Source of the DNA: an uncultured Acidobacteriota bacterium | Lineage (GTDB): Bacteria; Acidobacteriota; Thermoanaerobaculia; Gp7-AA8; JAHWKK01 | Direction: 5' to 3' | NCBI GenBank assembly: GCA_963829355.1 | Contig: CAWHHZ010000020.1 | Location: forward strand, 4,278 to 68,277 | Length of the DNA stretch: 64,000 nt | Shown: piece after piece, positions 1 through 64,000 of the stretch | How the letters are laid out: each line of letters starts with the position of its first letter | Position numbering within the stretch: position 1 is the first letter of the stretch | Notes under the pieces: generated by a model | Databases searched by the model: none | The model's input: only the letters and a program-made list of their open reading frames with translations | What the model was told of the DNA's origin: nothing | Translations under genes and position numbers: made by a program

Positions 1-1
1 C

Positions 2-520
2 GGGCACTACCTCGGCGTTGACCGTGACAGGGAGGGGAGGGTGCTCGATGTGGCACTCGAGGACTACGCCGACTCTCTCGAAGAGATGAAGGCAGATCTC
101 GTCTCCCTCTTCACCGTCCATCAGCTCGCGGACGAGGAAGTGATCGGAGCGGAGCAGTTGCGGGCGATTCAGGCAAGCGGCATTCTGCGCACGCTACAGA
201 ACAACCGTCCCCGTAACGACCAGCCGTACCAGAGAATGCAGCTGGTTCAGTTCAACTGGTTTCTCGACCAGGGCCTGCTGTCGTGGGATGGAAGCGAGTT
301 GTCCATCGACTACGGTCGCTATCGCGCCACCGTGACGAGTCTTCTCGAGGAGGTTCTCGAGATCCAGTACCGGGGAGATGTCGAGAAGGCAGCCGGGTTC
401 TTCGACCGTTGGACCCGCTGGGACCCGAAACTTCATGGCGCTCTGGCCGCACAGATTCGCGACGCTCAGACAGTCCGCTACAGGCTCGTGAGATATTCGG
501 CTGAGCAATTGCAGCGCTGA
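2..520 (+). CDS. C-terminal part of a larger protein whose 5' end lies outside the window; function not assigned
   Basis: The frame is open from the first bases of the window through the listed ORF 41..520. No motif I can name with confidence. Confidence 0.45.
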   Translation, partial: GHYLGVDRDREGRVLDVALEDYADSLEEMKADLVSLFTVHQLADEEVIGAEQLRAIQASGILRTLQNNRPRNDQPYQRMQLVQFNWFLDQGLLSWDGSELSIDYGRYRATVTSLLEEVLEIQYRGDVEKAAGFFDRWTRWDPKLHGALAAQIRDAQTVRYRLVRYSAEQLQR

Positions 521-559
521 GAGCCGTCGACCGAACTCATATCAGGAGGAGATGAACTG

Positions 560-952
560 ATGACTGTCCCGCACGAGAACGTACAGAGCCCGCCACCGCC
601 CGTCCAGGGGCTCAACGACGAAGCGCGAAAGTGGGCGATGCTCACCCATCTGTCGGCGCTCGTTGGCCTGCTCGGCAACGGTATCGGGTTCCTTCTGGCA
701 CCGCTCATCCTGTGGCTCGTAAAGAAAGACAGCGACCCATTCATCGATGATCAGGGCAAGGAGGCGGTGAACTTCCAGCTCACCATGTTCATCGCGGCGC
801 TCATCGCGATCGTGCTTTCGTTCGTGCTGATCGGCATTCCCCTGTTGATCGTGATCGGACTGATGGCCGTGATCTTCCCGATCATCGCAGCAGTGAAGGC
901 GAATGAGGGTGAGTACTATCGCTATCCGCTCACGATCCGCTTCATCAAATAA
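560..952 (+). CDS. DUF4870-like small membrane protein
   Basis: AGGAGG lies upstream of the ATG. Two or three TM helices and a C-terminal EGEYYRYPLTIRF motif typical of DUF4870. Confidence 0.6.
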   Translation: MTVPHENVQSPPPPVQGLNDEARKWAMLTHLSALVGLLGNGIGFLLAPLILWLVKKDSDPFIDDQGKEAVNFQLTMFIAALIAIVLSFVLIGIPLLIVIGLMAVIFPIIAAVKANEGEYYRYPLTIRFIK

Positions 953-1215
953 GGGAGATATCGGGGGCGCAGGACTCCCGGTGAGCCGCCTGCGTCGTGG
1001 TTGCCATCAAGTGCTCGAGTGCATTGCAAGGAATCCGGACGGGGGATCGGAAAACACATCTCCCCCCGCCCACATCCCTCAGTCGCGATGAGGCCGCTCC
1101 TTCGGGATGACAGCGACGACAACCGCAATCACCTGTTGACAATCGTGAACTGATCACCAACGACGAACATCTAACATCTAAATCTAATGAGACTGACGAC
1201 TGACGACTGACCCCT

Positions 1216-2325
<1,110 letters not shown>

Positions 2326-2332
2326 CAACCTG

Positions 2333-2527
2333 GCCCAGGGCGTCAGCCCTGGGAAGGAGATCTCCCATCATCGACGTGCGAGGCCGCGAAGGCGGCCGAC
2401 ACGATGGACCAGGGTTGAGAATCGGTGCCATTGTGTCGCCCGCCTTTGCGGGCTCGAGACTGCAGGGGACCCTCGTTCCCCAGGGCTGACGCCCTGGGCT
2501 ACGTTGTTTCGCGCCGCCTGCGCGGCG
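2333..2527. repeat. Cluster of GC-rich hairpins (REP/MITE-like) downstream of the antiporter gene
   Basis: CCCAGGGCgtcaGCCCTGGG at 2333-2352 recurs inverted as CCCAGGGCtgacGCCCTGGG near 2479-2498. A further hairpin GCGCCGCctgcGCGGCGC lies near 2508-2527. Confidence 0.55.
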
Positions 2528-2688
2528 CTGTAGGGCCGCCTGATCGGATCCTTAATTCAACGCCATTACGGCTTCAGCCGGGGTAACCGTCGCCACTGAG
2601 AACACGCAAGCCCGCGAAGTGGGGCGACAGAGAATGACGCAAGAGTCACCGCGTACGCGCCCGGAGGAAGAATGCTACTCCCGTTCGA

Positions 2689-3192
2689 TCAACTTTCGGC
2701 CAGACCCTTACGACTCTCCTCCGCGGCTCGCAGATTCTGTTCGATACTGCGCCGGACAGCGGGGGTGTCAGCCTGCGGGGAGAGAGGAACCTGACCGATC
2801 GCCATGACGCGCTCGATCATCTCGCCAAGCTCTCCGACCGTGAGCTCCTCGAACACCTCGTACAGCCCGCCGGGGTTTTCCTCGAGCGGATTATGCAGCT
2901 CGAGAATGGACCGGATCGTTTCGACCTCTACGGTTGTCGGTGGAGGGACGAGGAGTGAGGCGAGGGCGGCATGATCGAGATGGATCTGCTGCTCGACGGC
3001 CGTCGAGCCGCGGCGGCGCCGGATCTCGGGAAGAAGAATCTTCTCCTCGATCGCGATGTGTCTCAGAAGTCCGCGCCGGAGCTCGTCGTAGATCTCCGCG
3101 TCGATTGTTCCGTTCGCGCGGATCGAGCTATCGAGAAGGGCGTCGAGTCGCGCGTGATCATCGGACAGATACTCGTAGATCTGAGCAGCCAT
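2689..3192 (-). CDS. Hemerythrin-like (HHE cation-binding) domain protein
   Basis: His/Glu-rich helical repeats (DDHARLDAL, LLRHIAIEEKILLPE, HLDHAAL). The first ATG is at 3192; the track ORF begins at a TTG at 3198. Confidence 0.6.
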   Translation of the reverse strand: MAAQIYEYLSDDHARLDALLDSSIRANGTIDAEIYDELRRGLLRHIAIEEKILLPEIRRRRGSTAVEQQIHLDHAALASLLVPPPTTVEVETIRSILELHNPLEENPGGLYEVFEELTVGELGEMIERVMAIGQVPLSPQADTPAVRRSIEQNLRAAEESRKGLAES

Positions 3193-3243
3193 GCCCAATG
3201 GTACAGGAGCGCCGGCAGAGTGCCAGCGCTCCCCACTGTGGCA

Positions 3244-4164
3244 TCAGCCTGTTGAGACGCCAGCAGGTTCCTCCGTCCCTTTCCGATCAGAGTCACGGTC
3301 AGCCTCCTTCGGCACCATGACGGACATGACCGGGCAGGGGGCGTGGCGCGTCACACGCTCGGTGGTGGTGCCCAGGACGGTCGTGTTTGCAAATCTTTTG
3401 TGCTGCGCGCCGATCACGATGAGATCCACACGCTGCTTTTCCGCATAGGCGATCACCTCCTCGGCTGCGTTTCCTCGACGCACCAGTACCCTGAGGTCAC
3501 AAAGTCTCCTGAGACTCTCGGGAACCCACTGATGGAGTCTGCGCGAAATGTCACCGATGTCAGCGACCTCCTCAGCCTCCAGCAGGTGAAGGGCCACGAC
3601 CTCGGCTCCCAACAGCGACCCGAGTGTTCCGGCATGCATGAGTGCCTCGAGAGCGACGGTCGTGAGGTTGACGGGACAAAGGATCGTCATGATCTCCTGA
3701 GACTCCAGCGGATGCTTCCTTTGCGGAACGGTGATGACCGGCCTTGTGGTCCGGAACTGGACTCCCTGAACGACCGACCCGATGAGGAACGACATGAACG
3801 GATTTCTCCCGTGTGTTCCCATGATGATCAGGTCGGCATTTTCCTCGTCCGCGGTGTTGCAGATTGACGAGATCGGATATCCGGAGGCCGCCCTCGCCAC
3901 CACCTTCACGTTGGGGGAGAAGTAGTCAGTCGTCATCTCCTGAAGTTTTGCCTCGGTCCTCCTGGAAAGGTCATTCATCGCACGAGCCATCGTGTCGTCA
4001 TCGAATGATCCATAGTCGACGAAGCCGATCGGTGAGATGGCGTTGAAGAGGATGGCTTCTGCGCCCACAGTTTCGACGAGGTCCGCCGCGAAGGCGATTG
4101 CAGGTTCGGAAGCTGGAGTGAGGTCGGTTGCGACCAGGATCTTCTTCAGTTCGAAGGCGTCCAT
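3244..4164 (-). CDS. Tandem universal stress protein (UspA) domain protein
   Basis: Two Usp domains (KKILVATD...ADLIIMGTHGR and ...VDLIVIGAQHK). The ATG at 4164 is preceded by GGAGAC. Confidence 0.8.
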   Translation of the reverse strand: MDAFELKKILVATDLTPASEPAIAFAADLVETVGAEAILFNAISPIGFVDYGSFDDDTMARAMNDLSRRTEAKLQEMTTDYFSPNVKVVARAASGYPISSICNTADEENADLIIMGTHGRNPFMSFLIGSVVQGVQFRTTRPVITVPQRKHPLESQEIMTILCPVNLTTVALEALMHAGTLGSLLGAEVVALHLLEAEEVADIGDISRRLHQWVPESLRRLCDLRVLVRRGNAAEEVIAYAEKQRVDLIVIGAQHKRFANTTVLGTTTERVTRHAPCPVMSVMVPKEADRDSDRKGTEEPAGVSTG

Positions 4165-4290
4165 AGGAGTCTCCAATGGAACGGGCTTCGGTGGCCGGAG
4201 ACCACAGTCCCGTCCTCACTATCAATGTAGGTCCGAGACTGGGGGGAGGCGATGTGTGTCAGCACAGGGCGATGTGACGCAGAGCCGCAA

Positions 4291-4420
4291 CTGTCATCCT
4301 GAGCGCCAGCGAAGGATCGGGTGGGTCCTGACTGTCGCGTACTTTCCGTCCTGACAGTAAAGCCTTACGCGATCCTTCGACCGTCCTTGCGCTGCGCGCT
4401 CCGGCGGCTCAGGATGACAG
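4291..4420. repeat. Long imperfect inverted repeat (MITE-like)
   Basis: Left arm CTGTCATCCTGAGCGCCAGCGAAGGATC (4291-4318). Right arm GATCCTTCGA...GCTCAGGATGACAG (4371-4420). Confidence 0.6.
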
Positions 4421-4442
4421 TTCTCGCGGCGGCGTTCGGATC

Positions 4443-5159
4443 TCAGATCGAGACCATCTGGGCGAGGCGCTCGCGGTCCGTGAGGACGAACGTTGAACCG
4501 CGAACTTCGAGAATCTTTTTCTTCTTCAGGTCCGCGAGCGAGCGCGTCACCGTCTCGCGGGTGGTCCCGATCATCTCGGCGATCTCCTCGTGCGTGAGAA
4601 GGACCTGGAATCTCGAGTCGCCGTTCGGTTGGAGCGAGTGCTCAGACCAGTCGAGAAGAAGTCTGGCGAGCCGTTCGGCCGTGGTCGATGAGAGTCCGAG
4701 ATTTCGAACGTCCCGCTGTGCAGCGTTGTACGACATCGCCAGCGACTGTGCGCTGTGCATACAGGCGTCTACGTGTCGGGTGATGAAGCGCAGGAAATCG
4801 TCGCGGCGTACCGAATTGACCTGACACGGCTCCAGTGTTTCGCCGCTGACCTCGTACGCCCTGTTTCCTACTGTAGCGCTCAGCCCGAGAACCTCACCGG
4901 CTTCCGCGATCCGGAGGATCATCTTACGGCCTTCCATCGAGGAGGTCGTCAGCTTGACCCGCCCACTGCAGATGATGAACACGCCGCGCGCAGGTTCTCC
5001 CTCGGAGAAGATCACGGATCCCTTCGGATAGACGGAGGTGAACTTGATCGAGTCGAGCTCCGCCACGGCCTCCTCGCCGAGATTGCAGAAAGGACGTTCT
5101 GCACGGACAGAGCACTTGTTGCAGTTCGACTCGAGATTGAGGTTGTATGGAGTGGGCAT
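4443..5159 (-). CDS. Crp/Fnr family transcriptional regulator with an N-terminal Cys cluster (Fnr-like)
   Basis: cNMP-binding fold plus a C-terminal HTH (THEEIAEMIGTTRETVTRSL). N-terminal CNKCSVRAERPFC plus later Cys residues. Confidence 0.8.
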   Translation of the reverse strand: MPTPYNLNLESNCNKCSVRAERPFCNLGEEAVAELDSIKFTSVYPKGSVIFSEGEPARGVFIICSGRVKLTTSSMEGRKMILRIAEAGEVLGLSATVGNRAYEVSGETLEPCQVNSVRRDDFLRFITRHVDACMHSAQSLAMSYNAAQRDVRNLGLSSTTAERLARLLLDWSEHSLQPNGDSRFQVLLTHEEIAEMIGTTRETVTRSLADLKKKKILEVRGSTFVLTDRERLAQMVSI

Positions 5160-5262
5160 CTGCTGGTGTTAATTAAGGCCCATCCAGCAAAATTTCGCAA
5201 GTCAGCGGCCGCGCAGGCCTCTCGAGTAAGACGAAAGTTCTGCCTGCCGCCGTCGCCCCGAG

Positions 5263-6381
5263 GTGATGTCGGATCACCTCCGGACGTGCGACCTGACACC
5301 TCGCATGGCATGTCGACCCGCTATCGTTATGTCTGGACCACCCGCCCTGACCAGACAAGCGCTTTCGAGCCGGAGGTGTCGGATGAACCCCACGGGACGG
5401 CTGAAGGAAGTTACGATTCAGGGAGCTGGTGAACCCGATCGCGCGTTCGGCGCCGAGCGGAATTCGCTCTGCTTCTCGGAGTTGATCCTGCTGATCGACG
5501 AGTTGGCCGAGATGCGCCATCCGCCTGAAGTCGTCAGGTTTGAAGGCTTCCGGGCGTCGTCCGACACGATCCGCCTGCTCGAGTACACGCGGGCACGCCG
5601 GCTGAGTCCCAGAGTGAGGCTGTCTTTTTCCGATCTGTCCGTCGAGGCGGTGGAGGAGATCTCAGGCGAAACGGGCGCGATCATCGTCATACCGATCGAG
5701 GGCTCCATCGGCCGGAGTGGAGGGGACAAACCGATTCGCGTGGCCGAGCATGCAGCGTCGGTCGGGATCGACCTCGAGATCGAGACATTGCTCCGGCCCT
5801 TCGATATCAGAGGGCTGGAATCGCTGGCGCGATTCGTCAAGGCATCCGGATTTCGCTGGTGGCAGGTAGACTTTCTCGGGCACCCGTCCCGCGGCGGTGG
5901 GCTGCTTCGAGGACGTGAGATTGCCCGCACGTTCTCATTTCTCAACGGACTCCGAAAGCAAATGAAAACCGTGATCGAGATCAGAGAGGCCCCCTCCTTT
6001 ATCCGGTTCATGGAAGCGAAACGTGCGAGGGGACATGAGCAGCCGGGGATGATCCGGGTCGTGACCAGCCGCGACACACTCTTCGTCAGTGCCGCGGGGG
6101 AGGTGACACCGGGCAGAGCTCTGAATCTTGCCGTCGGAGACGTCAGGGAAACCGAGATCGATCGTATCTACACCCACTCTCCTCTCCTGATTGCTCTGCG
6201 CGACCCTGAGCGCCTCAGCGGCAGGTGTGGATCGTGTGAGTTGAATGCCATCTGTGGTGGCTCCCGCGCACGAGCATGGCGTGTCTCGCGGAATCTACTC
6301 GCGGAAGATCCGGGATGCTACAGAGCGCGGTCCTCGAGCACTGCGATCTCCACCGCAGGCCTGAGAGCGGATCACACTTGA
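5263..6381 (+). CDS. Radical-SAM/SPASM-like protein without a canonical CxxxCxxC motif
   Basis: GAGEP (GGEP-like) motif and a C-terminal SPASM-like CGSCELNAICGGSRARAW...DPGCY. The expected cluster loop reads CDLTPRMAC instead. The start codon is uncertain. Confidence 0.45.
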   Translation: MMSDHLRTCDLTPRMACRPAIVMSGPPALTRQALSSRRCRMNPTGRLKEVTIQGAGEPDRAFGAERNSLCFSELILLIDELAEMRHPPEVVRFEGFRASSDTIRLLEYTRARRLSPRVRLSFSDLSVEAVEEISGETGAIIVIPIEGSIGRSGGDKPIRVAEHAASVGIDLEIETLLRPFDIRGLESLARFVKASGFRWWQVDFLGHPSRGGGLLRGREIARTFSFLNGLRKQMKTVIEIREAPSFIRFMEAKRARGHEQPGMIRVVTSRDTLFVSAAGEVTPGRALNLAVGDVRETEIDRIYTHSPLLIALRDPERLSGRCGSCELNAICGGSRARAWRVSRNLLAEDPGCYRARSSSTAISTAGLRADHT

Positions 6382-6455
6382 CGACATGTGTCGACAGCCG
6401 CAGTGACTGTTTCGACGAAGTTTCCGCACTGGGATCAACGACTGCAACCTGAGGC

Positions 6456-8129
6456 TTACGAGCGATCCTGTGATTCATCTGCTCGAGTCGCATCGAGATG
6501 CCGTCCCAACACGAAGACACGGGACGAGTCGCCGTGCACGAGGTTGACGCCCTCGATCTCCGAGAGACTGATGAGGCCGAGTTCCCCGGTCATTTCCTCA
6601 GCCTTCCGCAGCTCTTTTTCCGTGGCAATGAGCACACCCTGTTCGTTGCGACGAGACCATTCGACGACGTCTTCGCCACCTTTCAGCATCTCCACTCTGC
6701 CCCGATCGAGGTAGAAGACGAGACTCGGCTCGGTGTACCCCACTGCGGCAACGGGCACATCAGGGGAGGTCAGGGTATTGACGGCCGCGACGATCGAAGG
6801 AGTCAGCTTCATCTCTTCGGCAGCAGGCACGATGAAGAACGCGAGCATCGCCTGCATCAGAAACGCTCCGACGAGCTGCAGCCGGACCGTCCTTTCGACC
6901 TGACCGGGACCGGACCGGAGTCCGAACAGAGTCATTGTGGTCGTGAGAATTCCGAGGCCGAAGAGCTCCGCGGCGAGACCATGGATCTGGAGAAACCACG
7001 CCCCGACCAGGAACGTCGCGGAGAGCAATCCGCCACCGATACCGAACAGTATCTTCCCGGCTCTTCCCGCCGCAATCGCGTCGTTTCCGTCGAAGTCGAG
7101 TGATCCGGCCACCACGAGCGCCAGCGCAGGCCAGACCGGGAGCACGTAGTGTGGCAGCTTGGTCGCGACCAGCGTCATCAGGATCAATGTCGGGATAATC
7201 CATCCGAGAAGCACCGCGCGACTTCGAGAATCTCTCTCCCTCCCTTGCCATAAACGCCGCAAAGCACCCGGCAGGTAGAGCGTCCAGGGGAAAAAGGCCA
7301 GCGCAATGATCACCAGATAGTAGGGAAGGAAGAGAAAGAAATCGCCACCGTGAGACTCCAGCGGCTGCATCGATCGTTGCAGAACGTGATAGCCGAGACC
7401 GCGCGAGGCGAGCTCACCACCCGTCGCGCGATTCGCGGGAAGACCCCAAAGGAGAAGAAGGACGACTCCGATCAGCACAGCGACTGCCAGCCCGCCCCAG
7501 TCTCTCCGGTTCGAAAGGATGGCGGAGCGATCGAGCCACCAGGCGCCCGCGGCTCCGAGAACAACCACGGCGAGACCAACAGGTCCCTTCGTGAGCAGCG
7601 CGCCACCAAAAACGATTCCGAGAAGAGCGACCCGCCCGAACGAGAGGGAACCGGGAGGCGCCGTGATCAGAATCGCGAAAGCTCCGGTGATCCAGGCGAG
7701 CAGAAGCGCGTCAGTCGTCGCCGCGGATCCGCTCACGAGAAGGAGCGGTGTGCTCGCCAGAATGAGTGAGGCGAGGATTGCGCGCCGGGGTCCGAAGAGG
7801 CGGCGTCCGATCAGAAACGTCAGGAAGCAGACGATTCCCGCTGCGAGTGGCGCGACACCCCGGGCTCCGAGCTCCGTCTGCCCGAAAAGGCGGATCGGAA
7901 CCGACATCAACCAGTAGATGAGGATCGGCTTGTGCAGCCGCGGTTCGCCATTGAAGGTGGGAACCAGCCAGTTCCCTGACTGCATCATTTCCACCGTGGC
8001 GCGTGCAAAGCGCGGCTCGTCACGATCCCAGAGCGAACCGGCCGATGCGACGACGCCGTACCAGACGATGACCGCGAGGCCAATCCCGATCGCAAGGCGA
8101 ACGCCGCCGGAGCGCTCAGCGTTGATCAT
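6456..8129 (-). CDS. ArnT/PMT-like glycosyltransferase family 39 membrane protein
   Basis: DEPRFARATVEMMQSGNWLVPTFNGEPRLHKPILIYWLM motif and many TM helices. The ATG at 8129 overlaps the stop of the upstream PAP2 gene. Confidence 0.8.
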   Translation of the reverse strand: MINAERSGGVRLAIGIGLAVIVWYGVVASAGSLWDRDEPRFARATVEMMQSGNWLVPTFNGEPRLHKPILIYWLMSVPIRLFGQTELGARGVAPLAAGIVCFLTFLIGRRLFGPRRAILASLILASTPLLLVSGSAATTDALLLAWITGAFAILITAPPGSLSFGRVALLGIVFGGALLTKGPVGLAVVVLGAAGAWWLDRSAILSNRRDWGGLAVAVLIGVVLLLLWGLPANRATGGELASRGLGYHVLQRSMQPLESHGGDFFLFLPYYLVIIALAFFPWTLYLPGALRRLWQGRERDSRSRAVLLGWIIPTLILMTLVATKLPHYVLPVWPALALVVAGSLDFDGNDAIAAGRAGKILFGIGGGLLSATFLVGAWFLQIHGLAAELFGLGILTTTMTLFGLRSGPGQVERTVRLQLVGAFLMQAMLAFFIVPAAEEMKLTPSIVAAVNTLTSPDVPVAAVGYTEPSLVFYLDRGRVEMLKGGEDVVEWSRRNEQGVLIATEKELRKAEEMTGELGLISLSEIEGVNLVHGDSSRVFVLGRHLDATRADESQDRS

Positions 8130-8937
8130 GCAACGTCGCCGGTTTCCACGCCAGAACAAGCCCAACGAAGAGCACGGCGGGGCCCCAGACCGATCCAAAT
8201 GTGTCCCAGTACCCGGTCGATTTCGCCCATACGATCCGCGAAGCAATGAAGAGCACGATCGCGAACACGCCGAGAGAAGCCACCATACGACCAGACATCT
8301 CGATCGTCCTGAACCGTCTGGTCATCGCGAGACACCCGCAGAGTAGCCCGATGAGGATCCCCGCCGTCACATCGGACACATGATGGTATCCACCCGAGAC
8401 TCGAGCGAGTGAGACACCTATGATCAGTGCAGTCATAAGGGGAGCCGTCGCTGGAAAATCGACGACGACCGGAATGGCCACTGCCGCTAAGGACGCCACG
8501 TCTCCACTCGGAAACGAGCGATGGTCCGCTCCGTTCGGACGCTCGACGTCGGTAAAGGCCTTCAGCGGAGTGACCATGGCCGCGACGAGGATCAGAGCGA
8601 TGAGAACACGGCTCGTGAGACGGCGCCACCCGTGAATCCCGAGCATCAGGGCGAGGACGACCAGGATGTCGGCCTTCCCCCATGGCTTGAAAACCGTCTG
8701 AAGAGTGTGTGTGATCTCGAGGCTCATCGAGGTCTCGATCGACCCCGTAGCGGCTTCGTCGAGTGCATGCATCCGATGCCACGCCTGCATCAACGTGTGA
8801 TCCCCCGCCAGCGGCAGCGCGATAACGGTGAGAGTCAGAACGAACAGGATCAGGAGCGGCCAGCGCTTCCTTCCAGCCGTCAGCGGATCCCGCGGGACCT
8901 CGGCGACCTGCTCTGTCTGAGTGTTTCTGCGGATCAT
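8116..8937 (-). CDS. PAP2 family phosphatase (membrane)
   Basis: PAP2 motifs ERPNG, PSGD and SRVSGGYHHVSDV. The internal ATG at 8937 is preceded by GAGGGA. The 5' extension of the track ORF looks spurious. Confidence 0.75.
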   Translation of the reverse strand: MIRRNTQTEQVAEVPRDPLTAGRKRWPLLILFVLTLTVIALPLAGDHTLMQAWHRMHALDEAATGSIETSMSLEITHTLQTVFKPWGKADILVVLALMLGIHGWRRLTSRVLIALILVAAMVTPLKAFTDVERPNGADHRSFPSGDVASLAAVAIPVVVDFPATAPLMTALIIGVSLARVSGGYHHVSDVTAGILIGLLCGCLAMTRRFRTIEMSGRMVASLGVFAIVLFIASRIVWAKSTGYWDTFGSVWGPAVLFVGLVLAWKPATLHDQR

Positions 8938-9362
8938 CTGTCCCTCACGGACTGATCGACACAATGGGGGGCGCTGGGATGGTGAAGCGTCTGACTCCTC
9001 TATCGAAACGAAAAATATCGGACGGAAGATTCCACTCGACACAAACCGTCTCTTTCGTTGCTCTCGGCTATACATCCTCTGCTGGATCGGAAGACGATCG
9101 CCCGGAGTCGTACGATGGAGGCTCCCGCCCGGGCACCTCCAGGTCGGGTAATCTTCCATCCTCTCGCGGAAGATCGGGATGCTGCGGGCCATGCCCACGA
9201 GGCTCGGGTTTTCGGTCGCTGAGCTCAGACCCGGCCACTCCTGAGCTGGTGTACGGGCAGGCGATCGAGAAATGCCGGGGTGGCGCCTCGAGCGGTTCCT
9301 CTTTTGCAGTATGTCATCCGATGTCCCCCTGCAGCTCAACTGCAACAGAAGGAGAAACTGAA

Positions 9363-10823
9363 ATGAGATCCAGATATCTGATTCCGACAGCCCTGTTACT
9401 GCTCATGTTTTCATTGCCGGCGCTCGCGTCCACCTACCAGGTAGAACTGGGTGGAGGCCTCTCGAATGATCCGGACGGGAGCGGGACGGCGATCCTCACG
9501 ATCGAGGGAAACGCGATCGGCTACACGGTGACCTACGAGGGGATCGGAACGCCGGTCGGTGCGCAGATTCACGCGGGTGCCATCGATGTTGTCGGTGACG
9601 CGGTCGTTGATCTGACGCCGAGCTTCGGTTCGACTTCCGCAAGCGGATTCGTCGAAGCTCCGGCCAATGTGATCCAGTCGATCATGGACAGCCCGGGAGG
9701 TTTCTATCTCGAGATCAGCACCGGAGAGTTTCCCGATGGTGCCATCCGCGGTCAGCTCGAGCAGGTCGCGTCGGGTTATGACTCGCTGACGCTCGTGCTG
9801 GAGGACGTGGATACGTTTCCATCCCAGTGTCCGACGAACGCGTCTGGTATCGTCACGCTCGATTTCAGAGCGGACGCCATCGACTACACATTCCAGCTCG
9901 AGAACGTGCAGAATCCCACGGCAGCGCACATTCACACAGGCACGGAAGTCGAAACGGGACCGATCCTCGTCGACCTGAATCCCCACTTCACAGGAGGTAT
10001 CGCCACGGGATCGGTCCCGATCACCGCCGCAATGAGGGCAGAGATTCTCGCGAACAGGGGCCGTCTCTACGTCAATGTCCACACTGCGGATCATCCCGAT
10101 GGAGCCCTGCGCGCGCAGCTTGGACATATGCACGTCCTGCCAGTCGTGGGCCGCGCCGTCGGTCAGAACAACACCAACTATGTCACGGACCTCGTTGTGG
10201 CGAACCACGGACCCAGGACGAGAATACAGATCGACTTCTTTCCCTCCACGCTCAGCGGACTCGATGAGCCGGTCGCCTCCCGAAGCATCACGCTTCCGGA
10301 GAGCTCACAGCTGGTGCTCAATGATGTCGTCGGCAGCTTCTTCAACGAGGCTACGCTCGGTGCGATGACGATCGTTTCGTCCGGATCGATCGAGGCGGTT
10401 GCACGTGTCTCGAATGATCTCAGAGCTCAGGGACTTGGAACGAACGGCTTCTTTGTGGAAGCCGAGCAGCTGGTGAATGTGGAGAAGAAGGGTCTCCTCA
10501 CGTTCCTTTCTCATGCATCGGCCACCGAGATACAGGCGCGTGAGGGGTTCAGAACGAACATGGGGTACTTCAACCCGTTGGATACGCCGTCGGAGCTCAC
10601 GCTGACGATCCGCTCAGGGAGCAATGGCGCGGCGATCGGAACCACCACGATCCTCGTCGGTCCCTATCAGCACCTCCAGCGGAGCATCTCTCAGCTCTTC
10701 CCGGACGCGTCCGCCGAGGCGCTGGACAGCTTCTACGCGACCTGGAGCTCCACGCAGCCGATGTATGTCTATGCCGCAGTGACGGACAACTTTACTGGAG
10801 ACGCGATGCTCCTCCAGGACTGA
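9363..10823 (+). CDS. Secreted protein with two CHRD-like domains
   Basis: Signal peptide MRSRYLIPTALLLLMFSLPALAST after GGAGAA. Repeated IHAG/IHTG...VVDL and PDGAIRGQL/PDGALRAQL motifs. Confidence 0.55.
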   Translation: MRSRYLIPTALLLLMFSLPALASTYQVELGGGLSNDPDGSGTAILTIEGNAIGYTVTYEGIGTPVGAQIHAGAIDVVGDAVVDLTPSFGSTSASGFVEAPANVIQSIMDSPGGFYLEISTGEFPDGAIRGQLEQVASGYDSLTLVLEDVDTFPSQCPTNASGIVTLDFRADAIDYTFQLENVQNPTAAHIHTGTEVETGPILVDLNPHFTGGIATGSVPITAAMRAEILANRGRLYVNVHTADHPDGALRAQLGHMHVLPVVGRAVGQNNTNYVTDLVVANHGPRTRIQIDFFPSTLSGLDEPVASRSITLPESSQLVLNDVVGSFFNEATLGAMTIVSSGSIEAVARVSNDLRAQGLGTNGFFVEAEQLVNVEKKGLLTFLSHASATEIQAREGFRTNMGYFNPLDTPSELTLTIRSGSNGAAIGTTTILVGPYQHLQRSISQLFPDASAEALDSFYATWSSTQPMYVYAAVTDNFTGDAMLLQD

Positions 10824-10853
10824 TTCTCACTGAGGGGCTGTGAAAAGATCTGG

Positions 10854-10885
10854 AAAGCCCGTCGGTCTCCGACGGGCTTTTTTTG
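10854..10885 (+). terminator. Rho-independent terminator
   Basis: AAAGCCCGTCGGtctcCGACGGGCTTT followed by a T-run, about 30 nt after the CHRD gene stop. Confidence 0.7.
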
Positions 10886-11054
10886 ATCGATCTTCATCGC
10901 CGTCCTGGTTGCGTCCGCATTGATTGTGGCCGCTTTGATGATCCAATCTGCAGCGGCCGCGTGTCGAAGTGGATCAGCCGGGACCGGAATTCGTGCGTGC
11001 GACCGGCAAGTGCGCCACCTGAGTGATCTCCGGCGTGCTCCGAACAGTTCCTGA

Positions 11055-11615
11055 CTACGAAGCGTCATACGCCTGCCTGAGCCAGGCGACGAGCTCCTTG
11101 TCCACCTCGGACTTCGACTCGAGTCTCACACGGTGACTGACCATCGCGTTGAAGCTTCCGGAGGCTTCGAGGCGGTCAGTCGGCTCTGCGCCCTTTAGGT
11201 TGATCCCGACGTCGACACGCGTTGCAGTCGATGGCTGAATCAGTCCGAACTGCTTGCTGCGGCGGAGACTGACATAGCCTTTCTTCGGCGCGATCTCGAC
11301 ATCCGATCCGAACGTCTTCACCTTCGCGATCAGAGCCTCGTAGATCGGGCGCAATTCGCTCTTCTTTCCGGAGTACTGCGCGTCGACCAGATCAGCGGAC
11401 TCCGAGAAGGACGCATCGCTCTCGAGCGCTCGATGCGCCACCAGATTGGCGTATCCGTGCGTCAGGCCGTGATCGCTCTTGAGCATCTTGACGATCTCGC
11501 CATGCTTCTTCCCGCCGCTCTTCCTGACGAGTGAGACCCATTGTGCAATCGTTTTTCCGGTCTTCTCTTCGAGGTTGCGGATCATCGTGTCCGCTGCGTC
11601 ATCCATATTTGCCAT
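11055..11615 (-). CDS. DUF4287/DUF5655 domain protein
   Basis: N-terminus IRNLEEKTGKTIAQWVSLVRKSG...HGLTHGYANLVA is typical of DUF4287. Confidence 0.65.
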   Translation of the reverse strand: MANMDDAADTMIRNLEEKTGKTIAQWVSLVRKSGGKKHGEIVKMLKSDHGLTHGYANLVAHRALESDASFSESADLVDAQYSGKKSELRPIYEALIAKVKTFGSDVEIAPKKGYVSLRRSKQFGLIQPSTATRVDVGINLKGAEPTDRLEASGSFNAMVSHRVRLESKSEVDKELVAWLRQAYDAS

Positions 11616-11671
11616 TGTTCAATCACCTTTATGTCGTGAAGGTTTGGGCGTAGGAGTCAGATCGTCTCGCC

Positions 11672-12040
11672 TCACGCCCGCTGGGGCGCCAGGGACTCTG
11701 CTCTCCCGTACCGCTGGGTGACCCACCCGACGATTGCGCCGAGAGCGCCACCGGGCAGCATGATTGCGAAATAGTAGTGCTCACCCGTCTCTGAAGGCAT
11801 CGCCGCGACGAGGAAGGCCAGGAGCAGCCCAACCGCGAGTCCGAATACTATGCCTGCAGCGGTCGAGTGAACCTTCCTGGCGAACCAGCCGGCGAGCGCA
11901 CCCGCGATCATTCCTTTCATCGTCGAGCCGATGACGATGCCGATCATGTAGGGGCGAACCTCCGGAGTGAACCATGCGGTGAGTCCGTCGAAAATACCGA
12001 GAAAGCCTCCGAGCAGCAGTCCGAGTACGATCTTGTTCAT
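11672..12040 (-). CDS. Small membrane protein, unknown function
   Basis: Four predicted TM helices. GGAG lies upstream of the ATG. Confidence 0.5.
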   Translation of the reverse strand: MNKIVLGLLLGGFLGIFDGLTAWFTPEVRPYMIGIVIGSTMKGMIAGALAGWFARKVHSTAAGIVFGLAVGLLLAFLVAAMPSETGEHYYFAIMLPGGALGAIVGWVTQRYGRAESLAPQRA

Positions 12041-12131
12041 GATGAATCTCCTCTCTTTCTGAATGTCGCTTCTGCTCTTCTATTCGCGTTTCACGTTGGA
12101 TCCTTTAACTCGTTTGAAAAAAATTTTCTCC

Positions 12132-13107
12132 TCACGTCCGAAACACCAGAAACAGGATCAGCCGCATCAGAAGGTATGCGGTGACGACCGTGATGGCGGC
12201 CTGATTGCGAGATCCCCATGTCATCAGCCGCTCGATGGGTGTGGGTCGATGGACGCTCACCTGATCTCCGTCGAGCAGACGCTTCACGTCAGCCGCGAGA
12301 AGCGCGACCGAACCGTAGCGATCTGCCGGATCATCAGCCATGGCTTTTGCGAGGAGGGGCGGCCAGAGGCTTTCGGGTACGTTTCCAGTCCGACGGGTTG
12401 GCTGTCTCCACCCCCTCCACCAGGAAGCGGAGTACGGCTCCCAGGCTCCACACATCGGTCCGTTCGTCGATCTCGTCATTTCGGCCGGCCGCCTGCTCGG
12501 GAGCCATGAATCCCGGCGTTCCGATCACGACACCATCCGCGGTTACTCGTGAGCTCGCGGGGGCGTCGGAATCAGATGATTCCGGGTCCGCTTCGGTCAA
12601 TGCTCGTGCAATCCCCCAGTCCATGACGAGCACTTCACCGAATGGCCCGACCATGATGTTTGCTGGTTTGAGATCGCGATGGATGATCTGCTTCGAGTGT
12701 GCGAGCTCGATCGGCTCGCAGATGCGAAGAAAGAGGCGGAGGCGCTCCGCCAGACTCCCTTCCGGTCGTCGTTGTGCGATCGTGAATCCCTGCACCAGCT
12801 TCATCGCGTAGAATCGACGACCGTCCGGAAGCGTGCCTGCGTCGTGAATCGGAACAATTCCGGGATGCTCGAGCAGCGCGAGTGTTTGCGCTTCCCGTCG
12901 AAGGCGCTCCGCCGCCCGCCCAACTCCTGTGACGTTGCTCAGCACCTTCACGGCGACGTCGCGCTCGAGCAGAAGATCGTGGACCTGATAGACGACACCC
13001 ATTCCGCCGCGGCCGAGCTCCTGGACGAGTTGATACCGCTCCCCGCCGAGATCCGGGACCGCAGCGATTGCTCTCAGGTGCTCGACAGACGATTCCGGGA
13101 TGTTCAT
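12132..13107 (-). pseudogene. Ser/Thr protein kinase with a C-terminal TM anchor, split by a frameshift
   Basis: The kinase domain (GRGGMGVVY, HRDLKPANIM, DVWSLG) is in frame 12334..13107. The expected continuation (NVPESLWPPLLAKAMADDPADRYGSVA... then a TM helix) is in frame 12132..12479. Confidence 0.7.
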
Positions 13108-13847
13108 GGGTCGACTCCGAGCAAGTCGCGAGCTTCGCTGCGGAACTCGGCGTCGCTCGCGGTCAGCGACTCCAGCGTCTCGAGCACAATCGAGCGAAAG
13201 CGCCGTCGCGTGGCCGCGAGCCAGTTCGTCACCGATGTCTCCGGGATCGCCAGCTCCTCAGCCAGGTCACGATAGCTCCGGTCGGTTCCCTCCAGATCGT
13301 AGATCCGGAACAGTGTGAGGTGCTGATGCTTTCCTGCCGCTCCGAGCTCTGCCTCGAGGGCGCGAACCGATCGCTCCAGAACGCTGCGTACCCACTCCCG
13401 TCTCAGCAGCTCATCGGGCGCGCTGTCCGCACCGGACTGCTGCTCGGAGAGCTCGACTTCGGCGGCTTCGAAATCGAGCTCTTCCAGACCTCCACCGCGT
13501 TTGATGCGACCGGAGCTTCGGAGATCGTCCGTGACGTGCCGGTCGATCAGCGTCCGCAGCCATGTGCGGAACGTTCCGCGTCCCGGATCGAAGCCGCTCA
13601 GAGCTTCCTGCTCGATAACCGTCGTGAGGAACGCCTGGGTCAGGTCCTTCGCTTCTTCGTTGCTCTTGTGCCAGCGGAGCCGGACGTACTTGTAGAGCGG
13701 CTTCCAGTAGATAGCGATCACCTCTTCCAGCGCCTGCGAGCGCACGGCGCCCTCGCTGCTCTGCACGCGATCGATCAGCGTGTGCCGCGTCGAGGGAAAC
13801 TTACCCCTGCGACCGCCGATCGCCGTATCCGGATCAAATGGACTCAT
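13104..13847 (-). CDS. ECF-type sigma-70 factor
   Basis: Region 2 (DLTQAFLTTVIE...FRTWLRTLIDRHVTD) and region 4 (RSYRDLAEELAIPETSVTNWL). Its stop overlaps the kinase start by 4 nt. Confidence 0.75.
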   Translation of the reverse strand: MSPFDPDTAIGGRRGKFPSTRHTLIDRVQSSEGAVRSQALEEVIAIYWKPLYKYVRLRWHKSNEEAKDLTQAFLTTVIEQEALSGFDPGRGTFRTWLRTLIDRHVTDDLRSSGRIKRGGGLEELDFEAAEVELSEQQSGADSAPDELLRREWVRSVLERSVRALEAELGAAGKHQHLTLFRIYDLEGTDRSYRDLAEELAIPETSVTNWLAATRRRFRSIVLETLESLTASDAEFRSEARDLLGVDP

Positions 13848-13870
13848 GGAACTGGAGGAATTGTACAGTG

Positions 13871-13920
13871 GGGGTCGGGTCTCCAGGCCCGACTCGCGGA
13901 GGGCTCCAGCCCTCCGCAAA
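13871..13920 (+). repeat. REP-like double hairpin, copy 1
   Basis: GTCGGGtctccaggCCCGAC followed by GGAGGGCtccaGCCCTCC. Confidence 0.7.
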
Positions 13921-14013
13921 GCAAAAACACCATGACCCCAAAGATCCGACCCGTAACGCCAGCCGTGATTCTGCTCGACCGCTTCTGGTCTCACATGTCG
14001 CGATTCTTGTTGG

Positions 14014-14065
14014 GGGGTCGGGTCTCCAGGCCCGACTCGCGGAGGGCTCCAGCCCTTCGCAAAGG
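14014..14065 (+). repeat. REP-like double hairpin, copy 2
   Basis: Near-identical to 13871-13920 and about 95 nt downstream of it. Confidence 0.7.
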
Positions 14066-14096
14066 AGAGCTCGGCGTGCTCGCTCAGTCGTTCCAG

Positions 14097-14261
14097 CTAG
14101 CGGCGCTGAGCCCCGGCACTCCGCTCGAATTTTGCTTCTCTCGACCGAGCAACCTGGCGCAGCGCAGCCTCCACGGTGGCTCTCGCCGTCGACTCGCCGA
14201 GCACTTCTCTCGCCCGATCCAGGAGCTCCTGATCAATTTCGATTGTCGTGCGCTTGATCAT
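14097..14261 (-). CDS. VapB-like antitoxin (54 aa), apparently an orphan
   Basis: My own translation gives MIKRTTIEIDQELLDRAREVLGESTARATVEAALRQVARS..., the MxRTTIxIDxELL pattern of VapB/DUF2191-type antitoxins. No toxin ORF follows; REP copies do. Confidence 0.5.
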   Translation of the reverse strand: MIKRTTIEIDQELLDRAREVLGESTARATVEAALRQVARSREAKFERSAGAQRR

Positions 14262-14548
14262 GCATACATATTTACCCGGCTATCCATATGCCTCATTCCG
14301 GAGCTCGAGTGACGAGTGAGTCGGCTCTGGGGGCGTCCCGACAGACCGTAGAGAGTGTTTGGAAGGTGATCGAAATTCGTCGGGCGCGAGTAGGCACGCT
14401 CCGACAAGGAAACCACCGCCGAGCGCAGACCTGACCCCAGCCTCTGCGACAAAAGACGTGACCCCCCAAGACACAACACTCCATTAAACCACCGATCGAA
14501 CAGCCCGAAGAGATGTGACTCAAGGCTCATCGTTGAAAAGTAATCTCA

Positions 14549-17500
14549 TCATGGCGTCGGAGTTGCGATCGGAGTCACACACGTACTGTTCGCCACGGTA
14601 GTGATTGTTCCGGCCGCAAAGACACTCGCCGCAGCCGGATTGTTGGTCAACAGCACCGTGGATGCCGGGTCGCCGAGATTAGCGCTGCCTCGCTCCAACT
14701 GCGCCGTACCACCAGTCCGGATCATCCCGAGGGCATCGGCATTAACCCCGCCGCCAAACGCATCCGCTCCACCAAGCGCAATCGTATTCGAGGCCGCCGC
14801 AACGCAGAGAGAGCCCGAAGTCGTCTGAAACAGAACGTTCTCGAAAGCAGTGGTATCCCCGGGCTGCGTGGCCACATTGTTAGAATTGAACGTCACGTCC
14901 AGGTCGGCGGAATTGTTCGTATTGAAGAAGGCTCCCTGCTGGTTGTGGTTCGAGATGGTATTGCCCGTAACGAGCACCCGAGTGACCGAATTGTCATCTG
15001 CTGCCAGTGGTGCCTCGATTCCGAAGCCGAACTTCGAGCCGGTGATCGTGTTTCCGGTGATCCGGCCATCCACCTGGGTAAAGTCATTGGCGCCGATGAG
15101 AATCGCCGAGTTCGATGATGAATTCATCTGGTTGCCATTGATCGTATAGCGGAGGCGCGGTCCGTTCGCCAGACTGGTTCCTCCCGTCGCGTTGAGCTCG
15201 ATCGCGTTGTCACTACGCATGTTGGGCGCGCCATTGTCGAATCCCGTAAACGTATTGCCGTCGATCGTGATGTTCAGAATCGCGCCAGAGTTTCCGCTCG
15301 TCGTCCCCATGATGCCGTCACTCTCGAGGTTCAGGAACGTCGAGGACCCGCCGATGCTGGCCGTCGTCTGCGCCGTGCCGAGAACCTCGATCTGGAGCCC
15401 ATCCTCTCCGAACATCAGTGACCCGGTATTGGCCGTCCCCGAGAACCGGCTTCCCGTGATCGTGAGAGCGAGTGTTCCGCTCGAGTTCTGAACCCGCATG
15501 CCGAACTCCACCGCGGCATCGACCGTCGTGTTGCTGACCGTCGCTGTGCCGTCCAGGTTGTTGAAACCGACGCCTTCGAACGAGATCCCACTGTCACCGT
15601 TATCGTTTCCGGCGTTGTAGATCTCGCTGTTACTGATCGCGAAGTTCGTGACATCCGTCCCATCGATGCCGTGGTTATTCGTTCTCGCAATTCGCATGTT
15701 GGTGAATACGACGTCATCGACGCTGACAAGATCGATCCCGTCTCCACCGATGTTGTTCGTGGCGTCTTTGGGCTGGCCGAGAGTGGCTGTTCCGTCACCC
15801 AGCACCATATTGCGTAGAGTGAAGCCACCCCTCACGTTGTTCACGCTCACCGCGTCTCCCGTGGTGGACTGAATCGTTCCACCCGTTCCGTCGGTGGTTC
15901 CTGTCCCCGTCACTTCGAACGCCCCTGTCGACCCGGTGCCATTCAGAACGATTCCGTTCGCCGAGCCATTCGCCGACACGTTGCGGAATGTCACGTCGTC
16001 GCTTCCGATGGTCGTGCCGCCAGCGATGTTGACCGCGACGCCCGTGGCGAGCGAGGTGTCCACGTCGTTGCTTCCGGTGACGTGCACGGTGCCACCACCG
16101 GTTGCCTGGAAGCCCTCTTCGGTACCGGACGCGGCTGAGGTGTCGATGTCCATGCCGCCGTCGAAGCGCAGGATTGAACCTACATTGTTCTCCAGCCGAA
16201 TGCCGAAGCCGTTGTCGTCGATGAAGCCGTTGAAGTCGACCGTCCCGCCCGTGTGCGTGGTCACTTCCACCGAGCGTCCGGTCGAGGTGGTGCTGATCGA
16301 GGCGTCGACACGGACATCTCCGTTTCCTCCGGAGATATCGACACCGCGGTTGGTCTGGTTCGCCAGGCTGCCGCCGAGGGAGGTGAAGTCGCCGCTCGGT
16401 ACGTTTGTCAGGAGGATCCCGTTCGCCCCACCAGTCGAGCTCGTCGAGTCGAACGTCACGCCGCTCGCACCGATCGTCGTACTGCCGATGAAGACGACGG
16501 TGCCCGTCGTCGTGTCCGCCGTCGTCGAGACTCCGCCCGAGGTGACATTGACCGTACCGCCGTTGGTCGCGTTGAACGCTGTGCCCGTTCCAGTATCCAG
16601 GTCGAGACCACCGGTGAAGTTCATTGTGGCACCCGCACCCTGACCATTGCTGTCGAGCAGGATGCCGGAACCGTCGTCGTCGATGAAACCGCTGAACAGG
16701 ATCGTCGACGCCGCGGCTCCGCCGTGATTGCGGATGTCGACGGAGTTGCCCAACGTGTTGGTGATCGTCCCGGCGTACGTGATGTTTCCCTCGCTGCTGA
16801 GGGAGTTGAAGGCATCTCCCGTCGTTCCGCTGATCGAGCTCGTCGCATCCGCAGCCGAGAAGGCACCGGTCAAATCGTCAAGCGAGACGCCCTCGCCGCC
16901 GGTGGTCGCGATCGCGAGCTGGCCGGTGAAGGTCACGCCGACGCTCGAGTCGGTCACGCTGACGCCATCGCCAGCGGTCGATCCGATCGTCGTGGTTCCG
17001 GATACCTGGAAGCTGCCCGAGGTGTTCAGCAGATCGAGACCCGTCGTGCCGCTGTTCTGTGAGGTGACCGTCGTCAACGCGAAGCTCTGCAGGTCCAGGT
17101 CGTTCACATCGATTGCCGGCCCGTCGATCGTGTCGATCGTGCCCGCATTCGTCGTCATCTGGAACCCGGTACCCGCCGCCGCGTTGAACAATCCGTTGCC
17201 ACCCACTTCGAGCGCCGGCTCGTCGAGTCCGCCTGCCGTGCCCGCCCAGACGTCGAGCGCCCCGAGGCTCAAGTCGCCGGTCACATTGAGGAGCTTCAGC
17301 CCGGAGCCGCCGACGCGATTCGCCGCGGAACCGATCATCGTTCCCGTTCCGCACGCGACCTCGTCGCCCGTGAAGTCGGCGTCGGAGGGATCGGCGTCGA
17401 AAATCGCGCCGGAAATCACGATCCCGTCACCAACTGTGTTTCCGGAAACCGTGTTACCGCAGAAGGACGTCACGTAGAGTGTGCCGCCTGCCGCAACCAG

Positions 17501-20500
17501 GTTGACCGCGGTGACATCGGATTCGATGTCGACGTTGTCGTCGATCGCGACTTCCAGCGACCCGCCCGCGGATGTGACTGTCAGAGCGACGGCAATCGAG
17601 TCCAGGGTATTGTCGTGGATCGAGCTCGTCATCGTTCCGGCCGTTGTTGTCACCGCGACCGCATTCGCATTGCTCTCGATGTCGAAGCCCGCGAGCTCGA
17701 CGCCAGTCAAGTCCGTGATCGTGAACCCGTTCGACGCCCCGCCCTGAACAAGCGGCTTGACGTTCGCCACGCTGTCGAAGAGCGTCTCCGGTCCCGACCC
17801 GAGGTCGACGACCAGATCGACTCCCTCTCCGAGGATCGTCTGATTCGCTTTGGCCGTGTAGCCTCCCACATAAGGATCGACACTCGAGTTGCCCGCGAAG
17901 ACGTAGATCACGTCACCCGACAGCGCGGCATCCTCGGCGTCGTCTGCAAGGGCGTCATCGGGTCCGTCCTCGTCGACGAGGCTCGTGAACGGATCCGACG
18001 AGGTGCCGATTCCGGTGTCGTCAGCGCCGCCGTTGTTGGAGTTGTCGACGAACCAGACGCACGTCGACCCGACATTCAATGTCACCGTCGCCGTGTCCTG
18101 TCCGCCCTCGGCGTCCTCGATCGTGTAGGTGAAGCTGTCCGCCACGCCTCGGTCTCCACTCTCGGGCGTATAGATGAACGAGCCGTCAGCATAGAGTGTC
18201 ACCGCTCCACCCTGGTTGGTCGTCACGGTGAACTCGGGGCCGGTCGTGTCGTTCGTCAGGCCGCTCGCCCCGATGAGCGTGACCGCGGTTCCTTCCACCG
18301 GATCCGAGTCACCGACGAGCACGTTGTCCGAGATCGTCCGGGAAACCGAGCCCGAGGCTGTCGCGGTCTGGCCCGCACTCGTCTCGACGACGATCTCGAT
18401 GTTGCAGGTTGCCGAGATCGTCTCGTCGTCCGCCACCGGAGCATCGTTCACCGGATTGACCGTGATCGTCACCGTCGCCAGGTTCGAGTCGACCGAACCA
18501 TCGTTTGCACGGTAGGTGAAGCTGTCCGAGCCGTTGAAGTTCGCATTGGGCGTGTAGCTGAACGACCCGTCCGCGTTGAGCGTCAACGAGCCGTTACTCG
18601 TCGTCGTGTCCAGAACCACCGTCAGAGCCTCGACATCGATATCGGTGTCGTTTGCGAGCACACCGGGCGCGGACACGATCAGCGCGTTGTCCTCATCGGT
18701 CATGTAGGCGTCATCGATCGCTACCGGCGCGTCGTTCACGCCACTGACCGTCACCGTCACGGTCGCCGTGTCGACCCCGCCGTTCCCGTCGCCGATCGTG
18801 TAGGTGAACGTGTCGGCGACCATCTCGGTGTCGTCGAGTGCCTGGAGCGCCGCCGCGCCCGTCGGGTCGTAGCTGAATGAGCCGTCCGCGTTGACGTTGA
18901 CCGCGGCGCCCAGCGCGCTCGTCGCGTCGAACCCCGTCACCGTCAAAGGATCGCTATCGGGGTCCGTGTCGTTGGCCAGGACGCCGGTCGCCGGGATGTT
19001 GAGTGCGGTGTCCGAGTCCGTCGCGTCTGCGTCGTCAACCGCGGCCGGATCGTCATTGAGCGCGTTCACCGTGATCGTCACCGTCACCACGTTCGAGTCC
19101 AGTGTGCCGTCGTTCGCGTGATACGTGAACGAGTCCGCCCCGTTGAAGTTCAGGTCCGGCGTGTACGTGAACGAACCGTCCGCGGCCAGGACCAGCGTCC
19201 CGTCGGAGACGTCCGTGTCGAGCACTGCCGTCAGTGCGTCGCTGTCCGGGTCCGTGTCGTTGTCGAGCACGCCTGGTGCGGCCACGATCAGAGCCGTGTC
19301 CTCCGGCGTTGCGTACCCATCCAACACCGCCACCGGCGTCTCGTTGACGTCGGTCACGTCGACCGTGATCGTCGCCGTATCCGTCAGGTTCCCGTTCCCA
19401 TCATCGGTCACCTGAACCGTCAGGACGTATTGCGGGGTCGTCTCGTAATCGAGCTGCGTACCGTCGGCCACCGTGATCTGACCCGTCATCGCATCGATCG
19501 CGAACGCGCCTGAGCCGTTCCCGGCCGTGATCGCCCAGCTCAGCATGTCTCCGTCCACGTCGCTCGCCACGACTGTTCCCACGACGGTCGTGTTCGGACT
19601 GTTCTCCGGAACGCTCAGCGTCTGATCAGCCACGACCGGAGCCGTATTGTCGTTGACGACAGTGATCGTCACCGTCGCGATGTTCGAGCCGAGCTCACCG
19701 TCATCGACCGAGAAGGTGAACGAGTCGGGTCCGAAGTACCCCGGATCGGGCGTGTAGGTCAGATCCGGAGCCGTTCCGCTCAGCGCTCCGTTCGTCGGAG
19801 AGGTCTCGATCGTGTACGTCAACGGATCCCCGTCCGGGTCCGTTGCAGTCAGGGTGATCGCCACTGCTGTATCCGAAGTCGTCCCGACCGCCTGGTCGTC
19901 TGCGATCGGTGCTTCGTTCGCGAAGTTCACGATGTCGTAGCGGAGGAACATGATGTCAGACTCCACACCCGCGAACGCCGCTGCCAGATCTCCCGCTGGT
20001 GCGTCGCCTGTCGCATCCGTCCCGAGCTGTGGCTCACCGGTCCAGTCTCCCGTCATTCCGTCGAGCACGAAGCCGGCCGCGTACGCCACGGTCGCGCCGC
20101 CAAGCATCAGGACGATCACCATCAGCGTCCGCGTCTCCGGACGGTTGCGCATCACCACCAGTGCCGTGATCACCAGAAGAAGCCCGAGGAAGATCAGGCC
20201 CCACTCTCCGACTGTCGGGATATTCGCCGGAGCGACAGCCAGCACGATCAACATCGGGTTTCCGCCGCTCAGCAGCAGCGCGTCGAGATCACCACTCGCC
20301 GCCGAGCCAGTCTCGAAACCGACGTGGATCACGTTCCCGCTCGTCATTGCCGACAGCGGAAGATAGCTCTCGACGACGAACGATCCCCCGATTCCGTTGC
20401 CGATCCCCACTGGCCATGGCGGAGGATAAGGCGAGGTGATCGCGACCGGCGGACCAAACGTGTCAGTTCCCGGGTCGATACAGCTCCGTGTCTCCACTCC

Positions 20501-20725
20501 AGTGACCGTCGGCAGACCACCCGTCGCGTCCACCGTCGTCGTGTGGATCATCTCCACACCCGCGAATGCACCGTCCACGGTCATCACGCTGCAACCGGTT
20601 GCAACGTCATTATCCAGGTCGAGCAGCGCCCGGATCTCGGTCGTCGCCGCCGAGGCGGCGTTCGTAAAGACGAGGAGAACGATCAGCGTGACGGAAAGGC
20701 GCGCGAAGCGGTGGCCGTGAGGCAT
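14549..20725 (-). CDS. Giant surface protein with cadherin/VCBS-like repeats followed by parallel beta-helix repeats
   Basis: The ATG at 20725 follows AGGAGA and a signal peptide. Repeated NDAPVA..DD...TDEDTAL...LANDTDPDSD...FTYTxxDG units, then a long G/T/S/N-rich beta-helix-type region. Confidence 0.85.
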   Translation of the reverse strand: MPHGHRFARLSVTLIVLLVFTNAASAATTEIRALLDLDNDVATGCSVMTVDGAFAGVEMIHTTTVDATGGLPTVTGVETRSCIDPGTDTFGPPVAITSPYPPPWPVGIGNGIGGSFVVESYLPLSAMTSGNVIHVGFETGSAASGDLDALLLSGGNPMLIVLAVAPANIPTVGEWGLIFLGLLLVITALVVMRNRPETRTLMVIVLMLGGATVAYAAGFVLDGMTGDWTGEPQLGTDATGDAPAGDLAAAFAGVESDIMFLRYDIVNFANEAPIADDQAVGTTSDTAVAITLTATDPDGDPLTYTIETSPTNGALSGTAPDLTYTPDPGYFGPDSFTFSVDDGELGSNIATVTITVVNDNTAPVVADQTLSVPENSPNTTVVGTVVASDVDGDMLSWAITAGNGSGAFAIDAMTGQITVADGTQLDYETTPQYVLTVQVTDDGNGNLTDTATITVDVTDVNETPVAVLDGYATPEDTALIVAAPGVLDNDTDPDSDALTAVLDTDVSDGTLVLAADGSFTYTPDLNFNGADSFTYHANDGTLDSNVVTVTITVNALNDDPAAVDDADATDSDTALNIPATGVLANDTDPDSDPLTVTGFDATSALGAAVNVNADGSFSYDPTGAAALQALDDTEMVADTFTYTIGDGNGGVDTATVTVTVSGVNDAPVAIDDAYMTDEDNALIVSAPGVLANDTDIDVEALTVVLDTTTSNGSLTLNADGSFSYTPNANFNGSDSFTYRANDGSVDSNLATVTITVNPVNDAPVADDETISATCNIEIVVETSAGQTATASGSVSRTISDNVLVGDSDPVEGTAVTLIGASGLTNDTTGPEFTVTTNQGGAVTLYADGSFIYTPESGDRGVADSFTYTIEDAEGGQDTATVTLNVGSTCVWFVDNSNNGGADDTGIGTSSDPFTSLVDEDGPDDALADDAEDAALSGDVIYVFAGNSSVDPYVGGYTAKANQTILGEGVDLVVDLGSGPETLFDSVANVKPLVQGGASNGFTITDLTGVELAGFDIESNANAVAVTTTAGTMTSSIHDNTLDSIAVALTVTSAGGSLEVAIDDNVDIESDVTAVNLVAAGGTLYVTSFCGNTVSGNTVGDGIVISGAIFDADPSDADFTGDEVACGTGTMIGSAANRVGGSGLKLLNVTGDLSLGALDVWAGTAGGLDEPALEVGGNGLFNAAAGTGFQMTTNAGTIDTIDGPAIDVNDLDLQSFALTTVTSQNSGTTGLDLLNTSGSFQVSGTTTIGSTAGDGVSVTDSSVGVTFTGQLAIATTGGEGVSLDDLTGAFSAADATSSISGTTGDAFNSLSSEGNITYAGTITNTLGNSVDIRNHGGAAASTILFSGFIDDDGSGILLDSNGQGAGATMNFTGGLDLDTGTGTAFNATNGGTVNVTSGGVSTTADTTTGTVVFIGSTTIGASGVTFDSTSSTGGANGILLTNVPSGDFTSLGGSLANQTNRGVDISGGNGDVRVDASISTTSTGRSVEVTTHTGGTVDFNGFIDDNGFGIRLENNVGSILRFDGGMDIDTSAASGTEEGFQATGGGTVHVTGSNDVDTSLATGVAVNIAGGTTIGSDDVTFRNVSANGSANGIVLNGTGSTGAFEVTGTGTTDGTGGTIQSTTGDAVSVNNVRGGFTLRNMVLGDGTATLGQPKDATNNIGGDGIDLVSVDDVVFTNMRIARTNNHGIDGTDVTNFAISNSEIYNAGNDNGDSGISFEGVGFNNLDGTATVSNTTVDAAVEFGMRVQNSSGTLALTITGSRFSGTANTGSLMFGEDGLQIEVLGTAQTTASIGGSSTFLNLESDGIMGTTSGNSGAILNITIDGNTFTGFDNGAPNMRSDNAIELNATGGTSLANGPRLRYTINGNQMNSSSNSAILIGANDFTQVDGRITGNTITGSKFGFGIEAPLAADDNSVTRVLVTGNTISNHNQQGAFFNTNNSADLDVTFNSNNVATQPGDTTAFENVLFQTTSGSLCVAAASNTIALGGADAFGGGVNADALGMIRTGGTAQLERGSANLGDPASTVLLTNNPAAASVFAAGTITTVANSTCVTPIATPTP

Positions 20726-20919
20726 TAGCAGTCTCCTGGTCGATGAGTGAACCGTAGGGGGAGACACGAGTCTATAACAGGATTCGCCTGTCCATCCTTT
20801 CGACAGGTGTCCTGATAGTGGATATGAACAGGAGTGCCTGGAAAGACTAAGTGTTTGTTTGCAGGCAGTTTGTACGTTGGCTCGAATCTGGCGTTTTACT
20901 CTTCGCAGGGAGAACGATC

Positions 20920-21957
20920 ATGATTGCCGAAATCAGCGCCGCAGAGCGACCGACCAGCGTTCCACGATTCGTGGCGCCAATCGAGCCGGAGCTTTATGAA
21001 CATCTGATGCAGCTCGTCTCAGACGGTGTCTATGTCGTTGATCGGGATCGAAAAGTTCTTCTTTGGAACGCCAGAGCCGAAGAAATGACTGGTCGAAGCG
21101 CACAGGACGTGATCGGAAACCATTGCGCGGATCGCGTCCTGAAGCATTGCGACAGCTCCGGAGAGATCTTGTGCGGCAAGAAGTGCCCAATGGCAGCAAC
21201 GATGCGAGATGGAAAGCCACGGTCGATCGAGGCTTATTTTCTTCACAAGGAGGGACGGCGGGTTCCTGTCGAAGTTCGCTCGAGCCCGATTCGCGACGAG
21301 TTCGGGGCGATCATCGGTTGCGCTGAGCTTTTCACGGATCTGTCGGACCGGAACGCTCTTCTGGAACGGCTCGACACGGCACACGACCACGCGCGTACTG
21401 ATCCGTTGACCGGTATCGCAAACCGGCGCTATCTCGACGAGCTGCTGAGCTCGATCGGGGGAAGACGAAACGACTCCGACGTCGGCTTCATCTTTGTCGA
21501 CATCGATCACTTCAAGCGGATCAACGATACCTGGGGGCACGACGTCGGAGATCGGGTGCTGGTCCAGGTTGCCCGGACCATCAGGGACGTCGTTCGCTCC
21601 TTCGATACCGTCGGCCGGTGGGGAGGTGAAGAGCTCGTGGTCATCGCGCCGGATACGAAGCTCACCGAAGCGGTGGCACTTGCCGAACGAATCCGCGCCG
21701 TCGTGGGACAGATCGAAGTCGACGTTGCAAACGAGATGGTCCGCCCGACCGTGTCGATCGGGGTTACCACACTCCGGAATCACGAATGTGCTGACGACGC
21801 CATGGGTCGGGCGGACCAGCTCATGTACGAAAGCAAGCGGAATGGCCGGAACCGGGTCACCGCCGGATCGCCGTATCCGGATCCAATGAACTCATGGGAC
21901 CGCACGAATTGCAGCGCCTCGCGCAACGAGCACGCGCGATCGTTCGCCGCGGTGTAA
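20920..21957 (+). CDS. PAS domain plus GGDEF-family diguanylate cyclase
   Basis: PAS (DGVYVVDRDRKVLLWNARAEEMTG). The GGDEF domain has RWGGEELVV as its active-site motif. The ATG at 20920 follows GGGAGA. Confidence 0.8.
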   Translation: MIAEISAAERPTSVPRFVAPIEPELYEHLMQLVSDGVYVVDRDRKVLLWNARAEEMTGRSAQDVIGNHCADRVLKHCDSSGEILCGKKCPMAATMRDGKPRSIEAYFLHKEGRRVPVEVRSSPIRDEFGAIIGCAELFTDLSDRNALLERLDTAHDHARTDPLTGIANRRYLDELLSSIGGRRNDSDVGFIFVDIDHFKRINDTWGHDVGDRVLVQVARTIRDVVRSFDTVGRWGGEELVVIAPDTKLTEAVALAERIRAVVGQIEVDVANEMVRPTVSIGVTTLRNHECADDAMGRADQLMYESKRNGRNRVTAGSPYPDPMNSWDRTNCSASRNEHARSFAAV

Positions 21958-21961
21958 CGGT

Positions 21962-22010
21962 GGGGGTCGGGCTTCCAGGCCCGACTCGCGGGGGGCTCCG
22001 GCCCCCAGCA
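21962..22010 (+). repeat. REP-like double hairpin, copy 3
   Basis: GTCGGGcttccaggCCCGAC plus GGGGGCtccgGCCCCC. Same family as 13871 and 14014. Confidence 0.65.
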
Positions 22011-22238
22011 GGAAAAGCCTCCGATTGTCTACTGTGCGTCGCCGGATCGCGGCGCATCTGCTGTGTTGCGCTCGATCCGGCTCCTCCACCTTCCACTCTC
22101 CCGCGTCGCGGGATCGCTCGACTATACGGATCTCCAGTCAAATACGTCGTCTCGATCATCACGCTCAGCGAAGACACCAGGGGTGTCGAGAGCACCGCCG
22201 ATCGAAGACTGACACTCGAGAGGCTCGCGCAGCCACAG

Positions 22239-23276
22239 TCACAGCGTGATCCGGCGTATCCTCACGCCTGCGGAGTCAGACTGAACGATCGTGAAGTCGA
22301 TGATACCGATCGTCTTCCCCTCTGCCGACTCGGCGCGCACTCGCCATCTGCCGGGGGCGGCATTGGCTTTTGAAGAATATCCTCGATACCCGTCGGCCCG
22401 GCCACTTCGAATCGTGAAGGGAATCACGTCCGAGGTGACCCATTTGCCGGTGACTTCATCTCGTTTCTGCCAACGGTGCCGGACCGTGGTCTCGAGTCCA
22501 CGCGGAATGAAGATCGATGAGAAGCAGAAGACCGGCTCCGAGCCCCGCCGGTGGAACACGGGTGAAGAGCGAAGCCAGAACCGTCGGTGACGGGACGGCT
22601 CGATCTGCGCGGTGTAGTGGCCGGCGCGTTTCTCGACATGATGCGCGATGAAAAGCTCCTTTTTCACCAGCGGGACGGGAGGAAGGATGTTGGCGACGTG
22701 GAGAAGCAGGAGTAGTGCACCGACCGCGAAGGATGGAAGGACCGATGCCTTCTTCTTCGACAGAAGCCACAGGACGAGTGTCGCGCTGAGCGCGACGCCG
22801 GTGCTCACATAGAACCACGTCGACTGCATGCTGCGGAAAGCATGGGGGAGTGCGAAGTTGAAGAACATGATTCCGCAGGTCGTAAACAGCGTCCAGGAGA
22901 GCGTGAGTCGGGAGTAACGGTGTTCGACAAACTCGTTCCCGATCAGAAGGCCGGTCAGCCCCAGCACGAGTATGAACCCACCAATCTCACTGGAACTGAG
23001 AAAATAGAAGATTACGAGAGCACTGAAGATCCCTCCGAAGAAAAACTGGAGCGCGACGTTCTGATAGTCCTTCCATCGGTGCTCGATCTCACGACCGATA
23101 ACGAAGAGGATGGTCGCGGCGATCAGGTAGTAAATCGTAAGGACGACGAAATCGATCGGGACGATCCGGCGGCCCAGGGTGAAGGCGTCGAAGACGAATC
23201 CACCGAAAAACGATATTGCGGGAAGTGTCCGCGCAAGACGGGGATACCGCTGGCTGAGTTCGTCAAGGTTCAGCAT
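22239..23276 (-). CDS. Polytopic membrane protein with a DUF2914-like C-terminal domain, paralog 1
   Basis: About 7 TM helices, then a soluble C-terminus (RSGRADGYRGYSSKANAAPGRWRVRAES). Near-identical paralog at 57359..58396. Confidence 0.6.
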   Translation of the reverse strand: MLNLDELSQRYPRLARTLPAISFFGGFVFDAFTLGRRIVPIDFVVLTIYYLIAATILFVIGREIEHRWKDYQNVALQFFFGGIFSALVIFYFLSSSEIGGFILVLGLTGLLIGNEFVEHRYSRLTLSWTLFTTCGIMFFNFALPHAFRSMQSTWFYVSTGVALSATLVLWLLSKKKASVLPSFAVGALLLLLHVANILPPVPLVKKELFIAHHVEKRAGHYTAQIEPSRHRRFWLRSSPVFHRRGSEPVFCFSSIFIPRGLETTVRHRWQKRDEVTGKWVTSDVIPFTIRSGRADGYRGYSSKANAAPGRWRVRAESAEGKTIGIIDFTIVQSDSAGVRIRRITL

Positions 23277-23430
23277 TCAAGCCCCCGATTGTAACCGGGG
23301 AGCCGGCCCGAGCCACGGACGTTCGAACCAGCACACCGGAGGAGTGCCGGATTTCCCTTTTCCGTCGGGAACCATCACTTCACGGTGGAAACGCGTCAAT
23401 GTCTCGAGATGGTCGTGAGCAAGCAAGAAC

Positions 23431-23535
23431 AGCACACCGGAGGTGTGCCAGAAGGTAGAGTGGTAGCGCCGGAGGTGCAACCACCGGTTCAGGTCCCCCG
23501 CCCGACCACGCAGCACCCCGGCAGGGGTGCCGGAC
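23431..23535 (+). repeat. H element (three GC-rich hairpins), copy 1
   Basis: CACACCggaGGTGTG; GTGGTaGCGCCggaGGTGCaACCAC; GCACCCCggcaGGGGTGC. A hairpin-1-only fragment lies at 23325-23350. Confidence 0.75.
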
Positions 23536-23564
23536 CTCGGACGCCACCACAAAACCGCTTGCGG

Positions 23565-23616
23565 GCTGACGCATCGCAGATTGCCGAGTATCTGAGCATC
23601 TCTCGATCTGCCGTCC
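23565..23616 (+). pseudogene. Remnant of an HTH-encoding gene (same family as 51500-51795)
   Basis: Encodes ...ADASQIAEYLSISRSAV. Compare GLTHRMIGEYLGISPSAVSQ at 51.7 kb. Confidence 0.35.
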
Positions 23617-23715
23617 TCCCGATGGGGTCGTGCGCTGTCCGCTCACCGTCGATCGTTGGCGCTCTTTCGGTCGCCCGGGTATCCTCGGCCGAGTGGATCT
23701 TCGCTTTTCTGTGGG

Positions 23716-23800
23716 GTCTACGAGGAGTAGATTATTTACCGTAAATGGGTACTGATTTCCAGGATCAGTGGAATCTATCGAAACCAAAGACCTACCCCCA
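23716..23800 (+). repeat. Degenerate Y element
   Basis: TCTACgaggaGTAGA, CTGATttccagGATCAG, then ...AACCAAAGACCTACCCCCA. Confidence 0.45.
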
Positions 23801-23869
23801 CAGCCGAATGCCCCCACAGCCGAACCGAGCTGAAATGTGACGCATTTGCGCTTCCGTTTACGTCATCAA

Positions 23870-24271
23870 ATGTGCAAGACCATCAAGCAGCGCGTGAAGT
23901 TCAAGGCCTCGCCGGCCACAATCTATGATCTCCTCGCCGACTCGGAGAAGCATTCCGCCGTGACCGGAAGAAACGCGATCATCAGCAATGAGATCGGTGG
24001 GCGGTTCTCGACGAGCGACGATGAGGTCACTGGCATCAACGTCGATCTCGTTCCGGCCAAACGTATCGTTCAGGCCTGGCGTCACCGCCGGTTCCCTGAA
24101 GGCGTGTTCTCGATGGCGGCGGTCACACTGACACCGACGGCAGGCGGGACCCAGCTCATCCTGACGCATCGCGGTGTTCCGAAAGAGCTGATTCCTGAGA
24201 CCGAGCAGGCGTGGCGCGATCAGTACTGGTCGAGGATCAAAGCCTGGATCGCTGACGAAGAGCGAAGCTGA
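23870..24271 (+). CDS. SRPBCC/AHSA1-like domain protein
   Basis: KFKASPATIYDLLADSEKHSAVTG...RIVQAWR...THRGVP pattern. Confidence 0.6.
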   Translation: MCKTIKQRVKFKASPATIYDLLADSEKHSAVTGRNAIISNEIGGRFSTSDDEVTGINVDLVPAKRIVQAWRHRRFPEGVFSMAAVTLTPTAGGTQLILTHRGVPKELIPETEQAWRDQYWSRIKAWIADEERS

Positions 24272-24377
24272 GCGAGAGGTCGCCGCAGTGCGCGGTTCCG
24301 GAACGTCACCCCGGGCCACGCGGACTCATCAGCCGCGTATGACAACCCCGTTGCGGAGCGGGAAGAAACGGGGTGCC

Positions 24378-25850
24378 TTATGGGCTCTCGATTATGATCG
24401 TGAGCGGCGCGGGCGGCAGCGGAACTTCGGTTGCCTCGAACCACGTTCCCGAGGGCGACGTAACGAAGCATCCGCTGACTTGAGCACTGAATACGGATTG
24501 GATCGTGACCGCAGCTGCAGGACCGTCACCGATGTAGAGGTGTGGCTCGCCGTCGGCGGGGTAGCCCACAACCGCAGCGCGACGCGGTTCTCCTCCCGGG
24601 ACGGCATAGTAGGGAGGGAGGTAGGGGGTGCCGGTACAGTCGTTCGACTCGAAGTACAGGGAGTCGAACGATCTCCAGACCCATTCCCCGTCGTTGTCCG
24701 GGCCGAACTGAAGCGGCAACCGTGTGCCGGCGATCTCGACGAACGCAATTCCAGTGTTCATCGAGGTCGGCATCGCTGGATGGCTGTTCGACGCAGCGTC
24801 AACGAGGCGGAACCACGATGGACCCGCCGGACCCTGGACACCGTCCATTCCCGGAGATCCTTGCGGTCCCGTCAGTCCCTGTGGTCCTGGGGGGCCTTGC
24901 GCGCCATCGGCTCCCGTTGGCCCTTGCGGTCCCTGCAATCCCTTCGGTCCCGCGGGTCCCTGCGGGCCGGCTGGCCCCGCAGGGCCCTGGGCTCCTTCGA
25001 AGCCTCGCGGCCCGCGCGCCCCTTCGGGCCCCTGTGGTCCGGTAGGTCCCTGCGGCCCTTCCGGGCCGATCAGCGATGAGGTCGGGAATGTCATCTCGAA
25101 GACACTCGAATCGTGGCTTTCGTTCGTGATGAGCGAGCCGATTCCGACGAGGCGTCCCTCCCCCTCACGTACCGTGAGCTCGACGACGGCTCTGTCGATC
25201 GTCAGACCGGGAAGCAGGGCGCCGACCGCCTCGAGCCGCTGCTCGAATCCCTGCACGAAGATCGGCCACGTCCCGAGAACGACGTCATCGAGCGTGCGGA
25301 TCGTCAGGTCGGCCGCAACGGCCGATCCGGTCGTCTCGACGAGGAAGATGTTATAGCGGAAGTCAGCGTTCTGCCGGACGCCCTGGATGGTCGCCTCCTC
25401 GCCCTCGCGGAGCCCGAGGGAAGCAGGGATTCCTGAGATGGCGACGCCGTGCGTTGCCGCCTCGGGGCTCCCGGAGGTGCGCTGAAACACACGTGCGGTA
25501 ACGAGAAGCCGGTCCGCCGAACTGACGCGCGCGGCCCCAACTGCCGCGGTCACGCCGAACAGCTCCTCTGCGAAGTTTTCATAGACGCGGGTCCCGTGCG
25601 CGGGAATCGACTCGTGCACGATCGGGGCGAGTGCATGCCCCTTTCCCTGTTCCAGAAACTGAATCGCGACCGCGGCGGTCTCGCTGCCTGGATTCGTGAT
25701 CCAGAGCGTCGAATAGAACTGCGAGCCACCGAGCCCGCCCGTACGTCCGGTCGCTGGAACGATCACGTCCGTTGCGGCGAAGGCGCCGGAAAGTGTCGAT
25801 GCGCAGAGGAGGCTGAGGGCAGTCAGGGCTGTGGCCAAAAGAGATTTCAT
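24378..25850 (-). CDS. Secreted protein with a central collagen-like G-X-Y repeat
   Basis: Signal peptide [25 protein letters not shown]. About 85 residues of [22 protein letters not shown]... Confidence 0.8.
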
Positions 25851-26218
25851 GCGTCGCTCCGAGTATTTACCGAATTTGAGGGAGTGACTATAGAAGATGC
25901 CGGAGAGCGGAAGCAAACTCCCAAACGCTCCTCACGACCTCGAGCTAGGTCGGCTCTGACCGCATTTACCCGCGGTTACCCGCCAGACGAGTTCGGTGCG
26001 CTGATATCGAGTGAGAAGTCTGAGGATCATGCTCTCCGCTCCTGTGAGACGGTCGTCGGAAGATCGTACCGCAGAGGCGCCGTGATTCAGTCGTGCGGTC
26101 TCGCGCTCATATGATCCAGATCATATGAAAGCGGCATCCGTCCTTTTGCTCCGCTACCCGGCATGTATGATGAACAGACAGCTCGATCGGGCTTCTACGC
26201 GTCTTCGAGAGAGAAAAC

Positions 26219-27316
26219 ATGCCTTCTTCTTTACACAGAGTCGGTCGTGAACGGTGGATTGCTGCAGCGTGGGGCCTTGCATTTACCATTGTTCTCGCAG
26301 TCCTGATCGTCGTCGGCTCGCGTAATCTGCAGAATTTCGATGCGGCGCTCGTCGGCTACACGTTCTCGGTTCTGTTCGCGACCTTCGCGATCGTTTATCG
26401 CTACGCGATGTGGCTTCAGAAGCCTCCGACGGCCCTCTACTGGCGTCGCGGGTGGCAGATGTTCTTCAAGCGGGGCTACCTGATCCGCAATGTCAGGCTC
26501 TGGTTTCAGCGGGTCACCGCGGATTTCGCGCTCAACCGGTTCATCTTCCGGCGACGGTCGAGCCGCGGACTCGCTCACTTCTTCATCATGTGGGGATGCA
26601 TCCTCGGTTTCGCGATCACGTTTCCGCTCGTGTTCGGCTGGGTGCACTTCGAAACCGTCCCGGGAGATCTCGAGTCCTACAGGACCTTTCTATTCGGGTT
26701 CCCGACTACGTCCTTTGTGATCCACTCGATCGTGGCGTTCGCTATTTTCCACGGTCTGGTCTGGTCCAGTTTCATGGTGATTGCCGGAGTCATGCTCGCC
26801 ATGCGGAGACGGATGCGCGACCACGGTGCCGCGGCAGTGCAGAAGTTCGGCGAGGATTTCCTGCCGCTCTTTCTCCTCTTCGCAATCAGCATCACGGGGC
26901 TGATGCTGACGGCCAGCTACACCTGGATGAAGGGATACGGCTACGAGTTCCTCTCTCTTCTGCACGCCATCATCGTCATCTTCACGCTACTCTATCTTCC
27001 GTTCGGAAAGTTCTTCCACATCTTCCAGCGTCCCGCCCAGCTCGGCGTGAGCTTCTACAAGGACGTGGCGGCACAGGAGGCGATGGCAACATGCGCCCGA
27101 TGCTCATCCGCATATGCCCCACTCCAGCAGATCAACGATCTGATCGAAGTCGAGCGGAAGCTCGGCTACAACTATGAGACGACCGTCCCGGGAGTCGACC
27201 ATTACCAGCGGATCTGCCCCGCGTGCCGCCGGACCATGCTCGGCGTCGCGCAGGGCGAGCTGTGGGCCGGACCCGCTTCTGCCCGACCCATCCCGTCGGC
27301 GAGAGGAATCGATTAA
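26219..27316 (+). CDS. Integral membrane subunit (NarI/DsrM-like) with a C-terminal Cys motif
   Basis: Multiple TM helices with conserved His, [13 protein letters not shown], and CARC...CPAC at the C-terminus. First gene of the oxidoreductase operon. Confidence 0.5.
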
Positions 27317-29632
27317 ATGGCGAAGTTACCAGGAGAACAGGACGCAATTGCTGATGTCTGGGGCCCTCACCTCAACAGGATGGAGGGGTCGCGTCTCGAT
27401 CCGGGTGTCGAGCCCGACAGGACCGTCTCGACGCACTGCTGCTTCTGCGGACAGCAATGCGGGATCAATCTGAAGGTCAAGGACAACACGGTCATCGGCT
27501 TCGAGCCCCGCTACGACTTTCCATTCAACCGCGGAATGCTCTGCCCCAAGGGGGTGAAGCGCTACCTGCAGGGCGCTCATCCAGACCGTCTCGTCACGGC
27601 GCTGCGTCGCAATCCGGAGGCCGAGGGCGGTTTCTCGGCAATGCCGTACGACGAGGCAATCTCGAAGGTCGCCTCGGAGATCGAGCGCATCCAGTCGCAA
27701 TACGGTCCCGATGCGTTTGGAGTCATGAGCGGCGCGAGTCTCACTACCGAGAAGAGCTATCTGATGGGCAAGTTCGCGCGGGTCTGTCTCAAGACGCGCT
27801 ACATCGACTACAACGGCCGGCTCTGCATGGTGAGCGCCGGCGCGGCCAACAAGAAAGCCTTTGGAATCGACCGCGGCGCCAACCCCTGGAGTGACATTCT
27901 CGGAGCAGAAGTCATCATCATCGCCGGCTCGAATACCGCGGAGTGCTCCCCGATCACCACAGACTACGTCTGGCAGGCACGGGAGCGCGGCGGAAAGGTG
28001 ATCGTCGTCGATCCTCGAATCACGCCGATCGCGAGAACAGCGGATCTCTTCCTGCCGGTCAAGCCCGGGCGCGATGCTGCTCTGTTCAACGGCATTCTGA
28101 ATCTGATGATCGAGAACGACTGGCTCGATCATGAGTTCATCCGGACCAACACGGTCGGATTCGAAGCCGTCGCGGAGCACGTACGGCAATGGAATCCGAA
28201 GCGAACGGCGGAGGTCACCGGCATCGCCGAGAGCAGAATCCGCGAGGCGGCCGAGCTCTGGGGAACGGCAAAGACCAGCTTCCTGATGCACGCCCGCGGG
28301 ATCGAGCATCACTCCCACGGTGTGGAGAACGTCCTGAGCACCATCAACATCGTTCTGGCGTCGGGTCGTATCGGACGGGAGAATTGCGGTTACGCCACGG
28401 TCGTTGGCCAGGGCAATGGCCAGGGCGGCCGCGAGCACGGCCAGAAGGCCGAGCAGTTGCCCGGCTGGCGCGACATCGAGAACGAGGAGCATCGCAACTA
28501 CATCGCCGGCGTGTGGGATGTGGAGCCCGACTCACTCCCGAGAGCCGGGGTCGACGCCTACGAGATGATCCGGAAGATCGATGCGGGTGAGATCAAGGGG
28601 TTGCTGTCGATCTGCTTCAACCAGAAGATCTCACTGCCGGACAACAACTTCGTCGCCAGAGCGCTCGACAAGCTCGAGTTTTTCGTCGTGATCGACTTCT
28701 TCCTGAGCGAGACGGCACACCATGCGGACATCGTGCTTCCGGGCTCGCTCCACGAGGAGGACGAGGGAGTCGTTGCCCAGGTCGAGGGACGGGTCATCAA
28801 GATCAACAAGGCGGTCGATCCCCCCGGAGACGCGACGCAGGACTGGCGCATCATTCAGGACATCGCGAAGGCACTCGGCCGGACGCACGGCATGACCTTC
28901 CAGAATCCACGGGAGATGTTCGAGGAGCTTCGCATCGCGTCGAAGGGTGGCGTGGCGGACTACTACGGCATCACGTGGGAGAAGATCGAGGCGCAGAACG
29001 GCGTCTTCTGGCCCTGTCCATCGGAGGACCATCCCGGAACGCCGCGACTGTTCGAGCCTGGTTCATGGAATGTCGTGGCGGACGGTGCCGGTCCCTTTTA
29101 CTTTCCGGACGGCAAGGCGCGTTTCGTGGTTCCCGAGTACCGGCCTCCCGCCGAGGACGTCGATGATGAGTATCCGGTGATTCTCACGACGGGTCGTGTG
29201 ATCAGCCAGTTCCTTTCCGGCACCCAGACACGCCGGATCGGCCCGCTGGTCGACCAGTATCCGGAGCCCCGCATGGAGATTCACCCGCGTCTCGCAGACA
29301 AGTACTCGATTCGCGACGGTGAGTGGGTCGAAATCGCCTCACGACGAGGCGCGATGAAGTTGCGGGCGCAGGTCGTCACGACGATTCGCCCCGACACGGT
29401 TTTCATCCCTTACCACTGGGCCGGCCGCAAGTCGGCCAACCAGTTGACGATCTCCGCGCAGGATCCGGTCTCGAAGATTCCGGAGTTCAAGGTATGTGCG
29501 GTCCGCATCCGTCCGATCGATCCTCCCTCCGACGCGTCGATGCGCGGGGCGGAAGGACCCGGCTCATCCGGCTCATTCAGTTCGAGCCCCGAGAGCGACG
29601 ATCCCAAAGAACGCATACAGCAAGGAAGGTGA
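27317..29632 (+). CDS. Molybdopterin (bis-MGD) oxidoreductase catalytic subunit, NasA/NarB/FdhA-like
   Basis: N-terminal 4Fe-4S motif [10 protein letters not shown]...CPKG. Molybdopterin-binding and C-terminal beta-barrel regions. No Tat signal. Confidence 0.8.
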
Positions 29633-29637
29633 GGGGA

Positions 29638-30276
29638 GTGAGTCGTCTGAATCAGGAGTTCTTCGTCGATCCCAATCGCTGCATTGGCTGTCAGTCATGC
29701 GTGGCTGCATGCAGTGAGTGCGACACTCATCGCGGGCATTCGATGATCCATCTCCAGTACGTGGAACGACCGATCTCGGTCCAGACGGTGCCGGTGATCT
29801 GCATGCACTGCGACTCGCCCACCTGTGCGGAGGTATGCCCGGCGGATGCAATCAAACGTACCGATGACGGCGTGGTGCAGAGCGCGAGCGAACCTCGATG
29901 CATCTCGTGCAACAACTGCGTTCTCGCATGTCCCTTCGGCGTTCCGAAGATGCAGGTCGAGTTCTCGCTGATGATGAAGTGCGACATGTGTTACGACCGC
30001 ACCTCGGTCGGCAAGAAGCCGATGTGCGCGAGCGTCTGTCCTTCAGGGGCGCTCTATTTCGGTACTCGTGAAGACCTGGCGGCCATGCGGCCCCAGTCCG
30101 AGCCAGTCAACAGCTTCAGGTTTGGCAATCAGACGATCACGACGAAGGTGAACATGATGGTCCCTGAGAAACAACCCGTCCAGCAGATCGACGTCCTTTC
30201 CGCGATGGAGGATGAGCCCGTGGGCCGATCCAGTACGCTGGAGAGCGTATTCGACAACGTTTTCGAGGACCTCTGA
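29638..30276 (+). CDS. 4Fe-4S dicluster ferredoxin-type subunit
   Basis: [37 protein letters not shown] and CDMC...CASVCP. GTG start 6 nt after the upstream stop. Confidence 0.8.
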
Positions 30277-30283
30277 GGCGAGT

Positions 30284-30865
30284 ATGAAAACGACACCGAC
30301 GACTCGCGCCACCCCGGACCAGTTGACCGTTCCCCCCGACGGCAGGCCGTTTCACGACCAGCCGCAATGGCGCAACGACTTTCCGATCGACAAGCCGCAG
30401 GATGACTACGTCTCACGACGGGACTTCGCCAAGTTTCTGGTGCTGACCTCGTTCGCATTCGTGGTGGGGCAGGCGTGGATCGTGGGACAGAACTTCTTTC
30501 GCCGGCGCCGTGGCCTTCCCGAGGTGAAGAAGATTGCAGCGCTGAAGGATCTGCCTCCGATCGGTGCTGCAATGGTGTTCAGCTATCCAGACGAGGGTGA
30601 CCATTGCATCCTCGTTCGGACGGGCGAGCAGTCGTTCGTGGCCTATGACCAGAAATGCACTCATCTGTCCTGCGCGGTGGTGCCGCAGTATGCCGAGAAC
30701 AGGATTTACTGCCCCTGTCATCACGGCTTCTTCGATCTCCAGACGGGAAGCGTGCTCGCAGGACCGCCTCAACGGGCTCTCACCCGGGTGACTCTCGAGA
30801 TTCGTGACGGTGTCCTCTATGCGACCGGTCTGAAGGTTCATACCTCGGAAGGAGGCTCTTCATGA
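30284..30865 (+). CDS. Rieske [2Fe-2S] protein with a membrane-anchor/Tat-like segment
   Basis: CTHLSCAV ... CPCHHGFF. SRRDFAKFL followed by a TM helix. Confidence 0.8.
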   Translation: MKTTPTTRATPDQLTVPPDGRPFHDQPQWRNDFPIDKPQDDYVSRRDFAKFLVLTSFAFVVGQAWIVGQNFFRRRRGLPEVKKIAALKDLPPIGAAMVFSYPDEGDHCILVRTGEQSFVAYDQKCTHLSCAVVPQYAENRIYCPCHHGFFDLQTGSVLAGPPQRALTRVTLEIRDGVLYATGLKVHTSEGGSS

Positions 30866-31086
30866 GAGGACTCTTCTCGCGCGCGCAGAAGTCGACCATT
30901 GCTCTGGGCATTCTCAACATCGTCGTCGTGATCGTCATCCTGCAGCTCTGGCTGCTCACGGCCACGATGCATGCATTTCTCGGCGGCGAGGAGGCTGTGA
31001 TCATTCCGGCCGCGCTCGTCAGCGTCGTGTGCTTCGCACTGAACGCGGGCTTGTTGTGGTACCTCTACAAGCTCGAGCTGGATTGA
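30862..31086 (+). CDS. Small two-TM membrane protein
   Basis: ATGA overlap with the Rieske gene stop. Hydrophobic 74-aa product. Confidence 0.5.
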   Translation: MRGLFSRAQKSTIALGILNIVVVIVILQLWLLTATMHAFLGGEEAVIIPAALVSVVCFALNAGLLWYLYKLELD

Positions 31087-31091
31087 GCGAC

Positions 31092-32189
31092 GTGACCACA
31101 GGCTCGACGAAAGAGGGGGCTCCGAGCTCAGGGTGGAGACGAGCTGTGGAGGAGTTCTCCGTCGCCAACTTTGCGATGGTCATGGCGACTGGGATTGTCG
31201 GCATTGCCGCGGATCTGCTCGACTGGCCGGTAATCCCTGCGGCCCTGTTCTGGATCAACATGGTCGCCTTCATAGTCTTCTGGATCGTGATGGTGGCACG
31301 AGTCGCCATGTTTCCGCGGCGGGTATTTTCCGAGTTGATCGGGCACGGCTCCGGTGCGGCGTTCTTCACGACTGTCGCCGCGACCGCGGTTCTGGCGACG
31401 CAGATCCTCCGGCGCTCTGCCGACTACGAGGTTGCACTCGGCTTATGGATCTTCGCTGTGCTGCTGTGGCTCGGCATCACCTACACGTTCTTCGCGGCCT
31501 TGACGGTCAAGGAGGAGAAGCCGTCACTCGACAAAGGGATCTCCGGAGCCTGGCTCGTCGCGGTCGTCGCGACCCAGTCGATTGCGATTCTCTCGACTCT
31601 CATGGCGGCCCACTGGACACAGCCGTGGCGTATGATGGGGAACTTTCTAGGTCTCTCGATGTGGCTATGGGGCGGGATGCTCTACATCTGGATGATCTCG
31701 ATGATCTTCTACCGCTACACCTTCTTTCGTTTCTCACCCGCTGATCTCACCCCGCCGTACTGGATCAATATGGGGGCGATGGCAATCTCGACGCTTGCCG
31801 GATCGCTCCTGATCTTCAACAGCCAGAACGGATCGCCCTACCTCGCGTCGCTCCAGCCGTTTCTCAAAGGATTCACGGTCTTTTACTGGGCGACGGGAAC
31901 GTGGTGGATCCCGATGCTGGTAATCCTGGGATTCTGGCGTCATGTGTATCGCGGCTTTCCGCTTCAATACGATCCACTCTACTGGGGGGCGGTCTTCCCT
32001 CTCGGCATGTACACGGCCGCGACGTGGCAGATGTCACGCGCAATGGACCTCGTTTTTCTTCTCGTACTCCCCCGAGGATTCTTCCTCATTGCGATTGCAG
32101 CGTGGGTTGCAACCTTCTTCGGACTCCTCCTCGCTCTGTTCAGACACAGGGGGATGGCCTTCTCCGCCCGGGGCGGGGCCAGGGACTGA
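31092..32189 (+). CDS. TehA/Mae1 (TDT) family anion transporter
   Basis: About 10 TM helices and an FSVANFAMVMATGIV start typical of the family. GTG at 31092 follows the upstream stop. Confidence 0.6.
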   Translation: MTTGSTKEGAPSSGWRRAVEEFSVANFAMVMATGIVGIAADLLDWPVIPAALFWINMVAFIVFWIVMVARVAMFPRRVFSELIGHGSGAAFFTTVAATAVLATQILRRSADYEVALGLWIFAVLLWLGITYTFFAALTVKEEKPSLDKGISGAWLVAVVATQSIAILSTLMAAHWTQPWRMMGNFLGLSMWLWGGMLYIWMISMIFYRYTFFRFSPADLTPPYWINMGAMAISTLAGSLLIFNSQNGSPYLASLQPFLKGFTVFYWATGTWWIPMLVILGFWRHVYRGFPLQYDPLYWGAVFPLGMYTAATWQMSRAMDLVFLLVLPRGFFLIAIAAWVATFFGLLLALFRHRGMAFSARGGARD

Positions 32190-32223
32190 CAGTCACCGAG
32201 CGCGTGGCGCGCGAAGGTGCCTT

Positions 32224-32472
32224 TCATTTTACGGCGTCCCGTACCTTCGATATGCGATTTCGTCGAATTCGGGCGAACTCGTCCCTGCCCGAGTCCGCTC
32301 CAACCGCGGCGATCGCCCACATCACGTCCGGGTCGTCCGGCTCGCGCTCGAGTTCGTACCAGTGAAGCTCGAGCGACCTGGTGTCGCCGTCGTACGCTTC
32401 GGTTGCCACTGGAAGAAGCCGTTCATCGTGACTCTCCTGTGCGACACCTTGTGCCGGAAACCGACAGCTCAT
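32224..32472 (-). CDS. 76-aa-family small acidic protein, divergent copy B
   Basis: SHDERLLPVATEAYDGDTRSLELHWYELEREPDDPDVMWAIAAVGADS matches 35219..35449, then diverges. The only in-frame ATG lies inside the 20-nt repeat. Confidence 0.35.
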   Translation of the reverse strand: MSCRFPAQGVAQESHDERLLPVATEAYDGDTRSLELHWYELEREPDDPDVMWAIAAVGADSGRDEFARIRRNRISKVRDAVK

Positions 32473-32534
32473 GTCGAATCGCGACACCGCTTTGCGAAGT
32501 AAAGTTAAGATTCTGGCTCCGACCCTAACTTTAC
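32442..32534 (+). repeat. Composite repeat: about-20-nt tandem units plus T-hairpin
   Basis: Units CGACACCTTGTGCCGGAAAC / CGACAGCTCATGTCGAATCG / CGACACCGCTTTGCGAAGTA. T-hairpin GTAAAGTTAAG-ATTCTGGCTCCGAC-CCTAACTTTAC at 32499-32534. Confidence 0.8.
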
Positions 32535-33923
32535 GCGCGGTGGGGCTGCGACGCATGTCATCCACTCCAGCACGTCACGCTTGTACGCCGAATCATACTG
32601 AGTCGTCAGCGTGTAGCCGTTGACGGCCTGCACGACACTCATCAGCTCGATTCTGGGATCGATCCGGACCTCCCCCGCGCGGGGAACCTCCGCCGTTCTC
32701 GCGTCCGGCGATCTCACGAAATCCGTCATGAGCGACAGCGCGTGGCGGGAGACCCACTCGCGCTCCGGGTCCACCAGCATGTGCCCCATCCCGGGAAGGA
32801 CGACCGCCGAGATCCGTCCGTCGTTTCCGGGCCGATCCTCGAGCTCCGCCAGGCGACCTACGCTCGTCGCTACCGGCACGTTGTCCTGCTCGTCTTCTGC
32901 ACCATAGAGGACGAGTGTCGGAACGGAGTCACTGCCCCACGATCGAATCGGATCGTACTCGCCAACGCGCGCCCACCATCGCCAGCGCCAGTCATCCGGC
33001 TCCGAGGGCATGACCTCAGCGAACGGCGCCGCCGGACCCTCGAGCGCCGCTTGCCTCGCCTTCTCGTAGTCGATCCAGGAGAGCCGGCCAAGCGCGTGTT
33101 CCTGAATCAATTTCTGCAGGGCCATCGCGCTCGAAATCGCCTCTTGCGAAAATCCCTTCCCCTCCATGGTGTTCCGAATCTCGAAACCGATCTGATCGAA
33201 TACCGGGACCGCGGCCGACGAGATGCTCACCACGAATCCACCACGACCCGAGAATCGAGCAGCCAGTGGTGCGATCCAGCCACCCTGACTCAGACCCACC
33301 CAGCCGGTGTTCCCGGGATCGAGACCGGCCGTCTCCACCAGGAGATCGAAACCGGCAACGGCGTCGCGAGCCAGGGCATCGAACCCGACCTCCTTCCAAT
33401 CCCCTTCCGAGTCGCCCGAGCCCCGTTTGTCAGGGAAAAGAACGTCGACTCCCGCCACCGCCAGCGCATGCGCGAACGTGTAGGCCCACACGTTGTCGCG
33501 GTCGCTCGATCCGGACCCGTGGATCATCACTGCTCCCCGACCGGCGGGGCGTGAGGGCCGAAGCAGGATGCCCGCCAGGCGAACCCCGTCTGCGCTCCGA
33601 AACGTCACGCTCTCTACCTGATACGGTGCGTCCGGATCACGTGTCCATCGAGCACCATCCGGACTTACGAGCACCGCCTCTCCCTCAGCCGGCGCAATCC
33701 AGCGGAACGCGTTTTCCTCGTCGCCGATCTGGATGCTGCCGAAGGACGCATGATCAAAATCCAGACGTCGATGACTACCTCCAGGGCCCGGCGAGACGAG
33801 AACAGATGAGCCATCAGGCGTGCGGTACCAGCCGATCGGTGACGTCGCGCCTTCACCGTTTGCGGAGATCGTGATCGACGACAGCAGGGAGAAACAAAGG
33901 ATCTGGAGCAGAAATCGCTTCAC
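32505..33923 (-). CDS. Secreted alpha/beta hydrolase, with its 3' end running into the T-hairpin
   Basis: Signal peptide. HGSGSSDRDN and GLSQGGW (GxSxG). The last residues, APPRVKLGSEPES, are encoded by the repeat, so the gene looks truncated. Confidence 0.7.
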   Translation of the reverse strand: MKRFLLQILCFSLLSSITISANGEGATSPIGWYRTPDGSSVLVSPGPGGSHRRLDFDHASFGSIQIGDEENAFRWIAPAEGEAVLVSPDGARWTRDPDAPYQVESVTFRSADGVRLAGILLRPSRPAGRGAVMIHGSGSSDRDNVWAYTFAHALAVAGVDVLFPDKRGSGDSEGDWKEVGFDALARDAVAGFDLLVETAGLDPGNTGWVGLSQGGWIAPLAARFSGRGGFVVSISSAAVPVFDQIGFEIRNTMEGKGFSQEAISSAMALQKLIQEHALGRLSWIDYEKARQAALEGPAAPFAEVMPSEPDDWRWRWWARVGEYDPIRSWGSDSVPTLVLYGAEDEQDNVPVATSVGRLAELEDRPGNDGRISAVVLPGMGHMLVDPEREWVSRHALSLMTDFVRSPDARTAEVPRAGEVRIDPRIELMSVVQAVNGYTLTTQYDSAYKRDVLEWMTCVAAPPRVKLGSEPES

Positions 33924-34069
33924 TTCAGTAACACCTCATGGGACGTGAATTCGGACAGGACGGCAGAGGACCGAGCCCGCATCAGGAGCGTGTCCGGATC
34001 GGTGCGGCAGCCGACGATCCAGCCCCCGCGAGTGTGCGTGATCTCAGGTGCATTGTTTTTCTCGAGATG

Positions 34070-34092
34070 TGACTATTATCATAATCTGGTCA
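34070..34092. promoter_or_regulatory. AT-rich palindrome upstream of the hydrolase gene (possible TetR operator)
   Basis: TGACTATTATCATAATCTGGTCA contains ATTATcATAAT and lies between the TetR gene and the hydrolase start. Confidence 0.3.
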
Positions 34093-34195
34093 TAACAGTC
34101 TAGGGAGCTAAACCACGTCGGTCAACCCTTTCGCGCTGCGGGCGCGCTCCTGCTCCAACGGAGATGTCATCCAGGACTCAAGGGCCCGGCGTTTC

Positions 34196-34762
34196 TCAAC
34201 TCGCAAGGCCAGAGACGAGGAGTCTCCCGAGAGCCCTGGCCCTTTTTTCGACTCGCGATCGGCTTCCGAGATCCTCGGAGTCGAGGTCGAAAGGCAACAG
34301 ACTATTCGTTGCGAGTACGAGTAGCTCAGCGACGTCCTCTCCGTGATTTCTCTCTTCCAGAACAGTCTTCAATACGTGCGCTTCTCTCCGGAAGTGCTCC
34401 CTGCGTCGCTCGAGCAGATCAGGACGAATCGCCCTGAGCAGATCGTCCAGAGAACTCTCGTACTGAGTCACGGCCTCGAACCGAACCATGACACGGGCGG
34501 TGAGCATCCGTTCCAGGCGCTCAGCCCAGGGTGTGTCCTCTCCGGCAATCCTCTTCATCCGCTGAATCACGCGTTCCACGATGCCGTCCACGTGAGTGAG
34601 AACCAGTTCTTTTTTGCTGGAGAAATAGAGGTATATGGTGCCTTTGCCGACCCCGGCTCGATGGGCCACGCCTGCAACGGTCAATCCGTCGTAGCCCCTC
34701 TCGATGAGAAGCTCGCCAACTGCATCGATAATCCACGCTCGGATATCCTCGCGTGGCGCCAC
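34196..34762 (-). CDS. TetR/AcrR family transcriptional regulator
   Basis: N-terminal HTH YDGLTVAGVAHRAGVGKGTIYLYFSSKKEL. Confidence 0.85.
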   Translation of the reverse strand: MAPREDIRAWIIDAVGELLIERGYDGLTVAGVAHRAGVGKGTIYLYFSSKKELVLTHVDGIVERVIQRMKRIAGEDTPWAERLERMLTARVMVRFEAVTQYESSLDDLLRAIRPDLLERRREHFRREAHVLKTVLEERNHGEDVAELLVLATNSLLPFDLDSEDLGSRSRVEKRARALGRLLVSGLAS

Positions 34763-34960
34763 GACTCTCTTCTTCCGCTCTCTGATCGGGATCCCCTTCC
34801 GTCGTCGGTCCTCGACGAGATCCGCTCCTCGCCGAGCTTACGGCTGGGATATCGTAACCCGTATAGGTGAGTCGAGAACCGCCTTAGGAATTGCAGCCGT
34901 TCTTGGCCGGGCGCGGGGACGGTCTCGTACGTTGGACCGGTCGATCGTATGAACTCGGGG

Positions 34961-35041
34961 TCATGCCGAATCGCGACACCGCTTTGCGAAGTGAAGTTAG
35001 AATTCTGGCTCTGACCCTAACATTACGGGCTCTAACTTTAC
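34961..35041 (+). repeat. Composite repeat: one 20-nt unit plus a T-hairpin with a duplicated 3' arm
   Basis: GTGAAGTTAGA-ATTCTGGCTCTGAC-CCTAACATTAC, then GGG-CTCTAACTTTAC. Confidence 0.75.
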
Positions 35042-35114
35042 CCGTACGAGTAGAGTTGTCGGTCTGAGAGGCGGGCTGTCGCTGATCCGCCTCTCCCGCG
35101 GCGACACAAAGGTC

Positions 35115-35221
35115 ATTGATCCCGACGACTGTGGAAAGGGGAGCGGTACAGCCGAAGTGCGAGACAATCGCATCCAGAGCGCTACATTGCACTTTGGGTG
35201 TCCCCGGTTGGTGAGCACTCA
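35115..35221 (+). repeat. Z element, copy A (3' flank of the 76-aa gene)
   Basis: ATTGATCCCGACGAC...GTACAGCCGAAGTGCGAGACAATCGCATCCAGAGCGCTACATTGCACTTTGGGTGTCCCC. A near-identical copy lies at 36252-36356. Confidence 0.7.
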
Positions 35222-35449
35222 CCTCCGGTATCGCCGCAGCGCCTCGATGCTCTCGGCAGCTTCCTTCCGCGAACGGTACCCGTAGTCGATGATCGATACA
35301 GAGTCTGCTCCTACCGCGGCGATCGCCCACATCACGTCGGGGTCATTCGGTTCGCGCTCGGTGTCGTACCAATGAAGCTCGAGCGAGGTGGTGTCACCGT
35401 CGTACGCTTCGATCGCAATCGGCAGGAGCCGTTCGTCATGATCCGACAT
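35219..35449 (-). CDS. Small acidic protein (76 aa), unknown family, intact copy A
   Basis: MSDHDERLLPIAIEAYDGDTTSLELHWYDTEREPNDPDVMWAIAAVGADSVSIIDYGYRSRKEAAESIEALRRYRR. GAGG lies 13 nt upstream. Three further partial copies are present in the window. Confidence 0.55.
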   Translation of the reverse strand: MSDHDERLLPIAIEAYDGDTTSLELHWYDTEREPNDPDVMWAIAAVGADSVSIIDYGYRSRKEAAESIEALRRYRR

Positions 35450-35475
35450 CCCGCGATCGTACCTCGGCGACCTGC

Positions 35476-35757
35476 GGTTCTACTCCTCGTAGAATCCGAG
35501 ATCATCGTCAGGGTCTCGAACCAGCACACTGGAGGTGTGCCGGAAGGTAGCCGGTGGTAGCGCCGGAGGCGCAACCACCGGTGCAATGTCACCCACCCCA
35601 CCACGCAGCACCCCGGCAGGGGTGCCGGGACTCGCGGCCTGGGAAGACAGTTCATACCGCAGAGCGACACCTCATGCCGGAAACCGACAGCTCATGCCGA
35701 ATCGCGACGCGACTTTGCGAAGTAACGTTTGGATTCGAGGTCTGACCCCAAGTTTAC
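35476..35757 (+). repeat. Full composite repeat: Y fragment + H element + four 20-nt units + T-hairpin
   Basis: GGTTCTACtcctcGTAGAA; H at 35522-35627; 20-nt units at 35645-35720; T variant at 35722-35757. Confidence 0.8.
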
Positions 35758-35760
35758 GGG

Positions 35761-36020
35761 CTAATCGTAGGCTTTGCTTCGGTGGCGAATATAGAGAATG
35801 TCTACGACCTTCTGTGTGTCGTCGATCGAGAAACGATGCGGCAGTCACCGGCCCGTAGCCTCCATCTCGCCGGACCTCCCTCGAGCTTCTTGACTCCGCG
35901 AGGACGAGGATCGAAAGAGAGAGAATCAATCTTCTTCGTGACGCGGGAGGCGACACTCGCTGGCAGCCGGTCGTACTCCCTGGCCGCCGAAGGTTTGATC
36001 AGGACCTTGTACTCAGCCAC
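35761..36020 (-). pseudogene. RelE/ParE-family toxin with a 1-nt frameshift
   Basis: VAEYKVLIKPSAAREYDRLPASVASRV...WRLRAGDCRIV. After a T3 run (expected T4) the +1 frame reads FSIDDTQKVVDILYIRHRSKAYD and stops at 35761. Confidence 0.65.
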
Positions 36021-36210
36021 GCATCTTGTGCTTGTCGCGCTTTGCAGCGCCACGCTTCACCGTCTCGAACGGAACGCTCTTCTCGTGCTCCCTGGACGAT
36101 GCCACGAGCTGGTCGTGGAAGTCTTCCCACAACTCGCCGTGGCGCTCGAGATCGATCTGCACGGCAACCTTCCGGCCCTCTTCATTCGTGACGTAGCGAA
36201 TCCCTTCCAT
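36013..36210 (-). CDS. Putative antitoxin partner of the RelE-like gene
   Basis: 65-aa ORF directly upstream of and overlapping the toxin start by 8 nt. GGAGA lies upstream of the ATG. Confidence 0.55.
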   Translation of the reverse strand: MEGIRYVTNEEGRKVAVQIDLERHGELWEDFHDQLVASSREHEKSVPFETVKRGAAKRDKHKMRG

Positions 36211-36251
36211 GATCTATCTCCTGGGTCAAGGATAACCGATCGTGTTAGGAG

Positions 36252-36356
36252 TTTGATCCCGACGACCGGGGAACGGGAGCAGTACAGCCGAAGTGCGAAA
36301 CATCGCATCCAGAGCGCTACATTGCACTTTGAGTGTCCCCGGGTGGTGGGCACTCA
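36252..36356 (+). repeat. Z element, copy C
   Basis: Near-identical to 35115-35221. Confidence 0.7.
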
Positions 36357-36464
36357 CCTCCGGTGTCGCCGCAGCGCTTCGATGCTCTCGTCAGCTTCCT
36401 CTCGCGAACGATCCCCATAGTCGATGATCGACACCGAGTCCGCTCCAACCGCGGCGATCGCCCA
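36354..36464 (-). pseudogene. 3' fragment of the 76-aa gene family
   Basis: Encodes WAIAAVGADSVSIIDYGDRSREEADESIEALRRHRR only. It abuts the truncated TcmP-like gene. Confidence 0.65.
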
Positions 36465-36465
36465 G

Positions 36466-37085
36466 GGTTCGACCATTACATCTTCGTCGAGCAGCGGAAG
36501 GATCGTTGTCGGGAGCTGGAGGAGCTGAGAACGGAGTTCCCGGAGCAGGCGGCTGAGATCGAGATCAGACAGGGCGATGCGAATCAGCAGATTCAGGATC
36601 TTTGTGGCAAGAGCTGTCAGAGCCATCGTGCGGTGCTGTTCCTCGATCCTTATGGCACCCAGGTTCACTGGGAGACGATCGAGGCTGTCGCCAGAACGGA
36701 GGCGATCGACATGTGGCTTCTGTTTCCGCTCGGCATCGGCGTCAATCGAATGCTCCCGCCATCTGGAGACGTGCCTCAGACGTGGAAGGAGACGCTGACT
36801 CGGCTCCTCGGTACTTCAGACTGGTACGATGAGTTCTATCGTGTGGAGCATGACGATACGTTGTTCGGGCCGGAGGAGCGCGTGGTGAAGGCGAGCGTCG
36901 ATGTCATCGGGCGTTACTTCAACGATCGCCTGAAGCAGATCTTTCCTGGTGTGGCGGAGCAGCCGGGCGTGCTGCGCAACTCCGCGAATTGCCCGCTCTA
37001 TCTCTTCTGCTTCGCGGCAGGGAACAAATACGGCGCGCCGATCGCACTGAACATCGCGAATCACCTTCTGAAGGAGCTGCGCTGA
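36466..37085 (+). pseudogene. tcmP: Three-Cys-motif partner protein (TcmP-like), 5'-truncated
   Basis: ...AVLFLDPYGTQVHWETIEAVARTEAIDMWLLFPLGIGVNRML... The N-terminal part of the track ORF is the antisense of the 76-aa gene fragment and Z element. Confidence 0.55.
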
Positions 37086-37828
37086 TGGCTGCCGGGACAG
37101 GAATCGAGTGGACCGAGGCGACGTGGAATCCCGTGACGGGTTGCACGAAGATCAGCCCGGGGTGTAAGCACTGCTATGCCGAGCGGATGGCGGAGCGTCT
37201 GCGGCTCATGGGGCAGGCGAACTATCGAAACGGCTTTCGGCTCACCTTGCAGCCCCACATGCTCGAGCTTCCGCTGAGGTGGAAGAAGCCTCGGACCATC
37301 TTCGTCAACTCGATGAGCGATCTCTTTCACGACGGCGTGCCTCTCGACTACATCCGGCAGGTCTTCGACGTGATGAAGCGCGCATCGTGGCACCGCTTCC
37401 AGGTGCTGACGAAACGAGCGAAGAGGCTGGCAGAGCTCGACCCTCACCTGGAGTGGCCGGAGAACGTCTGGATGGGCGTCAGCGTCGAGAGCTCTTCATA
37501 CCGCCATCGCATCGACGCCCTCCGCCAGACCGATGCCCGCATCAAGTTTCTCTCCCTCGAGCCGCTCCTCGGCCCGCTCCCCGACTTGAACCTCGACGGC
37601 ATCAACTGGGTGATCGTCGGCGGCGAATCCGGACCCGGCGCCCGTCCAATGGAGCCGGACTGGGCTCTCGACGTGAAGCGTCAATGCCACGATGCGTTGG
37701 TTCCTTTCTTCTTCAAGCAGTGGGGCGGGACAAACAAGAAAAAGGCGGGGAGAGTGCTGGAGGGGCGGACGTGGAATGAGATGCCGGCGGGCATGTCAGG
37801 CAACCCAGCATTCGCTCAGTCTTCATAG
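37085..37828 (+). CDS. DUF5131 / phage Gp37-Gp68 family protein
   Basis: [31 protein letters not shown] three-Cys N-terminus. The ATG overlaps the upstream stop (TGATG). Confidence 0.8.
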
Positions 37829-37841
37829 CGCGGTCTGGTGA

Positions 37842-38216
37842 TCAGTCGCCGGCAATGGGCAGCTTCCGAACTCGGATGCGACTGCGCTCGATCACGATGA
37901 CTGATCCCTCATCGACTGCGTCTTCGATGCTGGCCAGGTTCGTCAGGATCAGCATCACTTGATGCGGCGGGCGGTGAACTCCCTCGCCTCGAAACAGGAT
38001 CACGGAAGGTATCGACGCTTTTCGTCCGGACAGGATCGCTCCGAAGTCGGTATCGGCTGAGATCAGACATCGCCGCTCTCGCGCTGCCAACTCCAGGACC
38101 GCCGGATCAGCGGCCGATGCCAGTCCGAGATCGCGGATGTGAACTGCGTCGTGACCGGCCGTGCGCAGACCCTCTGCCACGACAGGAGACAGTGCGTTGT
38201 CGACGAGAAACTTCAC
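37842..38216 (-). CDS. DUF5615 (Mut7-C/PIN-like) putative toxin
   Basis: MKFLVDNALSPVVAEGLRTAGHDAVHIRDLG...LISADTDFG. 4-nt overlap with the upstream DUF433 gene. Confidence 0.7.
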   Translation of the reverse strand: MKFLVDNALSPVVAEGLRTAGHDAVHIRDLGLASAADPAVLELAARERRCLISADTDFGAILSGRKASIPSVILFRGEGVHRPPHQVMLILTNLASIEDAVDEGSVIVIERSRIRVRKLPIAGD

Positions 38217-38443
38217 CTCGGTTCGAGAACGGGAAGCTGACGCTCCCTCAGAGCCTCGGCGGCAAAGCGGAGTGCTTCGCGCAGATCCTCCGCCTCGAGG
38301 TCCGGATAATCACCGAGGATCTCCGCTTCAGTCGCCCCCTCGGCAAGCATTCCCACGAGGGTCGCAACCGGAATGCGCAGCCCCCGAATGCACGGCACAC
38401 CACCCATCTTCTCGGGCTCAATCGTGATTCGCTCAAAGCTCAT
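38213..38443 (-). CDS. DUF433 putative antitoxin
   Basis: ITIEPEKMGGVPCIRGLRIPVATLVGMLAEGATEAEILGDYPDLEAEDLREAL. Start taken at the ATG at 38443. Confidence 0.7.
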   Translation of the reverse strand: MSFERITIEPEKMGGVPCIRGLRIPVATLVGMLAEGATEAEILGDYPDLEAEDLREALRFAAEALRERQLPVLEPR

Positions 38444-38523
38444 CTGAGAAGGATAACCGATCGTACTCAGGAGATTGATCCCGGCGAACATGGAGATCCG
38501 GGGTCAGGTTTGTGACCGACGGT

Positions 38524-38610
38524 GGTTCTACTGACCGTAGAAGTTTTGGCGGAATCGGCCTCGGATTCTACATCCCGTAGATTTGACCGCCGACCAAAGA
38601 CCTGACCCCA
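38524..38610 (+). repeat. Y element
   Basis: GGTTCTACtgaccGTAGAA...GGAATCGG...TTCTACatcccGTAGA-TTTGACCGCCGACCAAAGACCTGACCCCA. Confidence 0.8.
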
Positions 38611-38649
38611 AGGCTCCGCAAAGCTCCGCAAAGCTCCGAAAGCTCCGAG
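38611..38649 (+). repeat. 10-nt tandem repeat (GCTCCGCAAA-type)
   Basis: aggctccgca aagctccgca aagctccga aagctccga. Homologous tract with one more unit at 48281-48320. Confidence 0.75.
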
Positions 38650-38667
38650 GTCCCTAACTTCCCCTTT

Positions 38668-38723
38668 TTACTGACGATCTTCCGAAAAGAGAACGGTCTC
38701 GATCCGCTCGACCCGTGATTCGA
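38668..38723 (-). pseudogene. 3' fragment of the 84-aa coiled-coil gene (homolog of 48340..48594)
   Basis: Encodes ...ESRVERIETVLFSEDRQ plus an identical 3' flank. Homology stops near 38723. Confidence 0.6.
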
Positions 38724-38786
38724 TTCTAGCATGCGCCCATCGGGTCTGTGCGCCTGCGGCTGTGGGTCGGGCAATGGGCGACGCTC

Positions 38787-38877
38787 GGTTCGTGACTCGA
38801 TCGTAGAAATCTGAGCGGAATCGGCTTCAGATTCTACATCTCGTAGATTCGACCGCCGACCAAAGACCTGGCCCCAG
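38787..38877 (+). repeat. Y element (first arm degenerate)
   Basis: ...GTAGAAATCTGAGCGGAATCGGCTTCAGATTCTACATCTCGTAGATTCGACCGCCGACCAAAGACCTGGCCCCAG. Confidence 0.8.
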
Positions 38878-38890
38878 ATGGTCTGGCCCC

Positions 38891-38978
38891 GGTTCTACTG
38901 ATCGTAGAAATCTGAGCGGAATCGGCTTCAGATTCTACATCTCGTAGATTCGACCGCCGACCAAAGACCTGGCCCCAG
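38891..38978 (+). repeat. Y element (tandem with the previous copy)
   Basis: GGTTCTACtgatcGTAGAAATCTGAGCGGAATCGGCTTCAGATTCTACATCTCGTAGATTCGACCGCCGACCAAAGACCTGGCCCCAG. Confidence 0.85.
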
Positions 38979-39235
38979 AGGTCTGGCCCCAGAGGTCTCT
39001 GCTACAGCCACACAATTGCGAGAACGAGAATCGCGATGTCGGGCTCTGTCGGCAGGCGAGTTCACCGCGAGCACTCAAAAGTGTGATGGCTTGCCCTGAT
39101 ATTGTGTCAGGAGAATGATCCCCACCAGAGATCTGACCTTCTGAGGCTTGAGGGCCGGAGGAGTGACGCGCGACGGTTATTGGCGTGTTCCGCGGTTGCC
39201 ATCAATCTCGAACGGGCCTTCTGTACAATCGGAGC

Positions 39236-39919
39236 ATGCCAGCGAAAAAGGAGCGGGAGTGGGTACTGCGGCGGCGGCAGCGAGAATGGTTGTCTGAGGG
39301 TGGGAGCGCCGTGCCCGTGATTGAGCTTCTTCTCGAGATGGAGCGACCGGAGGAGGCAGCGACGATGGGCCGTCTGGCGCTGCGGATGGAAATCTCTGCA
39401 GCGGATCGAACGCGGGTCGAGGCGCTGCTCTGCACGATCGAGAGCACGCCGCATGGCTGGTCTGAAGCACTCGGCCACTTCGCGCGGTACCCGTCGCGCG
39501 AGACCTGGGACGCGATCATCCGCTTTTCACCTGAGGAGCGAGTCTATGACTGGGCGGAGCGCGCCGTACGGGATCTCGTCGAGATGGGCTGCAGCGGGGA
39601 TCCCATCATTCTTTATGCGAGCCAGACCGGTCTCACACCCGGCATGATCGGTCTCGTCGAAGAGGGGCGGGTATCGGTCGACGCCCTTCTGGAGAGGGGG
39701 CGGCGAACCGAGACGGCACGCGCCATCTGGCTTGGATTGGCTGCTCAGGCCGCCTACATCCATGGCGATCGGTTTCGCACCATCGCACTTCTCCGCGAAT
39801 CACGCTCGCACGAGAGCTCCCTCGCATCGGCCGCCGGAACCGTTCTCTGGCTTCGGGAGATGGCCAACGAGGAGATGAAGGAGATGATGAAGAAGGCCGG
39901 CGTGTGGGATTTACTTTAG
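39236..39919 (+). CDS. Hypothetical protein (227 aa), no recognised domain
   Basis: ATG after GGAG. Helical-looking product. Coding status is inferred from ORF length only. Confidence 0.4.
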   Translation: MPAKKEREWVLRRRQREWLSEGGSAVPVIELLLEMERPEEAATMGRLALRMEISAADRTRVEALLCTIESTPHGWSEALGHFARYPSRETWDAIIRFSPEERVYDWAERAVRDLVEMGCSGDPIILYASQTGLTPGMIGLVEEGRVSVDALLERGRRTETARAIWLGLAAQAAYIHGDRFRTIALLRESRSHESSLASAAGTVLWLREMANEEMKEMMKKAGVWDLL

Positions 39920-40209
39920 AGAAGAGAGCCTGGGGCCTTCAGCATGAACCGCCGGAGGCTGAGAAAAATCGCCGCTCCCGAGACCACGAGCAAAGCAGGG
40001 TAGATGAGAAGCAGATCGATCCTGATGTTGCACTCACCCGAGCAGAGAACACGCGCTTTCATCCCGTATTCGTACCCCGCATACAGGGCCCACATCACTG
40101 CGGCGGCCAAGGACGACCGACTCCGCGACGACACCCAGAGAAAAATGAAGAGGCCCGCAGGCAGAAGTGCGAGAAGCGGGCGGTCGATCAAGCTCGTCAG
40201 ACTCGGCAT
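39916..40209 (-). CDS. Hypothetical small membrane protein
   Basis: Three hydrophobic segments. Convergent with the previous ORF and overlaps it by 4 nt. Confidence 0.35.
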   Translation of the reverse strand: MPSLTSLIDRPLLALLPAGLFIFLWVSSRSRSSLAAAVMWALYAGYEYGMKARVLCSGECNIRIDLLLIYPALLVVSGAAIFLSLRRFMLKAPGSLL

Positions 40210-40282
40210 GGCTGTGGATGTAGTTTAACCAGAAGATGTTCAGTCCGAGCGAGAACTTCGGCGGTACAGTTCCATCGCCCCC

Positions 40283-40335
40283 GGATTCTACCCTTCGTGG
40301 AATTGACAGCCGACCAAAGACCGGGCACTGCCAGA
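40283..40335 (+). repeat. Partial Y element
   Basis: GGATTCTACccttcGTGGAATTGACAGCCGACCAAAGACCGGGCAC. Confidence 0.55.
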
Positions 40336-40344
40336 AGGGGCCTA

Positions 40345-40372
40345 CGCGAGTCGGGCCTGGAGACCCGACTCA
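40345..40372 (-). repeat. REP-like hairpin, partial, inverted orientation
   Basis: GCGAGTCGGGCCTGGAGACCCGACTCACC is the reverse complement of the first hairpin of the 13871 family. Confidence 0.6.
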
Positions 40373-40422
40373 CCGCACCGCGACAGGCATAGGCGGGGCT
40401 CCGCATATAATCTCCGCACACA

Positions 40423-43386
40423 ATGTCGACAATCGAGCTGGGGCCGGGAACCGTGCTTCTCCATTACCGTCTTCTCGAGCCTCTCGGCGAAGGCGGGATG
40501 GGAGTGGTGTGGAAAGCAGTCGACACGGCGCTCGATCGTGAGGTTGCGATCAAGGTTCTTCCCGCGGCCTTCGCGGCCGATCCGGGACGCCTGACGCGAT
40601 TCGAGCGCGAGGCGAAGCTGCTCGCGTCGCTCTCTCATCCCAACATCGCGGCGATCTACGGTTTTCACGAGGCAGAGGGTGTGCGCTTTCTCGCGATGGA
40701 GCTCGTGCGTGGAACGACTCTGACCGAAGAGATCTCCCGAGGACTGACACCGATGCGTGTCGTCGAGCTCGCCGCGACAATCGCCGATGGTCTCGCAGCG
40801 GCACATCGCGAGCACGTGACGCATCGTGACCTGAAGCCTGACAACATCATGATCGACCGAGACGGGCGGCCGAAGATTCTCGACTTCGGTCTGGCAAAGC
40901 TCGGATCCGAAGCGACGTCGGACGACGCGGAAACGGCACTCCGAGACGCAACGATCACTCGCCAGGGGACAGTACTCGGCACGGTCGCCTACATGTCGCC
41001 CGAGCAGGCCCAGGGCCGTTCCGTCGGGCCGCGCTCCGACATTTTCTCTCTCGGCATCGTCCTCTACGAGATGACGACGGGCAAAAGACCTTTCACCGGA
41101 GACAACAGCGTCTCGATCATCACATCGATTCTTCGTGATACGCCAGAGCCGGTCACCAGGGTCGTCCGCACCGCGCCGACGCCGCTCGGCGACATCATCA
41201 GGCGCTGCCTCGAGAAGAACCCCGAGGACCGCTACGACGACGCATCAGGAGTGCGCGACGATCTGGTGACGCTGCGCGATCAGCTCGTCTCCGATCCGGG
41301 ACGTATCCGCCTCGGGGCGCCGCGATCGAAACGAGCCCTGATTGCTGCGGCAGCCGTCCTCGTCCTGCTCCTCGGGCTGGTCGGGAACTGGTGGTTCAGA
41401 CGGGAGGCGAAGCAGCGATGGGTCGACGAGGAGGGGCTTCCGCGACTCGAGGCGATGGTCGACAGCATTCAGGGGCTGCAGGAGGGCCGCGAGAGCTGGG
41501 ACTCGTTCGTGCTCGCAAGGCAGATCGAAGAGATATCGCCGGCCCACCCGCTGGTCGAGCGGTTGAGGTCGAGGTTCTCGCGCGAGATCGCAATCAACTC
41601 TGAACCCGCGGGGGCGAAGGTGTTCGCACGTTTCTACGACGACCCGGACACCGAGCCACTGTTCATCGGCACGACCCCGATCGAGACCATCCACTATCCG
41701 CTCGGCATCACACGCATCCGTTTCGAGATCGATGGAAGGCGTCCCGTCGACGACGTCGTCTGGAACCTCGGATACTTCGCGGGCGATGAGATTGACGTGC
41801 AGTTCGCCGACGACACGAGTGTTCCCACCGACATGGCGTACGTTCCTCCCGGGGAGTTCGGCATGTTCATGCCGGGTCTCGATCATCTCGATCCGGAACC
41901 GACGACGGCGTTCCTGATGGATCGGCACGAGGTGACGAATGCCGAATTCAAACGCTTCGTCGATGCGGGCGGTTACACCAAACGCGACTACTGGACCGAG
42001 CCGTTCCGCGACGGAGAACGCGAGATCGCATTCGAGGAGGCGATGAGCCGCTTCACCGATCGCACAGGGCGTCCGGGCCCGGCGACGTGGGAGGTCGGCG
42101 TCTATCCAACCGGACAGGACGAACACCCCGTCTCAGGCGTGAGCTGGTACGAAGCCGCGGCCTACGCCGAGTGGGCGGGGAAGCGGTTGCCGACGATCTT
42201 TCACTGGAACCGCGTCGCGTACACCGTTGCGAGCTCGAGGATCGTGCCGCTCGCGAACCTGGGGGCGAGCGCGCCCGTTCCCGTCGGAAGCTCACGCAGC
42301 GAGAACCGTTTCGGCGTGACCGACCTCGCGGGCAATGTGCGCGAATGGGTCTGGAACGAGAGCGACCGGCAGGGGAGATTCATCCTGGGCGGGGGCTGGA
42401 ACGATCCCGATTACGCCTTTGTCGATGCCTACGCGCAGCCGGCGTTCGACCGCTCGGTCACCAATGGATTCCGCTGCATCCGACTCCTCGAGGACGAACC
42501 GCACATCGCGATTCTCGAGCGCAGCATCGCGCTTCCCTTCCGCGACTTCTTCGCGGAAACACCAGTGGCTGACGACGTCTTCGCGCAATTCGTTCGACAA
42601 TTCGCCTACGACAAAACTCCGCTAAATGCGAAGATCGAGGATGAGCGGCCCGTGGAAGGCGGTACGCGCCAGAAGATCACGTTCGATGCCGCGTACGGCG
42701 ATGAGCGGATGATGGCCTACCTCTTCCTTCCCGATGCGGGACGTCCCCCGTTTCAGACGGTCGTGGTGTTCCCCGGCTCCGGCTCGATCGGCATGAAGTC
42801 GAGCGATTCGCTCGAGCTGGGACGCGTCGACTTCCTCCTTCGAGGAGGGCGCGCAGTCATCTGGCCGATCTACAAGAGCACCTACGAGCGCGGAGACGAT
42901 CTGAGCTCGGACTATCCTGAAGAAACCACGTTCTACAAGGATCACGTCATCATGTGGGGCAAGGATCTCGCGCGCTCGATCGACTATCTCGAGACGCGAG
43001 AGGATGTCGACTCTGATCGCATCGCGTACTACGGCCTCAGCTGGGGCGCGGCGATGGGGGCGATCCTGCCGGCGATCGAGCCGCGCATCAGGACGAATAT
43101 CCTGTATGTCGCAGGGATGACCTTCCAGCGGGCGCTCCCCGAGGCCGACCAGATCAATTACGTGACGCGTGTCAGGCAACCGACGCTGATTCTTAACGGC
43201 GAGCTCGACTTCTTCTTTCCCACCGAGACGTCACAGAAACCACTGTTTGAGCTCCTCGGCACGCCCCCGAAAGACAAGAAGCGGCTCGTCTACCCGGGAG
43301 GCCACTCGGTGCCCCGGATCGAGATGGTCAGAGAGTCGCTGCAGTGGCTCGACCATTATCTCGGGCCGGTGAGCTCGAGCGGCTGA
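40423..43386 (+). CDS. Ser/Thr kinase - TM - FGE-sulfatase (SUMF1-like) domain - alpha/beta hydrolase fusion protein
   Basis: Kinase (GEGGMGVVWKA, HRDLKPDNIM, AYMSPEQ). TM helix near residue 310. FGE-like (HEVTNAEFKRFV...HPVSGVSWYEAAAYAEWAGKRLPT...NVREWVWN). C-terminal hydrolase (YYGLSWGAAMG). Confidence 0.8.
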   Translation: MSTIELGPGTVLLHYRLLEPLGEGGMGVVWKAVDTALDREVAIKVLPAAFAADPGRLTRFEREAKLLASLSHPNIAAIYGFHEAEGVRFLAMELVRGTTLTEEISRGLTPMRVVELAATIADGLAAAHREHVTHRDLKPDNIMIDRDGRPKILDFGLAKLGSEATSDDAETALRDATITRQGTVLGTVAYMSPEQAQGRSVGPRSDIFSLGIVLYEMTTGKRPFTGDNSVSIITSILRDTPEPVTRVVRTAPTPLGDIIRRCLEKNPEDRYDDASGVRDDLVTLRDQLVSDPGRIRLGAPRSKRALIAAAAVLVLLLGLVGNWWFRREAKQRWVDEEGLPRLEAMVDSIQGLQEGRESWDSFVLARQIEEISPAHPLVERLRSRFSREIAINSEPAGAKVFARFYDDPDTEPLFIGTTPIETIHYPLGITRIRFEIDGRRPVDDVVWNLGYFAGDEIDVQFADDTSVPTDMAYVPPGEFGMFMPGLDHLDPEPTTAFLMDRHEVTNAEFKRFVDAGGYTKRDYWTEPFRDGEREIAFEEAMSRFTDRTGRPGPATWEVGVYPTGQDEHPVSGVSWYEAAAYAEWAGKRLPTIFHWNRVAYTVASSRIVPLANLGASAPVPVGSSRSENRFGVTDLAGNVREWVWNESDRQGRFILGGGWNDPDYAFVDAYAQPAFDRSVTNGFRCIRLLEDEPHIAILERSIALPFRDFFAETPVADDVFAQFVRQFAYDKTPLNAKIEDERPVEGGTRQKITFDAAYGDERMMAYLFLPDAGRPPFQTVVVFPGSGSIGMKSSDSLELGRVDFLLRGGRAVIWPIYKSTYERGDDLSSDYPEETTFYKDHVIMWGKDLARSIDYLETREDVDSDRIAYYGLSWGAAMGAILPAIEPRIRTNILYVAGMTFQRALPEADQINYVTRVRQPTLILNGELDFFFPTETSQKPLFELLGTPPKDKKRLVYPGGHSVPRIEMVRESLQWLDHYLGPVSSSG

Positions 43387-43503
43387 AGTCGCACCGACAC
43401 CAGCCAGCCTTCCGCGCAGGAGACGTCCTTCATTTTAGGCGGAAGGATTGCCGGTCAGAGACGTGGCCCTCGAGGAGCCAGTGCGTCGTCCGAGGACAGT
43501 CTG

Positions 43504-43759
43504 AGCACACCGGAGGTGTGCCGGAAGGTAGCGGTGGTAGCGCCGGAGGCGCAACCACCGGTGCATGTCGCCCACCCCAACACGCAGCACCCCGGCAGGG
43601 GTGCCGGACGTCGCCCTGGGAAGACAGTTCATGCCGCAGAGCACACTCAGCCGGAAACCGACAGCTCATGCCGAATCGCGACACGACTTTGCGAAGTAAA
43701 GTTACGATTCTGGCTCCGGCCCTAACTTTAGGCGATTCTGGCTCCGGCCCTAACTTTAC
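43504..43759 (+). repeat. Full composite repeat: H element + 20-nt units + T-hairpin with duplicated loop and arm
   Basis: H at 43504-43606; units at 43621-43697; GTAAAGTTACG-ATTCTGGCTCCGGC-CCTAACTTTA, then GGCG-ATTCTGGCTCCGGC-CCTAACTTTAC. Confidence 0.8.
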
Positions 43760-43906
43760 AGCGGCCAGGGAACGAACTGACGTATTTGATCTCGAGGTGT
43801 GATCCCAAGTCAGTCCCTGCAGAATCATGTGGCTCCCGTTCCTGTTGCCGGGGGAAAGCCGGTATCATGAAGCCGTTGAAGCATGACATGCAGGGGGCAC
43901 GATTCG

Positions 43907-44155
43907 ATGAGTGACTGGAGAGAGATGATCGTCTCGGATCCGGAGATCGTGGTTGGCAAACCAGTGATCGCCGGGACCCGTCTCACGGTAGAATTCATTC
44001 TCGAACGGCTCTCCGACGGCTGGACGGAACCAGAACTGATCGAGAACTATCCCGGTCTGACGATCGAGCAGATCCACGCGTGTCTGGCATACGCCGCCGA
44101 GGCTCTGTCCGAGGTGCAGGTCTACTCGATTCCCCTGAGCCGGCACGGCGGATGA
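43907..44155 (+). CDS. DUF433 putative antitoxin
   Basis: IVSDPEIVVGKPVIAGTRLTVEFILERLSDGWTEPELIENYPGLTIEQIHACLAYA. Confidence 0.7.
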   Translation: MSDWREMIVSDPEIVVGKPVIAGTRLTVEFILERLSDGWTEPELIENYPGLTIEQIHACLAYAAEALSEVQVYSIPLSRHGG

Positions 44156-44505
44156 AGTTTCTTGCCGACGCGAATATCCCGCGCCGTCTCGTCGATCGTC
44201 TTCGTGCGACAGGTCACGAGATCTTCTGGGCCTACGAGGATGCCGCGCCTGGAACTTCTGATGAGGATCTGATCGGACGCGCGGCGGCCGAGGATCGCGT
44301 CATCCTTACCTGGGACAAAGATTTCGGTGAGCTCGTGTTCTCGCACGGACATCGAGTCGGAGTCATTCTGATTCGGATGCGGAACGTCAGCCTGAAAGTG
44401 CTGGTCGACACTGTGGTGGACCTGGTCCAGAGTAGCGACGAACTACAGCATCTCTTCGTCGTGATCGAATCCGGCCGCGTCCGCCGCACCCCCCTCCCTC
44501 ATTGA
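44152..44505 (+). CDS. DUF5615 (PIN-like) putative toxin
   Basis: MKFLADANIPRRLVDRLRATGHEIFWA...ILTWDKDFGELV. ATGA overlap with the DUF433 gene. Confidence 0.7.
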   Translation: MKFLADANIPRRLVDRLRATGHEIFWAYEDAAPGTSDEDLIGRAAAEDRVILTWDKDFGELVFSHGHRVGVILIRMRNVSLKVLVDTVVDLVQSSDELQHLFVVIESGRVRRTPLPH

Positions 44506-44595
44506 TGACCCTGCCGTAATTGTCGCTCTACGACAGTAAGCTCACACCTCCTCTAAAGTATGCCCCAATGTATCTCTCCTTCCGAAGACCCCGCC

Positions 44596-44636
44596 TCGAA
44601 AACTTAACTTTCTAGCTCCGACGTTAAGTTTTCCGA
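44596..44636 (+). repeat. T' hairpin
   Basis: TCGAAAACTTAAC-TTTCTAGCTCCGAC-GTTAAGTTTTCCGA, a 13-bp stem with one bulged C. Confidence 0.8.
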
Positions 44637-44680
44637 CCCGTCGCCATTCGCGGGCTGGTGTCTGTCCTAAACATCTGAGC

Positions 44681-44770
44681 ATGATCTTCTCTCCGGACAG
44701 AAAGATTCTGGAGATCGTCGGTGACATAGAACCGGAACCGCTCGAGCTGTGGGTTGTGCTTTTCCATTAA
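44681..44770 (+). pseudogene. 5' fragment of a RES-toxin gene
   Basis: MIFSPDRKILEIVGDIEPEPLE... matches the start of 53595..54104 (VIFSPDRKILEVVGAIEPAPLE), then stops after 29 codons. Confidence 0.6.
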
Positions 44771-44829
44771 GCCGGATGGCTCGATCATTAGGGCTACCGC
44801 AATGCGATTCTTAGAGGTACGATTGAGCC

Positions 44830-45081
44830 ATGGCCAGCGTGCAGGTTGAGTTACCGGAGAGCGTTCTCGCGGCATTACGGAAGGCCCCTCATGAGGTTGG
44901 CCCGGAGATGCGCATTGCCGCAGCAATTCATTGGTATCAGCAGAGCTTGATCTCTATGGAGAGGGCGGCAGAAGTCGCGGGGATGAACCGAACCGAGTTT
45001 CTGGCGGAGCTGTCCCGTCGGCGGGTCGATGTGTTCGTGGTAGATGATGAGGACCTCGCGCGAGAGCTCGAGAATGCCTGA
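44830..45081 (+). CDS. UPF0175 family antitoxin, copy 1
   Basis: ...AAAIHWYQQSLISMERAAEVAGMNRTEFLAELSRRRV. Identical copy at 52151..52402. Confidence 0.7.
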   Translation: MASVQVELPESVLAALRKAPHEVGPEMRIAAAIHWYQQSLISMERAAEVAGMNRTEFLAELSRRRVDVFVVDDEDLARELENA

Positions 45082-45559
45082 TCGTCTCGTCGTCAACGCT
45101 TCCCCATTGATCTTTCTCGGCAACGGCAATCGGCTCGAGCTGCTGCGAGATTTCACTGAAGGACCTGTGATCGTACCCGGGGTCGTCCTGGACGAGATCC
45201 TGTCAGGCGGGCATCACGACCGGGCGGCCGAGGCGGTGAGAAAGTCGAGCTGGCTTCAGGCAGGCACTCCCGACTCAATGCCGCCAGAAGTGCTGGAGTG
45301 GGATCTCGGTGCGGGTGAGTCCGCCGTCATCGCGATCTCACTGGAGACTGAAGGTGCGAGGCCAGTGATCGATGATCTTGCTGGCCGCCGGTGTGCGAGA
45401 GCGTTCGATCTGGACGTGATCGGAACTCTGGGTCTTGTGATCGCAGCGCATCGTCGCGGAACGGTCGACGACCCTCGGAGAGTTCTGCTCGAACTGAGGG
45501 ATGCCGGAATGTGGCTCTCCGATGAGGTATTGGAGAAGGCCCTCAAGAAGAACGACTAA
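45074..45559 (+). CDS. DUF3368 (PIN-like) putative toxin, copy 1
   Basis: MPDRLVVNASPLIFLGNGNRLELL...DDLAGRRCARAFDLDVIGTLGLV. Overlaps the antitoxin stop. Identical copy at 52395..52880. Confidence 0.7.
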   Translation: MPDRLVVNASPLIFLGNGNRLELLRDFTEGPVIVPGVVLDEILSGGHHDRAAEAVRKSSWLQAGTPDSMPPEVLEWDLGAGESAVIAISLETEGARPVIDDLAGRRCARAFDLDVIGTLGLVIAAHRRGTVDDPRRVLLELRDAGMWLSDEVLEKALKKND

Positions 45560-45633
45560 TCGCTTTTCGACAGGTCGCTCTCCTATCGTCCTCCCCACCA
45601 CGGAAGATCCGGCGGAGGTTTTTGCTAGACAGT

Positions 45634-45722
45634 GGTTCTACTGTGTGTAGAAGTGTGCGCAGAATCAGCTTCGGATTCTACGTCTCGTAGATTTGACCGC
45701 CGAACAAAGACCTGGCCCCCAG
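45634..45722 (+). repeat. Y element
   Basis: GGTTCTACtgtgtGTAGAA...TTCTACgtctcGTAGATTTGACCGCCGAACAAAGACCTGGCCCCCAG. Confidence 0.8.
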
Positions 45723-45897
45723 CCTCGAAGTGGTCGGAGTCGACGGAGGAGTTCTTGCCGTCTTTCAATGACGATTACGTCGCGGTTCAGCTGGAGGCGA
45801 TGGATTGGAATCTCGTCGGAGTGACGAATTTGGCTCAGTGCTCTCGCCACGGCTCAGAATAGCAATGATGTCAACCTGAAGATTCTCGAAGGCATCT

Positions 45898-45932
45898 GAA
45901 AACTTATATTTTGAGCTTTGAGGTTAAGTTCT
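45898..45932 (+). repeat. T'' hairpin variant
   Basis: GAAAACTTATA-TTTTGAGCTTTGAG-GTTAAGTTCT. Confidence 0.7.
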
Positions 45933-45973
45933 ACGATCGCAATCGGCAGAAGCCGTTCGTCATGATCCGACAT
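45933..45973 (-). pseudogene. 5' fragment (first ~13 codons) of the 76-aa gene family
   Basis: Encodes MSDHDERLLPIAI and is cut exactly at the T'' edge. The upstream leader is conserved with copy A. Confidence 0.6.
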
Positions 45974-45999
45974 CCCTCGATCGTACCTCGGCTACCTGC

Positions 46000-46272
46000 G
46001 GTTCTACTTCTCGTAGAATCCGAGATAATCGTCAGGGGTCTCGAACCAGCACACCGGAGGTGTGCCGGAAGGTAGCCGGTGGTAGCGCCGGAGGCGCAAC
46101 CACCGGTTCAAGACGACCCTCCCCAACACGCAGCACCCCGGTAGGGGTGCCGGGACTCGCGGCCTGGGAAGACAGTTCATGCCGCAGAGCGACACCTCAC
46201 GCCGAATCGCGACACGACTTTGCGAAGTAAAGTTTAGATTCGAGGTGTGACCCCAAGTTAAAGTTTTCCTTC
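46000..46272 (+). repeat. Full composite repeat: Y fragment + H + three 20-nt units + chimeric T-hairpin
   Basis: H at 46047-46153 (hairpin 3 loop GGTA instead of GGCA). One 20-nt unit fewer than the 35.6-kb copy. The 3' arm reads GTTAAAGTTTTCC, like T'. Confidence 0.8.
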
Positions 46273-46385
46273 TCGTAGAGTTCACCGCAGACCAAAGACC
46301 TCGCACCAGGGGTCTTCGGCTCGAAGACCCACAGCGCGCGAGGAATTCCTGAAATCACATTAACCTTTCGTGTTAATGTATTCTG

Positions 46386-46721
46386 GTGCAAATTGAATTC
46401 GCGTCGAAGAAGTTGGCGAAGGAGTGCAATGATTTTCAGCTTCTCCGTCGACGTTATGGTGACCGCCGGGCGAAGGTGCTACGCCGCCGTCTGGACGAAA
46501 TAGACGCCGCACGCACCATGGCCCAGCTCGCTACTCTGCCCGCAGGGCGCTATCACGAGCTCGTCGGGAATCGGAAACGCCAGATTTCAGCCGATCTCGA
46601 TCATCCGTACCGCCTGATCTTCAAACCGGCCGACCCGGTGCCTCTGCGAGCTGATGGGGGGCTCGACTGGGAAGCAGTCACTGTAGTCGTTATTTTAGAA
46701 ATTGCCGACACGCATGAATGA
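46386..46721 (+). CDS. HigB-like (plasmid-killer/RelE superfamily) toxin
   Basis: IEFASKKLAKECND...RRLDEIDAARTMAQLATLPAGRYHELVGNRKRQISADLDHPYRLIF...VVILEIADTHE. Confidence 0.7.
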   Translation: MQIEFASKKLAKECNDFQLLRRRYGDRRAKVLRRRLDEIDAARTMAQLATLPAGRYHELVGNRKRQISADLDHPYRLIFKPADPVPLRADGGLDWEAVTVVVILEIADTHE

Positions 46722-46731
46722 AAGGCAAAAC

Positions 46732-47823
46732 ATGATCAGCTCGACCCAGTATCAGCCTGACTTTGTAACCCCGCCCGGGGAAACGCTGCAGGAAACGCTC
46801 GAGGTCCTCGGAATGTCGCAGGCAGAGGCGGCGAACCGAATGGGGCGCCCCCTGAAAACGATCAATGAGATCATCAAGGGCAAAGTAGCGATTACACCCG
46901 ACACAGCCCTGCAACTCGAGCGGATCACTTCTGTTCCTGCGTCCTTCTGGAACGCCCGCGAAGCGCGGTATCGCGAATTCCTGGCCTCCGAGGCTGAAAG
47001 GGAGCGGCTCGAGCGGCAGGACAAATGGCTGAATCAACTCCCGGTTTCGAAGATGGTGAAATTGGGATGGGTGGCGAAGGGGCGATCGAAGGTGGAACAA
47101 GCGCGTCATCTGCTGACCTTCTTCAGTGTCGCGACACCCGAGCTGCTCGAGCAGAGAGTTCACGTGCAGTTTCGTCAATCAGTCAAACGGAAGGCGAATC
47201 CGTGGGCTCAGCTGGCCTGGCTCCGCAGAGGAACGATCGAGGCCGGGCAGATTACCTGCTCGCCGTATCAGCCGGATCTGTTTCGTGTCGCACTTCAGGA
47301 AGCGCGGACACTCACGAGTTCCGACCTCGGCAACGCAACCGAAGCCTTGAGGGAGATCTGTCGTCAGGCCGGAGTTGCCGTCGTCTACGTCCCCGAGCTT
47401 CCCAACACGTGCGCCTGGGGCGCGACTCGGTGGATTACCTCAACCAAAGCGCTGATCCAGCTCAGCATGCGTTACAAGACCGACGATCACTTCTGGTTCA
47501 CCTTCTTTCACGAAGCCGCACATGTGTTGAAGCACGGGAAGCGGGACGAGTTCGTCGAATGCGACGCCGATGACGCAAATCAGCAGGAAAAGGAATCGGA
47601 GGCCGACCGTTTCGCAGCCGAATTTCTCATCCCCTCGGCACGTCTGAACGAGTTTCTTGCTGAACGATGGAAGTCAAAAGCCGCGGTAAATCGCTTCGCG
47701 TCTCGAATCGGCGTCGCGCCGGGGATCGTGGTGGGACGCCTCCAGCATGAAGGCCACCTGCCGCACAGTCACTTCAATGACCTGAAGCGTCGGATGGAGT
47801 TTTCGAGCGGTTCTACAGTCTGA
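46732..47823 (+). CDS. XRE-HTH antitoxin fused to an ImmA/IrrE (DUF955) metallopeptidase domain
   Basis: HTH (LGMSQAEAANRMGRPLKTINEIIKGK) and HExxH (FFHEAAHVL). Alternative in-frame starts at 46702 and 46714. Confidence 0.7.
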   Translation: MISSTQYQPDFVTPPGETLQETLEVLGMSQAEAANRMGRPLKTINEIIKGKVAITPDTALQLERITSVPASFWNAREARYREFLASEAERERLERQDKWLNQLPVSKMVKLGWVAKGRSKVEQARHLLTFFSVATPELLEQRVHVQFRQSVKRKANPWAQLAWLRRGTIEAGQITCSPYQPDLFRVALQEARTLTSSDLGNATEALREICRQAGVAVVYVPELPNTCAWGATRWITSTKALIQLSMRYKTDDHFWFTFFHEAAHVLKHGKRDEFVECDADDANQQEKESEADRFAAEFLIPSARLNEFLAERWKSKAAVNRFASRIGVAPGIVVGRLQHEGHLPHSHFNDLKRRMEFSSGSTV

Positions 47824-47867
47824 AGCCAACCGGATGCGATACAGGTAGAAGCGAGTGCGGTCTCAAG

Positions 47868-47982
47868 ATGACAGCTCATGCCGCAGGGCGACAACTCATG
47901 CCGGCAACCGACAGCTCAGGCCGAATCACGACACCGCTTTGCGAAGTAAAGTGAAAATTCTGGCTCTGACCCTAACATTAAC
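47868..47982 (+). repeat. Composite repeat: 20-nt units plus T-hairpin
   Basis: ATGACAGCTCATGCCGCAGG / GCGACAACTCATGCCGGCAAC / CGACAGCTCAGGCCGAATCA / CGACACCGCTTTGCGAAGTA, then GTAAAGTGAAA-ATTCTGGCTCTGAC-CCTAACATTAAC. Confidence 0.8.
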
Positions 47983-48198
47983 CGCGCGGCTCACGATCAT
48001 CCATCCGGATCAGATCGTACCTCGGTCGCCCAATGATCCACTCCTCGTAGACCCAGATGGACGACTCAACTCATAAACCGCATGACCATGTGCGGTCGTG
48101 TGCCTCAGTACAGTTGGCACACGTGATTGTACCTCGGGAGGTGCTTTCCACCCCGGAGAGGAACAGCGAGCCGCTGGGGCGCAGCCCGACTTTGCAGA

Positions 48199-48235
48199 GT
48201 AAAGTTACTTTTCTGGCTCTGACCCCAATTTAATC
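48199..48235 (+). repeat. T-hairpin (degenerate arms)
   Basis: GTAAAGTTAC-TTTTCTGGCTCTGAC-CCCAATTTAATC. Confidence 0.65.
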
Positions 48236-48239
48236 TTCC

Positions 48240-48281
48240 CACATCCCGTAGATTTGACCGCCGACCAAAGACCTGACCCCA
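48240..48281 (+). repeat. Partial Y element (3' half)
   Basis: CACATCCCGTAGATTTGACCGCCGACCAAAGACCTGACCCCA. Confidence 0.7.
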
Positions 48282-48320
48282 AAGCTCCGCAAAGCTCCGC
48301 AAAGCTCCGCAAAGCTCCGA
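48281..48320 (+). repeat. 10-nt tandem repeat, 4 units
   Basis: AAAGCTCCGC x3 plus AAAGCTCCGA. Confidence 0.8.
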
Positions 48321-48339
48321 GGTCCCTAACTTCCCCTTT

Positions 48340-48594
48340 TTACTGACGATCTTCCGAAAAGAGAACGGTCTCGATCCGCTCGACCCGTGATTCGAGACTG
48401 GTGAGGCGCTGGTCCAGTGCAGTGTAAGAGAGTTTGATCATCGAACGAGTTTCCCCGAACTCGCCCCGAGTCTCCGCGTGATGTCGGTCGACCTTCGCGT
48501 CGAGCAGCGAGATGGCTTCGAGGATCCGATCGAACTTCTGATCGTTCGCTTCCGCGAGAACGTCGAAATGTCGTTTCAGTTCCCCGTCATCCAT
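48340..48594 (-). CDS. Hypothetical coiled-coil protein (84 aa)
   Basis: MDDGELKRHFDVLAEANDQKFDRILEAISLLDAKVDRHHAETRGEF...LTSLESRVERIETVLF. A 3' fragment copy lies at 38668-38723. Confidence 0.45.
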   Translation of the reverse strand: MDDGELKRHFDVLAEANDQKFDRILEAISLLDAKVDRHHAETRGEFGETRSMIKLSYTALDQRLTSLESRVERIETVLFSEDRQ

Positions 48595-48837
48595 TCGGTT
48601 TCCTCCGCCGGATCGTCGAGAGGCTGGATCCAGAGATCAGTTTACCATCCCATCGTCAGGTGCAGTCCCCTGCGTCGGATGGTGGATTCCACCGCAACAG
48701 ACGCCGCCAGAGTCGATCTACTCCGATGAGGTATGAGAGGAGGCCCTCCAGGAGAACGACTGAATCGCTTTTCGACGGCGGCCCTCCGACCGACCTCCAC
48801 AACACAGAAGATCCGCCGGGGGTTCTTGCTCGACAGT

Positions 48838-48931
48838 GGTTCTACTGACCGTAGAAATTTCAACGGGATCGACTTCGGATTCTACCTCTCGTAGATTCGA
48901 CCGCCGACCAAAGACCTGCCCCCAGAGGTCG
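48838..48931 (+). repeat. Y element
   Basis: GGTTCTACtgaccGTAGAA...TTCTACctctcGTAGATTCGACCGCCGACCAAAGACCTGCCCCCAGAGGTC. A decayed DUF3368 3' end precedes it (48720-48762). Confidence 0.8.
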
Positions 48932-49077
48932 AGGTATGAGGTGCGAGGTAAGAGTTTTTCAGCCACCTCGCCGGCCAGTGGAAGATTTCGCTGCTGCTCC
49001 CGCGCAGCTCTGACACCCGTTCAGAGGTCGTTCGGTGACCTGCTCGTTGCGCTATTATTCCACCCAGCAGGTACTGG

Positions 49078-49560
49078 ATGGCAGTCACTTACTCAGACAG
49101 CGACATCTCGCAGCTTCTCATGGAGCGAAAGCCATTACCCGCTGACTGGCGCGCTCGTCTGACTCTGCGCGACAAACGGGGTCACAAGGAGCGTGATCTC
49201 CAGATCGCCGGCGATGCGGGCAACGAATTCCGAATCATTCTTCGGCAGAACAGTATCAATCATCTCGATTTCTCCGTCATCCTGACAGTGAGAGTTCCGA
49301 AATCGACAGCCTGGTTTCGCCTTCGCAGGTACAACGGGAAGAGTCATGAACACACGAACCAGATAAAGGACCAGACATTTTATGGGTTTCACATTCATAC
49401 GGCGACGGAACGCTATCAGGATCTCGGGCCTCGGGAAGACTCGTATGCGGAGCCGACTGACCGATATGGCGACTTTCACGGTGCAATGCGCTGCCTGATC
49501 GATGATGCAAATCTGACGGTTCCGCCCGAGGCTCAGGAGAGCCTGTTTGGAGAGATGTAG
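49078..49560 (+). CDS. Hypothetical protein A of a three-gene operon (160 aa)
   Basis: His-rich motif RRYNGKSHEHTN...FHIHTATERYQ. I do not recognise the family. Confidence 0.55.
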   Translation: MAVTYSDSDISQLLMERKPLPADWRARLTLRDKRGHKERDLQIAGDAGNEFRIILRQNSINHLDFSVILTVRVPKSTAWFRLRRYNGKSHEHTNQIKDQTFYGFHIHTATERYQDLGPREDSYAEPTDRYGDFHGAMRCLIDDANLTVPPEAQESLFGEM

Positions 49561-50336
49561 TGTCTAGCGAAGTCATTCAGGAGCAGTTCCGCGAGAAGGT
49601 GTCCGAGAAGATTCGGATCGCGGAAGAGGGCGTCGAGCGCTTCCGGGTGTTCACCCCGTTCCTCTTCGACGACGGAGATCATCTGGCGATCGTCGTGAAA
49701 AAGGACAACGGGCAGTGGGTCCTTTCAGACGAGGCACACACCTACATGCACCTCACGTATGACATAGACGAGCAGGATCTGCATAGGGGAACACGCCAGA
49801 AGATCATCAGCAACACGTTGTCGACGTTTCGAGTCGAGGACCGGGACGGCGAGCTTCTGTTGAACGTTCCTGACGAGCGCTACGGAGATGCGCTCTATTC
49901 GTTCATCCAGGCGCTTCTGAAGATTACCGATGTCTCCTTCCTCTCTCGAGAGCGTGTGCGTTCCACCTTCATGGAAGATTTCCGGGCGCTCGTGAGTGAA
50001 GCCGTCCCGGAGGAGCGTCGGAGCTTCGACTGGCACGATCCGGAGCTCGATCCCCACGGGGTCTACATGGTCGATTGCAGGATCAACGGCATGCGTCGAC
50101 CTTTCTTCGTACACGCCTTGCCCGGCGACGACAGAACGAGAGACGCCACGATCACTCTCCTCCAGTTCGAGAAGTGGGGTAAGTCATTTCGCTCTCTCGG
50201 GATTTTTGAAGATCAGGAGTCGATCAACCGCAAGGTACTCGCGCGTTACACTGACGTCTCCGAGAAGCAGTTCTCCAGTCTGACCAGCAACCGCGACCGG
50301 ATCACGCGCTTTCTGCAGGATGTCGTCGAGGGGTGA
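49560..50336 (+). CDS. DUF1828/DUF1829-like protein (gene B)
   Basis: FRVFTPFLFDDGDHLAIVVKKDNGQWVLSDEAHTYMHL resembles the DUF1828 N-terminal signature. The GTG start overlaps the stop of gene A by 1 nt. Confidence 0.55.
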   Translation: MSSEVIQEQFREKVSEKIRIAEEGVERFRVFTPFLFDDGDHLAIVVKKDNGQWVLSDEAHTYMHLTYDIDEQDLHRGTRQKIISNTLSTFRVEDRDGELLLNVPDERYGDALYSFIQALLKITDVSFLSRERVRSTFMEDFRALVSEAVPEERRSFDWHDPELDPHGVYMVDCRINGMRRPFFVHALPGDDRTRDATITLLQFEKWGKSFRSLGIFEDQESINRKVLARYTDVSEKQFSSLTSNRDRITRFLQDVVEG

Positions 50337-50375
50337 GAATCAGGCTGGGGACTGGCAATTCGAGATAAGGAGATC

Positions 50376-51461
50376 ATGACTAGTTCACTTCAGCGAGTGG
50401 ACGAAGACCGCGTTCTGCTGGGCCCCGCATCGGCATTCCCCGTGACCTTGTTGGGGGTCACTCCGAGCGCAATGGAAGATCTGGAGAAGGTCTTCCAGGA
50501 CATGTCGGCCGTTCACGATCCCAGGACACTGAATCGTGGCCTGGCCGGTGTCATCGCGCGATTTGCGATTCGTTGCGCTGAGGTTGACGATTACGTCGAT
50601 GCGAACCGGTCTTGCTATGACGCAGCGAGCGATTCCTTCATCGACGATTCCGGCGCGCGGAACGGTGCGCGGCACACTCTTCATGTGCGCCTTGACGTGG
50701 ATCTGCAGGTACTGTTTGCCGCGGAGCATCCCGACCCCTCACGGCTCGCAGCGATGGTTCGTGAGTTCGGCTTCGAGAATGTCAGCTTCTACTCCCGAAT
50801 TGCGCGACATCGCAACATTCTTCGGGTACCCGTGGGTCATCGAGACCGCGCAAGATCCGAGGATCTTCGCGAGGTGGGCCTCCTGGATCGTTCGTCCGAG
50901 ATTTCAACGGATGAGCTGATTGGCGAGATGCCACTTCGGGAGATCAACTCGATCGCGACGAATTCAGTTAAAAAGCCTTACACCCGCAAAACCGCTTTGA
51001 GAAGTGACCTCCGAACTGATCCCGAATTCGCCATCGCGTTCCGGGCGGCACTCGACAGGCTGGACTACTGCAGGGCCGCACCGTTCGCCGGAGAGTCCAT
51101 CGGCATCACTCTCAAGGATCTCACTTCTTATCTGGCTCGCTGCCAGGTTGTCGCGGAACTTGTTGGACGCACTTTCTATTCGGCGCAGGTCTGGCGTGCC
51201 CCCGCACAACAGATGGATTCATGGATACCATTCGCTCAAGTCCTGGGCGTTTCCGACGACCGCATTTGCAGCCTGTGTGCTGATGAGAACGGCAAGGTCT
51301 ACCTTGCCACGGCCACACCACTGCGTCCTTTTCACCTGGCTTGTCGATGCACACTGTCCCCAATTCCGTACCCCGAAGCCATCCGAATGGGACTCGCGGC
51401 TCGAGAGGGAAACCGGATCAAGATCCTCAACGCGAACCCAGGGAAGATCGATCATCGGTAA
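50376..51461 (+). CDS. Hypothetical protein with a C-terminal phage Mu-F/SPP1-gp7-like CRC motif (gene C)
   Basis: AAGGAG lies upstream. The C-terminus DDRICSLCADENGKVYLATATPLRPFHLACRCTLSPIP resembles the D..C..C...PP.HPNCRC motif. The N-terminal ~270 aa are unassigned. Confidence 0.55.
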   Translation: MTSSLQRVDEDRVLLGPASAFPVTLLGVTPSAMEDLEKVFQDMSAVHDPRTLNRGLAGVIARFAIRCAEVDDYVDANRSCYDAASDSFIDDSGARNGARHTLHVRLDVDLQVLFAAEHPDPSRLAAMVREFGFENVSFYSRIARHRNILRVPVGHRDRARSEDLREVGLLDRSSEISTDELIGEMPLREINSIATNSVKKPYTRKTALRSDLRTDPEFAIAFRAALDRLDYCRAAPFAGESIGITLKDLTSYLARCQVVAELVGRTFYSAQVWRAPAQQMDSWIPFAQVLGVSDDRICSLCADENGKVYLATATPLRPFHLACRCTLSPIPYPEAIRMGLAAREGNRIKILNANPGKIDHR

Positions 51462-51499
51462 GCTGCTCATCGCTCGACCACGGGTACAATTCGGAGTCA

Positions 51500-51795
51500 A
51501 GACAGAGCCCTCGACGACCAACGGATCGTCCGACCGACGCTCGAGCACGTGATCGATCTGGTGATGGAGGAGTTCGCGGAAACGCTCGAGACTCTCCGTC
51601 GGAGGAACCCGTCGCCCCGGCCGAAAAGCCTTTGCGCTTCTCGCCCACGAGGAATGCGGACTGACGCATCGGATGATCGGGGAGTATCTGGGCATCTCTC
51701 CCTCAGCCGTCTCCCAGATGCTCCGGGCGGCGACCGAGCTCGAGCGGAAGGACCGGCAATTCGGCGAAGCAATTCACCGAATCCGCGCCTCGAAA
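51500..51795 (+). pseudogene. Frameshifted C-terminal remnant of an HTH (DnaA_C-like) gene that ends in the T' hairpin
   Basis: LEHVIDLVMEEFAETLETLRR, then in the +1 frame RRPGRKAFALLAHEECGLTHRMIGEYLGISPSAVSQMLRAATELERKDRQFGEAIHRIRASKT-stop. The stop lies within the T' 5' arm. Confidence 0.55.
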
Positions 51796-51828
51796 ACTTA
51801 ACTTTCTAGCTCCGACGTTAAGTTTTCC
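51790..51828 (+). repeat. T' hairpin
   Basis: TCGAAAACTTAAC-TTTCTAGCTCCGAC-GTTAAGTTTTCC. Confidence 0.8.
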
Positions 51829-51829
51829 C

Positions 51830-52076
51830 CGATCTGAACCTAGACGGCATCGACTGGGTGATCGTCGGCGGTGAATCCGGCCCCGGAGCCCGGCCGATGG
51901 AACCGGAATGGGTTCTCGACCTGAAACGTCAATGCCACGATGCGTTGGTTCCTTTCTTCTTCAAGCAGTGGGGCGGGACGAATAAGAAGAAGGCTGGGAG
52001 AGAACTGGAGGGACGGACCTGGAACGAAATGCCGAAGCATACGGTAGAGAGCGTGGCGGGCGGTCCTCCTTCCTAG
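51830..52076 (+). pseudogene. 3' fragment of a DUF5131 gene (paralog of 37085..37828)
   Basis: [69 protein letters not shown]. Homology starts at the first base after the T' hairpin. Confidence 0.75.
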
Positions 52077-52150
52077 GGGCGGTGCTGTCCAGTACCTCGA
52101 TCACGAGGGCACGGCTACCGCAATGCGGTTCTTAGAGGTACGATTGACCT

Positions 52151-52402
52151 ATGGCCAGCGTGCAGGTTGAGTTACCGGAGAGCGTTCTCGCGGCATTACG
52201 GAAGGCCCCTCATGAGGTTGGCCCGGAGATGCGCATTGCCGCAGCAATTCATTGGTATCAGCAGAGCTTGATCTCTATGGAGAGGGCGGCAGAAGTCGCG
52301 GGGATGAACCGAACCGAGTTTCTGGCGGAGCTGTCCCGTCGGCGGGTCGATGTGTTCGTGGTAGATGATGAGGACCTCGCGCGAGAGCTCGAGAATGCCT
52401 GA
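52151..52402 (+). CDS. UPF0175 family antitoxin, copy 2 (identical to copy 1)
   Basis: The 83-aa translation is identical to 44830..45081. Confidence 0.7.
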   Translation: MASVQVELPESVLAALRKAPHEVGPEMRIAAAIHWYQQSLISMERAAEVAGMNRTEFLAELSRRRVDVFVVDDEDLARELENA

Positions 52403-52880
52403 TCGTCTCGTCGTCAACGCTTCCCCATTGATCTTTCTCGGCAACGGCAATCGGCTCGAGCTGCTGCGAGATTTCACTGAAGGACCTGTGATCGTACCCG
52501 GGGTCGTCCTGGACGAGATCCTGTCAGGCGGGCATCACGACCGGGCGGCCGAGGCGGTGAGAAAGTCGAGCTGGCTTCAGGCAGGCACTCCCGACTCAAT
52601 GCCGCCAGAAGTGCTGGAGTGGGATCTCGGTGCGGGTGAGTCCGCCGTCATCGCGATCTCACTGGAGACTGAAGGTGCGAGGCCAGTGATCGATGATCTT
52701 GCTGGCCGCCGGTGTGCGAGAGCGTTCGATCTGGACGTGATCGGAACTCTGGGTCTTGTGATCGCAGCGCATCGTCGCGGAACGGTCGACGACCCTCGGA
52801 GAGTTCTGCTCGAACTGAGGGATGCCGGAATGTGGCTCTCCGATGAGGTATTGGAGAAGGCCCTCAAGAAGAACGACTAA
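52395..52880 (+). CDS. DUF3368 (PIN-like) putative toxin, copy 2 (identical to copy 1)
   Basis: The translation is identical to 45074..45559. Confidence 0.7.
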   Translation: MPDRLVVNASPLIFLGNGNRLELLRDFTEGPVIVPGVVLDEILSGGHHDRAAEAVRKSSWLQAGTPDSMPPEVLEWDLGAGESAVIAISLETEGARPVIDDLAGRRCARAFDLDVIGTLGLVIAAHRRGTVDDPRRVLLELRDAGMWLSDEVLEKALKKND

Positions 52881-52956
52881 TCGCTTTTCGACAGGTCGCT
52901 CTCCTATCGTCCTCCCCACCACGGAAGATCCGGCGGAGGTTTTTGCGCTCGACAGC

Positions 52957-53070
52957 GGTTCTACTGACCGTAGAACTTTGAACGGAATCGGCTTCGGATT
53001 CTACCTCTCGTAGAATTGACCGCCGACCAAAGACGTGGCCCCCAGCCTCGAAGACGTGGCCCCCAGCCTC
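52957..53070 (+). repeat. Y element with a duplicated tail
   Basis: GGTTCTACtgaccGTAGAA...TTCTACctctcGTAGAATTGACCGCCGACCAAAGACGTGGCCCCCAGCCTCG, then a repeat of AAGACGTGGCCCCCAGCCTCG. Confidence 0.8.
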
Positions 53071-53094
53071 GCTACTAGAACCCTCGAAGCACCC

Positions 53095-53129
53095 GGAAAC
53101 TCATATTTTGAGCTCTGAGGTTAAGTTCT
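53095..53129 (+). repeat. T'' hairpin variant
   Basis: GGAAACTCATA-TTTTGAGCTCTGAG-GTTAAGTTCT. Confidence 0.65.
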
Positions 53130-53148
53130 GGGAAATGTCGCGCATAAC

Positions 53149-53160
53149 GTCAACGTTGAC
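53149..53160. promoter_or_regulatory. Perfect 12-bp palindrome upstream of the ParS-like gene (possible operator)
   Basis: GTCAACGTTGAC in an AT-richer stretch about 95 nt upstream of the ATG at 53254. Confidence 0.35.
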
Positions 53161-53253
53161 ATCAACATAAACGGCATGCACATTGTCTATATCTGCGGGA
53201 TACGTAGTCTAAATTGACAACACGCTGAGCGTCTTCAGAAAACAGGAGGACTA

Positions 53254-53592
53254 ATGGCTGGGATCGTGGCCGAACGGCTCGATAGCATGAGGAAAAAGAC
53301 TGGCATCACCGGCCGGGATGTGGCGCAGCTTCTGGATACGACGCCTGAGACGGTTTCCAGATGGAGCTCCGGAAAGGTCGAGCCGCAGAGAGATCGGCTG
53401 CACAGACTGCTGGCTCTCGAATTCATTCTCGATGAGCTGCTCGAGTTCTACAGCCGCGACGATGCCAGACTATGGTTGTTCACGCCTCACCGTCTGCTCA
53501 GCGGTCGGACGCCGGCGGAAAAGATCTCCGAGGGGCAGGATGATGAAGTACGAACCATCATCGCGCAGCTACGCGACGGAGCGTACGTCTGA
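53254..53592 (+). CDS. Xre-HTH / DUF2384 antitoxin (ParS/MbcA-like)
   Basis: HTH (GITGRDVAQLLDTTPETVSRWSSGK) plus a DUF2384-like C-terminus (WLFTPHRLLSGRTPAEKI). AGGAGG lies upstream. Confidence 0.75.
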   Translation: MAGIVAERLDSMRKKTGITGRDVAQLLDTTPETVSRWSSGKVEPQRDRLHRLLALEFILDELLEFYSRDDARLWLFTPHRLLSGRTPAEKISEGQDDEVRTIIAQLRDGAYV

Positions 53593-53594
53593 GC

Positions 53595-54104
53595 GTGATC
53601 TTCTCTCCCGATCGCAAGATTCTGGAGGTCGTCGGTGCCATTGAACCGGCACCTCTCGAGGCGTCGGTGTTCCGCTGGTGCTTTTCCCACGTCGATCCGC
53701 TACGGCCGAATCGAAGCGGAGCGCGATGGAACCCACCAGACGTCGAAGCCCTTTATGCGAGCCTCGAGCGGGACGTCTGTCTGGCGGAGATGAACCATCT
53801 TCTGGATCTTCACTCCATACCGATCACCAAGAGCAGGGTTTTGTGCACCATAGAGGTCAGCCTCCAGTCGGTCCTCGAGCTGACTGAAGACACTCTGGCC
53901 GAACTGGGTTTATCTGCAGACGTGCTGAGCAGTGTCGATCTCAGCAGATGTCAACAGGTTGGCGGCGCAGTGCAGTGGCTCAATCATGACGGCTTGCTCG
54001 TCCCGTCCGCACGCCACGAGCAAGGTCGGAACCTCGTGATCTTTCAGACAAATCACGATGAAGAGTCGATCGTCGAGCTCACCGACAAAGCTCCCCTCGA
54101 ATGA
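53595..54104 (+). CDS. RES domain toxin (ParT/MbcT-like)
   Basis: GARWNPP...ALYASLE...LLVPSARHE supplies the R/E/S positions. GTG start 3 nt after the antitoxin stop. Confidence 0.75.
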   Translation: MIFSPDRKILEVVGAIEPAPLEASVFRWCFSHVDPLRPNRSGARWNPPDVEALYASLERDVCLAEMNHLLDLHSIPITKSRVLCTIEVSLQSVLELTEDTLAELGLSADVLSSVDLSRCQQVGGAVQWLNHDGLLVPSARHEQGRNLVIFQTNHDEESIVELTDKAPLE

Positions 54105-54135
54105 CCTGCGCGTTACGCCAATTGCGTCGCGGCGA

Positions 54136-54172
54136 GTCAAGTTACTTTTCTAGCTCCGACGTTAACTTTACT
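54136..54172 (+). repeat. T' hairpin (variant arms)
   Basis: GTCAAGTTAC-TTTTCTAGCTCCGAC-GTTAACTTTACT. Confidence 0.65.
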
Positions 54173-54386
54173 TAGCGCCATTCGAACTGAACCGACATTC
54201 ACACGACTTGCACAGGAAGTAGTCGGCTACTTGCGCAGACGTAGCGGCGCTGACGACAGGGTTGACGACGACCGGGTTAGGGTTCTTTTGGCCATCCAGA
54301 TCGATGGCTTTCCTCAGCCGCTTGTAAATCGACTTCGGCACCAGATGGCTGTTTTGCAGGTCGGCAACCGTGCGAACAAAGACCAC
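54168..54386 (-). pseudogene. Gene fragment (72 aa) terminated inside the T' hairpin
   Basis: ...HLVPKSIYKRL...FLCKSCECRFSSNGAK-stop. The stop codon lies within 54136-54172. Family not recognised. Confidence 0.35.
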
Positions 54387-54499
54387 ACCTTCCCAGTGGC
54401 ATTATCCAATCCTACCTCGTTCGTGATCAGCGCGTGGGTAGGTGGGCAGGTCTGTCGTCCAAAAAACAGGTCCGGAGTCAAGTCTTTGGTCGACGATGT

Positions 54500-54583
54500 G
54501 GTTCTACTCAGAGTAGAGTTCGCGCGGAATCGGCTTAAAATTCCACATCTCGTTCCCTTCTAAGACCTGACCCCAGAGGTCCC
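54500..54583 (+). repeat. Y element
   Basis: GGTTCTACtcagaGTAGAG...GGAATCGGCTT...CTAAGACCTGACCCCAGAGGTC. Contains the stop codon of the AbiEii-like gene. Confidence 0.7.
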
Positions 54584-55969
54584 TTCTTTTTCCTTAAATC
54601 GGCCGGATGTATCCTCGGCGTCCGCGACAGTCGTAACCTTGTAATCCTTGTGAGGACGAATCGAAGAGTCCGGCTTCACTCGCTCGAACTCGCGACCACA
54701 CTGCTGACACTCCACCACATACTTTGCTCGAGACGATCTTCTCGACCTTGCGGGTCGGGAACCGAAACCGGAACCTCCGACGATCGGTGGTGTTGAGACG
54801 CGTCCGGAAGAGGAAAACTCTACTCGAAAGACCGGTGTGAATGACTGGTTCATGACCTCGATGTTTTCAATTCGGTCGAGGCGATACGCCCGGATCTGCC
54901 CGTCGGTGTGCCGCCGCGCGAACAGCAGAACGTTGCCGTCCCTGCTCTCGCGCAACGAATACGGTTCTATCGGTCGACGGCTTCCCTGGTATCCCAGATT
55001 GATCAGCAGCCGGTTCACTCCGGCGAAACGAATCCGCTCGATGACAGAACCAGAGCCCCATGATCGGATCGTCGGCGGAACATGGAACGGAACTGCTGAC
55101 GACGCACTGGGGACTCTCATCTCGGTGAGCGCCTCTCGCGGTAGCGGTGTCCCATTCAGCCAGTCGAAGAGGTTCTCGAGCTCCGACCAGTAATCGGTGA
55201 ACGGGGGCAACGCGGGAAGCTGGTGCGCGAGCATGTTCTCCCATTCGGTCTCGAGCAGTTCCCGCGCAATCTCGGTGATCACTGTCTCAGGTGAAGGCAG
55301 GGCGACACCTTTCGTTTCGCACTTATCCTTCAGGATCGACGCAATCTCTGGACCGCGAAGCTCAAACTCTTCGCGTCGGTGAAGGGTCACGATGTCGAAG
55401 AGGTCGCGTGGTCGCCCACGTTCGCCCATCGCCCGAATCTTCTCGGCGAATACCCCTTCGAGACTGTAGCAGAGCACCGTCGCCGGATCGGGCCAGGCAT
55501 CCGGATATGGGTGAGTGATCTCACGCCGCACTGTCTCCCGCACGACGACCTCAGCAAGCAGATCGAGCTTGATCGAGAACTCCATTTGCTGTCCGCCGAG
55601 GCCGCGGTAGTAGATCTTTCCCTGAAGGCTGCCGGGGCCTCGCGGCTTCAACAGCGGAGGACGGGCGAGAAGCTGGATTCCGGACTCCTCTTCGATCTCG
55701 CGAAGAACCCGTTCCAGAAGGGGTGCGACGGCGTCGGCGTCGATTGGACCATCAGGTAGAACGGTGAAGTCGAGATCCTCGGAGAAGCGGTAGGTCTCGA
55801 TGAAACACTTCTTCAGGCAGGTGCCGCCCTTGAATGCCCACGAACTGCCGAGAACCTCATCTCTGCCGATTCCCCACAGGAGCCATCCGATGACCCAGTC
55901 CTTCTCCACCACTTTTTCGGCGAGCTGCCACTCGACCGCTCGATCCTGCAGATCCAGTCGTGTAATCAT
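54560..55969 (-). CDS. abiEii: AbiEii/AbiGii-family nucleotidyltransferase toxin fused to a WYL-like domain and a CxxC tail
   Basis: WAFKGGTCLKKCFIETYRFSEDLDFT (DUF1814/AbiEii). C-terminal RRPIEPYSLRESRDGNVLLFARRHTDGQIRAYRLDRIENIEV (WYL-like), then ECQQCGREF. ATGA overlap with the upstream gene. Confidence 0.7.
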   Translation of the reverse strand: MITRLDLQDRAVEWQLAEKVVEKDWVIGWLLWGIGRDEVLGSSWAFKGGTCLKKCFIETYRFSEDLDFTVLPDGPIDADAVAPLLERVLREIEEESGIQLLARPPLLKPRGPGSLQGKIYYRGLGGQQMEFSIKLDLLAEVVVRETVRREITHPYPDAWPDPATVLCYSLEGVFAEKIRAMGERGRPRDLFDIVTLHRREEFELRGPEIASILKDKCETKGVALPSPETVITEIARELLETEWENMLAHQLPALPPFTDYWSELENLFDWLNGTPLPREALTEMRVPSASSAVPFHVPPTIRSWGSGSVIERIRFAGVNRLLINLGYQGSRRPIEPYSLRESRDGNVLLFARRHTDGQIRAYRLDRIENIEVMNQSFTPVFRVEFSSSGRVSTPPIVGGSGFGSRPARSRRSSRAKYVVECQQCGREFERVKPDSSIRPHKDYKVTTVADAEDTSGRFKEKEGTSGVRS

Positions 55970-56780
55970 GTTGAAGTCCCCGCGCCGATCTCGACATTCA
56001 CTCTCAGATTCCACTCCTTGGTGATCGTTCCCTCGAGATTCACATCCGGATCGAGGTAGGTCAGGCCCTGGCTGATCCTCTCCTTGCAGGACGCGACCAA
56101 ATCGGGAGCATCAAACGCGAGGCTGGTGACGAGGTACCCCATACGCTTGAAGACGGTCTTGTTGCCGAGCCGGTCGCCATAGCTGACCAGAAGGTCGTCG
56201 TCGCGGTGTTCGCTTTCCAGGTAGTTCGTCAGGATGTCCGACGCGTGGCGAATTCCTCCCCCCATCCATGGCTCGTCGAGAATGTCGATGACGGTGCGGG
56301 CAGGATCCGATACGTTCACCCGGTTCTGACCGCGCCACACGCGTTTCAGTCCGAAGTGCATCGTCTCCTGACGGAACTTCAGTCGTATCGGGCTCTGCTG
56401 AATCTGGTCGGTACGCGATCGGATGTTGGCCGCCGTGACGACGACGATTCCGCGGAACAATTGCTCCGTCAGTCCCCAGTGATTCGCCGCACTCCATCCA
56501 CCGATGTAGCACGGCTCGACTCGACTGAAGCGGCCACCCACGGATCAGCGAGCCATGCACCTGGATCCTTGGTGCCCAATGGGACGGTGCCATATAGCCC
56601 CTGCTTGACCCGGGTGAGCCATCCGCGCTTCGTCAGGTACGCAAGAAGTCGCCGGGTACGGTCCCGTGGCAGATCCAGCGCGCCGGCAGCCTCGGCAGCC
56701 GTGAAGGGTCCGGTGAAAGCCCTGTGTAGTGCGTCGAGCCGAAGCCGATTCTCCCGTTCGATCCCTTGAGGTACATCCAT
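55966..56780 (-). pseudogene. abiEi: AbiEi-family antitoxin, split by a frameshift near 56.5 kb
   Basis: The N-terminal HTH part (FTAAEAAGALDLPRDRTRRLLAYLTKRGWLTRVKQGLYG) is in the frame of ORF 56469..57362. The C-terminal part (EPCYIGGWSAANHWGLTEQ...DPARTVIDILDEP) is in the frame of 55966..56541. Confidence 0.65.
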
Positions 56781-56990
56781 AGTGCGAATTATCTCATACA
56801 ACGGGTAATATTGCACTGTGGCTATACCGAGTAACTCGAGGGTCCTTTTCTCGTGCTCGAAACGACTCGGCTCCATCACGATTTCCCATTTCGGGACTGA
56901 TCGTACCTCGGTCGCCCGATGATCCACTCCTCGTGGACCCACGGGCTGAGTCCACTCATCAACCGTATGAGCCACGTCTGGCCAGGCGGT

Positions 56991-57101
56991 GCCGTAGACT
57001 CGACCGCCTACCATAGACCGGGCACCGAACGTCTGTGCGGAATCGGCTTCGGGTTCTACCTCTCGTAGATTGACCGCCGATCGCAGACCTGACCCCCAGA
57101 G
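56991..57101 (+). repeat. One and a half Y elements
   Basis: CGTAGACTCGACCGCCTACCATAGACCGGGCAC, then ...GGAATCGGCTTCGGGTTCTACctctcGTAGATTGACCGCCGATCGCAGACCTGACCCCCAGAG. Confidence 0.7.
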
Positions 57102-57170
57102 TTCGCGGAGATTGATCCCGACGAATGAGGATCCGCGAACGCTCGGGTATTTCAGGCCGGTCGTCCAGAA

Positions 57171-57226
57171 CCACGACATCACTTTGCGAAGTAAAGTTAA
57201 GATTCTGGCTCCGGCCCTAACTTTAC
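57171..57226 (+). repeat. One 20-nt unit plus T-hairpin
   Basis: CCACGACATCACTTTGCGAAGTA, then GTAAAGTTAAG-ATTCTGGCTCCGGC-CCTAACTTTAC (57191-57226). Confidence 0.8.
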
Positions 57227-57358
57227 TCTTCCAATCGTTCTCGCCAACATTGCGACGCTGATCTCCGGCACGTTGCGCGGAAACATCACGCGCTGATGAG
57301 CTCGAACCATCTGTTGCGGTGCTCGACTCCGGATCGAGAGGCTCTCTCGTAGCCACAG

Positions 57359-58396
57359 TCACAGCTTTATCCGGCGTATCCTCACACCTGATGAGTCAGA
57401 CTGGACAACCGTGAAGTCGATGATACCGATCGTCTTCCCCTCTTCCGACTCGGCGCGTACTCGCCATCTGCCGGGGGCGGCATTGGCCTTCGAAGAATAT
57501 CCGCGATACCCATCGGCCCGGCCACTTCGAATCGTGAAAGGAATCACGTCCGAGGTGATCCATTTGCCGGCGACTTCATCCCGTTTCTGCCATCGGTGCC
57601 GGACCGTGGTCTCGAGTCCACCGGGAATGAAGATCGACGAGAAGCAGAAGACCGGCTCCGAGTCCCGCCGGTGGAACACGGGTGAAGAGCGAAGCCAGAA
57701 CCGTCGCGGCCGGGACGGCTCGATCTGCGCGGTGTAGTGGCCGTCTCGCTTCTCGACATGATGGGCGATGAAAAGCTCCTTTTTAACCAGCGGGACCGGA
57801 GGAAGAATGTTGGCGACATTGAGAATCAGGAGTACCGCACCGACCGCGAAGGATGGAAGGACCGATGCCTTCTTCTTAGACAGAAGCCACAGGCCCAGCG
57901 TCGCCCCGAGCGCGGCACCGATGCTCACATAGAACCACGTCGGCTGCATGCTGCGGAAAGCATGGGGCAGTGCGAAGTTGAAGAACATGATTCCGCAGGT
58001 CGTAAACAGCGTCCAGGAGAGCGTGAGCCGTGAGTAGCGGTGTTCGACAAACTCGTTCCCGATCAGAAGGACGGTCAGCCCCAGCACGAGAATGAACCCA
58101 CCGATCTCACTGGAGCTGAGAAAATAGAAAATTACGAGAGCACTGAAGATCCCTCCGAAGAAAAACTGGAGCGCGACGTTCTGATAGCCCTTCCACCGGT
58201 GCTCGATCTCTCGACCGACGACGAGGAGAATGGTCGCGGCGATGAGGTAGTAAACCGTGAGGACCACGAAATCGATCGGGACGATCCGGCGGCCCAGTGT
58301 GAAGGCGTCGAAAACGAATCCTCCGAAAAACGATATTGCGGGAAGGGTCCGGGCAAGACGAGGATACCGCGGGCTCAGTTCGTCCGGGTTCAGCAT
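57359..58396 (-). CDS. Polytopic membrane protein with a DUF2914-like C-terminal domain, paralog 2
   Basis: 345 aa, collinear with 22239..23276. About 25 substitutions by my manual alignment. Confidence 0.6.
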   Translation of the reverse strand: MLNPDELSPRYPRLARTLPAISFFGGFVFDAFTLGRRIVPIDFVVLTVYYLIAATILLVVGREIEHRWKGYQNVALQFFFGGIFSALVIFYFLSSSEIGGFILVLGLTVLLIGNEFVEHRYSRLTLSWTLFTTCGIMFFNFALPHAFRSMQPTWFYVSIGAALGATLGLWLLSKKKASVLPSFAVGAVLLILNVANILPPVPLVKKELFIAHHVEKRDGHYTAQIEPSRPRRFWLRSSPVFHRRDSEPVFCFSSIFIPGGLETTVRHRWQKRDEVAGKWITSDVIPFTIRSGRADGYRGYSSKANAAPGRWRVRAESEEGKTIGIIDFTVVQSDSSGVRIRRIKL

Positions 58397-58491
58397 TCAG
58401 GGCCCCGATTGTAACCGGGAAGCCGAGCCATCGTCCGGGAGCGTTCTGGCCCCAACTTAAAATCGTCCCGGAGCGGTAAGCGCTTTGTGAA

Positions 58492-58527
58492 GTAAAGTTT
58501 AGTTTGGAGGTCCGGCCCCAACTTAAC
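58492..58527 (+). repeat. T-hairpin
   Basis: GTAAAGTTTAG-TTTGGAGGTCCGGC-CCCAACTTAAC. A loop-plus-arm fragment (TTCTGGCCCCAACTTAAAA) lies at 58445-58464. Confidence 0.7.
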
Positions 58528-58529
58528 AG

Positions 58530-58776
58530 CGGGAGATGGCGAAGCTCGTCAATCGTTACCCCGCGCTTGCTGGGCGCCGGCAAAGGCCGGAACGCCGCCG
58601 ATCCATGGGTCATCGCCCTGGCGAAAATCGATAGACGCGACGTCGTGACCTACGAGACCCGCTCGACGAAAATCGAGAAACCAAAGATCCCAGATGTCTG
58701 CGACGCCGAAGGAATCGAGACCATCGATTTGATTGAGGTCGTCCCCCGCGAAGGCTGGAGCTTCCGGTCGGGGTGA
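58530..58776 (+). pseudogene. C-terminal fragment of a DUF4411 (PIN-like) gene
   Basis: ...AADPWVIALAKIDRRDVVTYETRSTKIEKPKIPDVCDAEGIETIDLIEV. It begins directly after the T-hairpin with no plausible N-terminus. Confidence 0.5.
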
Positions 58777-58802
58777 GATGTGCGGATCCGAAGACCACCG
58801 CC

Positions 58803-58840
58803 TCGAAAACTTACCTTTCTAGCTCCGACGTTAAGTTTCC
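58803..58840 (+). repeat. T' hairpin
   Basis: TCGAAAACTTACC-TTTCTAGCTCCGAC-GTTAAGTTTCC. Confidence 0.75.
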
Positions 58841-58843
58841 TTG

Positions 58844-58969
58844 ATCTCCGAGTATCTGGGCATCTCCCAGCCCGCCGTTTCCCAGATGCTGGAGACGGCC
58901 AGGGCACTCCAGCGAAAGGACGAGAAGTTCGGTCGAGCGGTTGAAGGCATCCGAAAACTTATAATTTGA
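58844..58969 (+). pseudogene. C-terminal remnant of the HTH gene family, ending in T''
   Basis: ISEYLGISQPAVSQMLETARALQRKDEKFGRAVEGIRKLII-stop. It starts right after T' and stops inside T''. Confidence 0.55.
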
Positions 58970-58989
58970 GCTTTGAGGTTAAGTTTTCC
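58952..58989 (+). repeat. T'' hairpin variant
   Basis: CGAAAACTTATA-ATTTGAGCTTTGAG-GTTAAGTTTTCC. Confidence 0.7.
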
Positions 58990-59120
58990 CCTCGCTGCAT
59001 CGCCCTCGGTCGTCGTCACGGCTGCAAAAACGAAAGGCAAAAGACAAAGACGCACCTAGGAAAATACAAAGGCAAAAGCAACTACAGATCTACCCTACTT
59101 GACAGGGTCACTCCATATCA

Positions 59121-59198
59121 GCCGGTGGTGGCGCCGGAGGCGCAACCACCGGCTCAAGGCCCCCACCCGACCACGCAGCACCCCGGCAGGGGCGCCGG
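59121..59198 (+). repeat. Partial, decayed H element (hairpins 2 and 3 only)
   Basis: CCGGTGGTgGCGCCggaGGCGCaACCACCGG ... GCACCCCggcaGGGGCGC, with one stem mismatch. Partial Y tails follow near 59240-59290 and 59345-59385. Confidence 0.6.
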
Positions 59199-59423
59199 AC
59201 TACGGACGCCGCCAAGTCGGGTTCGAGTCCTCACCCCGCGGCATGTACGTCTCGTAGATCAACCAAAAACAAAAGACCTGGCACTGAGGTCGGCTTTTCG
59301 GTCAACTGCTGACATCCGCAGAAGTCGGGTCAGGAAAAGGCCAGAATTCTACTCGTTAGACTCTGTCGCAAAATCGAAGACCTGACCTGCGTTTGCACGT
59401 AGCTTCGGAAGGGGCTGCACGGG

Positions 59424-59534
59424 TCATTCTCTCGGCCTGCTCGTGATACGCCTAATCAAAAGGTACAGTCCTGTTCCGACGACCGTGAAAATACTCAGAA
59501 TGATCAGCAGCTCACCAAACCCGATACCGGGCAT
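59424..59534 (-). CDS. Small single-TM peptide (36 aa)
   Basis: My own translation gives MPGIGFGELLIILSIFTVVGTGLYLLIRRITSRPRE. AAAGGTGA lies 5 nt upstream, and the start is 15 nt after the stop of the Cys-rich ORF. Confidence 0.4.
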   Translation of the reverse strand: MPGIGFGELLIILSIFTVVGTGLYLLIRRITSRPRE

Positions 59535-59548
59535 ATATCACCTTTATC

Positions 59549-60013
59549 CTACGCTCCACACGCTTCGCCGGAGATCCCTCCCATGCAGAAATAATCGCCA
59601 GCGCCGCACAAAGCATCACACATCCCGTGCTCGCAACATCCGGTGCAGTACCGGTTCCAGCATTTGAGGTTGACATTGTTTTTCGCATCATAGCAAACCT
59701 TGCTTCTGGTGGATGCGATGATGGCGTCACTACGGTACCAGCCTCCGGTGCAGGATGCCCCAGGATTCCAGTCGCCACCATCCGGCCAGTCCTGAACAAG
59801 CTGCACCGTTATGATCGGGCTTATTACCACTGATCCATCGCCGATTCGCCGATCCGATTGAGATTCAACCGGCCCGCGAGAGTCTTCAACTACTCCACTA
59901 CTCTCCAAGTCGCCCAGGATCGCGCCCAACAATTGTACGATCGAGTCATACTGGTCGAAAAGGTATTCTGCTCCTGATTTTCTCCACTCCATCGTACTCT
60001 GGTCGAAATCCAT
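59549..60013 (-). CDS. Cys-rich protein (10 Cys in the last ~50 aa)
   Basis: C-terminus CYDAKNNVNLKCWNRYCTGCCEHGMCDALCGAGDYFCMGGISGEACGA. It overlaps the upstream ORF by 68 nt, so a frameshifted single gene is possible. Confidence 0.45.
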   Translation of the reverse strand: MDFDQSTMEWRKSGAEYLFDQYDSIVQLLGAILGDLESSGVVEDSRGPVESQSDRRIGDGSVVISPIITVQLVQDWPDGGDWNPGASCTGGWYRSDAIIASTRSKVCYDAKNNVNLKCWNRYCTGCCEHGMCDALCGAGDYFCMGGISGEACGA

Positions 60014-60335
60014 GCGCGCCTTCGCGTTCAGGGACTGAATTTCGATTGAAGGCGCCGACGCATCCCACTTCAGAAGAAGCTTTCGGGTTGGAAGTCGCCA
60101 GGTCCTCGTAGTGAATGAGCGAGACCCTCGGCGCTTTTTTGATGATCTTCATTTGTCCCACGGGCTCGCCCTCGCCATTCAGCAGCCGCACCTCGGTGAC
60201 TTTGTCGCTTAATATTAGAAAGTCGTAGGCGATGATTCCTTTTGAAATCACGTCTGGTGAGGGGCGTTTTGTTTCAGCCTGTAGACCGGTTGCAACGAGG
60301 ACGGTCAGGCACAGCAGCAGTAGCTTTTTTTTCAT
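59946..60335 (-). CDS. Secreted hypothetical protein
   Basis: AAGGAG then MKKKLLLLCLTVLVATGLQA signal peptide. ATGA overlap with the upstream AraC-like gene. Confidence 0.5.
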   Translation of the reverse strand: MKKKLLLLCLTVLVATGLQAETKRPSPDVISKGIIAYDFLILSDKVTEVRLLNGEGEPVGQMKIIKKAPRVSLIHYEDLATSNPKASSEVGCVGAFNRNSVPEREGAHGFRPEYDGVEKIRSRIPFRPV

Positions 60336-60772
60336 GATACGGCTCCTTTTCTCGTATAGCTGCAAAGATGCGTGAATTCTAGAGGCCGGGGCGTTAGGAA
60401 CTCTACTGACATTTTCGGGCAACTCTCGCACGGCAGCAGAAGAGGGGACCCACGGTTTGTTGATCTGAAGAACGAGGGAGGCTGCCCGGTCACAATTGCG
60501 AAGGAGCGATAGAGCTGACGTTCGGTGCCATAGCCGCAGAGGGTTGCGATTTCTCCGATCGGCATAGTGGTGCCTCGAAGGAGGCGAATGGACCGGCGAA
60601 CTTGCTCGAGCTGCATTGCTTTCTTAAGCGACATTCCCGCTGATCGAGCTTTTCGCCGAACGGTCCACACGCTCCCAGGCAGCCGATCTGCCAGCTCTTC
60701 AACCCGTGCTGGCGTCCTCGCGGTTGCGCAGTAGTCCAGGTAGTGAATCACTTCCGGAAATAACTCTTCCAT
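60332..60772 (-). CDS. AraC-type HTH domain protein
   Basis: ...LEQVRRSIRLLRGTTMPIGEIATLCGYGTERQLYRSFAIVTGQPPSFF matches an HTH_18/AraC C-terminal domain. Confidence 0.6.
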   Translation of the reverse strand: MEELFPEVIHYLDYCATARTPARVEELADRLPGSVWTVRRKARSAGMSLKKAMQLEQVRRSIRLLRGTTMPIGEIATLCGYGTERQLYRSFAIVTGQPPSFFRSTNRGSPLLLPCESCPKMSVEFLTPRPLEFTHLCSYTRKGAVS

Positions 60773-60864
60773 ATAAGAAGAGTTGCGCGAGCGGCCAAAT
60801 CCTTATCATCACGTCGAAAACTTTTTTGGATTCTCCAATTTCCCAAGGCTGGCGTTCCCGAAGG

Positions 60865-63800
60865 TCATCGCGCTGCCTTCCACTGTTTCGGCTCTCCGAA
60901 GCTGATGAGGAGGCCGAGGGATTCTAGGGAGTCGAGGGTTTCGGTTAGTTGGTCGGGGCGGGCTCGGCGGAAGCGTTTGGTCAGGGTCGGGAGGTCTAGG
61001 GGGGTGTGGTCGGTGAATTCGTCGCGGACGGCGGTGAGGCGGCTGGGGAAGTCCTTGGGCCAGGGCTTCTTTGCGGCTTTGACTGCTGGCGTGTCTTTCC
61101 CGGCTCCTGGCTCCTGGCTCTCGACTCCTGCAAGAGCTTCCTGGGTGGCGGCTCGGGTGCCTTCGGGGTTCTGGAACTCGGGGCGGAGCCAGCGGATGAG
61201 GCCGCGGCTCTCTTCCTCGGCGCGCTCGGCGTTGAGGGCGACGAGGCGCTCGAGGATCTGCTCGTCGGTCAGGTCGTGCGGCCAGCCGTACGCGTCGAAG
61301 ACCGCCGCGTCGAGCTCGTCGTGGATCTGCCTGAGCACCGACACGAGCCCCTTCTCGTGAATCTCTTTGTCCTTCTCGGTCAGCTCCTCGCCGGAGCGGA
61401 GCTTTTCGAGGACGTTGTACATACCGGTGATGGTGAGGTCCTCAAACAGATCAGTCCGTTCTCTTCGGTGACTGTCTAGAGCTTCAGCAAGCCGCCGGAT
61501 CGCCTCGACCGGGGCGTCGGGGAGTGGAAATGGGAATGGATCGAAGCAGCGGGTTTTCGTGTATCGCGGATCATTGCCGACTCCCAACCGGCCTCCTGCT
61601 GCGAGAGCCCACACGAGATGAATCCGGCTTGACATCACACCTAGGAAAAAGGCGTCGTCGAGGCCCACGTTAACCAACATGTTGTCGGGCAGAATGCTGT
61701 GATCGAGAAAGAAAAAGCACCGATGCTTCGAAGTCTCTGGGGTTGAAATGTATCGAGACAGTCCTCGAAGTGCCGCGCGCAGCTCAGTATTTCGACGTCC
61801 AAACAACCACCAATTGTCACGCCGGTACTTCTCGGCATTGAGGTCGCGTTCCGGCTTCACTCGCTCGAGAATCCTTTGATACACCTCAGGGAAAGAAGCT
61901 TGTACCTCGCCGGATGACAACCCTTCTAGGTCGATGACCATTACGTCGCGAGAAGTCTGCACAAGGTCCTTCCCGTGTCGGTAGTGGCGAATATGATTTT
62001 CCAGTCCCTCAATCCGACCTAGACCCAGGCGCTTGGCTTCATCCTGGGTTACGATGAAGCCCTTTCCATGCAGCTTAACGCCTGGAGAGCAGAGGTTTTC
62101 ATTTGCCTTGAGCGAAACTGTGGAGGCGACGTCCGCACCTATCGTCAAGTCTGGATAGATGAGACCCTGCCGCTTCGAAAGTACGACCTCCAGGTGGTTC
62201 TCATCATGGTCCTGCTCTTGAGAGACTTCTTGAAGAGAACCTTCTCGCTCTCCCCGCACCCCCACGGTCATCGCGATCCTCACGTCCGCGCCGTCAACCG
62301 AGTCAACCCAGGGATGGTCCGGGATAGCGAAGAGAAGCGAGAGCGGAGGTTTGGCAGCAAGGTGCATCTCCGCGACGCGGCGAGCAAACTTCTGAGAGAA
62401 GCTGTTGGTGGTGATGAGACCGAAACGTGCCGCCCCCTCCAATCGCACCAGTTCGGCCGCGCGATGCCACCAGTACATCACGTAGTCGATATTCTCAGGC
62501 AGCTCGGAATAGGTTTCCCTTAGCGCTTGAACGTAACCCTGTCCCAGTGCGGTTCGCATTCGCCAATTGCCAACAAACGGCGGATTCCCCACGATGAACT
62601 CCGCCTCCGGCCACTCAGCCTTTCGGGGGTTCACGTATCTGTACACCGGCGTCCTCGCGCTCTCATCAGGGATCTCTTCGCCGGTGACGGGACTGAGCTT
62701 CATGGTCTCGCCGTCCCAGCGGGTGACGGGGTTGCTGTTGTCGTCGAGGAGGGGCTCGATGGTGTCGTAGGCGAGGACGGCGTCGCGGCACTCGATGTTG
62801 TGGTAGTCGCGGAGGATCGGCTCCTGGGGGTTGGTCTTCCAGCCGCGGGTCCGGATCTGCCACTGGAGCCAGCCGATCCAGAGCACGAGCTCGGCGATCT
62901 CTTTCGCCCACGGCTTGATCTCGATCCCGAGAAACTGCTCGGGCGTCACCATCCGTCCGTGCTGGAGGAAGAGCGCTTCATCGCCGAGGTCGTGGAGGAG
63001 ATCGAGGATCTCGTTCTCGAGTCGCTTGAAGAGGTCGAGCGCGACGAAAAGGAAGTTGCCGGAGCCGCACGCCGGGTCGAGCACGCGCAGGTTGCACAGC
63101 TTGTCGAAGAAGGCGTACACCGGCTTCCGCGCCTCGACCATCGCCTTCCGGTCGTCGTCCGCCTTCCCCTTCTCGATGATGTTCCGCACCTCTGCCTGGA
63201 CGAGATCCCACTCCTCGCGGAGCGGCTCCTCGATCGTCGGTCCGACGAGGCGCTCGACGTACGCGCGGGGTGTGTAGTGCGCACCGAGGCGATGGCGTTC
63301 CTTCGGATCGAGCGCGCGCTCGAGCAGCGTCCCGAAGATCGCCGGCTCCACCTCGGACCAGTCGGCCTCGGCAGCCTCCAGCAGAACCGCGATCTCTTTG
63401 TCCCGGAGCGGGAGCGCGGTGCAGTCGGCGAAGAGGCCACCGTTGAACTTCCACACGTGGCCGACGCCGTAGAGCGTGCCGCCGGCATCCATCGTCTTCC
63501 ACAGATGCTCGAGCTCCGGCACGAACTGCCGCGGATCGTCGTACCACCGCTCGAGTCCCTTCCTGAATGAGTCGTCCGGAAGCAGCTCGACGTCCTCGGC
63601 GAACATGGTGAAGAGACAGCGCATCAGGAACTTTGCGACGAGCTCCGAGTCGTGCCCGGTCTCCTCGAGTGTGCGTGCGAGACGGGCGACGTGACTCGCG
63701 ATGTTCCGCGTGACGCGCGCCGCTTCCTTCGATGGGTCGAGCGCGTGCGGATCGGTGAAGATCGTCCGGAACAGGTTCGCGTGTGTCTCGAGGCTCTGGA

Positions 63801-64000
63801 GATAGAAACGCGAGTCGGTCGCGCGCGGGAAGGGGCGGTAGTCGCCGCTGCCGTCGAACGATGCGTAGAGGTCGAAGCAGTAGCCGATGTCGGTGACGAT
63901 CAGGAACGGTGGCGGCTCGTCGAGGGTTCGGGCGTACCCGAGCGCCTGCCCGTACGCCACCCGCATGGCGATGTTCCATGCGGGGGTGTTGCGGCGCGCG
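60865..64000 (-). CDS. MmeI-like type IIL/IIG restriction-modification enzyme; N-terminus runs off the window
   Basis: N-terminal PPFLIVTDIGYCFDLY and LMRCLFTMFAEDVELLP (MmeI-type nuclease/helical region). SAM motif VLDPACGSGNFL. Catalytic GNPPFVG. The frame stays open upstream of the listed ATG to position 64000. Confidence 0.7.
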   Translation of the reverse strand, partial: ARRNTPAWNIAMRVAYGQALGYARTLDEPPPFLIVTDIGYCFDLYASFDGSGDYRPFPRATDSRFYLQSLETHANLFRTIFTDPHALDPSKEAARVTRNIASHVARLARTLEETGHDSELVAKFLMRCLFTMFAEDVELLPDDSFRKGLERWYDDPRQFVPELEHLWKTMDAGGTLYGVGHVWKFNGGLFADCTALPLRDKEIAVLLEAAEADWSEVEPAIFGTLLERALDPKERHRLGAHYTPRAYVERLVGPTIEEPLREEWDLVQAEVRNIIEKGKADDDRKAMVEARKPVYAFFDKLCNLRVLDPACGSGNFLFVALDLFKRLENEILDLLHDLGDEALFLQHGRMVTPEQFLGIEIKPWAKEIAELVLWIGWLQWQIRTRGWKTNPQEPILRDYHNIECRDAVLAYDTIEPLLDDNSNPVTRWDGETMKLSPVTGEEIPDESARTPVYRYVNPRKAEWPEAEFIVGNPPFVGNWRMRTALGQGYVQALRETYSELPENIDYVMYWWHRAAELVRLEGAARFGLITTNSFSQKFARRVAEMHLAAKPPLSLLFAIPDHPWVDSVDGADVRIAMTVGVRGEREGSLQEVSQEQDHDENHLEVVLSKRQGLIYPDLTIGADVASTVSLKANENLCSPGVKLHGKGFIVTQDEAKRLGLGRIEGLENHIRHYRHGKDLVQTSRDVMVIDLEGLSSGEVQASFPEVYQRILERVKPERDLNAEKYRRDNWWLFGRRNTELRAALRGLSRYISTPETSKHRCFFFLDHSILPDNMLVNVGLDDAFFLGVMSSRIHLVWALAAGGRLGVGNDPRYTKTRCFDPFPFPLPDAPVEAIRRLAEALDSHRRERTDLFEDLTITGMYNVLEKLRSGEELTEKDKEIHEKGLVSVLRQIHDELDAAVFDAYGWPHDLTDEQILERLVALNAERAEEESRGLIRWLRPEFQNPEGTRAATQEALAGVESQEPGAGKDTPAVKAAKKPWPKDFPSRLTAVRDEFTDHTPLDLPTLTKRFRRARPDQLTETLDSLESLGLLISFGEPKQWKAAR

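Follow-up and report, generated by a model that had tools for sequence, protein, structure and literature searches.

Co-oriented repeats in an acidobacterial defence island as probable cis elements of a RAYT-like Y1 transposase

Which process could place about 35 repeats in a single orientation between genes that lie on both strands? The question is raised by a 27-kb stretch of a Thermoanaerobaculia-like acidobacterium, within the 64-kb stretch of DNA analysed here (the window, whose positions are used throughout). These 27 kb belong to a variable defence/toxin-antitoxin island located directly downstream of tehA/SLAC1: synteny with two relatives stops at the tehA/SLAC1 stop codon, beyond which nothing follows in one relative and a type I RM system with Fic follows in the other. 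The original prediction offered two answers, an integron-type cassette array or a field of single-strand transposable elements.

A hairpin confined to one strand

The repeat named T has one stem of 9-11 bp and a conserved 14-nt loop, 36-40 nt in total. A fuzzy search of the window with the loop core TTCTGGCTCCGAC, to whose matches the diverged type C and D copies were added from repeat families, gave the 17 copies that had been predicted and one internally deleted copy (58441-58470). They span 32,499-58,988 and all lie on the + strand, as claimed; no convincing copy was found on the - strand or in the rest of the window. A covariance model built from the T copies, run on both strands of the 64 kb, returned 16 separate matches, all on the + strand and with T4a and T4b overlapping, and no other scoring site except for the same sites read weakly in reverse. 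The probability of one strand for 17 of 17 copies is 2 x 0.5^17 = 1.5e-5; for all 17 to fall in 27 of 64 kb it is about 5e-7. Both values assume independent copies, which holds only in part. Paired cells amount to 73%, versus 65% in shuffles, and the observed value was reached by 0 of 500 shuffles; between type A and type B stems, double changes convert G-C to C-G and U-A to A-U while the loop is kept. By this excess pairing and these double changes, the T hairpin is under selection, and both its conservation and its uniform strand are established.

T1 (type A, 32499-32534, 58.8 bits with the covariance model) is preceded by the repeat D4 (32441-32485), and a - strand hydrolase ORF reads into it; T2 (type A, 34991-35041) includes an orphan second copy of its 3' arm (35027-35041). 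T3 (35722-35757), which ends an H-D4-T composite, is of type D, with an imperfect stem; the complement of the type D loop is GGGGTCAGACC. Further copies are T8 (type A, 47946-47981, with D4 at 47867-47932 before it), T11 (type C, 53095-53130), T12 (an A/B hybrid, 54136-54171) and T13 (type A, 57191-57226). In a 185,579-species genome set, the JGI metagenome set and viral contigs, the T pattern had chance matches only.

The 3' end of a Y1 transposase gene

T copies of types B and C overlap the stop codon of 5'-truncated transposase gene remnants. At 51522-51801 (+) lies the C-terminal HTH remnant of a RAYT/TIRYT-type Y1 HUH transposase, about 90 codons long with one frameshift, whose stop codon TAA is in the 5' arm of T10 (type B, 51792-51827). 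A second C-terminal remnant (58841-58966, +) of 42 codons, 63% identical to protein P0124 by tblastn, has T16 (type C, 58953-58988) at its end, and T5 (type B, 44598-44633), with the perfect 11-bp stem ACTTAAC/GTTAAGT, keeps about 25 nt of transposase 3' end on its left. The third and shortest HTH remnant (23560-23620, +) stands outside the array, where it adjoins a copy of the repeat H (23430-23549) and a degenerate Y-like stretch (about 23700-23800).

In an exhaustive HMMER search against 1.84 billion representative proteins, the remnant ORF that terminates within T10 (51604-51798) matched short C-terminal fragments and longer proteins; among its matches were P0132 (E=4.9e-6) and P0148 (E=2.1e-4). 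P0148 (331 aa) contains Pfam Y1_Tnp (E=3.6e-8) and covers the whole NCBIfam profile of the REP-associated tyrosine transposase at 77.4 bits, for a cut-off of 80; P0132 has the Tyr-motif part of that model. The full-length relatives of the remnant gene are Y1 HUH transposases with a C-terminal HTH. In five unrelated contigs (L010, L012, L013, L014 and L015) homologous hairpins follow the transposase gene; that of L012, GAAAACTTATAAATTGAGCTCCGACGTTAAGTTTG, scores 31.7 bits with the T model, and in L010, which holds a full-length gene, a near-perfect inverted copy (4866-4900) of the 3' hairpin (5972-6012) is located upstream of the gene. T is a hairpin at the 3' end of a Y1 transposase gene, either overlapping that end or coming after it.

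The original prediction saw no recombinase in the window, and no recombinase domain was indeed present among the ORFs scanned; however, the three Y1 HUH C-terminal remnants had been missed. In tblastn only the C-terminal domain was recovered from the window (51522-51834 and 58841-58987), with neither an intact Y1 transposase nor a catalytic-domain remnant, so that the putative enzyme-site relation between transposase and T rests on gene adjacency here and at the five other loci. On balance, we lean towards reading the repeats as non-autonomous cis elements of a RAYT-like Y1 (HUH) tyrosine transposase with a C-terminal HTH.

The cassette-like behaviour that had been noted is real: boundaries are sharp at the repeats, and each interval holds one module. 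Membership in the integron cassette arrays, in CALINs or in a new cassette-array class is not supported: attC sites have L boxes, a spacer and extrahelical bases, and T has none of the three; IntI is absent from the ORFs scanned; the ORFs do not share the orientation of the repeats; many units consist of gene fragments or have no gene; and T can be shown to be the hairpin at the 3' end of a Y1 transposase gene. The other predicted answer, a REP/RAYT or IS200/IS605-PATE field, is supported as to kind, given a remnant homologous to a RAYT-like Y1 and hairpins that follow the gene at five loci. The best published match for the T/transposase group is the TIRYTs, or TnpA-Y1 subclass 2.1, which are neither classical GTAG-REP/RAYT nor IS200/IS605; common to both are a Y1 transposase with C-terminal HTH and ends of GGGGWSAS type, here those of Y. 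Subclass 2.1 enzymes are long proteins whose C-terminal HTH is Bac_DnaA_C, HTH_23 or HTH_28; they correspond to TIRYTs and have flanking inverted repeats of consensus GGGG[AT][CG]A[CG] (PMC6006769). For the window fragment, Pfam reported only Sigma70_r4_2 (E=2e-5) and not Bac_DnaA_C. The TIRYTs of acidobacteria are a defined group, some of whose terminal repeats are repeat families occurring singly, in dimers or in clusters (PMC3733652). Beside genes of subclass 2.1, Quentin et al. saw no REP-like repeats.

Published TIRYT, REP and REPIN elements form inverted pairs or alternate in orientation, whereas the array holds about 35 repeats in one. Uniform orientation is not a known property of elements of this kind, and family membership alone is insufficient to explain it; both it and the head-to-tail stacking of 5'-truncated units are unusual. 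A small chance of misassembly at the repeats remains, since the contig comes from a metagenome assembly.

Junctions at T and the accompanying repeats

In none of the 136 pairs of T copies does homology continue for more than 5 nt past the 3' foot of the hairpin; 5' of it, homology runs 17-350 nt (up to 94 nt ungapped, 349 nt gapped), and it is thus right-anchored. Truncated genes or repeats begin directly 3' of seven copies. T4a and T4b (together 43696-43759) are stacked head to tail, T4b being a 28-nt 5'-truncated T that has only loop and 3' arm; T6 (type C, 45898-45933) is followed by a truncated N-terminal piece of a 76-aa gene, and T7 (type D, degenerate stem, 46227-46262) and T9 (48199-48234) by Y 3' halves (46264-46314 and 48241-48287). 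A DUF5131 C-terminal fragment (51826-52076, +) begins at T10, a DUF4411 C-terminal fragment (58528-58776, +) at T14 (58492-58527, just after the deleted copy), and the second transposase remnant at T15 (type B, 58805-58840). This stop of homology, together with the truncated genes, indicates that T marks a strand-specific breakage-joining point.

In a related lineage, one T-bounded unit was found in two different surroundings. L016 and L020 share 1503 bp at 99.8% identity and show no relation beyond them, and at each end the identity breaks off at the outer arm of a T-like hairpin. The common unit comprises the 76-aa gene together with a Phd/YefM-like and a 139-aa gene. In this lineage the break falls 5' of T, while in the window it is on the 3' side, and T-like copies occur there in both orientations within 1.5 kb of L016 and L020.

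The transposase, presumably encoded intact elsewhere in the genome, would recognise the T hairpin on one strand when the DNA is single-stranded, cut at its 3' foot and rejoin the cut end to another cut end. Repeated events would insert T-ended segments of variable 5' extent beside existing T ends, producing head-to-tail, co-oriented units; others would delete from T into neighbouring DNA, leaving truncated genes directly 3' of T, and the survivors between junctions would be addictive toxin-antitoxin and defence modules. Where exactly the cut falls, that single-stranded DNA is needed and how the array grew are all inferred. For TnpA-REP enzymes, published work describes cleavage of single-stranded REP substrates on the 3' side of the hairpin (PMC8266576).

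By self-BLAST of the window, repeats in the array region are direct only. The + orientation predicted for Y was uniform; 12 full or partial copies, where about 15 had been claimed, were counted at 38.5-57.1 kb. Position 14,415 has a further piece, and Y-like stretches in degenerate form lie at 23.7 and 59.2-59.4 kb. Full copies lie at 38494-38616 (roughly 24-44-nt terminal inverted repeats starting GGGGTCAGG, three small internal hairpins), 45605-45726, 48809-48925 (preceded by a 5'-truncated DUF3368 3' end, 48721-48763) and 52926-53049, the second and fourth at the 3' ends of UPF0175/DUF3368 copies 1 and 2. The others include two 5'-truncated copies in tandem (38779-38876, 38891-38977), a degenerate 3' piece (40274-40326), a degenerate copy (54468-54581) and two partial ones (56992-57033, 57027-57099). 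Y ends read GGGGTCAG and fit the published TIRYT terminal-repeat motif GGGGWSAS, and Y probably consists of two inverted terminal repeats with such ends and no gene between them. The four array copies of H and the fifth at 23,430-23,549 are all on the + strand, as predicted. H at 35511-35642, three consecutive hairpins, leads through D4 (35643-35712; a direct repeat of about 20 nt, GACASCTCATGCCG..., in three to four copies) into T3; H with D4 likewise runs into T4a from 43504-43686 and into T7 from 46036-46217, and behind the H at the right edge of the array (59120-59214) come Y-like stretches in degenerate form (about 59240-59395). As accessory modules, H and D4 travel with type A T.

Genes between the repeats

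The toxin-antitoxin and defence content, and the placement of genes on both strands, were as predicted, with at least 10 gene fragments where at least nine had been claimed. On the - strand are an alpha/beta hydrolase (32505-33923) with a TetR regulator (34196-34762); the 76-aa ORF without family match (35219-35449), always just left of H/D4/T, with a paralogue or fragments at 32224-32431, 36354-36464 and 45934-45991; a weak ParE/RelE-like (35802-36053) and RelB-like (36013-36210) pair; a DUF5615 (PIN-like)/DUF433 pair (37842-38491); AbiEii-WYL with AbiEi (54560-56780), the latter apparently frameshifted, with its N-terminal wHTH in another frame (about 56469-56780); and a DUF2914 membrane protein (57359-58396), 57334-58425 being 92% identical to 22216-23305.

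The + strand carries an N-terminally truncated TcmP with DUF5131 (36474-37828), together matching the PADLOC candidate system PDC-M41; a 987-aa fusion of Ser/Thr kinase, FGE-sulfatase-like and hydrolase parts (40423-43386), whose kinase domain resembles PADLOC PD-T4-6; a DUF433/DUF5615 pair (43883-44505); a HigB-like toxin with an HTH_3/Peptidase_M78 (ImmA/IrrE-like) partner (46386-47823); a three-gene operon (49078-51461) of a weak DUF6978, a DUF1828 (PADLOC PDC-M24B) and a 361-aa protein; and a ParS-like antitoxin with a RES toxin (53254-54104), with a diverged 5' fragment of RES located at 44671-44754. UPF0175/DUF3368 occurs twice (44830-45559 and 52151-52880), 44792-45730 being 98% identical to 52113-53053; the independent Logan contig L001 matches 51950-52946, at copy 2, at 100%. 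Over the whole window, PADLOC reported AbiE, a type IIG RM, PDC-M41 and PDC-M24B.

Composition and orientation of the repeat array

We counted the short hairpin repeat T by a fuzzy search for its loop core, to which the diverged type C and D copies found among the repeat families were added. As the original prediction had claimed, the copies are co-oriented: 17 of them, plus one that is internally deleted, lie between 32.5 and 59.0 kb, all on the + strand; neither on the - strand nor in the rest of the 64 kb did the fuzzy search give a convincing copy. When the T copies were turned into a covariance model, it returned 16 separate matches, again all on +, and nothing else in the window scored. 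The gene-less element Y is present in the array in 12 full or partial copies, the three-hairpin module H in four copies with one more at 23.4 kb, and D4, in which a unit of about 20 nt is directly repeated three to four times, in six copies, all of them on +. In the array region, the repeats that a self-BLAST of the window gave are exclusively direct.

The genes between the repeats lie on both strands, about 17 on + and about 13 on -, and domain and ORF scans of the array bore out both this arrangement and the expected content of toxin-antitoxin (TA) and abortive-infection modules with gene fragments among them. The predicted lack of a recombinase also held, the domain being absent from every ORF scanned across the window. 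PADLOC recognized AbiE in the window, together with two candidate systems, PDC-M41 (TcmP/DUF5131) and PDC-M24B, and, at the right edge, a type IIG RM enzyme. About half of the units open with a gene fragment, several are without a gene, and the T3-T4 interval spans 8 kb and holds five modules. The sequence comes from a metagenome contig, of which only one stretch is backed by an independent assembly, a 997-bp Logan contig being identical to 51950-52946.

Some features of the array genes were recorded on the way. The AbiEi gene (55966-56780, -) is apparently split by a frameshift, with its C-terminal domain in the ORF 55966-56541 (positions 87-258 of the PADLOC AbiEi profile) and its N-terminal winged-helix part in another frame, at the end of the ORF 56469-57362; it is possibly a pseudogene or an assembly error. 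A 987-aa fusion at 40423-43386 (+) combines a Ser/Thr kinase domain with FGE-sulfatase-like and dienelactone-hydrolase-like domains and is a putative defence gene, the kinase domain scoring about 290 bits against the PADLOC PD-T4-6 models. A motif, GATTGATCCCGACGA, is repeated at 35116-35200, 36230-36330, 38450-38500 and 57108-57135, just upstream of several - strand TA operons, and may be a shared promoter/operator or an additional repeat module.

The T hairpin and its probable transposase

Each T is made of a stem of 9-11 bp and a conserved 14-nt loop, (W)TTCTRGCTCYGRC, and measures 36-40 nt in total. The stem reads AAAGTTA/TAACTTT in type A and AAACTTAAC/GTTAAGTTT in type B; the two differ by paired changes, G-C to C-G and U-A to A-U, while the loop is kept. 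Of the cells, 73% are paired, compared with 65% in shuffles, none of which attains the observed covariation; few independent events lie behind it, since the compensatory changes separate subfamilies. In T7 only 6 of 11 stem positions are paired, and several folds give z-scores near 0. The 5' start is GTAAAG or GAAAAC, and the GTAG tag of classical REPs is absent from T, being confined to small TTCTAC...GTAGAA hairpins within Y. The pattern STTANNNTTCTRGCTCYGRCSYTAAS, describing T, had two matches in a 185,579-species genome collection and two in JGI metagenomes, which is a chance number; all four are single copies, on contigs of differing GC content. A looser T pattern gave only chance matches in coding sequence when run against viral contigs.

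The mini-hairpins (TTCTAC-N5-GTAGAA) also occur alone, at 35475-35500 and 45996-46020, upstream of a 76-aa gene, and the 3' ends of T (TTCTAC, TTTAC, TTTTCC) are similar to their 5' arm; there are hints that T, Y and the mini-hairpins share recognition motifs.

To the left of the type B and C hairpins the DNA is coding, and one frame reads ...LTHRMIGEYLGISPSAVSQMLRAATELERKDRQFGEAIHRIRASKT up to a stop codon that falls in the 5' arm of T10. A second, shorter transposase remnant precedes T16 and a third lies at 23.56 kb. A word-indexed homologue search with the helix-turn-helix (HTH) remnant gave no match, and an exhaustive HMMER search of 1.84 billion representatives returned 31 proteins. The homologous protein P0148 (331 aa) has an N-terminal Y1_Tnp domain (E=3.6e-8) and a C-terminus homologous to the window remnants; it aligns with the full NCBIfam profile 'REP-associated tyrosine transposase' (REP_Tyr_transpos) at 77.4 bits, the cut-off being 80, and P0131, P0132 and P0147 are N-truncated forms of such a protein. 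By tblastn only the C-terminal domain is present in the window, where no intact transposase was seen. Pfam gave no Bac_DnaA_C, HTH_23 or HTH_28 above threshold on the window HTH fragment. A DnaA_C domain, considered for the remnant, was confirmed by neither Pfam nor NCBIfam, with only Sigma70_r4-type HTH matches; the DnaA_C-type assignment rests on the description in PMC6006769 and a manual alignment.

On five unrelated contigs (L010, L012, L013, L014 and L015) a homologous hairpin overlaps or follows the transposase stop codon, and that of L012 is picked up by the T model. L010 carries a full-length gene, upstream of which 4866-4900 is the reverse complement of the 3' hairpin at 5972-6012 (34/35 nt); the inverted copies contain GGTGTCAG. 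In six loci T is the 3' hairpin of an HUH transposase gene.

The inverted repeats flanking the genes of TIR-associated tyrosine transposases (TIRYTs) share the motif GGGG[AT][CG]A[CG], or GGGGWSAS (PMC3733652, PMC6006769). Y starts with GGGGTCAGG and finishes with CCTGACCCC, an inverted pair of TIRYT-type ends without a gene; these ends contain GGGGTCAG, and so does the complement of the type D T loop, which reads GGGGTCAGACC. The TIRYT repeats often overlap the gene ends as well; L010 has the flanking inverted repeats with the motif, the Y ends carry the motif, and at T10 the hairpin includes the stop codon of the transposase remnant. In the classification of Quentin et al. (2018, PMC6006769), TnpA-Y1 subclass 2.1 comprises long proteins that carry an HTH (Bac_DnaA_C, HTH_23 or HTH_28) at the C-terminus, and it is taken to be the same as the TIRYTs of Di Nocera et al., who in 2013 reported a sharply defined acidobacterial TIRYT group and terminal repeats some of which form repeat families, single, in dimers or in clusters (PMC3733652). 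T and Y are therefore most naturally placed among the repeat families of a TIRYT-type system, and it is probable that the repeats of the array belong to a transposase system of this type.

A Tn3-derived miniature element was also considered for Y, given its GGGG ends, and rejected: the full copy at 38494-38616 has no flanking 5-bp target duplication, and the TIRYT motif fits instead. Directly 3' of two Y copies (38610-38650 and 48281-48320) there are short tandem runs of a 9-nt unit, AAGCTCCGC, within a 155-nt segment that is 98.7% identical at both sites and includes the 3' end of an 84-aa gene.

Junctions at T and the origin of the array

In 136 of 136 pairs of T copies, homology stops within 5 nt 3' of the hairpin, while on the 5' side it reaches 94 nt at most without gaps and 349 nt with gaps. 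The 5' extent varies from the hairpin only (T9, T12, T14) to the hairpin with about 25 nt of the transposase 3' end (T5, T15), with D4 (T1, T8), with H (T4a) or with the 76-aa gene (T3, T7). Directly on the 3' side lie truncated genes, namely the C-terminus of DUF5131 after T10, of DUF4411 after T14 and of the transposase after T15, and the N-terminus of the 76-aa gene after T6; Y 3' halves follow T7 and T9, the 28-nt 5'-truncated T4b follows T4a, and a 15-nt orphan 3' arm follows T2. When the fragment junctions were compared with intact copies (DUF5131, 76-aa gene, transposase, Y), microhomology did not exceed 1 nt, and no target-site consensus was seen 3' of T. The Y junctions are mostly T-like, three copies of a DUF3368 3' end plus Y stopping at Y; one Y pair (38570-38723, 48241-48395) also has a common right flank. 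Such one-sided homology is unlike segmental duplication and points to the 3' foot of T as a strand-specific breakage-joining site.

Taking these results together, the explanation that we favor, and hold to be somewhat probable as a whole, is that the repeats are cis sites of a TIRYT-type HUH transposase that would be encoded elsewhere in the genome. This enzyme would work on one strand of single-stranded DNA, cutting the 3' foot of T and rejoining it; insertion beside existing T ends would yield co-oriented, head-to-tail units with variable 5' parts, and adjacent deletions would leave truncated genes. That the array itself arose by such strand-specific cutting and rejoining at T is the tentative part of this explanation, a possibility to which we give a little less than even weight.

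Homologues of the 76-aa ORF (85% identical) are found on the JGI contigs L016-L020 of a related lineage. T-like hairpins stand there in both orientations, and the uniform orientation is therefore a property of the array in the window and not of the T family as such. Over 1503 bp L016 and L020 share 99.8% identity, beyond which they are unrelated, and both breakpoints fall at the outer arm of two inverted T-like hairpins, immediately before AAGTT. The common unit comprises the 76-aa gene, a Phd/YefM-like gene and a 139-aa gene; shared between unrelated flanks, it represents a T-bounded TA-like unit in two contexts. Transposition could account for this, as could recombination between dispersed T copies or the presence of two copies in a single genome. 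Inversion between the inverted T-like hairpins was rejected, the flanks of L016 and L020 not being mutual reverse complements. The L020 flanks, when joined, form a perfect 18-bp palindrome, GGAGCCCTG followed directly by CAGGGCTCC, and the 1.5-kb unit (boundaries 100-125 and 1605-1630) sits exactly at its center; this setting suggests that the unit went into the tip of a hairpin or that the terminal inverted repeats of the L020 copy are longer.

The 76-aa ORF of the window (35219-35449, -) has no family match, and the idea that it is the transposase N-terminus was dropped, as no similarity to the N-terminus of P0148 was visible by eye. In the related lineage (L016 2141-3138) its homologue is the first gene of a three-gene operon, before the Phd/YefM-like antitoxin and the 139-aa protein; at the window locus the two downstream genes are missing and T2 stands in their place. 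The operon may be an uncharacterized three-component TA module.

The same data can be read in other ways. The T-to-T segments might be mobile cassettes, excised by the Y1 transposase as single-stranded circles and re-inserted 3' of another T, which would make the array an active platform for gene shuffling. In favor are the co-oriented sites with about one module per interval, the junctions exactly at the T 3' foot, and the precedent of IS608-type Y1 enzymes, whose single-stranded circles go in 3' of a short target (PMC6006769). The tiny stacked units (T4b, 28 nt; the orphan arm after T2, 15 nt) suggest repeated events at one site, and the TA-like unit shared by L016 and L020 agrees with this, but that unit is flanked by inverted rather than direct T copies. 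Moreover, the two UPF0175/DUF3368 copies (44792-45730 and 52113-53053) have T on neither side, their identity beginning at no repeat and stopping at Y; the units that begin with a fragment, the gene-less units and the five modules between T3 and T4 are at odds with cassettes, and neither circle junctions nor presence/absence polymorphisms were seen for the window units. We consider mobile cassettes of this kind unlikely. Equally improbable, in our judgment, is that the repeats are relics of dead insertions, with the array built up passively, inside a dispensable island, by segmental duplication, unequal crossing-over and deletion; descent by tandem duplication would then account for the co-orientation, and T would have no site-specific activity. 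Many copies are indeed degenerate (T7; folds with z-scores near 0), every transposase remnant is a pseudogene, at least one fragment junction, that of the 76-aa gene with TcmP at 36464, has no repeat, and segmental duplications exist (44792-45730/52113-53053 and 22216-23305/57334-58425). However, duplication predicts two-sided homology, and 3' of the hairpin 0 of 136 T pairs have over 5 nt in common, against stretches of variable length on the 5' side; the compensatory stem changes with a conserved loop and the T-like breakpoints between the 99.8% identical contigs also speak against passive descent.

The original prediction had seen here the architecture of a sedentary chromosomal integron cassette array or CALIN, a classification that the data do not sustain: the architecture of the sites is not that of attC, no IntI was found in the ORFs scanned across the window, the ORFs are mixed in orientation, many units are fragments or empty, and the associated enzyme is an HUH transposase and not a tyrosine recombinase. 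The array does resemble integron arrays and CALINs (Cury et al. 2016, PMC4889954) in its co-oriented hairpin sites acting as single-strand structures, in having one small module per interval, with many TA modules, and in its non-essential chromosomal location. An atypical array, whose attC sites would be short (T) or composite (H-D4-T) and whose IntI would lie outside the window, would explain this sedentary-integron look with its TA cassettes, and about 6.6 kb of the 70.6-kb source contig is outside the window; we nevertheless judge it very unlikely. The type B stems, ACTTAAC...GTTAAGT, fit the R''/R' consensus RYYYAAC/GTTRRRY, but types A and D (AAAGTTA/TAACTTT) do not, and the match carries no polarity because the T stem reads alike on both strands. 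T1 with its flanks folds as a 58-nt stem with one-sided bulges, a longer fold seen only there and partly in T8. The account of attC sites in PMC4889954 lists R''-L''...L'-R' boxes, an unpaired central spacer, extrahelical bases and a variable terminal structure; T is an uninterrupted stem, without bulges in type B, and a conserved loop, in which L boxes, such a spacer or extrahelical bases would have nowhere to fit. The ORFs divide almost evenly between the strands instead of following the repeats; the ORF scans, out to 32 kb left and 5 kb right of the array, gave no tyrosine recombinase domain; T bounds neither copy of the near-identical UPF0175/DUF3368 duplication; and T ends an HUH transposase gene in six loci. 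T is also too short, the shortest attC sites being of about 55 nt and the range roughly 55-140 nt. Finally, it is scarcely credible that the repeats are regulatory RNA elements (terminators, mRNA stabilizers or sRNAs) repeated by chance. Some Y copies lie just 3' of + strand operons, and the remarks on REPs in PMC3733652 include roles elsewhere as RNA stabilizers or terminators; yet orientation tracks the DNA strand and not the neighboring genes, Y being 3' of the + UPF0175/DUF3368 operons yet 5' of the - DUF433 operon, no U-tract follows T, and an Rfam scan of 32-60 kb gave no family for T, Y or H even at E<=1.

Relation to known systems and island setting

The alternative offered by the original prediction, a field of REP/RAYT or IS200/IS605-PATE-type elements, is supported in its REP/RAYT part, now refined to TIRYT or subclass 2.1, and not in its IS200/IS605-PATE part. 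Like TIRtrons/TIRYTs, the system would have a RAYT-like Y1 HUH protein with a C-terminal HTH; it also has gene-flanking inverted repeats that may overlap the 3' end and carry GGGGWSAS (L010; window Y ends), an acidobacterial clade, and terminal repeats that can be moderately abundant as single copies, dimers or clusters. It differs in that the window has only the 3'-type end, about 17 times on one strand, in copies that are variably 5'-truncated and stacked head to tail; these repeats are true hairpins with a conserved loop, delimit TA/defence modules and have no intact transposase near the array. With REPs, BIMEs and REPINs and their RAYT (TnpA-REP) enzymes the array shares short extragenic hairpins tied to a domesticated Y1 HUH enzyme, and T, Y, H and D4 form a BIME-like mosaic cluster of repeat modules; Corneloup et al. 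found that TnpA-REP enzymes cut single-stranded REP substrates 3' of the hairpin (PMC8266576). Classical REPs are imperfect palindromes of 20-40 nt with GTAG (or CGTC) at the foot, and a genome has hundreds of them spread over its intergenic regions, often in inverted pairs. However, REPs alternate in orientation in BIMEs and form inverted pairs in REPINs, whereas within the 64 kb T is never inverted and is confined to 27 kb; the T foot has no GTAG, and P0148 scores slightly below the NCBIfam RAYT cut-off.

IS200/IS605 elements and PATEs offer the same Y1 HUH chemistry, subterminal hairpins recognized on one strand, strand-specific and orientation-biased insertion 3' of a short target, and non-autonomous derivatives. 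Their TnpA-Y1 is short and comes with or without TnpB. The transposase linked to T is, in contrast, long (P0148), RAYT-like and provided with an HTH domain; neither a TnpA core nor TnpB turned up among the domains of the window, and no left-end-type element was seen in the array. The L010 ends are mutually inverted, whereas the left-end and right-end hairpins of IS608 are co-oriented. Rolling-circle elements of the IS91/ISCR and Helitron types combine a constant hairpin end with a variable end, capture neighboring genes and accumulate in tandem in the same orientation, as in the array; unlike it, they depend on HUH enzymes of the Y2 or Rep-helicase kind and on defined ori/ter sequences, and a general ORF scan of the window gave no Y2 or Rep-helicase HUH gene. 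The kind of repeat is thus known, and what is unusual about the array is its uniform orientation and right-anchored stacking around TA/defence modules.

About 15% of the strains that Quentin et al. sampled (PMC6006769) have subclass 2.1 (TIRYT) transposases, and no repeat-mobilizing activity has been shown for them. The present locus ties one clade of this subclass to a defined hairpin, whose 3' foot is a recurrent, apparently strand-specific junction that delimits TA/defence modules in a variable island, and it provides a candidate enzyme-substrate pair, a P0148-like protein and a T oligonucleotide, that is directly testable. It bears on how defence islands are assembled and eroded and on how integron-like architecture can be mimicked, and such arrays could confound automated cassette-array or CALIN calls in environmental genomes. 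Were the mobile-cassette interpretation true, the array would be a gene-capture analogue of the integron built on HUH chemistry instead of a tyrosine recombinase, and subclass 2.1 transposases would gain a role in the assembly of defence/TA islands.

The flanking tehA/SLAC1 gene has its best relatives in MAG proteins of Thermoanaerobaculia (Acidobacteriota), at 70-72% identity. Synteny with two relatives (molybdopterin oxidoreductase, Rieske, DUF6755, SLAC1) ends at the SLAC1 stop codon (32,189; the corresponding positions are L006 11089 and L009 11080), after which one relative has no island but housekeeping genes and the other type I RM and Fic, while the window has the TA/defence array and the type IIG RM. 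The synteny break and the differing content mark the array as belonging to a variable defence island, located at a hot spot specific to this lineage.

Outlying features were found to the left of the island. Nine kb from the array, an all-+ cluster at 22216-23800 contains a second DUF2914 gene, 92% identical to 57334-58425, in a duplication whose boundaries fall at no repeat, together with two H elements, one partial and one full, a transposase HTH remnant of 20 codons and a degenerate stretch of Y-like sequence. At 14549-20767 (-) lies the gene for a 2072-aa protein whose internal repeats measure about 600 nt, and at 24378-25916 (-) that for a 512-aa collagen-triple-helix-repeat protein. An Rfam Acido-Lenti-1 'sRNA' match at 2479-2529 (46.6 bits) lies inside a 235-nt self-complementary stretch (2299-2533) with several GCCCGC-GAAG-GCGGGC hairpins. 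A 76%-similar stretch, below the Rfam threshold, adjoins T-like hairpins upstream of the 76-aa gene on the related contigs (L016 1867-1959), and the Acido-Lenti-1 motif may be a REP-like DNA repeat module rather than an sRNA gene.

Follow-up and report, generated by a model that had tools for sequence, protein, structure and literature searches.

Stacked hairpin repeat modules in an accessory island of an uncultured acidobacterium and their probable link to a Y1 transposase

TIRtrons consist of RAYT-like 'TIRYT' (TIR-associated tyrosine transposase) genes flanked by repeats that are sometimes partly self-complementary and often share the motif GGGGWSAS (PMC3733652), which is the TIR consensus (PMC3733652; PMC6006769). 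Some TIR repeats form moderately abundant families that occur as dimers or in clusters, and their hosts include Acidobacteria (PMC3733652, Di Nocera 2013); repeat families are reported for only part of the TIRYTs in the two surveys (PMC3733652, PMC6006769). Most TIRYTs belong to TnpA-Y1 subclass 2.1 (Quentin 2018, PMC6006769). The substrates of Y1 enzymes are single-stranded hairpins at the lagging-strand template, and this explains the orientation bias of IS200/IS605 elements (reviewed in PMC6006769). GTAG-tagged REP sequences are GC-rich palindromes of 20-40 nt with an unpaired GTAG at one end (PMC3733652).

We analyzed a 64,000-nt stretch of DNA from an uncultured Acidobacteriota bacterium (GCA_963829355.1, CAWHHZ010000020.1:4278-68277; hereafter the window), in which a composite element of about 240 nt had been predicted, made up of three GC hairpins, an array of 20-nt direct repeats and a terminal T-hairpin. 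Our best reading is that the composite is selfish repeat DNA of a known kind, new only as a lineage-specific member, and not a new RNA. We consider it moderately probable that its terminal hairpin is a repeat associated with a Y1 transposase (IS200 superfamily, TIRYT type) and that the whole is a lineage-specific cluster of PATE-, REP/BIME- or TIRtron-like character. This is an ordinary explanation for a striking-looking element, and it takes one candidate novel RNA off the list.

Modules of the composite and their setting

The three hairpins, the 20-nt units and all the copies listed in the original prediction were recovered, far above chance, by a 22-mer scan and by self-BLAST. The 22-mer of hairpin A2 has five sites with at most one mismatch (23466, 35560, 43540, 46085 and 59131), all on the + strand, where 0.00 were expected. 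Self-BLAST aligned 35523-35756 with 43504-43730 (89%), 35407-35754 with 45931-46259 (88%) and 23430-23539 with 35522-35634 (88%); the three full copies, at 35.5, 43.5 and 46.0 kb, are 84-89% identical to one another. We refer to copies below by their position in kb. The idea of a single ~240-nt unit fared less well. The composite is three separate hairpin repeat modules, A, B and C, stacked side by side, and each of them occurs without the others (Table 1).

Table 1. Coordinates of the repeat modules in the window.
Feature	Position	Strand	Remarks
H hairpin, TTCTAC-tcctc-GTAGAA	35478..35494	+	TTCTACtcctcGTAGAA; on the minus strand, within the shared 5'-UTR module TCTACGAGGAGTAGA-N10-CCGAGGTACGATC-ATG of the 76-aa gene 35219-35449(-)
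Hairpin A1 (module A)	35525..35539	+	CACACTggaGGTGTG
Hairpin A2 (module A)	35547..35581	+	GTAG + palindrome, CCGGTGGTaGCGCCggaGGCGCaACCACCGG
Spacer A2-A3	35582..35607	+	~10 variable nt, then conserved C-rich tract CCCnCCCnAnCACGCAGC
Hairpin A3 (module A)	35608..35625	+	GCACCCCggcaGGGGTGC
Module B	35646..35705	+	three 20-nt tandem units, GACAGCTCATGCCGAAnCGC
Module C	35706..35757	+	type I T-hairpin plus left flank C0; C0 GACGCGACTTTGCGAAG, arms GTAACGTTTGG / CCAAGTTTAC, loop ATTCGAGGTCTGACC
Second full A+B+C copy	43504..43759	+	directly 3' of the stop codon of a + strand kinase gene
Third full copy	46001..46300	+	H, A, 2 B units, C, then TTTTCC-ttctc-GTAGAG + P motif
Solo A1 + A-only copy	23326..23535	+	upstream of duplicated DUF2914 gene, outside main array
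Solo A1 copy	23332..23346	+	
Decayed A copy	59121..59198	+	A2 + A3 only; right end of array
B (2 units) + C, without A	32443..32535	+	
B (3 units) + C, without A	47870..47981	+	right edge adjoins 5' stub of a minus-strand gene
HH-P example	38886..38990	+	ends in GACCGCCGACCAAAGACCTGGCCCC (minus strand GGGGCCAGGTCT)
Type II T-hairpin	51783..51828	+	DUF5131 3' fragment directly to right
Type I T-hairpin	58483..58526	+	DUF4411 C-terminal fragment directly to right

Module A comprises the three GC hairpins and is present in five copies, with a further A1 standing alone at 23332. A1 is a direct repeat of A3 (consensus CAGCACMCCGG.AGGKGTGCCGG), and in the 35-kb copy it contains a T.G pair. A2 opens with four unpaired nucleotides, the GTAG tag (35547-35550), and continues as a 31-nt palindrome whose A bulges are symmetric (35551-35581). 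The 43-, 46- and 23-kb copies retain the tag, and the decayed 59-kb copy has lost it. Between A2 and A3, a C-rich spacer differing in every copy had been described, of which the variability applies to the first ~10 nt, while the C-rich part itself is conserved. A possible fourth hairpin in this spacer (GGTG..CACC, with apparent covariation) was rejected, as it competes with the base of A2 and is absent from the consensus fold.

Module B is represented by zero to three units per T-hairpin site: three at 35.6, 43.6 and 47.9 kb and two at 32.4 and 46.2 kb. At 34.96 and 57.16 kb about one unit is left, in decayed form, and at 48.19 and 58.48 kb there is no unit. TRF reports period-20 arrays at 35646-35708 (3.2 copies, 73% matches), 46177-46215 (2.0 copies) and 47870-47923 (2.7 copies). 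The 20 nt that follow the B units, C0, form the left flank of the T-hairpin and resemble a diverged further unit (pattern GACAnnnC.TGC.GAA); if C0 is counted, the unit numbers first reported, four at 35.6 kb and three at 46.2 kb, agree with ours. From this resemblance the B units look like tandem duplications of the C0 flank.

Of the T-hairpin, module C, there are 16 or more copies. Their stems fall into three variants, with nine copies of type I, four of type II (AAAACTTAAC-tttctagctccgac-GTTAAGTTTT) and three of type III (AAAACTTATA-ttttgagctttgag-GTTAAGTT), the loop of types II and III being nearly the same as that of type I. Module C stands alone at 34982, 48190, 57182 and 58483. A fourth family, HH-P, consists of two TTCTAC-N5-GTAGAA hairpins 40 nt apart followed by GACCGCCGACCAAAGACCTGRCCCC, and contributes eight full and three partial copies to the array. 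All of the at least 32 copies, whatever their family, lie on the + strand, against chance expectations of 0-3 copies. They fall between 32.4 and 59.4 kb, the exceptions being a small group at 23.3-23.8 kb and, at 14.4 kb, two P-like motifs. The A-less B+C copies, the solo C copies, two additional stem variants and the uniform orientation are additions to the original prediction.

The 32.4-59.4 kb region (~27 kb) is an accessory island of toxin-antitoxin (TA)/defence genes and gene fragments. It encodes a TetR regulator, a hydrolase, a TcmP and DUF5131 pair, a kinase-FGE fusion, a DUF433 and PIN-like pair, an HTH-M78 protein, a DUF1828 protein, a RES-Xre pair and AbiEi/AbiEii, together with many small ORFs on both strands. 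The duplicated DUF2914 gene is also listed with the repeat-rich region, and an MmeI-type restriction-modification gene comes after it. The B+C copy at 32.4 kb cuts into this gene content on both sides: at its left edge a paralogue of the 76-aa gene has lost its start, and the right part of the copy overlaps the 3' end of the hydrolase ORF (32505-33923, minus strand). The host is, by its sequence affinities, a Thermoanaerobaculia-like acidobacterium. The names attached to homologues of the DUF2914 gene in the database are Thermoanaerobaculia or Acidobacteriota, and an Acido-Lenti-1 RNA at 2.5 kb is the sole Rfam match at the gathering threshold in the whole window.

No integrase, transposase, TnpB or IscB was found among the ORFs of the 64-kb window that were scanned with Pfam (~6.6 kb of the source contig lies outside it), and tblastn and Pfam found no Y1 gene or fragment there, in agreement with the earlier statement that neither tnpA nor tnpB is present.

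A tRNA T-arm-like sequence, GGGTTCGAGTCC at 59218, lies downstream of the decayed copy, and CGGACGCC..CCA follows both the 23- and the 59-kb copies. These sequences gave rise to the idea of a tmRNA or tRNA 3' end duplicated by serial island integration, which we rejected: ARAGORN detected neither a tRNA nor a tmRNA, Rfam had no tmRNA match, and the tail is missing in the 35-, 43- and 46-kb copies.

The T-hairpin, its right edge and a Y1 transposase

The 11-bp stem of the T-hairpin was examined across 19 hairpins, 16 from the window and three from relatives. Of its cells 73.7% are paired, compared with 65.2% in shuffles, and none of 500 shuffles reached the observed value. Pair 26:51 is GC in nine copies and CG in six, and pair 31:46 is GC in seven and CG in three. 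The loop TTCTRGCTCCGAC is conserved while the stem covaries between variants. Such covariation is compatible both with a hairpin formed in single-stranded nucleic acid and with a symmetric site in a duplex.

The right edge of the T-hairpin is, to judge from the junctions, a DNA breakpoint, since gene fragments start or end exactly there. The 46-kb copy provides one example. The homology between the 35- and 46-kb copies starts at 45931, inside the 76-aa gene and immediately past a type III T-hairpin (45889-45934); of that gene, only 59 nt of the 5' end are left, to the left of the 46-kb copy. The DUF5131 fragment that begins after 51828 is homologous to 37578-37786, and the DUF4411 fragment after 58526 corresponds to profile positions 101-159 of 159, the last third. 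Elsewhere, what follows the T-hairpin at 47937-47981 is a remnant of eight codons of a minus-strand gene together with the ribosome-binding module of that gene; at 48190-48240 the T-hairpin abuts half of an HH-P element, the right one, and the edge at position 1540 of the related metagenome contig L009 adjoins a truncated Y1 gene. The 3' half of the T-hairpin is also partially duplicated in tandem at 43705-43758 (in the 43-kb copy, with a 28-nt period), near 35020 and near 58440. These patterns are those expected from insertion or rearrangement at the foot of the hairpin and not from a gene-specific regulatory element. No shared motif was found to the right of 14 T-hairpins, the junctions being uncertain by a few nt, and neither a conserved target tetranucleotide nor a target duplication could be defined at them. 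Likewise, no pair of left and right ends bounding a conserved unit could be defined, though similar hairpins are co-oriented.

The close homologues of the 76-aa protein (80-85% identity) are confined to a set of JGI metagenomes. The contigs that bear them have T-hairpin loops and P-like motifs but neither module A nor module B. The 20-nt units, which had been likened to iterons, are thus not conserved outside the window in any relative examined, including L009, which is 97% identical to window positions 48408-48718 (312 nt). In L009 the module order is different and the DUF433/PIN-like pair has the opposite orientation relative to the repeats. These differences between two otherwise similar sequences indicate recent rearrangement at module edges.

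L009 also carries, between two T-hairpins, the 5' part of a gene reading GYGVSRQLRIDFPGAIHHITSRGNERRDIYRDDRDREKFL, whose database homologues are annotated as 'putative transposase'. One such homologue, P0127, scores 27.6 bits against PF01797 (Y1_Tnp; cutoff 23) and is 37% identical to the published TIRYT gbm 2474 over 65 aa that include the HUH motif (E 8e-15). P0127 reaches the HUH motif (NHYHLL), and the Y1 fragments recovered are N-terminal, of 52-69 aa. A second contig from the same sample, L019, contains another Y1 fragment. The Y1 fragment is preceded in either contig by a T-hairpin at a distance of 80-100 nt, on the opposite strand, and the intervening spacers are colinear and homologous (78% identity), so the position is conserved and does not reflect random insertion. 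The Y1 link thus comprises two truncated pseudogenes in related metagenome contigs, with the upstream repeat only. T-hairpins truncate many kinds of gene, and adjacency alone would be weak; it is the conserved position and spacer that count. Both T-hairpins around the Y1 fragment of L009 have the same orientation, and inverted T-hairpin copies are found only in contig L004, around a three-gene module that is not a transposase. A proposed homology between the B units and the T-hairpin/Y1 spacer of L009 and L019 was dropped, the alignment being unconvincing.

The sense strand of the transposase corresponds to the minus strand of the window, on which the T-hairpin and P modules carry GGGGTCAG-type motifs. 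Counting GGGGTCAG, GGGGCCAG and AGGGTCAG together, there are 13 occurrences on the minus strand and none on the + strand; GGGGTCAG itself is found at 35738, 38598, 48269, 54563 and 57085. The minus strand of module C at 35706-35757 reads GGGGTCAGACCT, which fits GGGGWSAS, and the motif is GGGGTCAC in the 46-kb copy and in L009. Only part of the T-hairpin copies fit GGGGWSAS exactly, the others reading GGGGCCAG, AGGGTCAG or AGGGTCGG. Similar motifs flank two distant Y1 loci (L017 and L018). Taken together, the stem covariation, the edge breakpoint, the fixed position upstream of a Y1 gene and the GGGGWSAS-type motif mark the T-hairpin as the presumptive active piece of the composite.

For modules A and B we saw no link to any transposase and found no similar sequence outside the window. 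The module A 22-mer has three matches in 185,579 species genomes, all without the complementary arm and hence attributable to chance, and none in JGI metagenome contigs or viral contigs. Module A is also absent upstream of DUF2914 homologues (59-75% identity), which lie in ordinary operons. A search with the T-hairpin pattern gave no match in metagenome contigs, and the composite had no BLAST match among plasmids and phages.

Origin of the composite and competing explanations

On the reading we favour, several families of hairpin repeats would have colonised the island at 32.4-59.4 kb, where A, B and C came to lie adjacent before being copied together, in a block, three times. A Y1 transposase of the TIRYT/IS200 superfamily, encoded elsewhere in the genome, may recognise the T-hairpin in single-stranded DNA, cut at its foot and move or rearrange the adjoining DNA. 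Strand-specific chemistry at the lagging-strand template would then give all copies their common orientation; the uniform orientation is consistent with this prediction, with a local GC skew that is noisy. Module B could have arisen when the 20 nt just inside the hairpin were duplicated in tandem, to a variable copy number and perhaps by slippage, and module A could be a separate small hairpin element in which A1 and A3 flank the GTAG-tagged, REP-like palindrome A2. The original prediction had compared the composite to a transposon end of IS200/IS605 or PATE type. That comparison gains from the edge breakpoint and from the Y1 link in two contigs, and what falls away is the single unit and the omega-RNA.

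It is unlikely, in our estimation, that the island is an integron-like array (CALIN) whose repeats are attC-type sites, with A, B and C as the expanded central (variable terminal) part of one site. The setting is suggestive, in that co-oriented imperfect palindromes interrupt, at intervals of 0.1-3 kb, a 27-kb stretch of small ORFs and TA/defence genes. The HH layout is attC-like as well (box, 5 nt, inverted box, centre, box, 5 nt, inverted box; ~59 nt with an extrahelical A); in the 46-kb copy the composite takes the place of the 22-nt centre of HH-P, with an H hairpin on one side and a second H half plus P on the other; and type II and III T-hairpins read ACTTAAC...GTTAAGT, which is compatible with the RYYYAAC/GTTRRRY consensus. 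However, the HH boxes are TTCTAC/GTAGAA and not the AAC/GTT that defines attC, and on this ground we rejected attC identity. Those T-hairpins that do carry AAC/GTT have only 14 nt between their arms, which is too short for L boxes. Moreover, the 64-kb window contains no tyrosine recombinase or integron integrase, gene orientation in the island is mixed, many junctions fall mid-gene, and the gene linked to the T-hairpin encodes a Y1 enzyme, not IntI. Since the DUF433/PIN-like pair, set against the repeats, faces one way in L009 and the other way in the window, the repeats are not fixed parts of cassettes.

We regard as quite unlikely the proposal that module A or the whole composite is a transcribed structured small RNA, either an omega-RNA-type guide scaffold or a GGA-loop protein sponge. 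It draws on three very stable hairpins, two of which have GGA triloops inside CCGGAGG, and on the sequence to the right of the T-hairpin, which differs in every copy and is in this respect guide-like. The fold z-scores of the composite are modest, at -2.5 for the + strand and -3.5 for the minus strand. A + strand RNA had been suggested from the GGCGC to GGTGC change in the copy at 23431, which we confirm, and two substitutions (35530 C>T and 23476 C>T) indeed remain paired only as G.U on the + strand. A third change, 59207 T>C, suits the minus strand instead, and module A has no compensatory pair change and no covariation (covariation term +0.52 over the real copies). Rfam gave no family over the element, either at the gathering threshold or at E<=5-10, beyond chance-level matches; a permissive search of 32-60 kb and two copies returned tfoR at 20 bits against a 70-bit cutoff and miRNA/snoRNA noise. 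There is no TnpB, IscB or Cas-like gene nearby, the modules occur separately, and A and B turned up in none of the relatives and collections that were searched. None of the three ideas (RNA, omega-RNA, iterons) has support.

Very unlikely in our view is a cassette-shuffling platform, integron-like but run by a Y1 HUH (TIRYT) enzyme in place of a tyrosine recombinase, in which T-hairpin and HH-P sites would delimit TA/defence cassettes. The cassettes would be cut out, reinserted and reordered, and the 20-nt units and GC hairpins would serve as accessory binding or insulating parts.

Highly improbable, finally, is a promoter/operator and leader of a minus-strand gene to the left, with the units as HTH operator iterons and the GC hairpins as a leader or attenuator, for although the modules of the 35- and 32-kb copies lie directly upstream (in gene sense) of the 76-aa gene family, the H hairpin with its CCGAGGTACGATC ribosome-binding module is common to several minus-strand genes and many HTH proteins are encoded in the island, two of the five B-bearing copies (at 43 and 47 kb) follow + strand stop codons with no minus-strand gene at their left, homologues of the 76-aa gene in L004 and L009 occur without A and B, the number of B units (0-3) is unrelated to the neighbouring gene, and the modules contain no promoter-like hexamers, sigma-70-like promoters or intrinsic terminators, counts equalling the shuffled expectation.

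Nothing, then, indicates a cellular function for the composite as an RNA or a regulator. If it is Y1-associated repeat DNA, as we favour, its interest lies in a repeat family tied to a TIRYT-type gene that combines fresh breakpoints inside genes, a strict strand bias and differing module order. These features would be indirect evidence that the TIRYT branch of Y1 enzymes is acting on chromosomal DNA now or did so recently, and that it is reshaping a TA/defence island of an uncultured Thermoanaerobaculia-like lineage. To our knowledge, no activity has been demonstrated for TIRYT-type Y1 enzymes. The close relatives in JGI 3300078498 and neighbouring samples could serve to reveal insertion and excision polymorphisms.

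Comparison with known repeat systems

Integron attC arrays and CALINs resemble the locus in having co-oriented structured repeats that delimit small accessory and TA genes, and the HH element mimics the R''-L''-L'-R' layout of attC. HH differs from attC in lacking its AAC/GTT core, and the locus differs in having no IntI, in its mid-gene junctions and in repeats that are not fixed to particular genes.

The locus can also be likened to the non-autonomous elements derived from IS200/IS605, namely PATEs and the cyanobacterial Nezha-type MITEs, in which hairpin ends replace inverted repeats, similar hairpins are direct, orientation bias is strong, the Y1 transposase acts in trans and there is no obvious target duplication. 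It differs in that no left and right end pair with a defined cleavage tetranucleotide could be delimited, the associated Y1 protein looks like a member of the RAYT/TIRYT branch and not an IS200 TnpA, and there is no TnpB or omega-RNA.

With the RAYT-mobilised REP/BIME sequences of E. coli and Pseudomonas the locus shares a mosaic of short palindromes and intervening motifs in variable unit number, and A2, with its unpaired 5' GTAG and GC-rich 31-nt palindrome, is built like a GTAG REP. BIMEs and REPINs are alternating or inverted and intergenic across the genome, whereas the repeats described here have uniform orientation and occupy one 27-kb island. A2 further departs from GTAG REPs in occurring as five direct copies in 64 kb, with no inverted partner and no RAYT in the window.

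Compared with TIRtrons, whose published repeats are inverted around the gene, all copies in the window are direct, the Y1 genes seen are truncated only, and the exact motif is found in some copies. The T-hairpins here also pile up in one island and cut genes. The Acidobacteria group of TIRYTs in PMC3733652 has a different N-terminus, and our fragment resembles the long gsu/gbm/aba 2776-type group. Against these differences stand the features that the T-hairpin and TIRtron repeats have in common: a position that is constant, in the two related contigs, upstream of a truncated Y1 HUH gene with an N-terminus like that of published TIRYTs, a GGGGWSAS-type motif, partial self-complementarity and moderately abundant copies in clusters.

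Duplicated segments and the right end of the array

In and next to the repeat-rich TA/defence island that we call the array lie several accessory genes, including an MmeI-type restriction-modification enzyme that extends to the end of the window. The window contains two copies of a DUF2914 gene, one within the array and the other 9 kb left of it; relatives of this gene (59-75% identity) lie in ordinary operons without any repeat. Another duplication, of 0.94 kb, encodes two small minus-strand ORFs and stops precisely at a P motif's right end; the P motif is the element that closes the HH-P repeats. The array's right end carries the decayed copy of the three-hairpin module A, and immediately 3' of this copy lies a sequence resembling a tRNA T-arm, GGGTTCGAGTCC, which may be the remnant of an old attachment site. 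No tRNA or tmRNA was called across the whole window.

Features of the window and of related contig L004
Feature	Position	Details
Acido-Lenti-1 RNA (RF01687)	2479-2529	46.6 bits
Imperfect palindrome	2299-2533	235 nt; encloses Acido-Lenti-1 RNA
P-like motifs GGGGTCAGGTCT / GGGGTCACGTCT	14427-14470	minus strand
Repeat protein	14549-20767(-)	2072 aa
DUF2914 gene	22239-23276, 57359-58396	92% nt identity
Duplicated 0.94-kb segment	44792-45730, 52113-53053	97.9% identity
CAAAGCTCCG tandem repeat	38609-38647, 48280-48319	10 nt, 4 copies
Other tandem repeats	38969, 53030	14 nt, 21 nt
5' module TCTACGAGGAGTAGA-N10-CCGAGGTACGATC-N4-10-ATG	35449-35494, 45975-46019, 47995-48051, 56872-56941	minus-strand genes
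Accessory genes	36333-37828, 53254-54104, 54560-56541, 60865-63966	TcmP + DUF5131 pair; RES-Xre TA pair; AbiEi/AbiEii with WYL domain; MmeI-type enzyme
GGGTTCGAGTCC	59218-59232	
L004, second Acido-Lenti-1-region copy	1867-1959 (L004)	77% identity
L004, T-type repeats	1688-1830, 3150-3195 (L004)	inverted orientation

Motifs adjoining genes

Far from the array, two P-like motifs are found 80-120 nt past the stop codon of a long repeat protein, and in the related metagenome contigs L004 and L009 a P-like motif is likewise positioned 3' of stop codons, on the strand of the gene. The CAAAGCTCCG tandem repeats immediately follow P motifs, and different short tandem repeats follow other P copies. Unrelated minus-strand genes of the window have a 5' module in common, and a block related to it, CTCCGAGGT, lies between the T-hairpin (an AT-rich hairpin) and the gene fragment for Y1, an HUH transposase, in L009 and a further related contig, L019.

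Mobile-element features of related loci

The Y1 fragment has five homologues in the databases (P0126-P0130, from loci L017-L019), all of them likewise shortened, to 52-69 aa. In the distant locus L018 the Y1 gene is cut by a further copy of the repeat that lies upstream of it. The second copy of the Acido-Lenti-1 region, in L004, is flanked by a T-type repeat and an 83-aa gene. This gene, a Phd-like antitoxin and a 139-aa ORF make up a 1.4-kb inserted module, with a histidine kinase gene on one side and a MarR gene on the other. With inverted T-type repeats on both sides of the module, the L004 arrangement looks like a small transposon.

Follow-up and report, generated by a model that had tools for sequence, protein, structure and literature searches.

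A 64-kb chromosomal stretch from an uncultured Acidobacteriota, called the window here, contains a family of hairpin repeats. The types T, T', Tb and T'b belong to one family, lie in a single orientation and are confined to one array. Our best explanation is that these short hairpin-forming repeats are terminal junction sites, current or recent, of gene blocks in a chromosomal array that is cassette-like and not an integron. This reading is tentative, with a probability of about 0.4. The array, its hairpins and a module that precedes some of them are as follows.

32200..59500, + strand: cassette-like array holding all T-like copies, ~27 kb, toxin-antitoxin (TA)-rich
32499..32534, + strand: T hairpin; loop ATTCTGGCTCCGAC, stem of 11 bp including one A.C mismatch; 58.2 bits
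34991..35026, + strand: T hairpin; loop ATTCTGGCTCTGAC; followed by a 14-nt 3'-arm repeat CTCTAACTTTACCC at about 35030-35043
35722..35757, + strand: Tb variant; 7/11 pairs, loop ATTCGAGGTCTGAC; follows the long left module at 35523-35721
43504..43695, + strand: long left module carried by some T/Tb copies; also at 35523-35721 and 46048-46226
43696..43731 (region 43696..43759), + strand: T hairpin; its loop and 3' arm are duplicated in tandem as an exact 28-nt repeat (43705-43758)
44596..44636, + strand: T' hairpin; perfect 11-bp stem (44598-44633), loop TTTCTAGCTCCGAC
45898..45933, + strand: T'b variant; loop TTTTGAGCTTTGAG; 3' foot abuts the ORF piece 45935-45973
46227..46262, + strand: Tb variant; loop ATTCGAGGTGTGAC; right side fused to a D2-type repeat
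47946..47981, + strand: T copy with degraded stem, 6/11 pairs
48199..48234, + strand: T/Tb mosaic; loop TTTCTGGCTCTGAC; right side fused to a D2-type repeat
51790..51828, + strand: T' hairpin; TAA stop codon of an HTH-like ORF remnant lies within the 5' arm
53095..53130, + strand: T'b variant; homology of the Xre-RES unit with a relative MAG starts at the 3' foot (53131)
54136..54171, + strand: T/T' chimera; T-like in the outer stem, T'-like in the loop and the inner part of the 3' arm; located 30 nt past the RES gene
57191..57226, + strand: T hairpin; loop ATTCTGGCTCCGGC
58492..58527, + strand: Tb variant; loop TTTGGAGGTCCGGC; a collapsed T-like remnant (~58443-58466) precedes it and a DUF4411 C-terminal piece follows
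58803..58840, + strand: T' hairpin; a 5'-truncated HTH paralog (58842-58970) begins just past the 3' foot
58953..58988, + strand: T'b variant; lies where the truncated HTH paralog has its 3' end, in the same relative position as T' 51790

The loop motif WTTCTRGCTCCGRC, with at most one mismatch, had 11 matches in the 64-kb window, all 11 on the + strand. The chance expectation is 0.20, and the highest count in 100 shuffles was 2. There are 16 full copies of the T-like family. All 16 are on the + strand and all lie between 32.5 and 59.0 kb, which supports the junction-site reading. A covariance model, run with filters off, found 0 T-like copies in the remaining 37 kb and 0 true minus-strand copies. 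Each unit measures 36-41 nt and has a single 11-bp helix closing a 14-nt loop. The initial annotation had quoted sequences for T (32499-32534 and 57191-57226) and T' (44596-44636, 51790-51828 and 58803-58840), and all are found at those coordinates.

The T' copies have cores that are identical over 42 nt, with unrelated sequence on both flanks. Similarly, T 32499 and T 57191 agree at 39 of 40 positions and have unrelated flanks. Both observations favour junction sites. Because near-identical cores sit in unrelated flanks, the T and T' copies are discrete units and not by-products of segmental duplication. Chimeric copies (54136 and 48199) and the local duplications at hairpins, one spanning loop and 3' arm (43705-43758) and one just the 3' arm (35030), also speak for the junction-site reading.

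The loop had been described as constant in sequence and orientation. That description fits T compared with T', where the loop is oriented and nearly constant. It does not extend to the whole family, in which 5 of the 14 loop columns are invariant. Five homologous copies (Tb 35722, 46227 and 58492; T'b 45898 and 53095) carry the non-standard loops ATTCGAGGTCTGAC, TTTGGAGGTCCGGC or TTTTGAGCTTTGAG, and the loop of T'b 58953 has likewise diverged. Conservation of the loop in only 11/16 copies counts against junction sites. The same is true of the pair T' 51790 and T'b 58953. Here, conservation is higher in the arms than in the loop, and the divergence is about that of the adjacent HTH coding remnant (69% nt identity).

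The stems of T and T' differ at 7 of 22 positions, while their loops are identical at 12 of 14. Two base-pair flips had been noted, and both are real; stem positions 6 and 11 change from G-C to C-G. That count was too low. A third flip occurs at position 2 (T-A to A-T), and the A.C mismatch of T at position 10 is an A-T pair in T'. Hence, with three flips and one repaired mismatch, all seven arm differences preserve or improve pairing. In simulations with 7 random substitutions, the probability of 11/11 pairs was 1.5e-5, in favour of the junction-site reading. The idea that the fold is under selection is in keeping with a dyad symmetry that is kept through multiple paired changes around an asymmetric, oriented loop that is nearly constant between T and T'. 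However, to call this direct covariation evidence of selection goes too far. Compensatory change is insufficient alone, and template switching at quasipalindromes yields the same pattern.

The T/T' pattern is explained more economically if a folded hairpin and its loop are recognised than if one dimer binds the duplex. As a duplex operator, the arms would be half-sites of a dimeric DNA-binding protein, with T and T' serving two paralogous regulators. Co-evolving half-sites would also produce symmetric arm changes, and the array has many HTH and antitoxin genes. Against this, the best-conserved part between T and T' is the asymmetric 14-bp spacer, and orientation is uniform whatever the direction of the genes. 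The sites lie at the 3' ends of genes and not at promoters; a scan of 43-59.5 kb found no sigma-70-like promoter. Half-sites also leave the polar junctions described below unexplained. We consider an operator extremely improbable. The unit itself was also compared by eye with sigma-70 and sigma-54 promoters; it is a misfit, and this candidate was rejected.

Pairing is less complete in the family as a whole, at 76.7% of stem cells. Tb, T'b, 47946 and 48199, about half of the copies, retain just 5-7 of 11 pairs. In addition, the covariation amounts to roughly one clade split, T versus T', rather than many independent events. Both facts count against junction sites. In intermediates such as 54136-54171 and 48199-48234, pairs are broken and there are no new compensated pairs. 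A single bulged base, earlier attributed to the T' stem, is present in copy 44596-44636 only and is absent from 51790 and 58803. Only that copy has the outer TCG/CGA pairing, in which one C is bulged, and the bulge involves flank bases outside the conserved unit.

The hairpins are weak. Folded as single-stranded DNA they have energies of -1.5 to -8.8 kcal/mol, and a competing mini-hairpin (CTTTGC-GAA-GTAAAG) is possible in the T 5' arm; each counts against the junction-site reading. The z-scores of the hairpin folds range from +0.65 to -2.9 and are about zero for Tb, T'b and the 54136 copy. A long-range helix between an upstream CCGAATC box and the loop was rejected, since the alignment fold does not support it and favours the local mini-hairpin.

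The array is bounded by tehA/SLAC1 (31029-32189) and by an AraC-type HTH/MmeI region (from ~59.5 kb). Its TA modules are DUF433/DUF5615 (twice), Xre-RES, AbiEi/AbiEii and HTH-M78. Other cargo consists of a kinase-FGE fusion, a hydrolase with TetR, a TcmP-like gene with DUF5131, gene fragments and duplicated blocks. The T-like copies are located at the ends of gene blocks. At T 32499..32534, the hairpin contains the stop codon of a minus-strand alpha/beta-hydrolase ORF (32505-33923). Genes of the array lie on both strands, with about half of the cargo opposite to the hairpin orientation. Thus, the uniform orientation of the hairpins is no promoter or terminator pattern. The HTH ORF linked to T' has no homologs and was rejected as a conserved gene; it is probably a remnant. 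A phage origin was also rejected. Megablast of 40-60 kb against a phage collection gave one 75-nt match at chance level, and the gene content is chromosomal. The window has no tRNA or tmRNA genes, and this rules out a tRNA-type att site.

The hairpins might instead act in RNA and not as DNA, either in + strand transcripts (3'-end protection, a processing site or a small RNA) or as minus-strand antisense. Several copies do lie 0-90 nt past + strand gene ends (RES, DUF5615, HTH remnant and M78), the 236-nt T module folds better than shuffles on either strand (z = -2.9), and the compensated stem changes fit an RNA. We find this highly doubtful. Orientation is unchanged beside minus-strand blocks (hydrolase/TetR, AbiE, DUF2914 and the 93/87-aa pair), and the truncated genes at the 3' foot have no explanation in RNA. 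Whereas an intrinsic terminator has a GC-rich stem, a loop of 3-8 nt and a U-tract, T units have a weak, AT-rich stem, a 14-nt loop and no T-run. Consistent with this, none of 10 terminator-like sites found in 43-59.5 kb coincides with a T unit. A known RNA family was rejected, as an Rfam search of 32-60 kb was empty even at E <= 5, and so was a gathering-threshold scan of the array.

The right-hand boundary of the hairpins is always sharp. Among 120 pairs of copies, homology extends to the left of the hairpin in 21 and to the right in 0, and between no pair does it continue beyond the 3' stem foot. Four left-truncated gene pieces begin at, or within ~35 nt of, a 3' foot. These are DUF5131 at 51826 (piece 51826-52034, at the foot of T' 51790..51828), HTH at 58842, the 76-aa ORF at 45935 and a RES piece at 44671. 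Both the polarity and the truncations argue for junction sites. The 45935-45973 piece corresponds to the N-terminal 13 codons of the 76-aa minus-strand ORF. A possible fifth case is the C-terminal DUF4411 piece that follows Tb 58492. The DUF5131, HTH and 76-aa-ORF junctions follow GTTAAGTTTT / GTTAAGTTTCC(T) / GTTAAGTTCTAC, 9-11 nt 3' of G|TT, and junction microhomology is just 1-2 nt.

Junction sites also gain support from an array copy of the chromosomal DUF2914 gene (22216-23305 vs 57334-58425, 92%, 35 kb apart), although the copy is not joined precisely at hairpin feet, which counts against them. Two further points do so. Some block boundaries (DUF5131 3' ends and D2-bounded blocks) are without a T-like copy, and Pfam domain searches of sizeable ORFs in the 64-kb window found no integrase, transposase or HUH protein.

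A second genome carries the hairpin. The Acidobacteriota MAG contig CAVUJZ010000003.1 has a single copy (L086 10540-10578) that is orthologous to 54136-54171. It lies directly after the orthologous Xre-RES module (90% nt identity), and homology stops at the hairpin, in support of the junction-site reading. Hence, one copy is linked to the same module in both genomes. The MAG island occupies another chromosomal locus, between glyQS and metH. Counting against junction sites, there is no integrase, transposase or HUH gene within 10 kb of the MAG copy, and pattern scans of genome and metagenome contigs place the T-like family in just two genomes. With the exception of the single true copy in MAG CAVUJZ01, exact-pattern scans of these contigs gave chance matches in signal-peptide codons. 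The T and D2 modules had no BLAST matches in plasmids, the loop motif is absent from the tehA loci of 80 relatives, and a check of the three closest Acidobacteriota relatives for repeats found no array. The hairpin was rejected as a general feature of Xre-RES genes; homologs at 43-52% identity are without a T-like sequence downstream.

The main rival is that the hairpins are passive relics. Within a repeat-rich island, duplication, homologous recombination and gene conversion would have spread old intergenic or 3'-end sequence and made its copies uniform, with no dedicated enzyme. Template switching at the quasipalindrome would restore the dyad, and hairpin-stimulated slippage or nuclease processing would make the foot a deletion end-point. 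Duplication has indeed been heavy, as the long left modules shared between copies and the further co-oriented repeat families of the island (D2, D12 and D17) attest, and a 0.94-kb segment is duplicated at 98% (44792-45730 and 52113-53053). The degraded stems, the match between hairpin and HTH-remnant divergence at 51790 and 58953, the short microhomology, the tandem slippage products at hairpins and the lack of a recombinase in the window all agree with relics. Even so, we consider them somewhat unlikely. The T' cores are identical between wholly unrelated flanks, and 0/120 right-hand against 21 left-hand homologies is very polar for random deletion. The loop is largely kept though the stem changed, and the unit was retained with Xre-RES at a different locus of the second genome. 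If the hairpins are relics, the locus still illustrates cleanly, in a natural setting, how a DNA quasipalindrome can change while its pairs are preserved and how hairpin feet can act as end-points of polar rearrangement.

Returning to junction sites, we infer that the hairpins fold as single strands in vivo and that a dedicated enzyme cuts them. In the single-stranded state, during replication or transfer, the AT-rich 11-bp arms would pair and expose the asymmetric 14-nt loop. A putative site-specific enzyme, encoded elsewhere in the genome, would read the loop sequence and the stem shape. Candidates are an HUH-type nuclease and a tyrosine recombinase that works on DNA in folded form. The DNA would be broken and joined at the 3' stem foot, with the asymmetric loop setting polarity. 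Cargo plus hairpin would therefore be joined to a new right-hand partner, which may be a further block or, in error, a position within a gene.

The stacking of promoterless or self-contained gene cassettes through recombination of folded single-stranded hairpins is, to our knowledge, well understood only for integrons. Acidobacteriota are a soil phylum whose mobile genetics are poorly known. A bolder proposal, which we hold to be rather unlikely, is a cassette-capture system distinct from integrons, in which a putative single-strand-specific recombinase stacks blocks in one orientation. Its cargo would be copies of host chromosomal genes and many TA modules. The site would be a minimal one-helix hairpin, recognised via the 14-nt loop and cut at the stem foot, with T, T', Tb and T'b coexisting as its variants. 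If true, this would be a second type of array, unrelated in sequence to integrons, with a much smaller one-helix site and loop-specific recognition. It would widen the known repertoire of gene capture, and the hairpin would be a concrete DNA bait for enzyme discovery.

The resemblance to attC sites is partial. In a CALIN, an attC cluster lacking an integrase, there would likewise be no intI beside the array; the sites could then be genuine attC whose recombination relies on an intI gene located elsewhere. As in sedentary chromosomal integrons and CALINs, co-oriented imperfect palindromes stand at the 3' ends of blocks, TA modules and small unknown ORFs abound, and the sites of one array resemble each other above anything elsewhere. 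ORF stop codons fall within the left arm, and action as a folded single strand, as we suppose for T units, would be a further likeness. The initial annotation matched the T' arms to the R''/R' consensus RYYYAAC/GTTRRRY. The three T' copies do read ACTTAAC...GTTAAGT, but both boxes fit only 3 of 16 copies. In T their order is reversed, GTTAAG being part of the 5' arm and CCTAAC part of the 3' arm, and one of the two boxes does not fit in T'b or in the 54136 copy. No RYYYAAC...GTTRRRY pair occurs at attC spacing (37-167 nt) anywhere in the window. Whereas attC sites combine R and L boxes with a variable terminal structure that measures 20-100 nt (PMC4889954), T units have one helix and a sequence-conserved 14-nt loop, with no unpaired central spacer and no extrahelical bases; the earlier remark that they are only about 40 nt long and have no L boxes was correct. 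Moreover, the junction is at the stem foot, ~10 nt from G|TT, no integrase gene is found in the 64 kb, about half of the cargo is on the opposite strand and left-hand homology varies in length. Hence, the attC reading is largely refuted and we give it very little credence.

The hairpin might also be selfish. Here, a unit of 45-70 nt would itself be mobile, copied into intergenic DNA by an HUH single-strand transposase encoded elsewhere, with the gene blocks as bystanders. Such a unit could be of the REP/REPIN kind, served by a RAYT, or it could be one end of an IS200/IS605-type element with its subterminal hairpin. Discrete, near-identical units in unrelated flanks are in line with this, and strict single-strand orientation is expected where transposition of single-stranded DNA is tied to the direction of replication. 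Like REP, REPIN and BIME sequences, T units are short extragenic imperfect palindromes, often just past genes, with compensated stem changes, as reported for REPIN palindromes. They also form mosaics with other repeat modules (here D2, D12 and the 20-nt repeats). Unlike them, T units are confined to one island, with 0 copies in 37 kb of ordinary flanking chromosome, all 16 on the + strand and 0 inverted doublets. They have no GTAG-type head, the loop is long and conserved, and the window holds no RAYT gene. The GTAG/CTAC palindromes in the window belong to the separate D2/D17 repeats.

IS200/IS605 subterminal hairpins, and PATEs, share with T units strand-specific orientation, an element end near the foot and recognition of a folded single-strand hairpin, which for T units is a proposal. 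The boundary of T units at the hairpin foot looks like right-end cleavage close to a hairpin. Only the strand polarity agrees with such ends when tested. T units lack a second, left-end hairpin and a conserved target tetranucleotide, and no sequence on their right is conserved. Their left boundary is not sharp, they bound heterogeneous cargo in a tandem array, and Pfam searches of the window found no TnpA, no TnpB and no gene for a Y1/Y2 transposase. We judge a selfish hairpin distinctly improbable. Rolling-circle Rep origins resemble the T/T' comparison in that the stem is free to change if paired while loop sequence and polarity are kept. Unlike these origins, T units have junctions at the stem foot and not in the loop, except for the 28-nt duplication that starts at the loop edge. 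They also have no Rep gene, and 16 copies share one chromosomal island.

Self-BLAST of the array gave 71 direct and 0 inverted repeat matches, again in favour of junction sites. A small coiled-coil gene beside the D2 repeats was rejected as a lead to more arrays; in more distant relatives this gene belongs to the ordinary core genome and has no D2 or T repeats. Left-hand homology between T-like copies is of variable length. In the long left module, GC-rich hairpins (CCGGTGGTAGCGCCGGAGGCGCAACCACCGG etc.) are followed by 2-3 tandem units of ~20 nt (CTCATGCCG-N5-CGACA) and then by CTTTGCGAAG. Shorter left extents of the module lie at 32441, 47867, 34958 and 57170.

The T and T′ hairpins quoted in the initial annotation are present where it placed them. 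The loop pattern WTTCTRGCTCCGRC, with at most one mismatch, matched 11 times in the 64-kb window, always on the + strand (11/11); 0.20 matches are expected by chance. Repeat finding and gapless alignment gave a full family of 16 copies, named by start coordinate:

T, six of the 16 copies, + strand
T′, three of the 16 copies, + strand
54136, + strand, T/T′ chimera
35722, 46227 and 58492, + strand, Tb copies
45898, 53095 and 58953, + strand, T′b copies

Partial extras are an exact 28-nt tandem duplication of loop and 3′ arm (43705-43758), a second 3′ arm at ~35030 and a collapsed remnant close to 58443. A covariance model built from the 16 copies and run with filters off added no member elsewhere in the window; nor was there a true copy on the minus strand.

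T reads GTAAAGTTAAG-loop-CCTAACTTTAC and T′ reads GAAAACTTAAC-loop-GTTAAGTTTTC. Seven arm positions differ. Six of them form three complementary double changes from T to T′: T-A to A-T at position 2, G-C to C-G at position 6 and G-C to C-G at position 11. The seventh difference turns an A.C mismatch of T into an A-T pair. When seven substitutions were placed at random on the arms of T in a simulation, the probability of 11/11 pairs was 1.5e-5, and that of 10 pairs or more was 2.7e-4. Thus, compensation is far above chance, and was under-counted when two flips were initially reported. In the 16-copy alignment covariation was higher than in any of 500 shuffles or any slid register. The signal comprises three pairs and divides along the T versus T′ split. 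Across the entire family 76.7% of stem cells are paired, with 5-7 of 11 pairs retained in Tb, T′b, 47946 and 48199. The loop, described initially as invariant, is conserved between T and T′, but Tb and T′b carry ATTCGAGGTCTGAC, TTTGGAGGTCCGGC or TTTTGAGCTTTGAG, and 5/14 loop columns are invariant in the family alignment. The original observation is therefore real and statistically strong, yet narrower than claimed. Between T and T′, kept pairing around an oriented, conserved loop suggests recognition of a folded strand, in which the loop would be read by sequence and the stem by shape.

Folding as single-stranded DNA gives −4.5 to −8.8 kcal/mol (z −0.8 to −2.9) for the best copies. Tb, T′b and 54136 fold no better than shuffles. 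The minus strand folds slightly more stably than the + strand because 12 + strand A.C mismatches become G.T, compared with 5 G.T on the + strand. The single bulged stem base proposed earlier occurs in copy 44596 only, and there involves flank bases. The alignment fold favours a mini-hairpin, CTTTGC-GAA-GTAAAG, in competition with the T stem over the 5′ arm. The sequence that can form it, CTTTGCGAAGTAAAG, is conserved ahead of the T loop at 32490-32505 and at the matching position of every T/Tb copy; the mini-hairpin has a GCGAAG-type GAA triloop. The mini-hairpin excludes the T stem; hence alternative pairing is possible.

The window is ordinary bacterial chromosome, most probably acidobacterial, with a tehA/SLAC1 gene 70% identical to those of Acidobacteriota MAGs and an Acido-Lenti-1 RNA motif. 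All T-like copies fall within 27 kb (~32.2-59.5 kb), flanked by tehA (31029-32189) on one side and an AraC-type HTH/MmeI-like restriction-modification region on the other. This stretch is a cassette-like array, rich in toxin-antitoxin (TA) genes. Self-BLAST of the array gave 71 direct and 0 inverted repeat matches, although genes occupy both strands. Its contents, and two features outside it, are:

2479-2529, + strand, Acido-Lenti-1 RNA motif (Rfam RF01687; 46.6 bits, gathering score 37), downstream of a Na/Ca exchanger gene
array, alpha/beta-hydrolase with TetR
array, 76-aa ORF in three copies, whole or partial
array, TcmP-like gene with DUF5131
array, two DUF433/DUF5615 pairs
array, kinase-FGE-hydrolase fusion
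array, 44792-45730 and 52113-53053, − strand, 93/87-aa ORF pair, twice; a 98% identical 0.94-kb duplication that includes a repeat of the second family, D2
array, HTH-M78; DUF6978/DUF1828; Xre-RES; AbiEi/AbiEii
array, 57334-58425, − strand, DUF2914 gene, 92% copy (1092 nt) of 22216-23305 (− strand) in ordinary chromosome 35 kb upstream
array, several gene fragments
60865-63966, − strand, complete 1033-aa MmeI-like type IIL restriction-modification fusion (N-terminal, helicase-spacer, methyltransferase and target-recognition domains)

The minus-strand 93/87-aa pair is without a Pfam match and is possibly a TA pair. The DUF2914 copy points to copying of host genes into the array; its junctions lie 20-110 nt from adjacent T units. 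The MmeI-like fusion adjoins the array beside a small AraC-type HTH gene.

Homology was extended outward from the hairpin for all 120 copy pairs. It continued leftward in 21/120 pairs (up to 76 nt ungapped, ~230-350 nt gapped) and rightward past the hairpin in 0/120. With unrelated flanks in each case, the 42-nt cores of the three T′ copies are identical or near-identical, and T 32499 agrees with T 57191 at 39/40 positions. Left-truncated genes start at the right stem foot, that is, the end of the 3′ arm:

51826, DUF5131 piece, at the foot; parent ...GCTCCCCGACTTGAACC, junction between GTTAAGTTTT and CCCCGATCTGAACC
58842, truncated HTH paralog, at the foot
45935, − strand, first 13 codons of the 76-aa ORF, at the foot
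44671, RES piece, ~35 nt beyond the foot
after Tb 58492, DUF4411 C-terminal piece, a probable fifth case with its junction unmapped

The part of the gene that is kept is always rightward, on either gene strand; thus the events are polar and occur at the DNA level. ORFs entering a unit terminate within it. The TAA of an HTH remnant lies in T′, a TGA of a different frame in T′b, and the stop of the minus-strand hydrolase in T. Hence, conservation is at the nucleotide rather than the peptide level. Assembly across repeats of 40-230 nt can go wrong, and the window appears to derive from a metagenome assembly. Junctions on one side of the repeat, and similar kinds of junction in an independent assembly (contig L086, described below), argue against chimeric joins.

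The window thus contains a TA-rich, non-integron cassette array whose polar junctions are marked by a co-oriented hairpin family. One unit accompanies many block ends, with a single polarity, is restricted to the array, moves with its block between genomes and is joined on its right to anything, including gene interiors. This is the behaviour of a cassette-terminal site. Together with the preserved pairing, it leads us to propose, tentatively (probability about 0.4), that the hairpin is a recombination or junction site. If it folds in vivo, as we infer, an enzyme encoded outside the window would act on it, and the strand would be broken at the 3′ foot. No integrase, transposase or HUH domain was found in any ORF of the 64-kb window. 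That absence, the decayed copies and 1-2 nt microhomologies would be accounted for by passive palindromic relics, shaped by duplication, gene conversion, template-switch correction and hairpin-stimulated deletion. We consider this unlikely, though it is the closest competitor, as identical cores in unrelated flanks and the 21:0 left/right polarity are not easily explained. Less probable still is a selfish hairpin of the REP/REPIN or IS200/IS605 kind; strand polarity fits, but array confinement and the absence of a second end and of inverted doublets do not. A role for the hairpin in RNA is doubtful to a greater degree: orientation is uniform even beside minus-strand blocks, and terminator and Rfam scans contradict it. 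A true integron attC site, to whose consensus the T′ arms were initially matched, is highly improbable: L boxes, site length, position of the junction and integrase all speak against it, and the attC label should be dropped. Equally improbable is a duplex operator, which leaves the conserved asymmetric spacer and the junctions unexplained. If functional, the family would be a further variation on hairpin-bounded cassettes; if not, it would be a well-preserved quasipalindrome relic.

Scanning 185,579 species genomes and a metagenome collection for the exact pattern gave only chance matches in signal-peptide codons. Relaxing the 3′ arm of the pattern recovered one true copy, in Acidobacteriota MAG MFD01721.bin.2.2 (contig CAVUJZ010000003.1, here L086). 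This hairpin has loop TTTCTGGCTCCGAC, and its 12-bp stem includes a 3-nt bulge; the folding energy is −8.8 kcal/mol. It follows an orthologous Xre-RES pair (89.8% nucleotide identity, 932 nt), and window-MAG homology ends at the hairpin. In the window, the left end of the Xre-RES homology, at 53131, coincides exactly with the 3′ foot of the T′b copy before it. The MAG island is small and lies at a different locus, between glyQS and metH, with D2-type repeats and a DUF5131 3′ fragment; no recombinase was found within 10 kb of the copy. T-like sequences were absent from RES homologs at 43-52% identity and from relatives of a small coiled-coil gene adjacent to D2. The tehA loci of relatives lacked the loop motif, and no repeat array was seen in the three closest. 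With the family in two genomes only, comparative power is low.

T copies carry on their left variable lengths of a module: GC-rich hairpins, 2-3 tandem 20-nt units (CTCATGCCG-N5-CGACA), then CTTTGCGAAG. Tandem ~20-nt units lie directly upstream of T/Tb at 35646-35708, 43620-43680, 46177-46215, 47870-47923 and 32441-32490, their number varying by copy. Units set about two helical turns apart would be well placed to serve as consecutive protein-binding sites. The GC-rich nested-hairpin module (CACACCGGAGGTGTG, CCGGTGGTAGCGCCGGAGGCGCAACCACCGG, CACCCCGGCAGGGGTG) has four copies (35523-35640, 43504-43620, 46048-46160 and 59123-59200), 3/4 of them joined to T/Tb. The 236-nt GC-rich left-module unit folds with z ~ −2.9 on either strand and is without an Rfam match.

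The D2 repeats are co-oriented and ~120 nt long. Their ends are imperfect inverted repeats (GGGGTCAGGT..TTGTGACCGACGG / CCGCCGACCAAAGACCTGACCCC), the interior holds two TTCTAC-N5-GTAGAA mini-palindromes, and a small hairpin, AGACCTGGCCCCAGAGGTCT, ends the repeat:

window, 38494-38990, 40274-40337, 45605-45727, 46264-46315, 48237-48288, 48825-48931, 52926-53050 and 56983-57105, D2
L086, 5676-5790, 6150-6270, 7975-8085 and 12060-12250, D2

D2 delimits gene blocks that lack T units, with a 101-nt tandem at 38799-38990. It is common to the related MAG, where two copies close the island beside metH. D2 could be a MITE, another class of site or the upstream region of minus-strand genes.

The small coiled-coil (SlyX-like) gene lies beside D2 in the array (48340-48594, − strand; fragment at 38669-38723) and at ~7700-7925 in L086. 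Its 73-79% homologs, on more distant Thermoanaerobaculia/Acidobacteriota contigs, are single core-genome genes with no D2/T repeats. In the sample that yielded the related MAG, a Thermoanaerobaculia contig (L095 17826-18578, L096 8109-8957) has an RHS/YD-repeat toxin locus, then the remnant of an rve-type transposase and a DUF433/DUF5615 pair; it carries a TA family found in the array, without T or D2 repeats. Elsewhere in the window, 14549-20767 (− strand) encodes a 2072-aa protein of Big_9/cadherin-like repeats. A 10-nt tandem repeat, CAAAGCTCCG x4, follows directly after D2 at 38609-38647 and 48280-48319, inside a 155-nt segment shared by both places at 98.7% identity.
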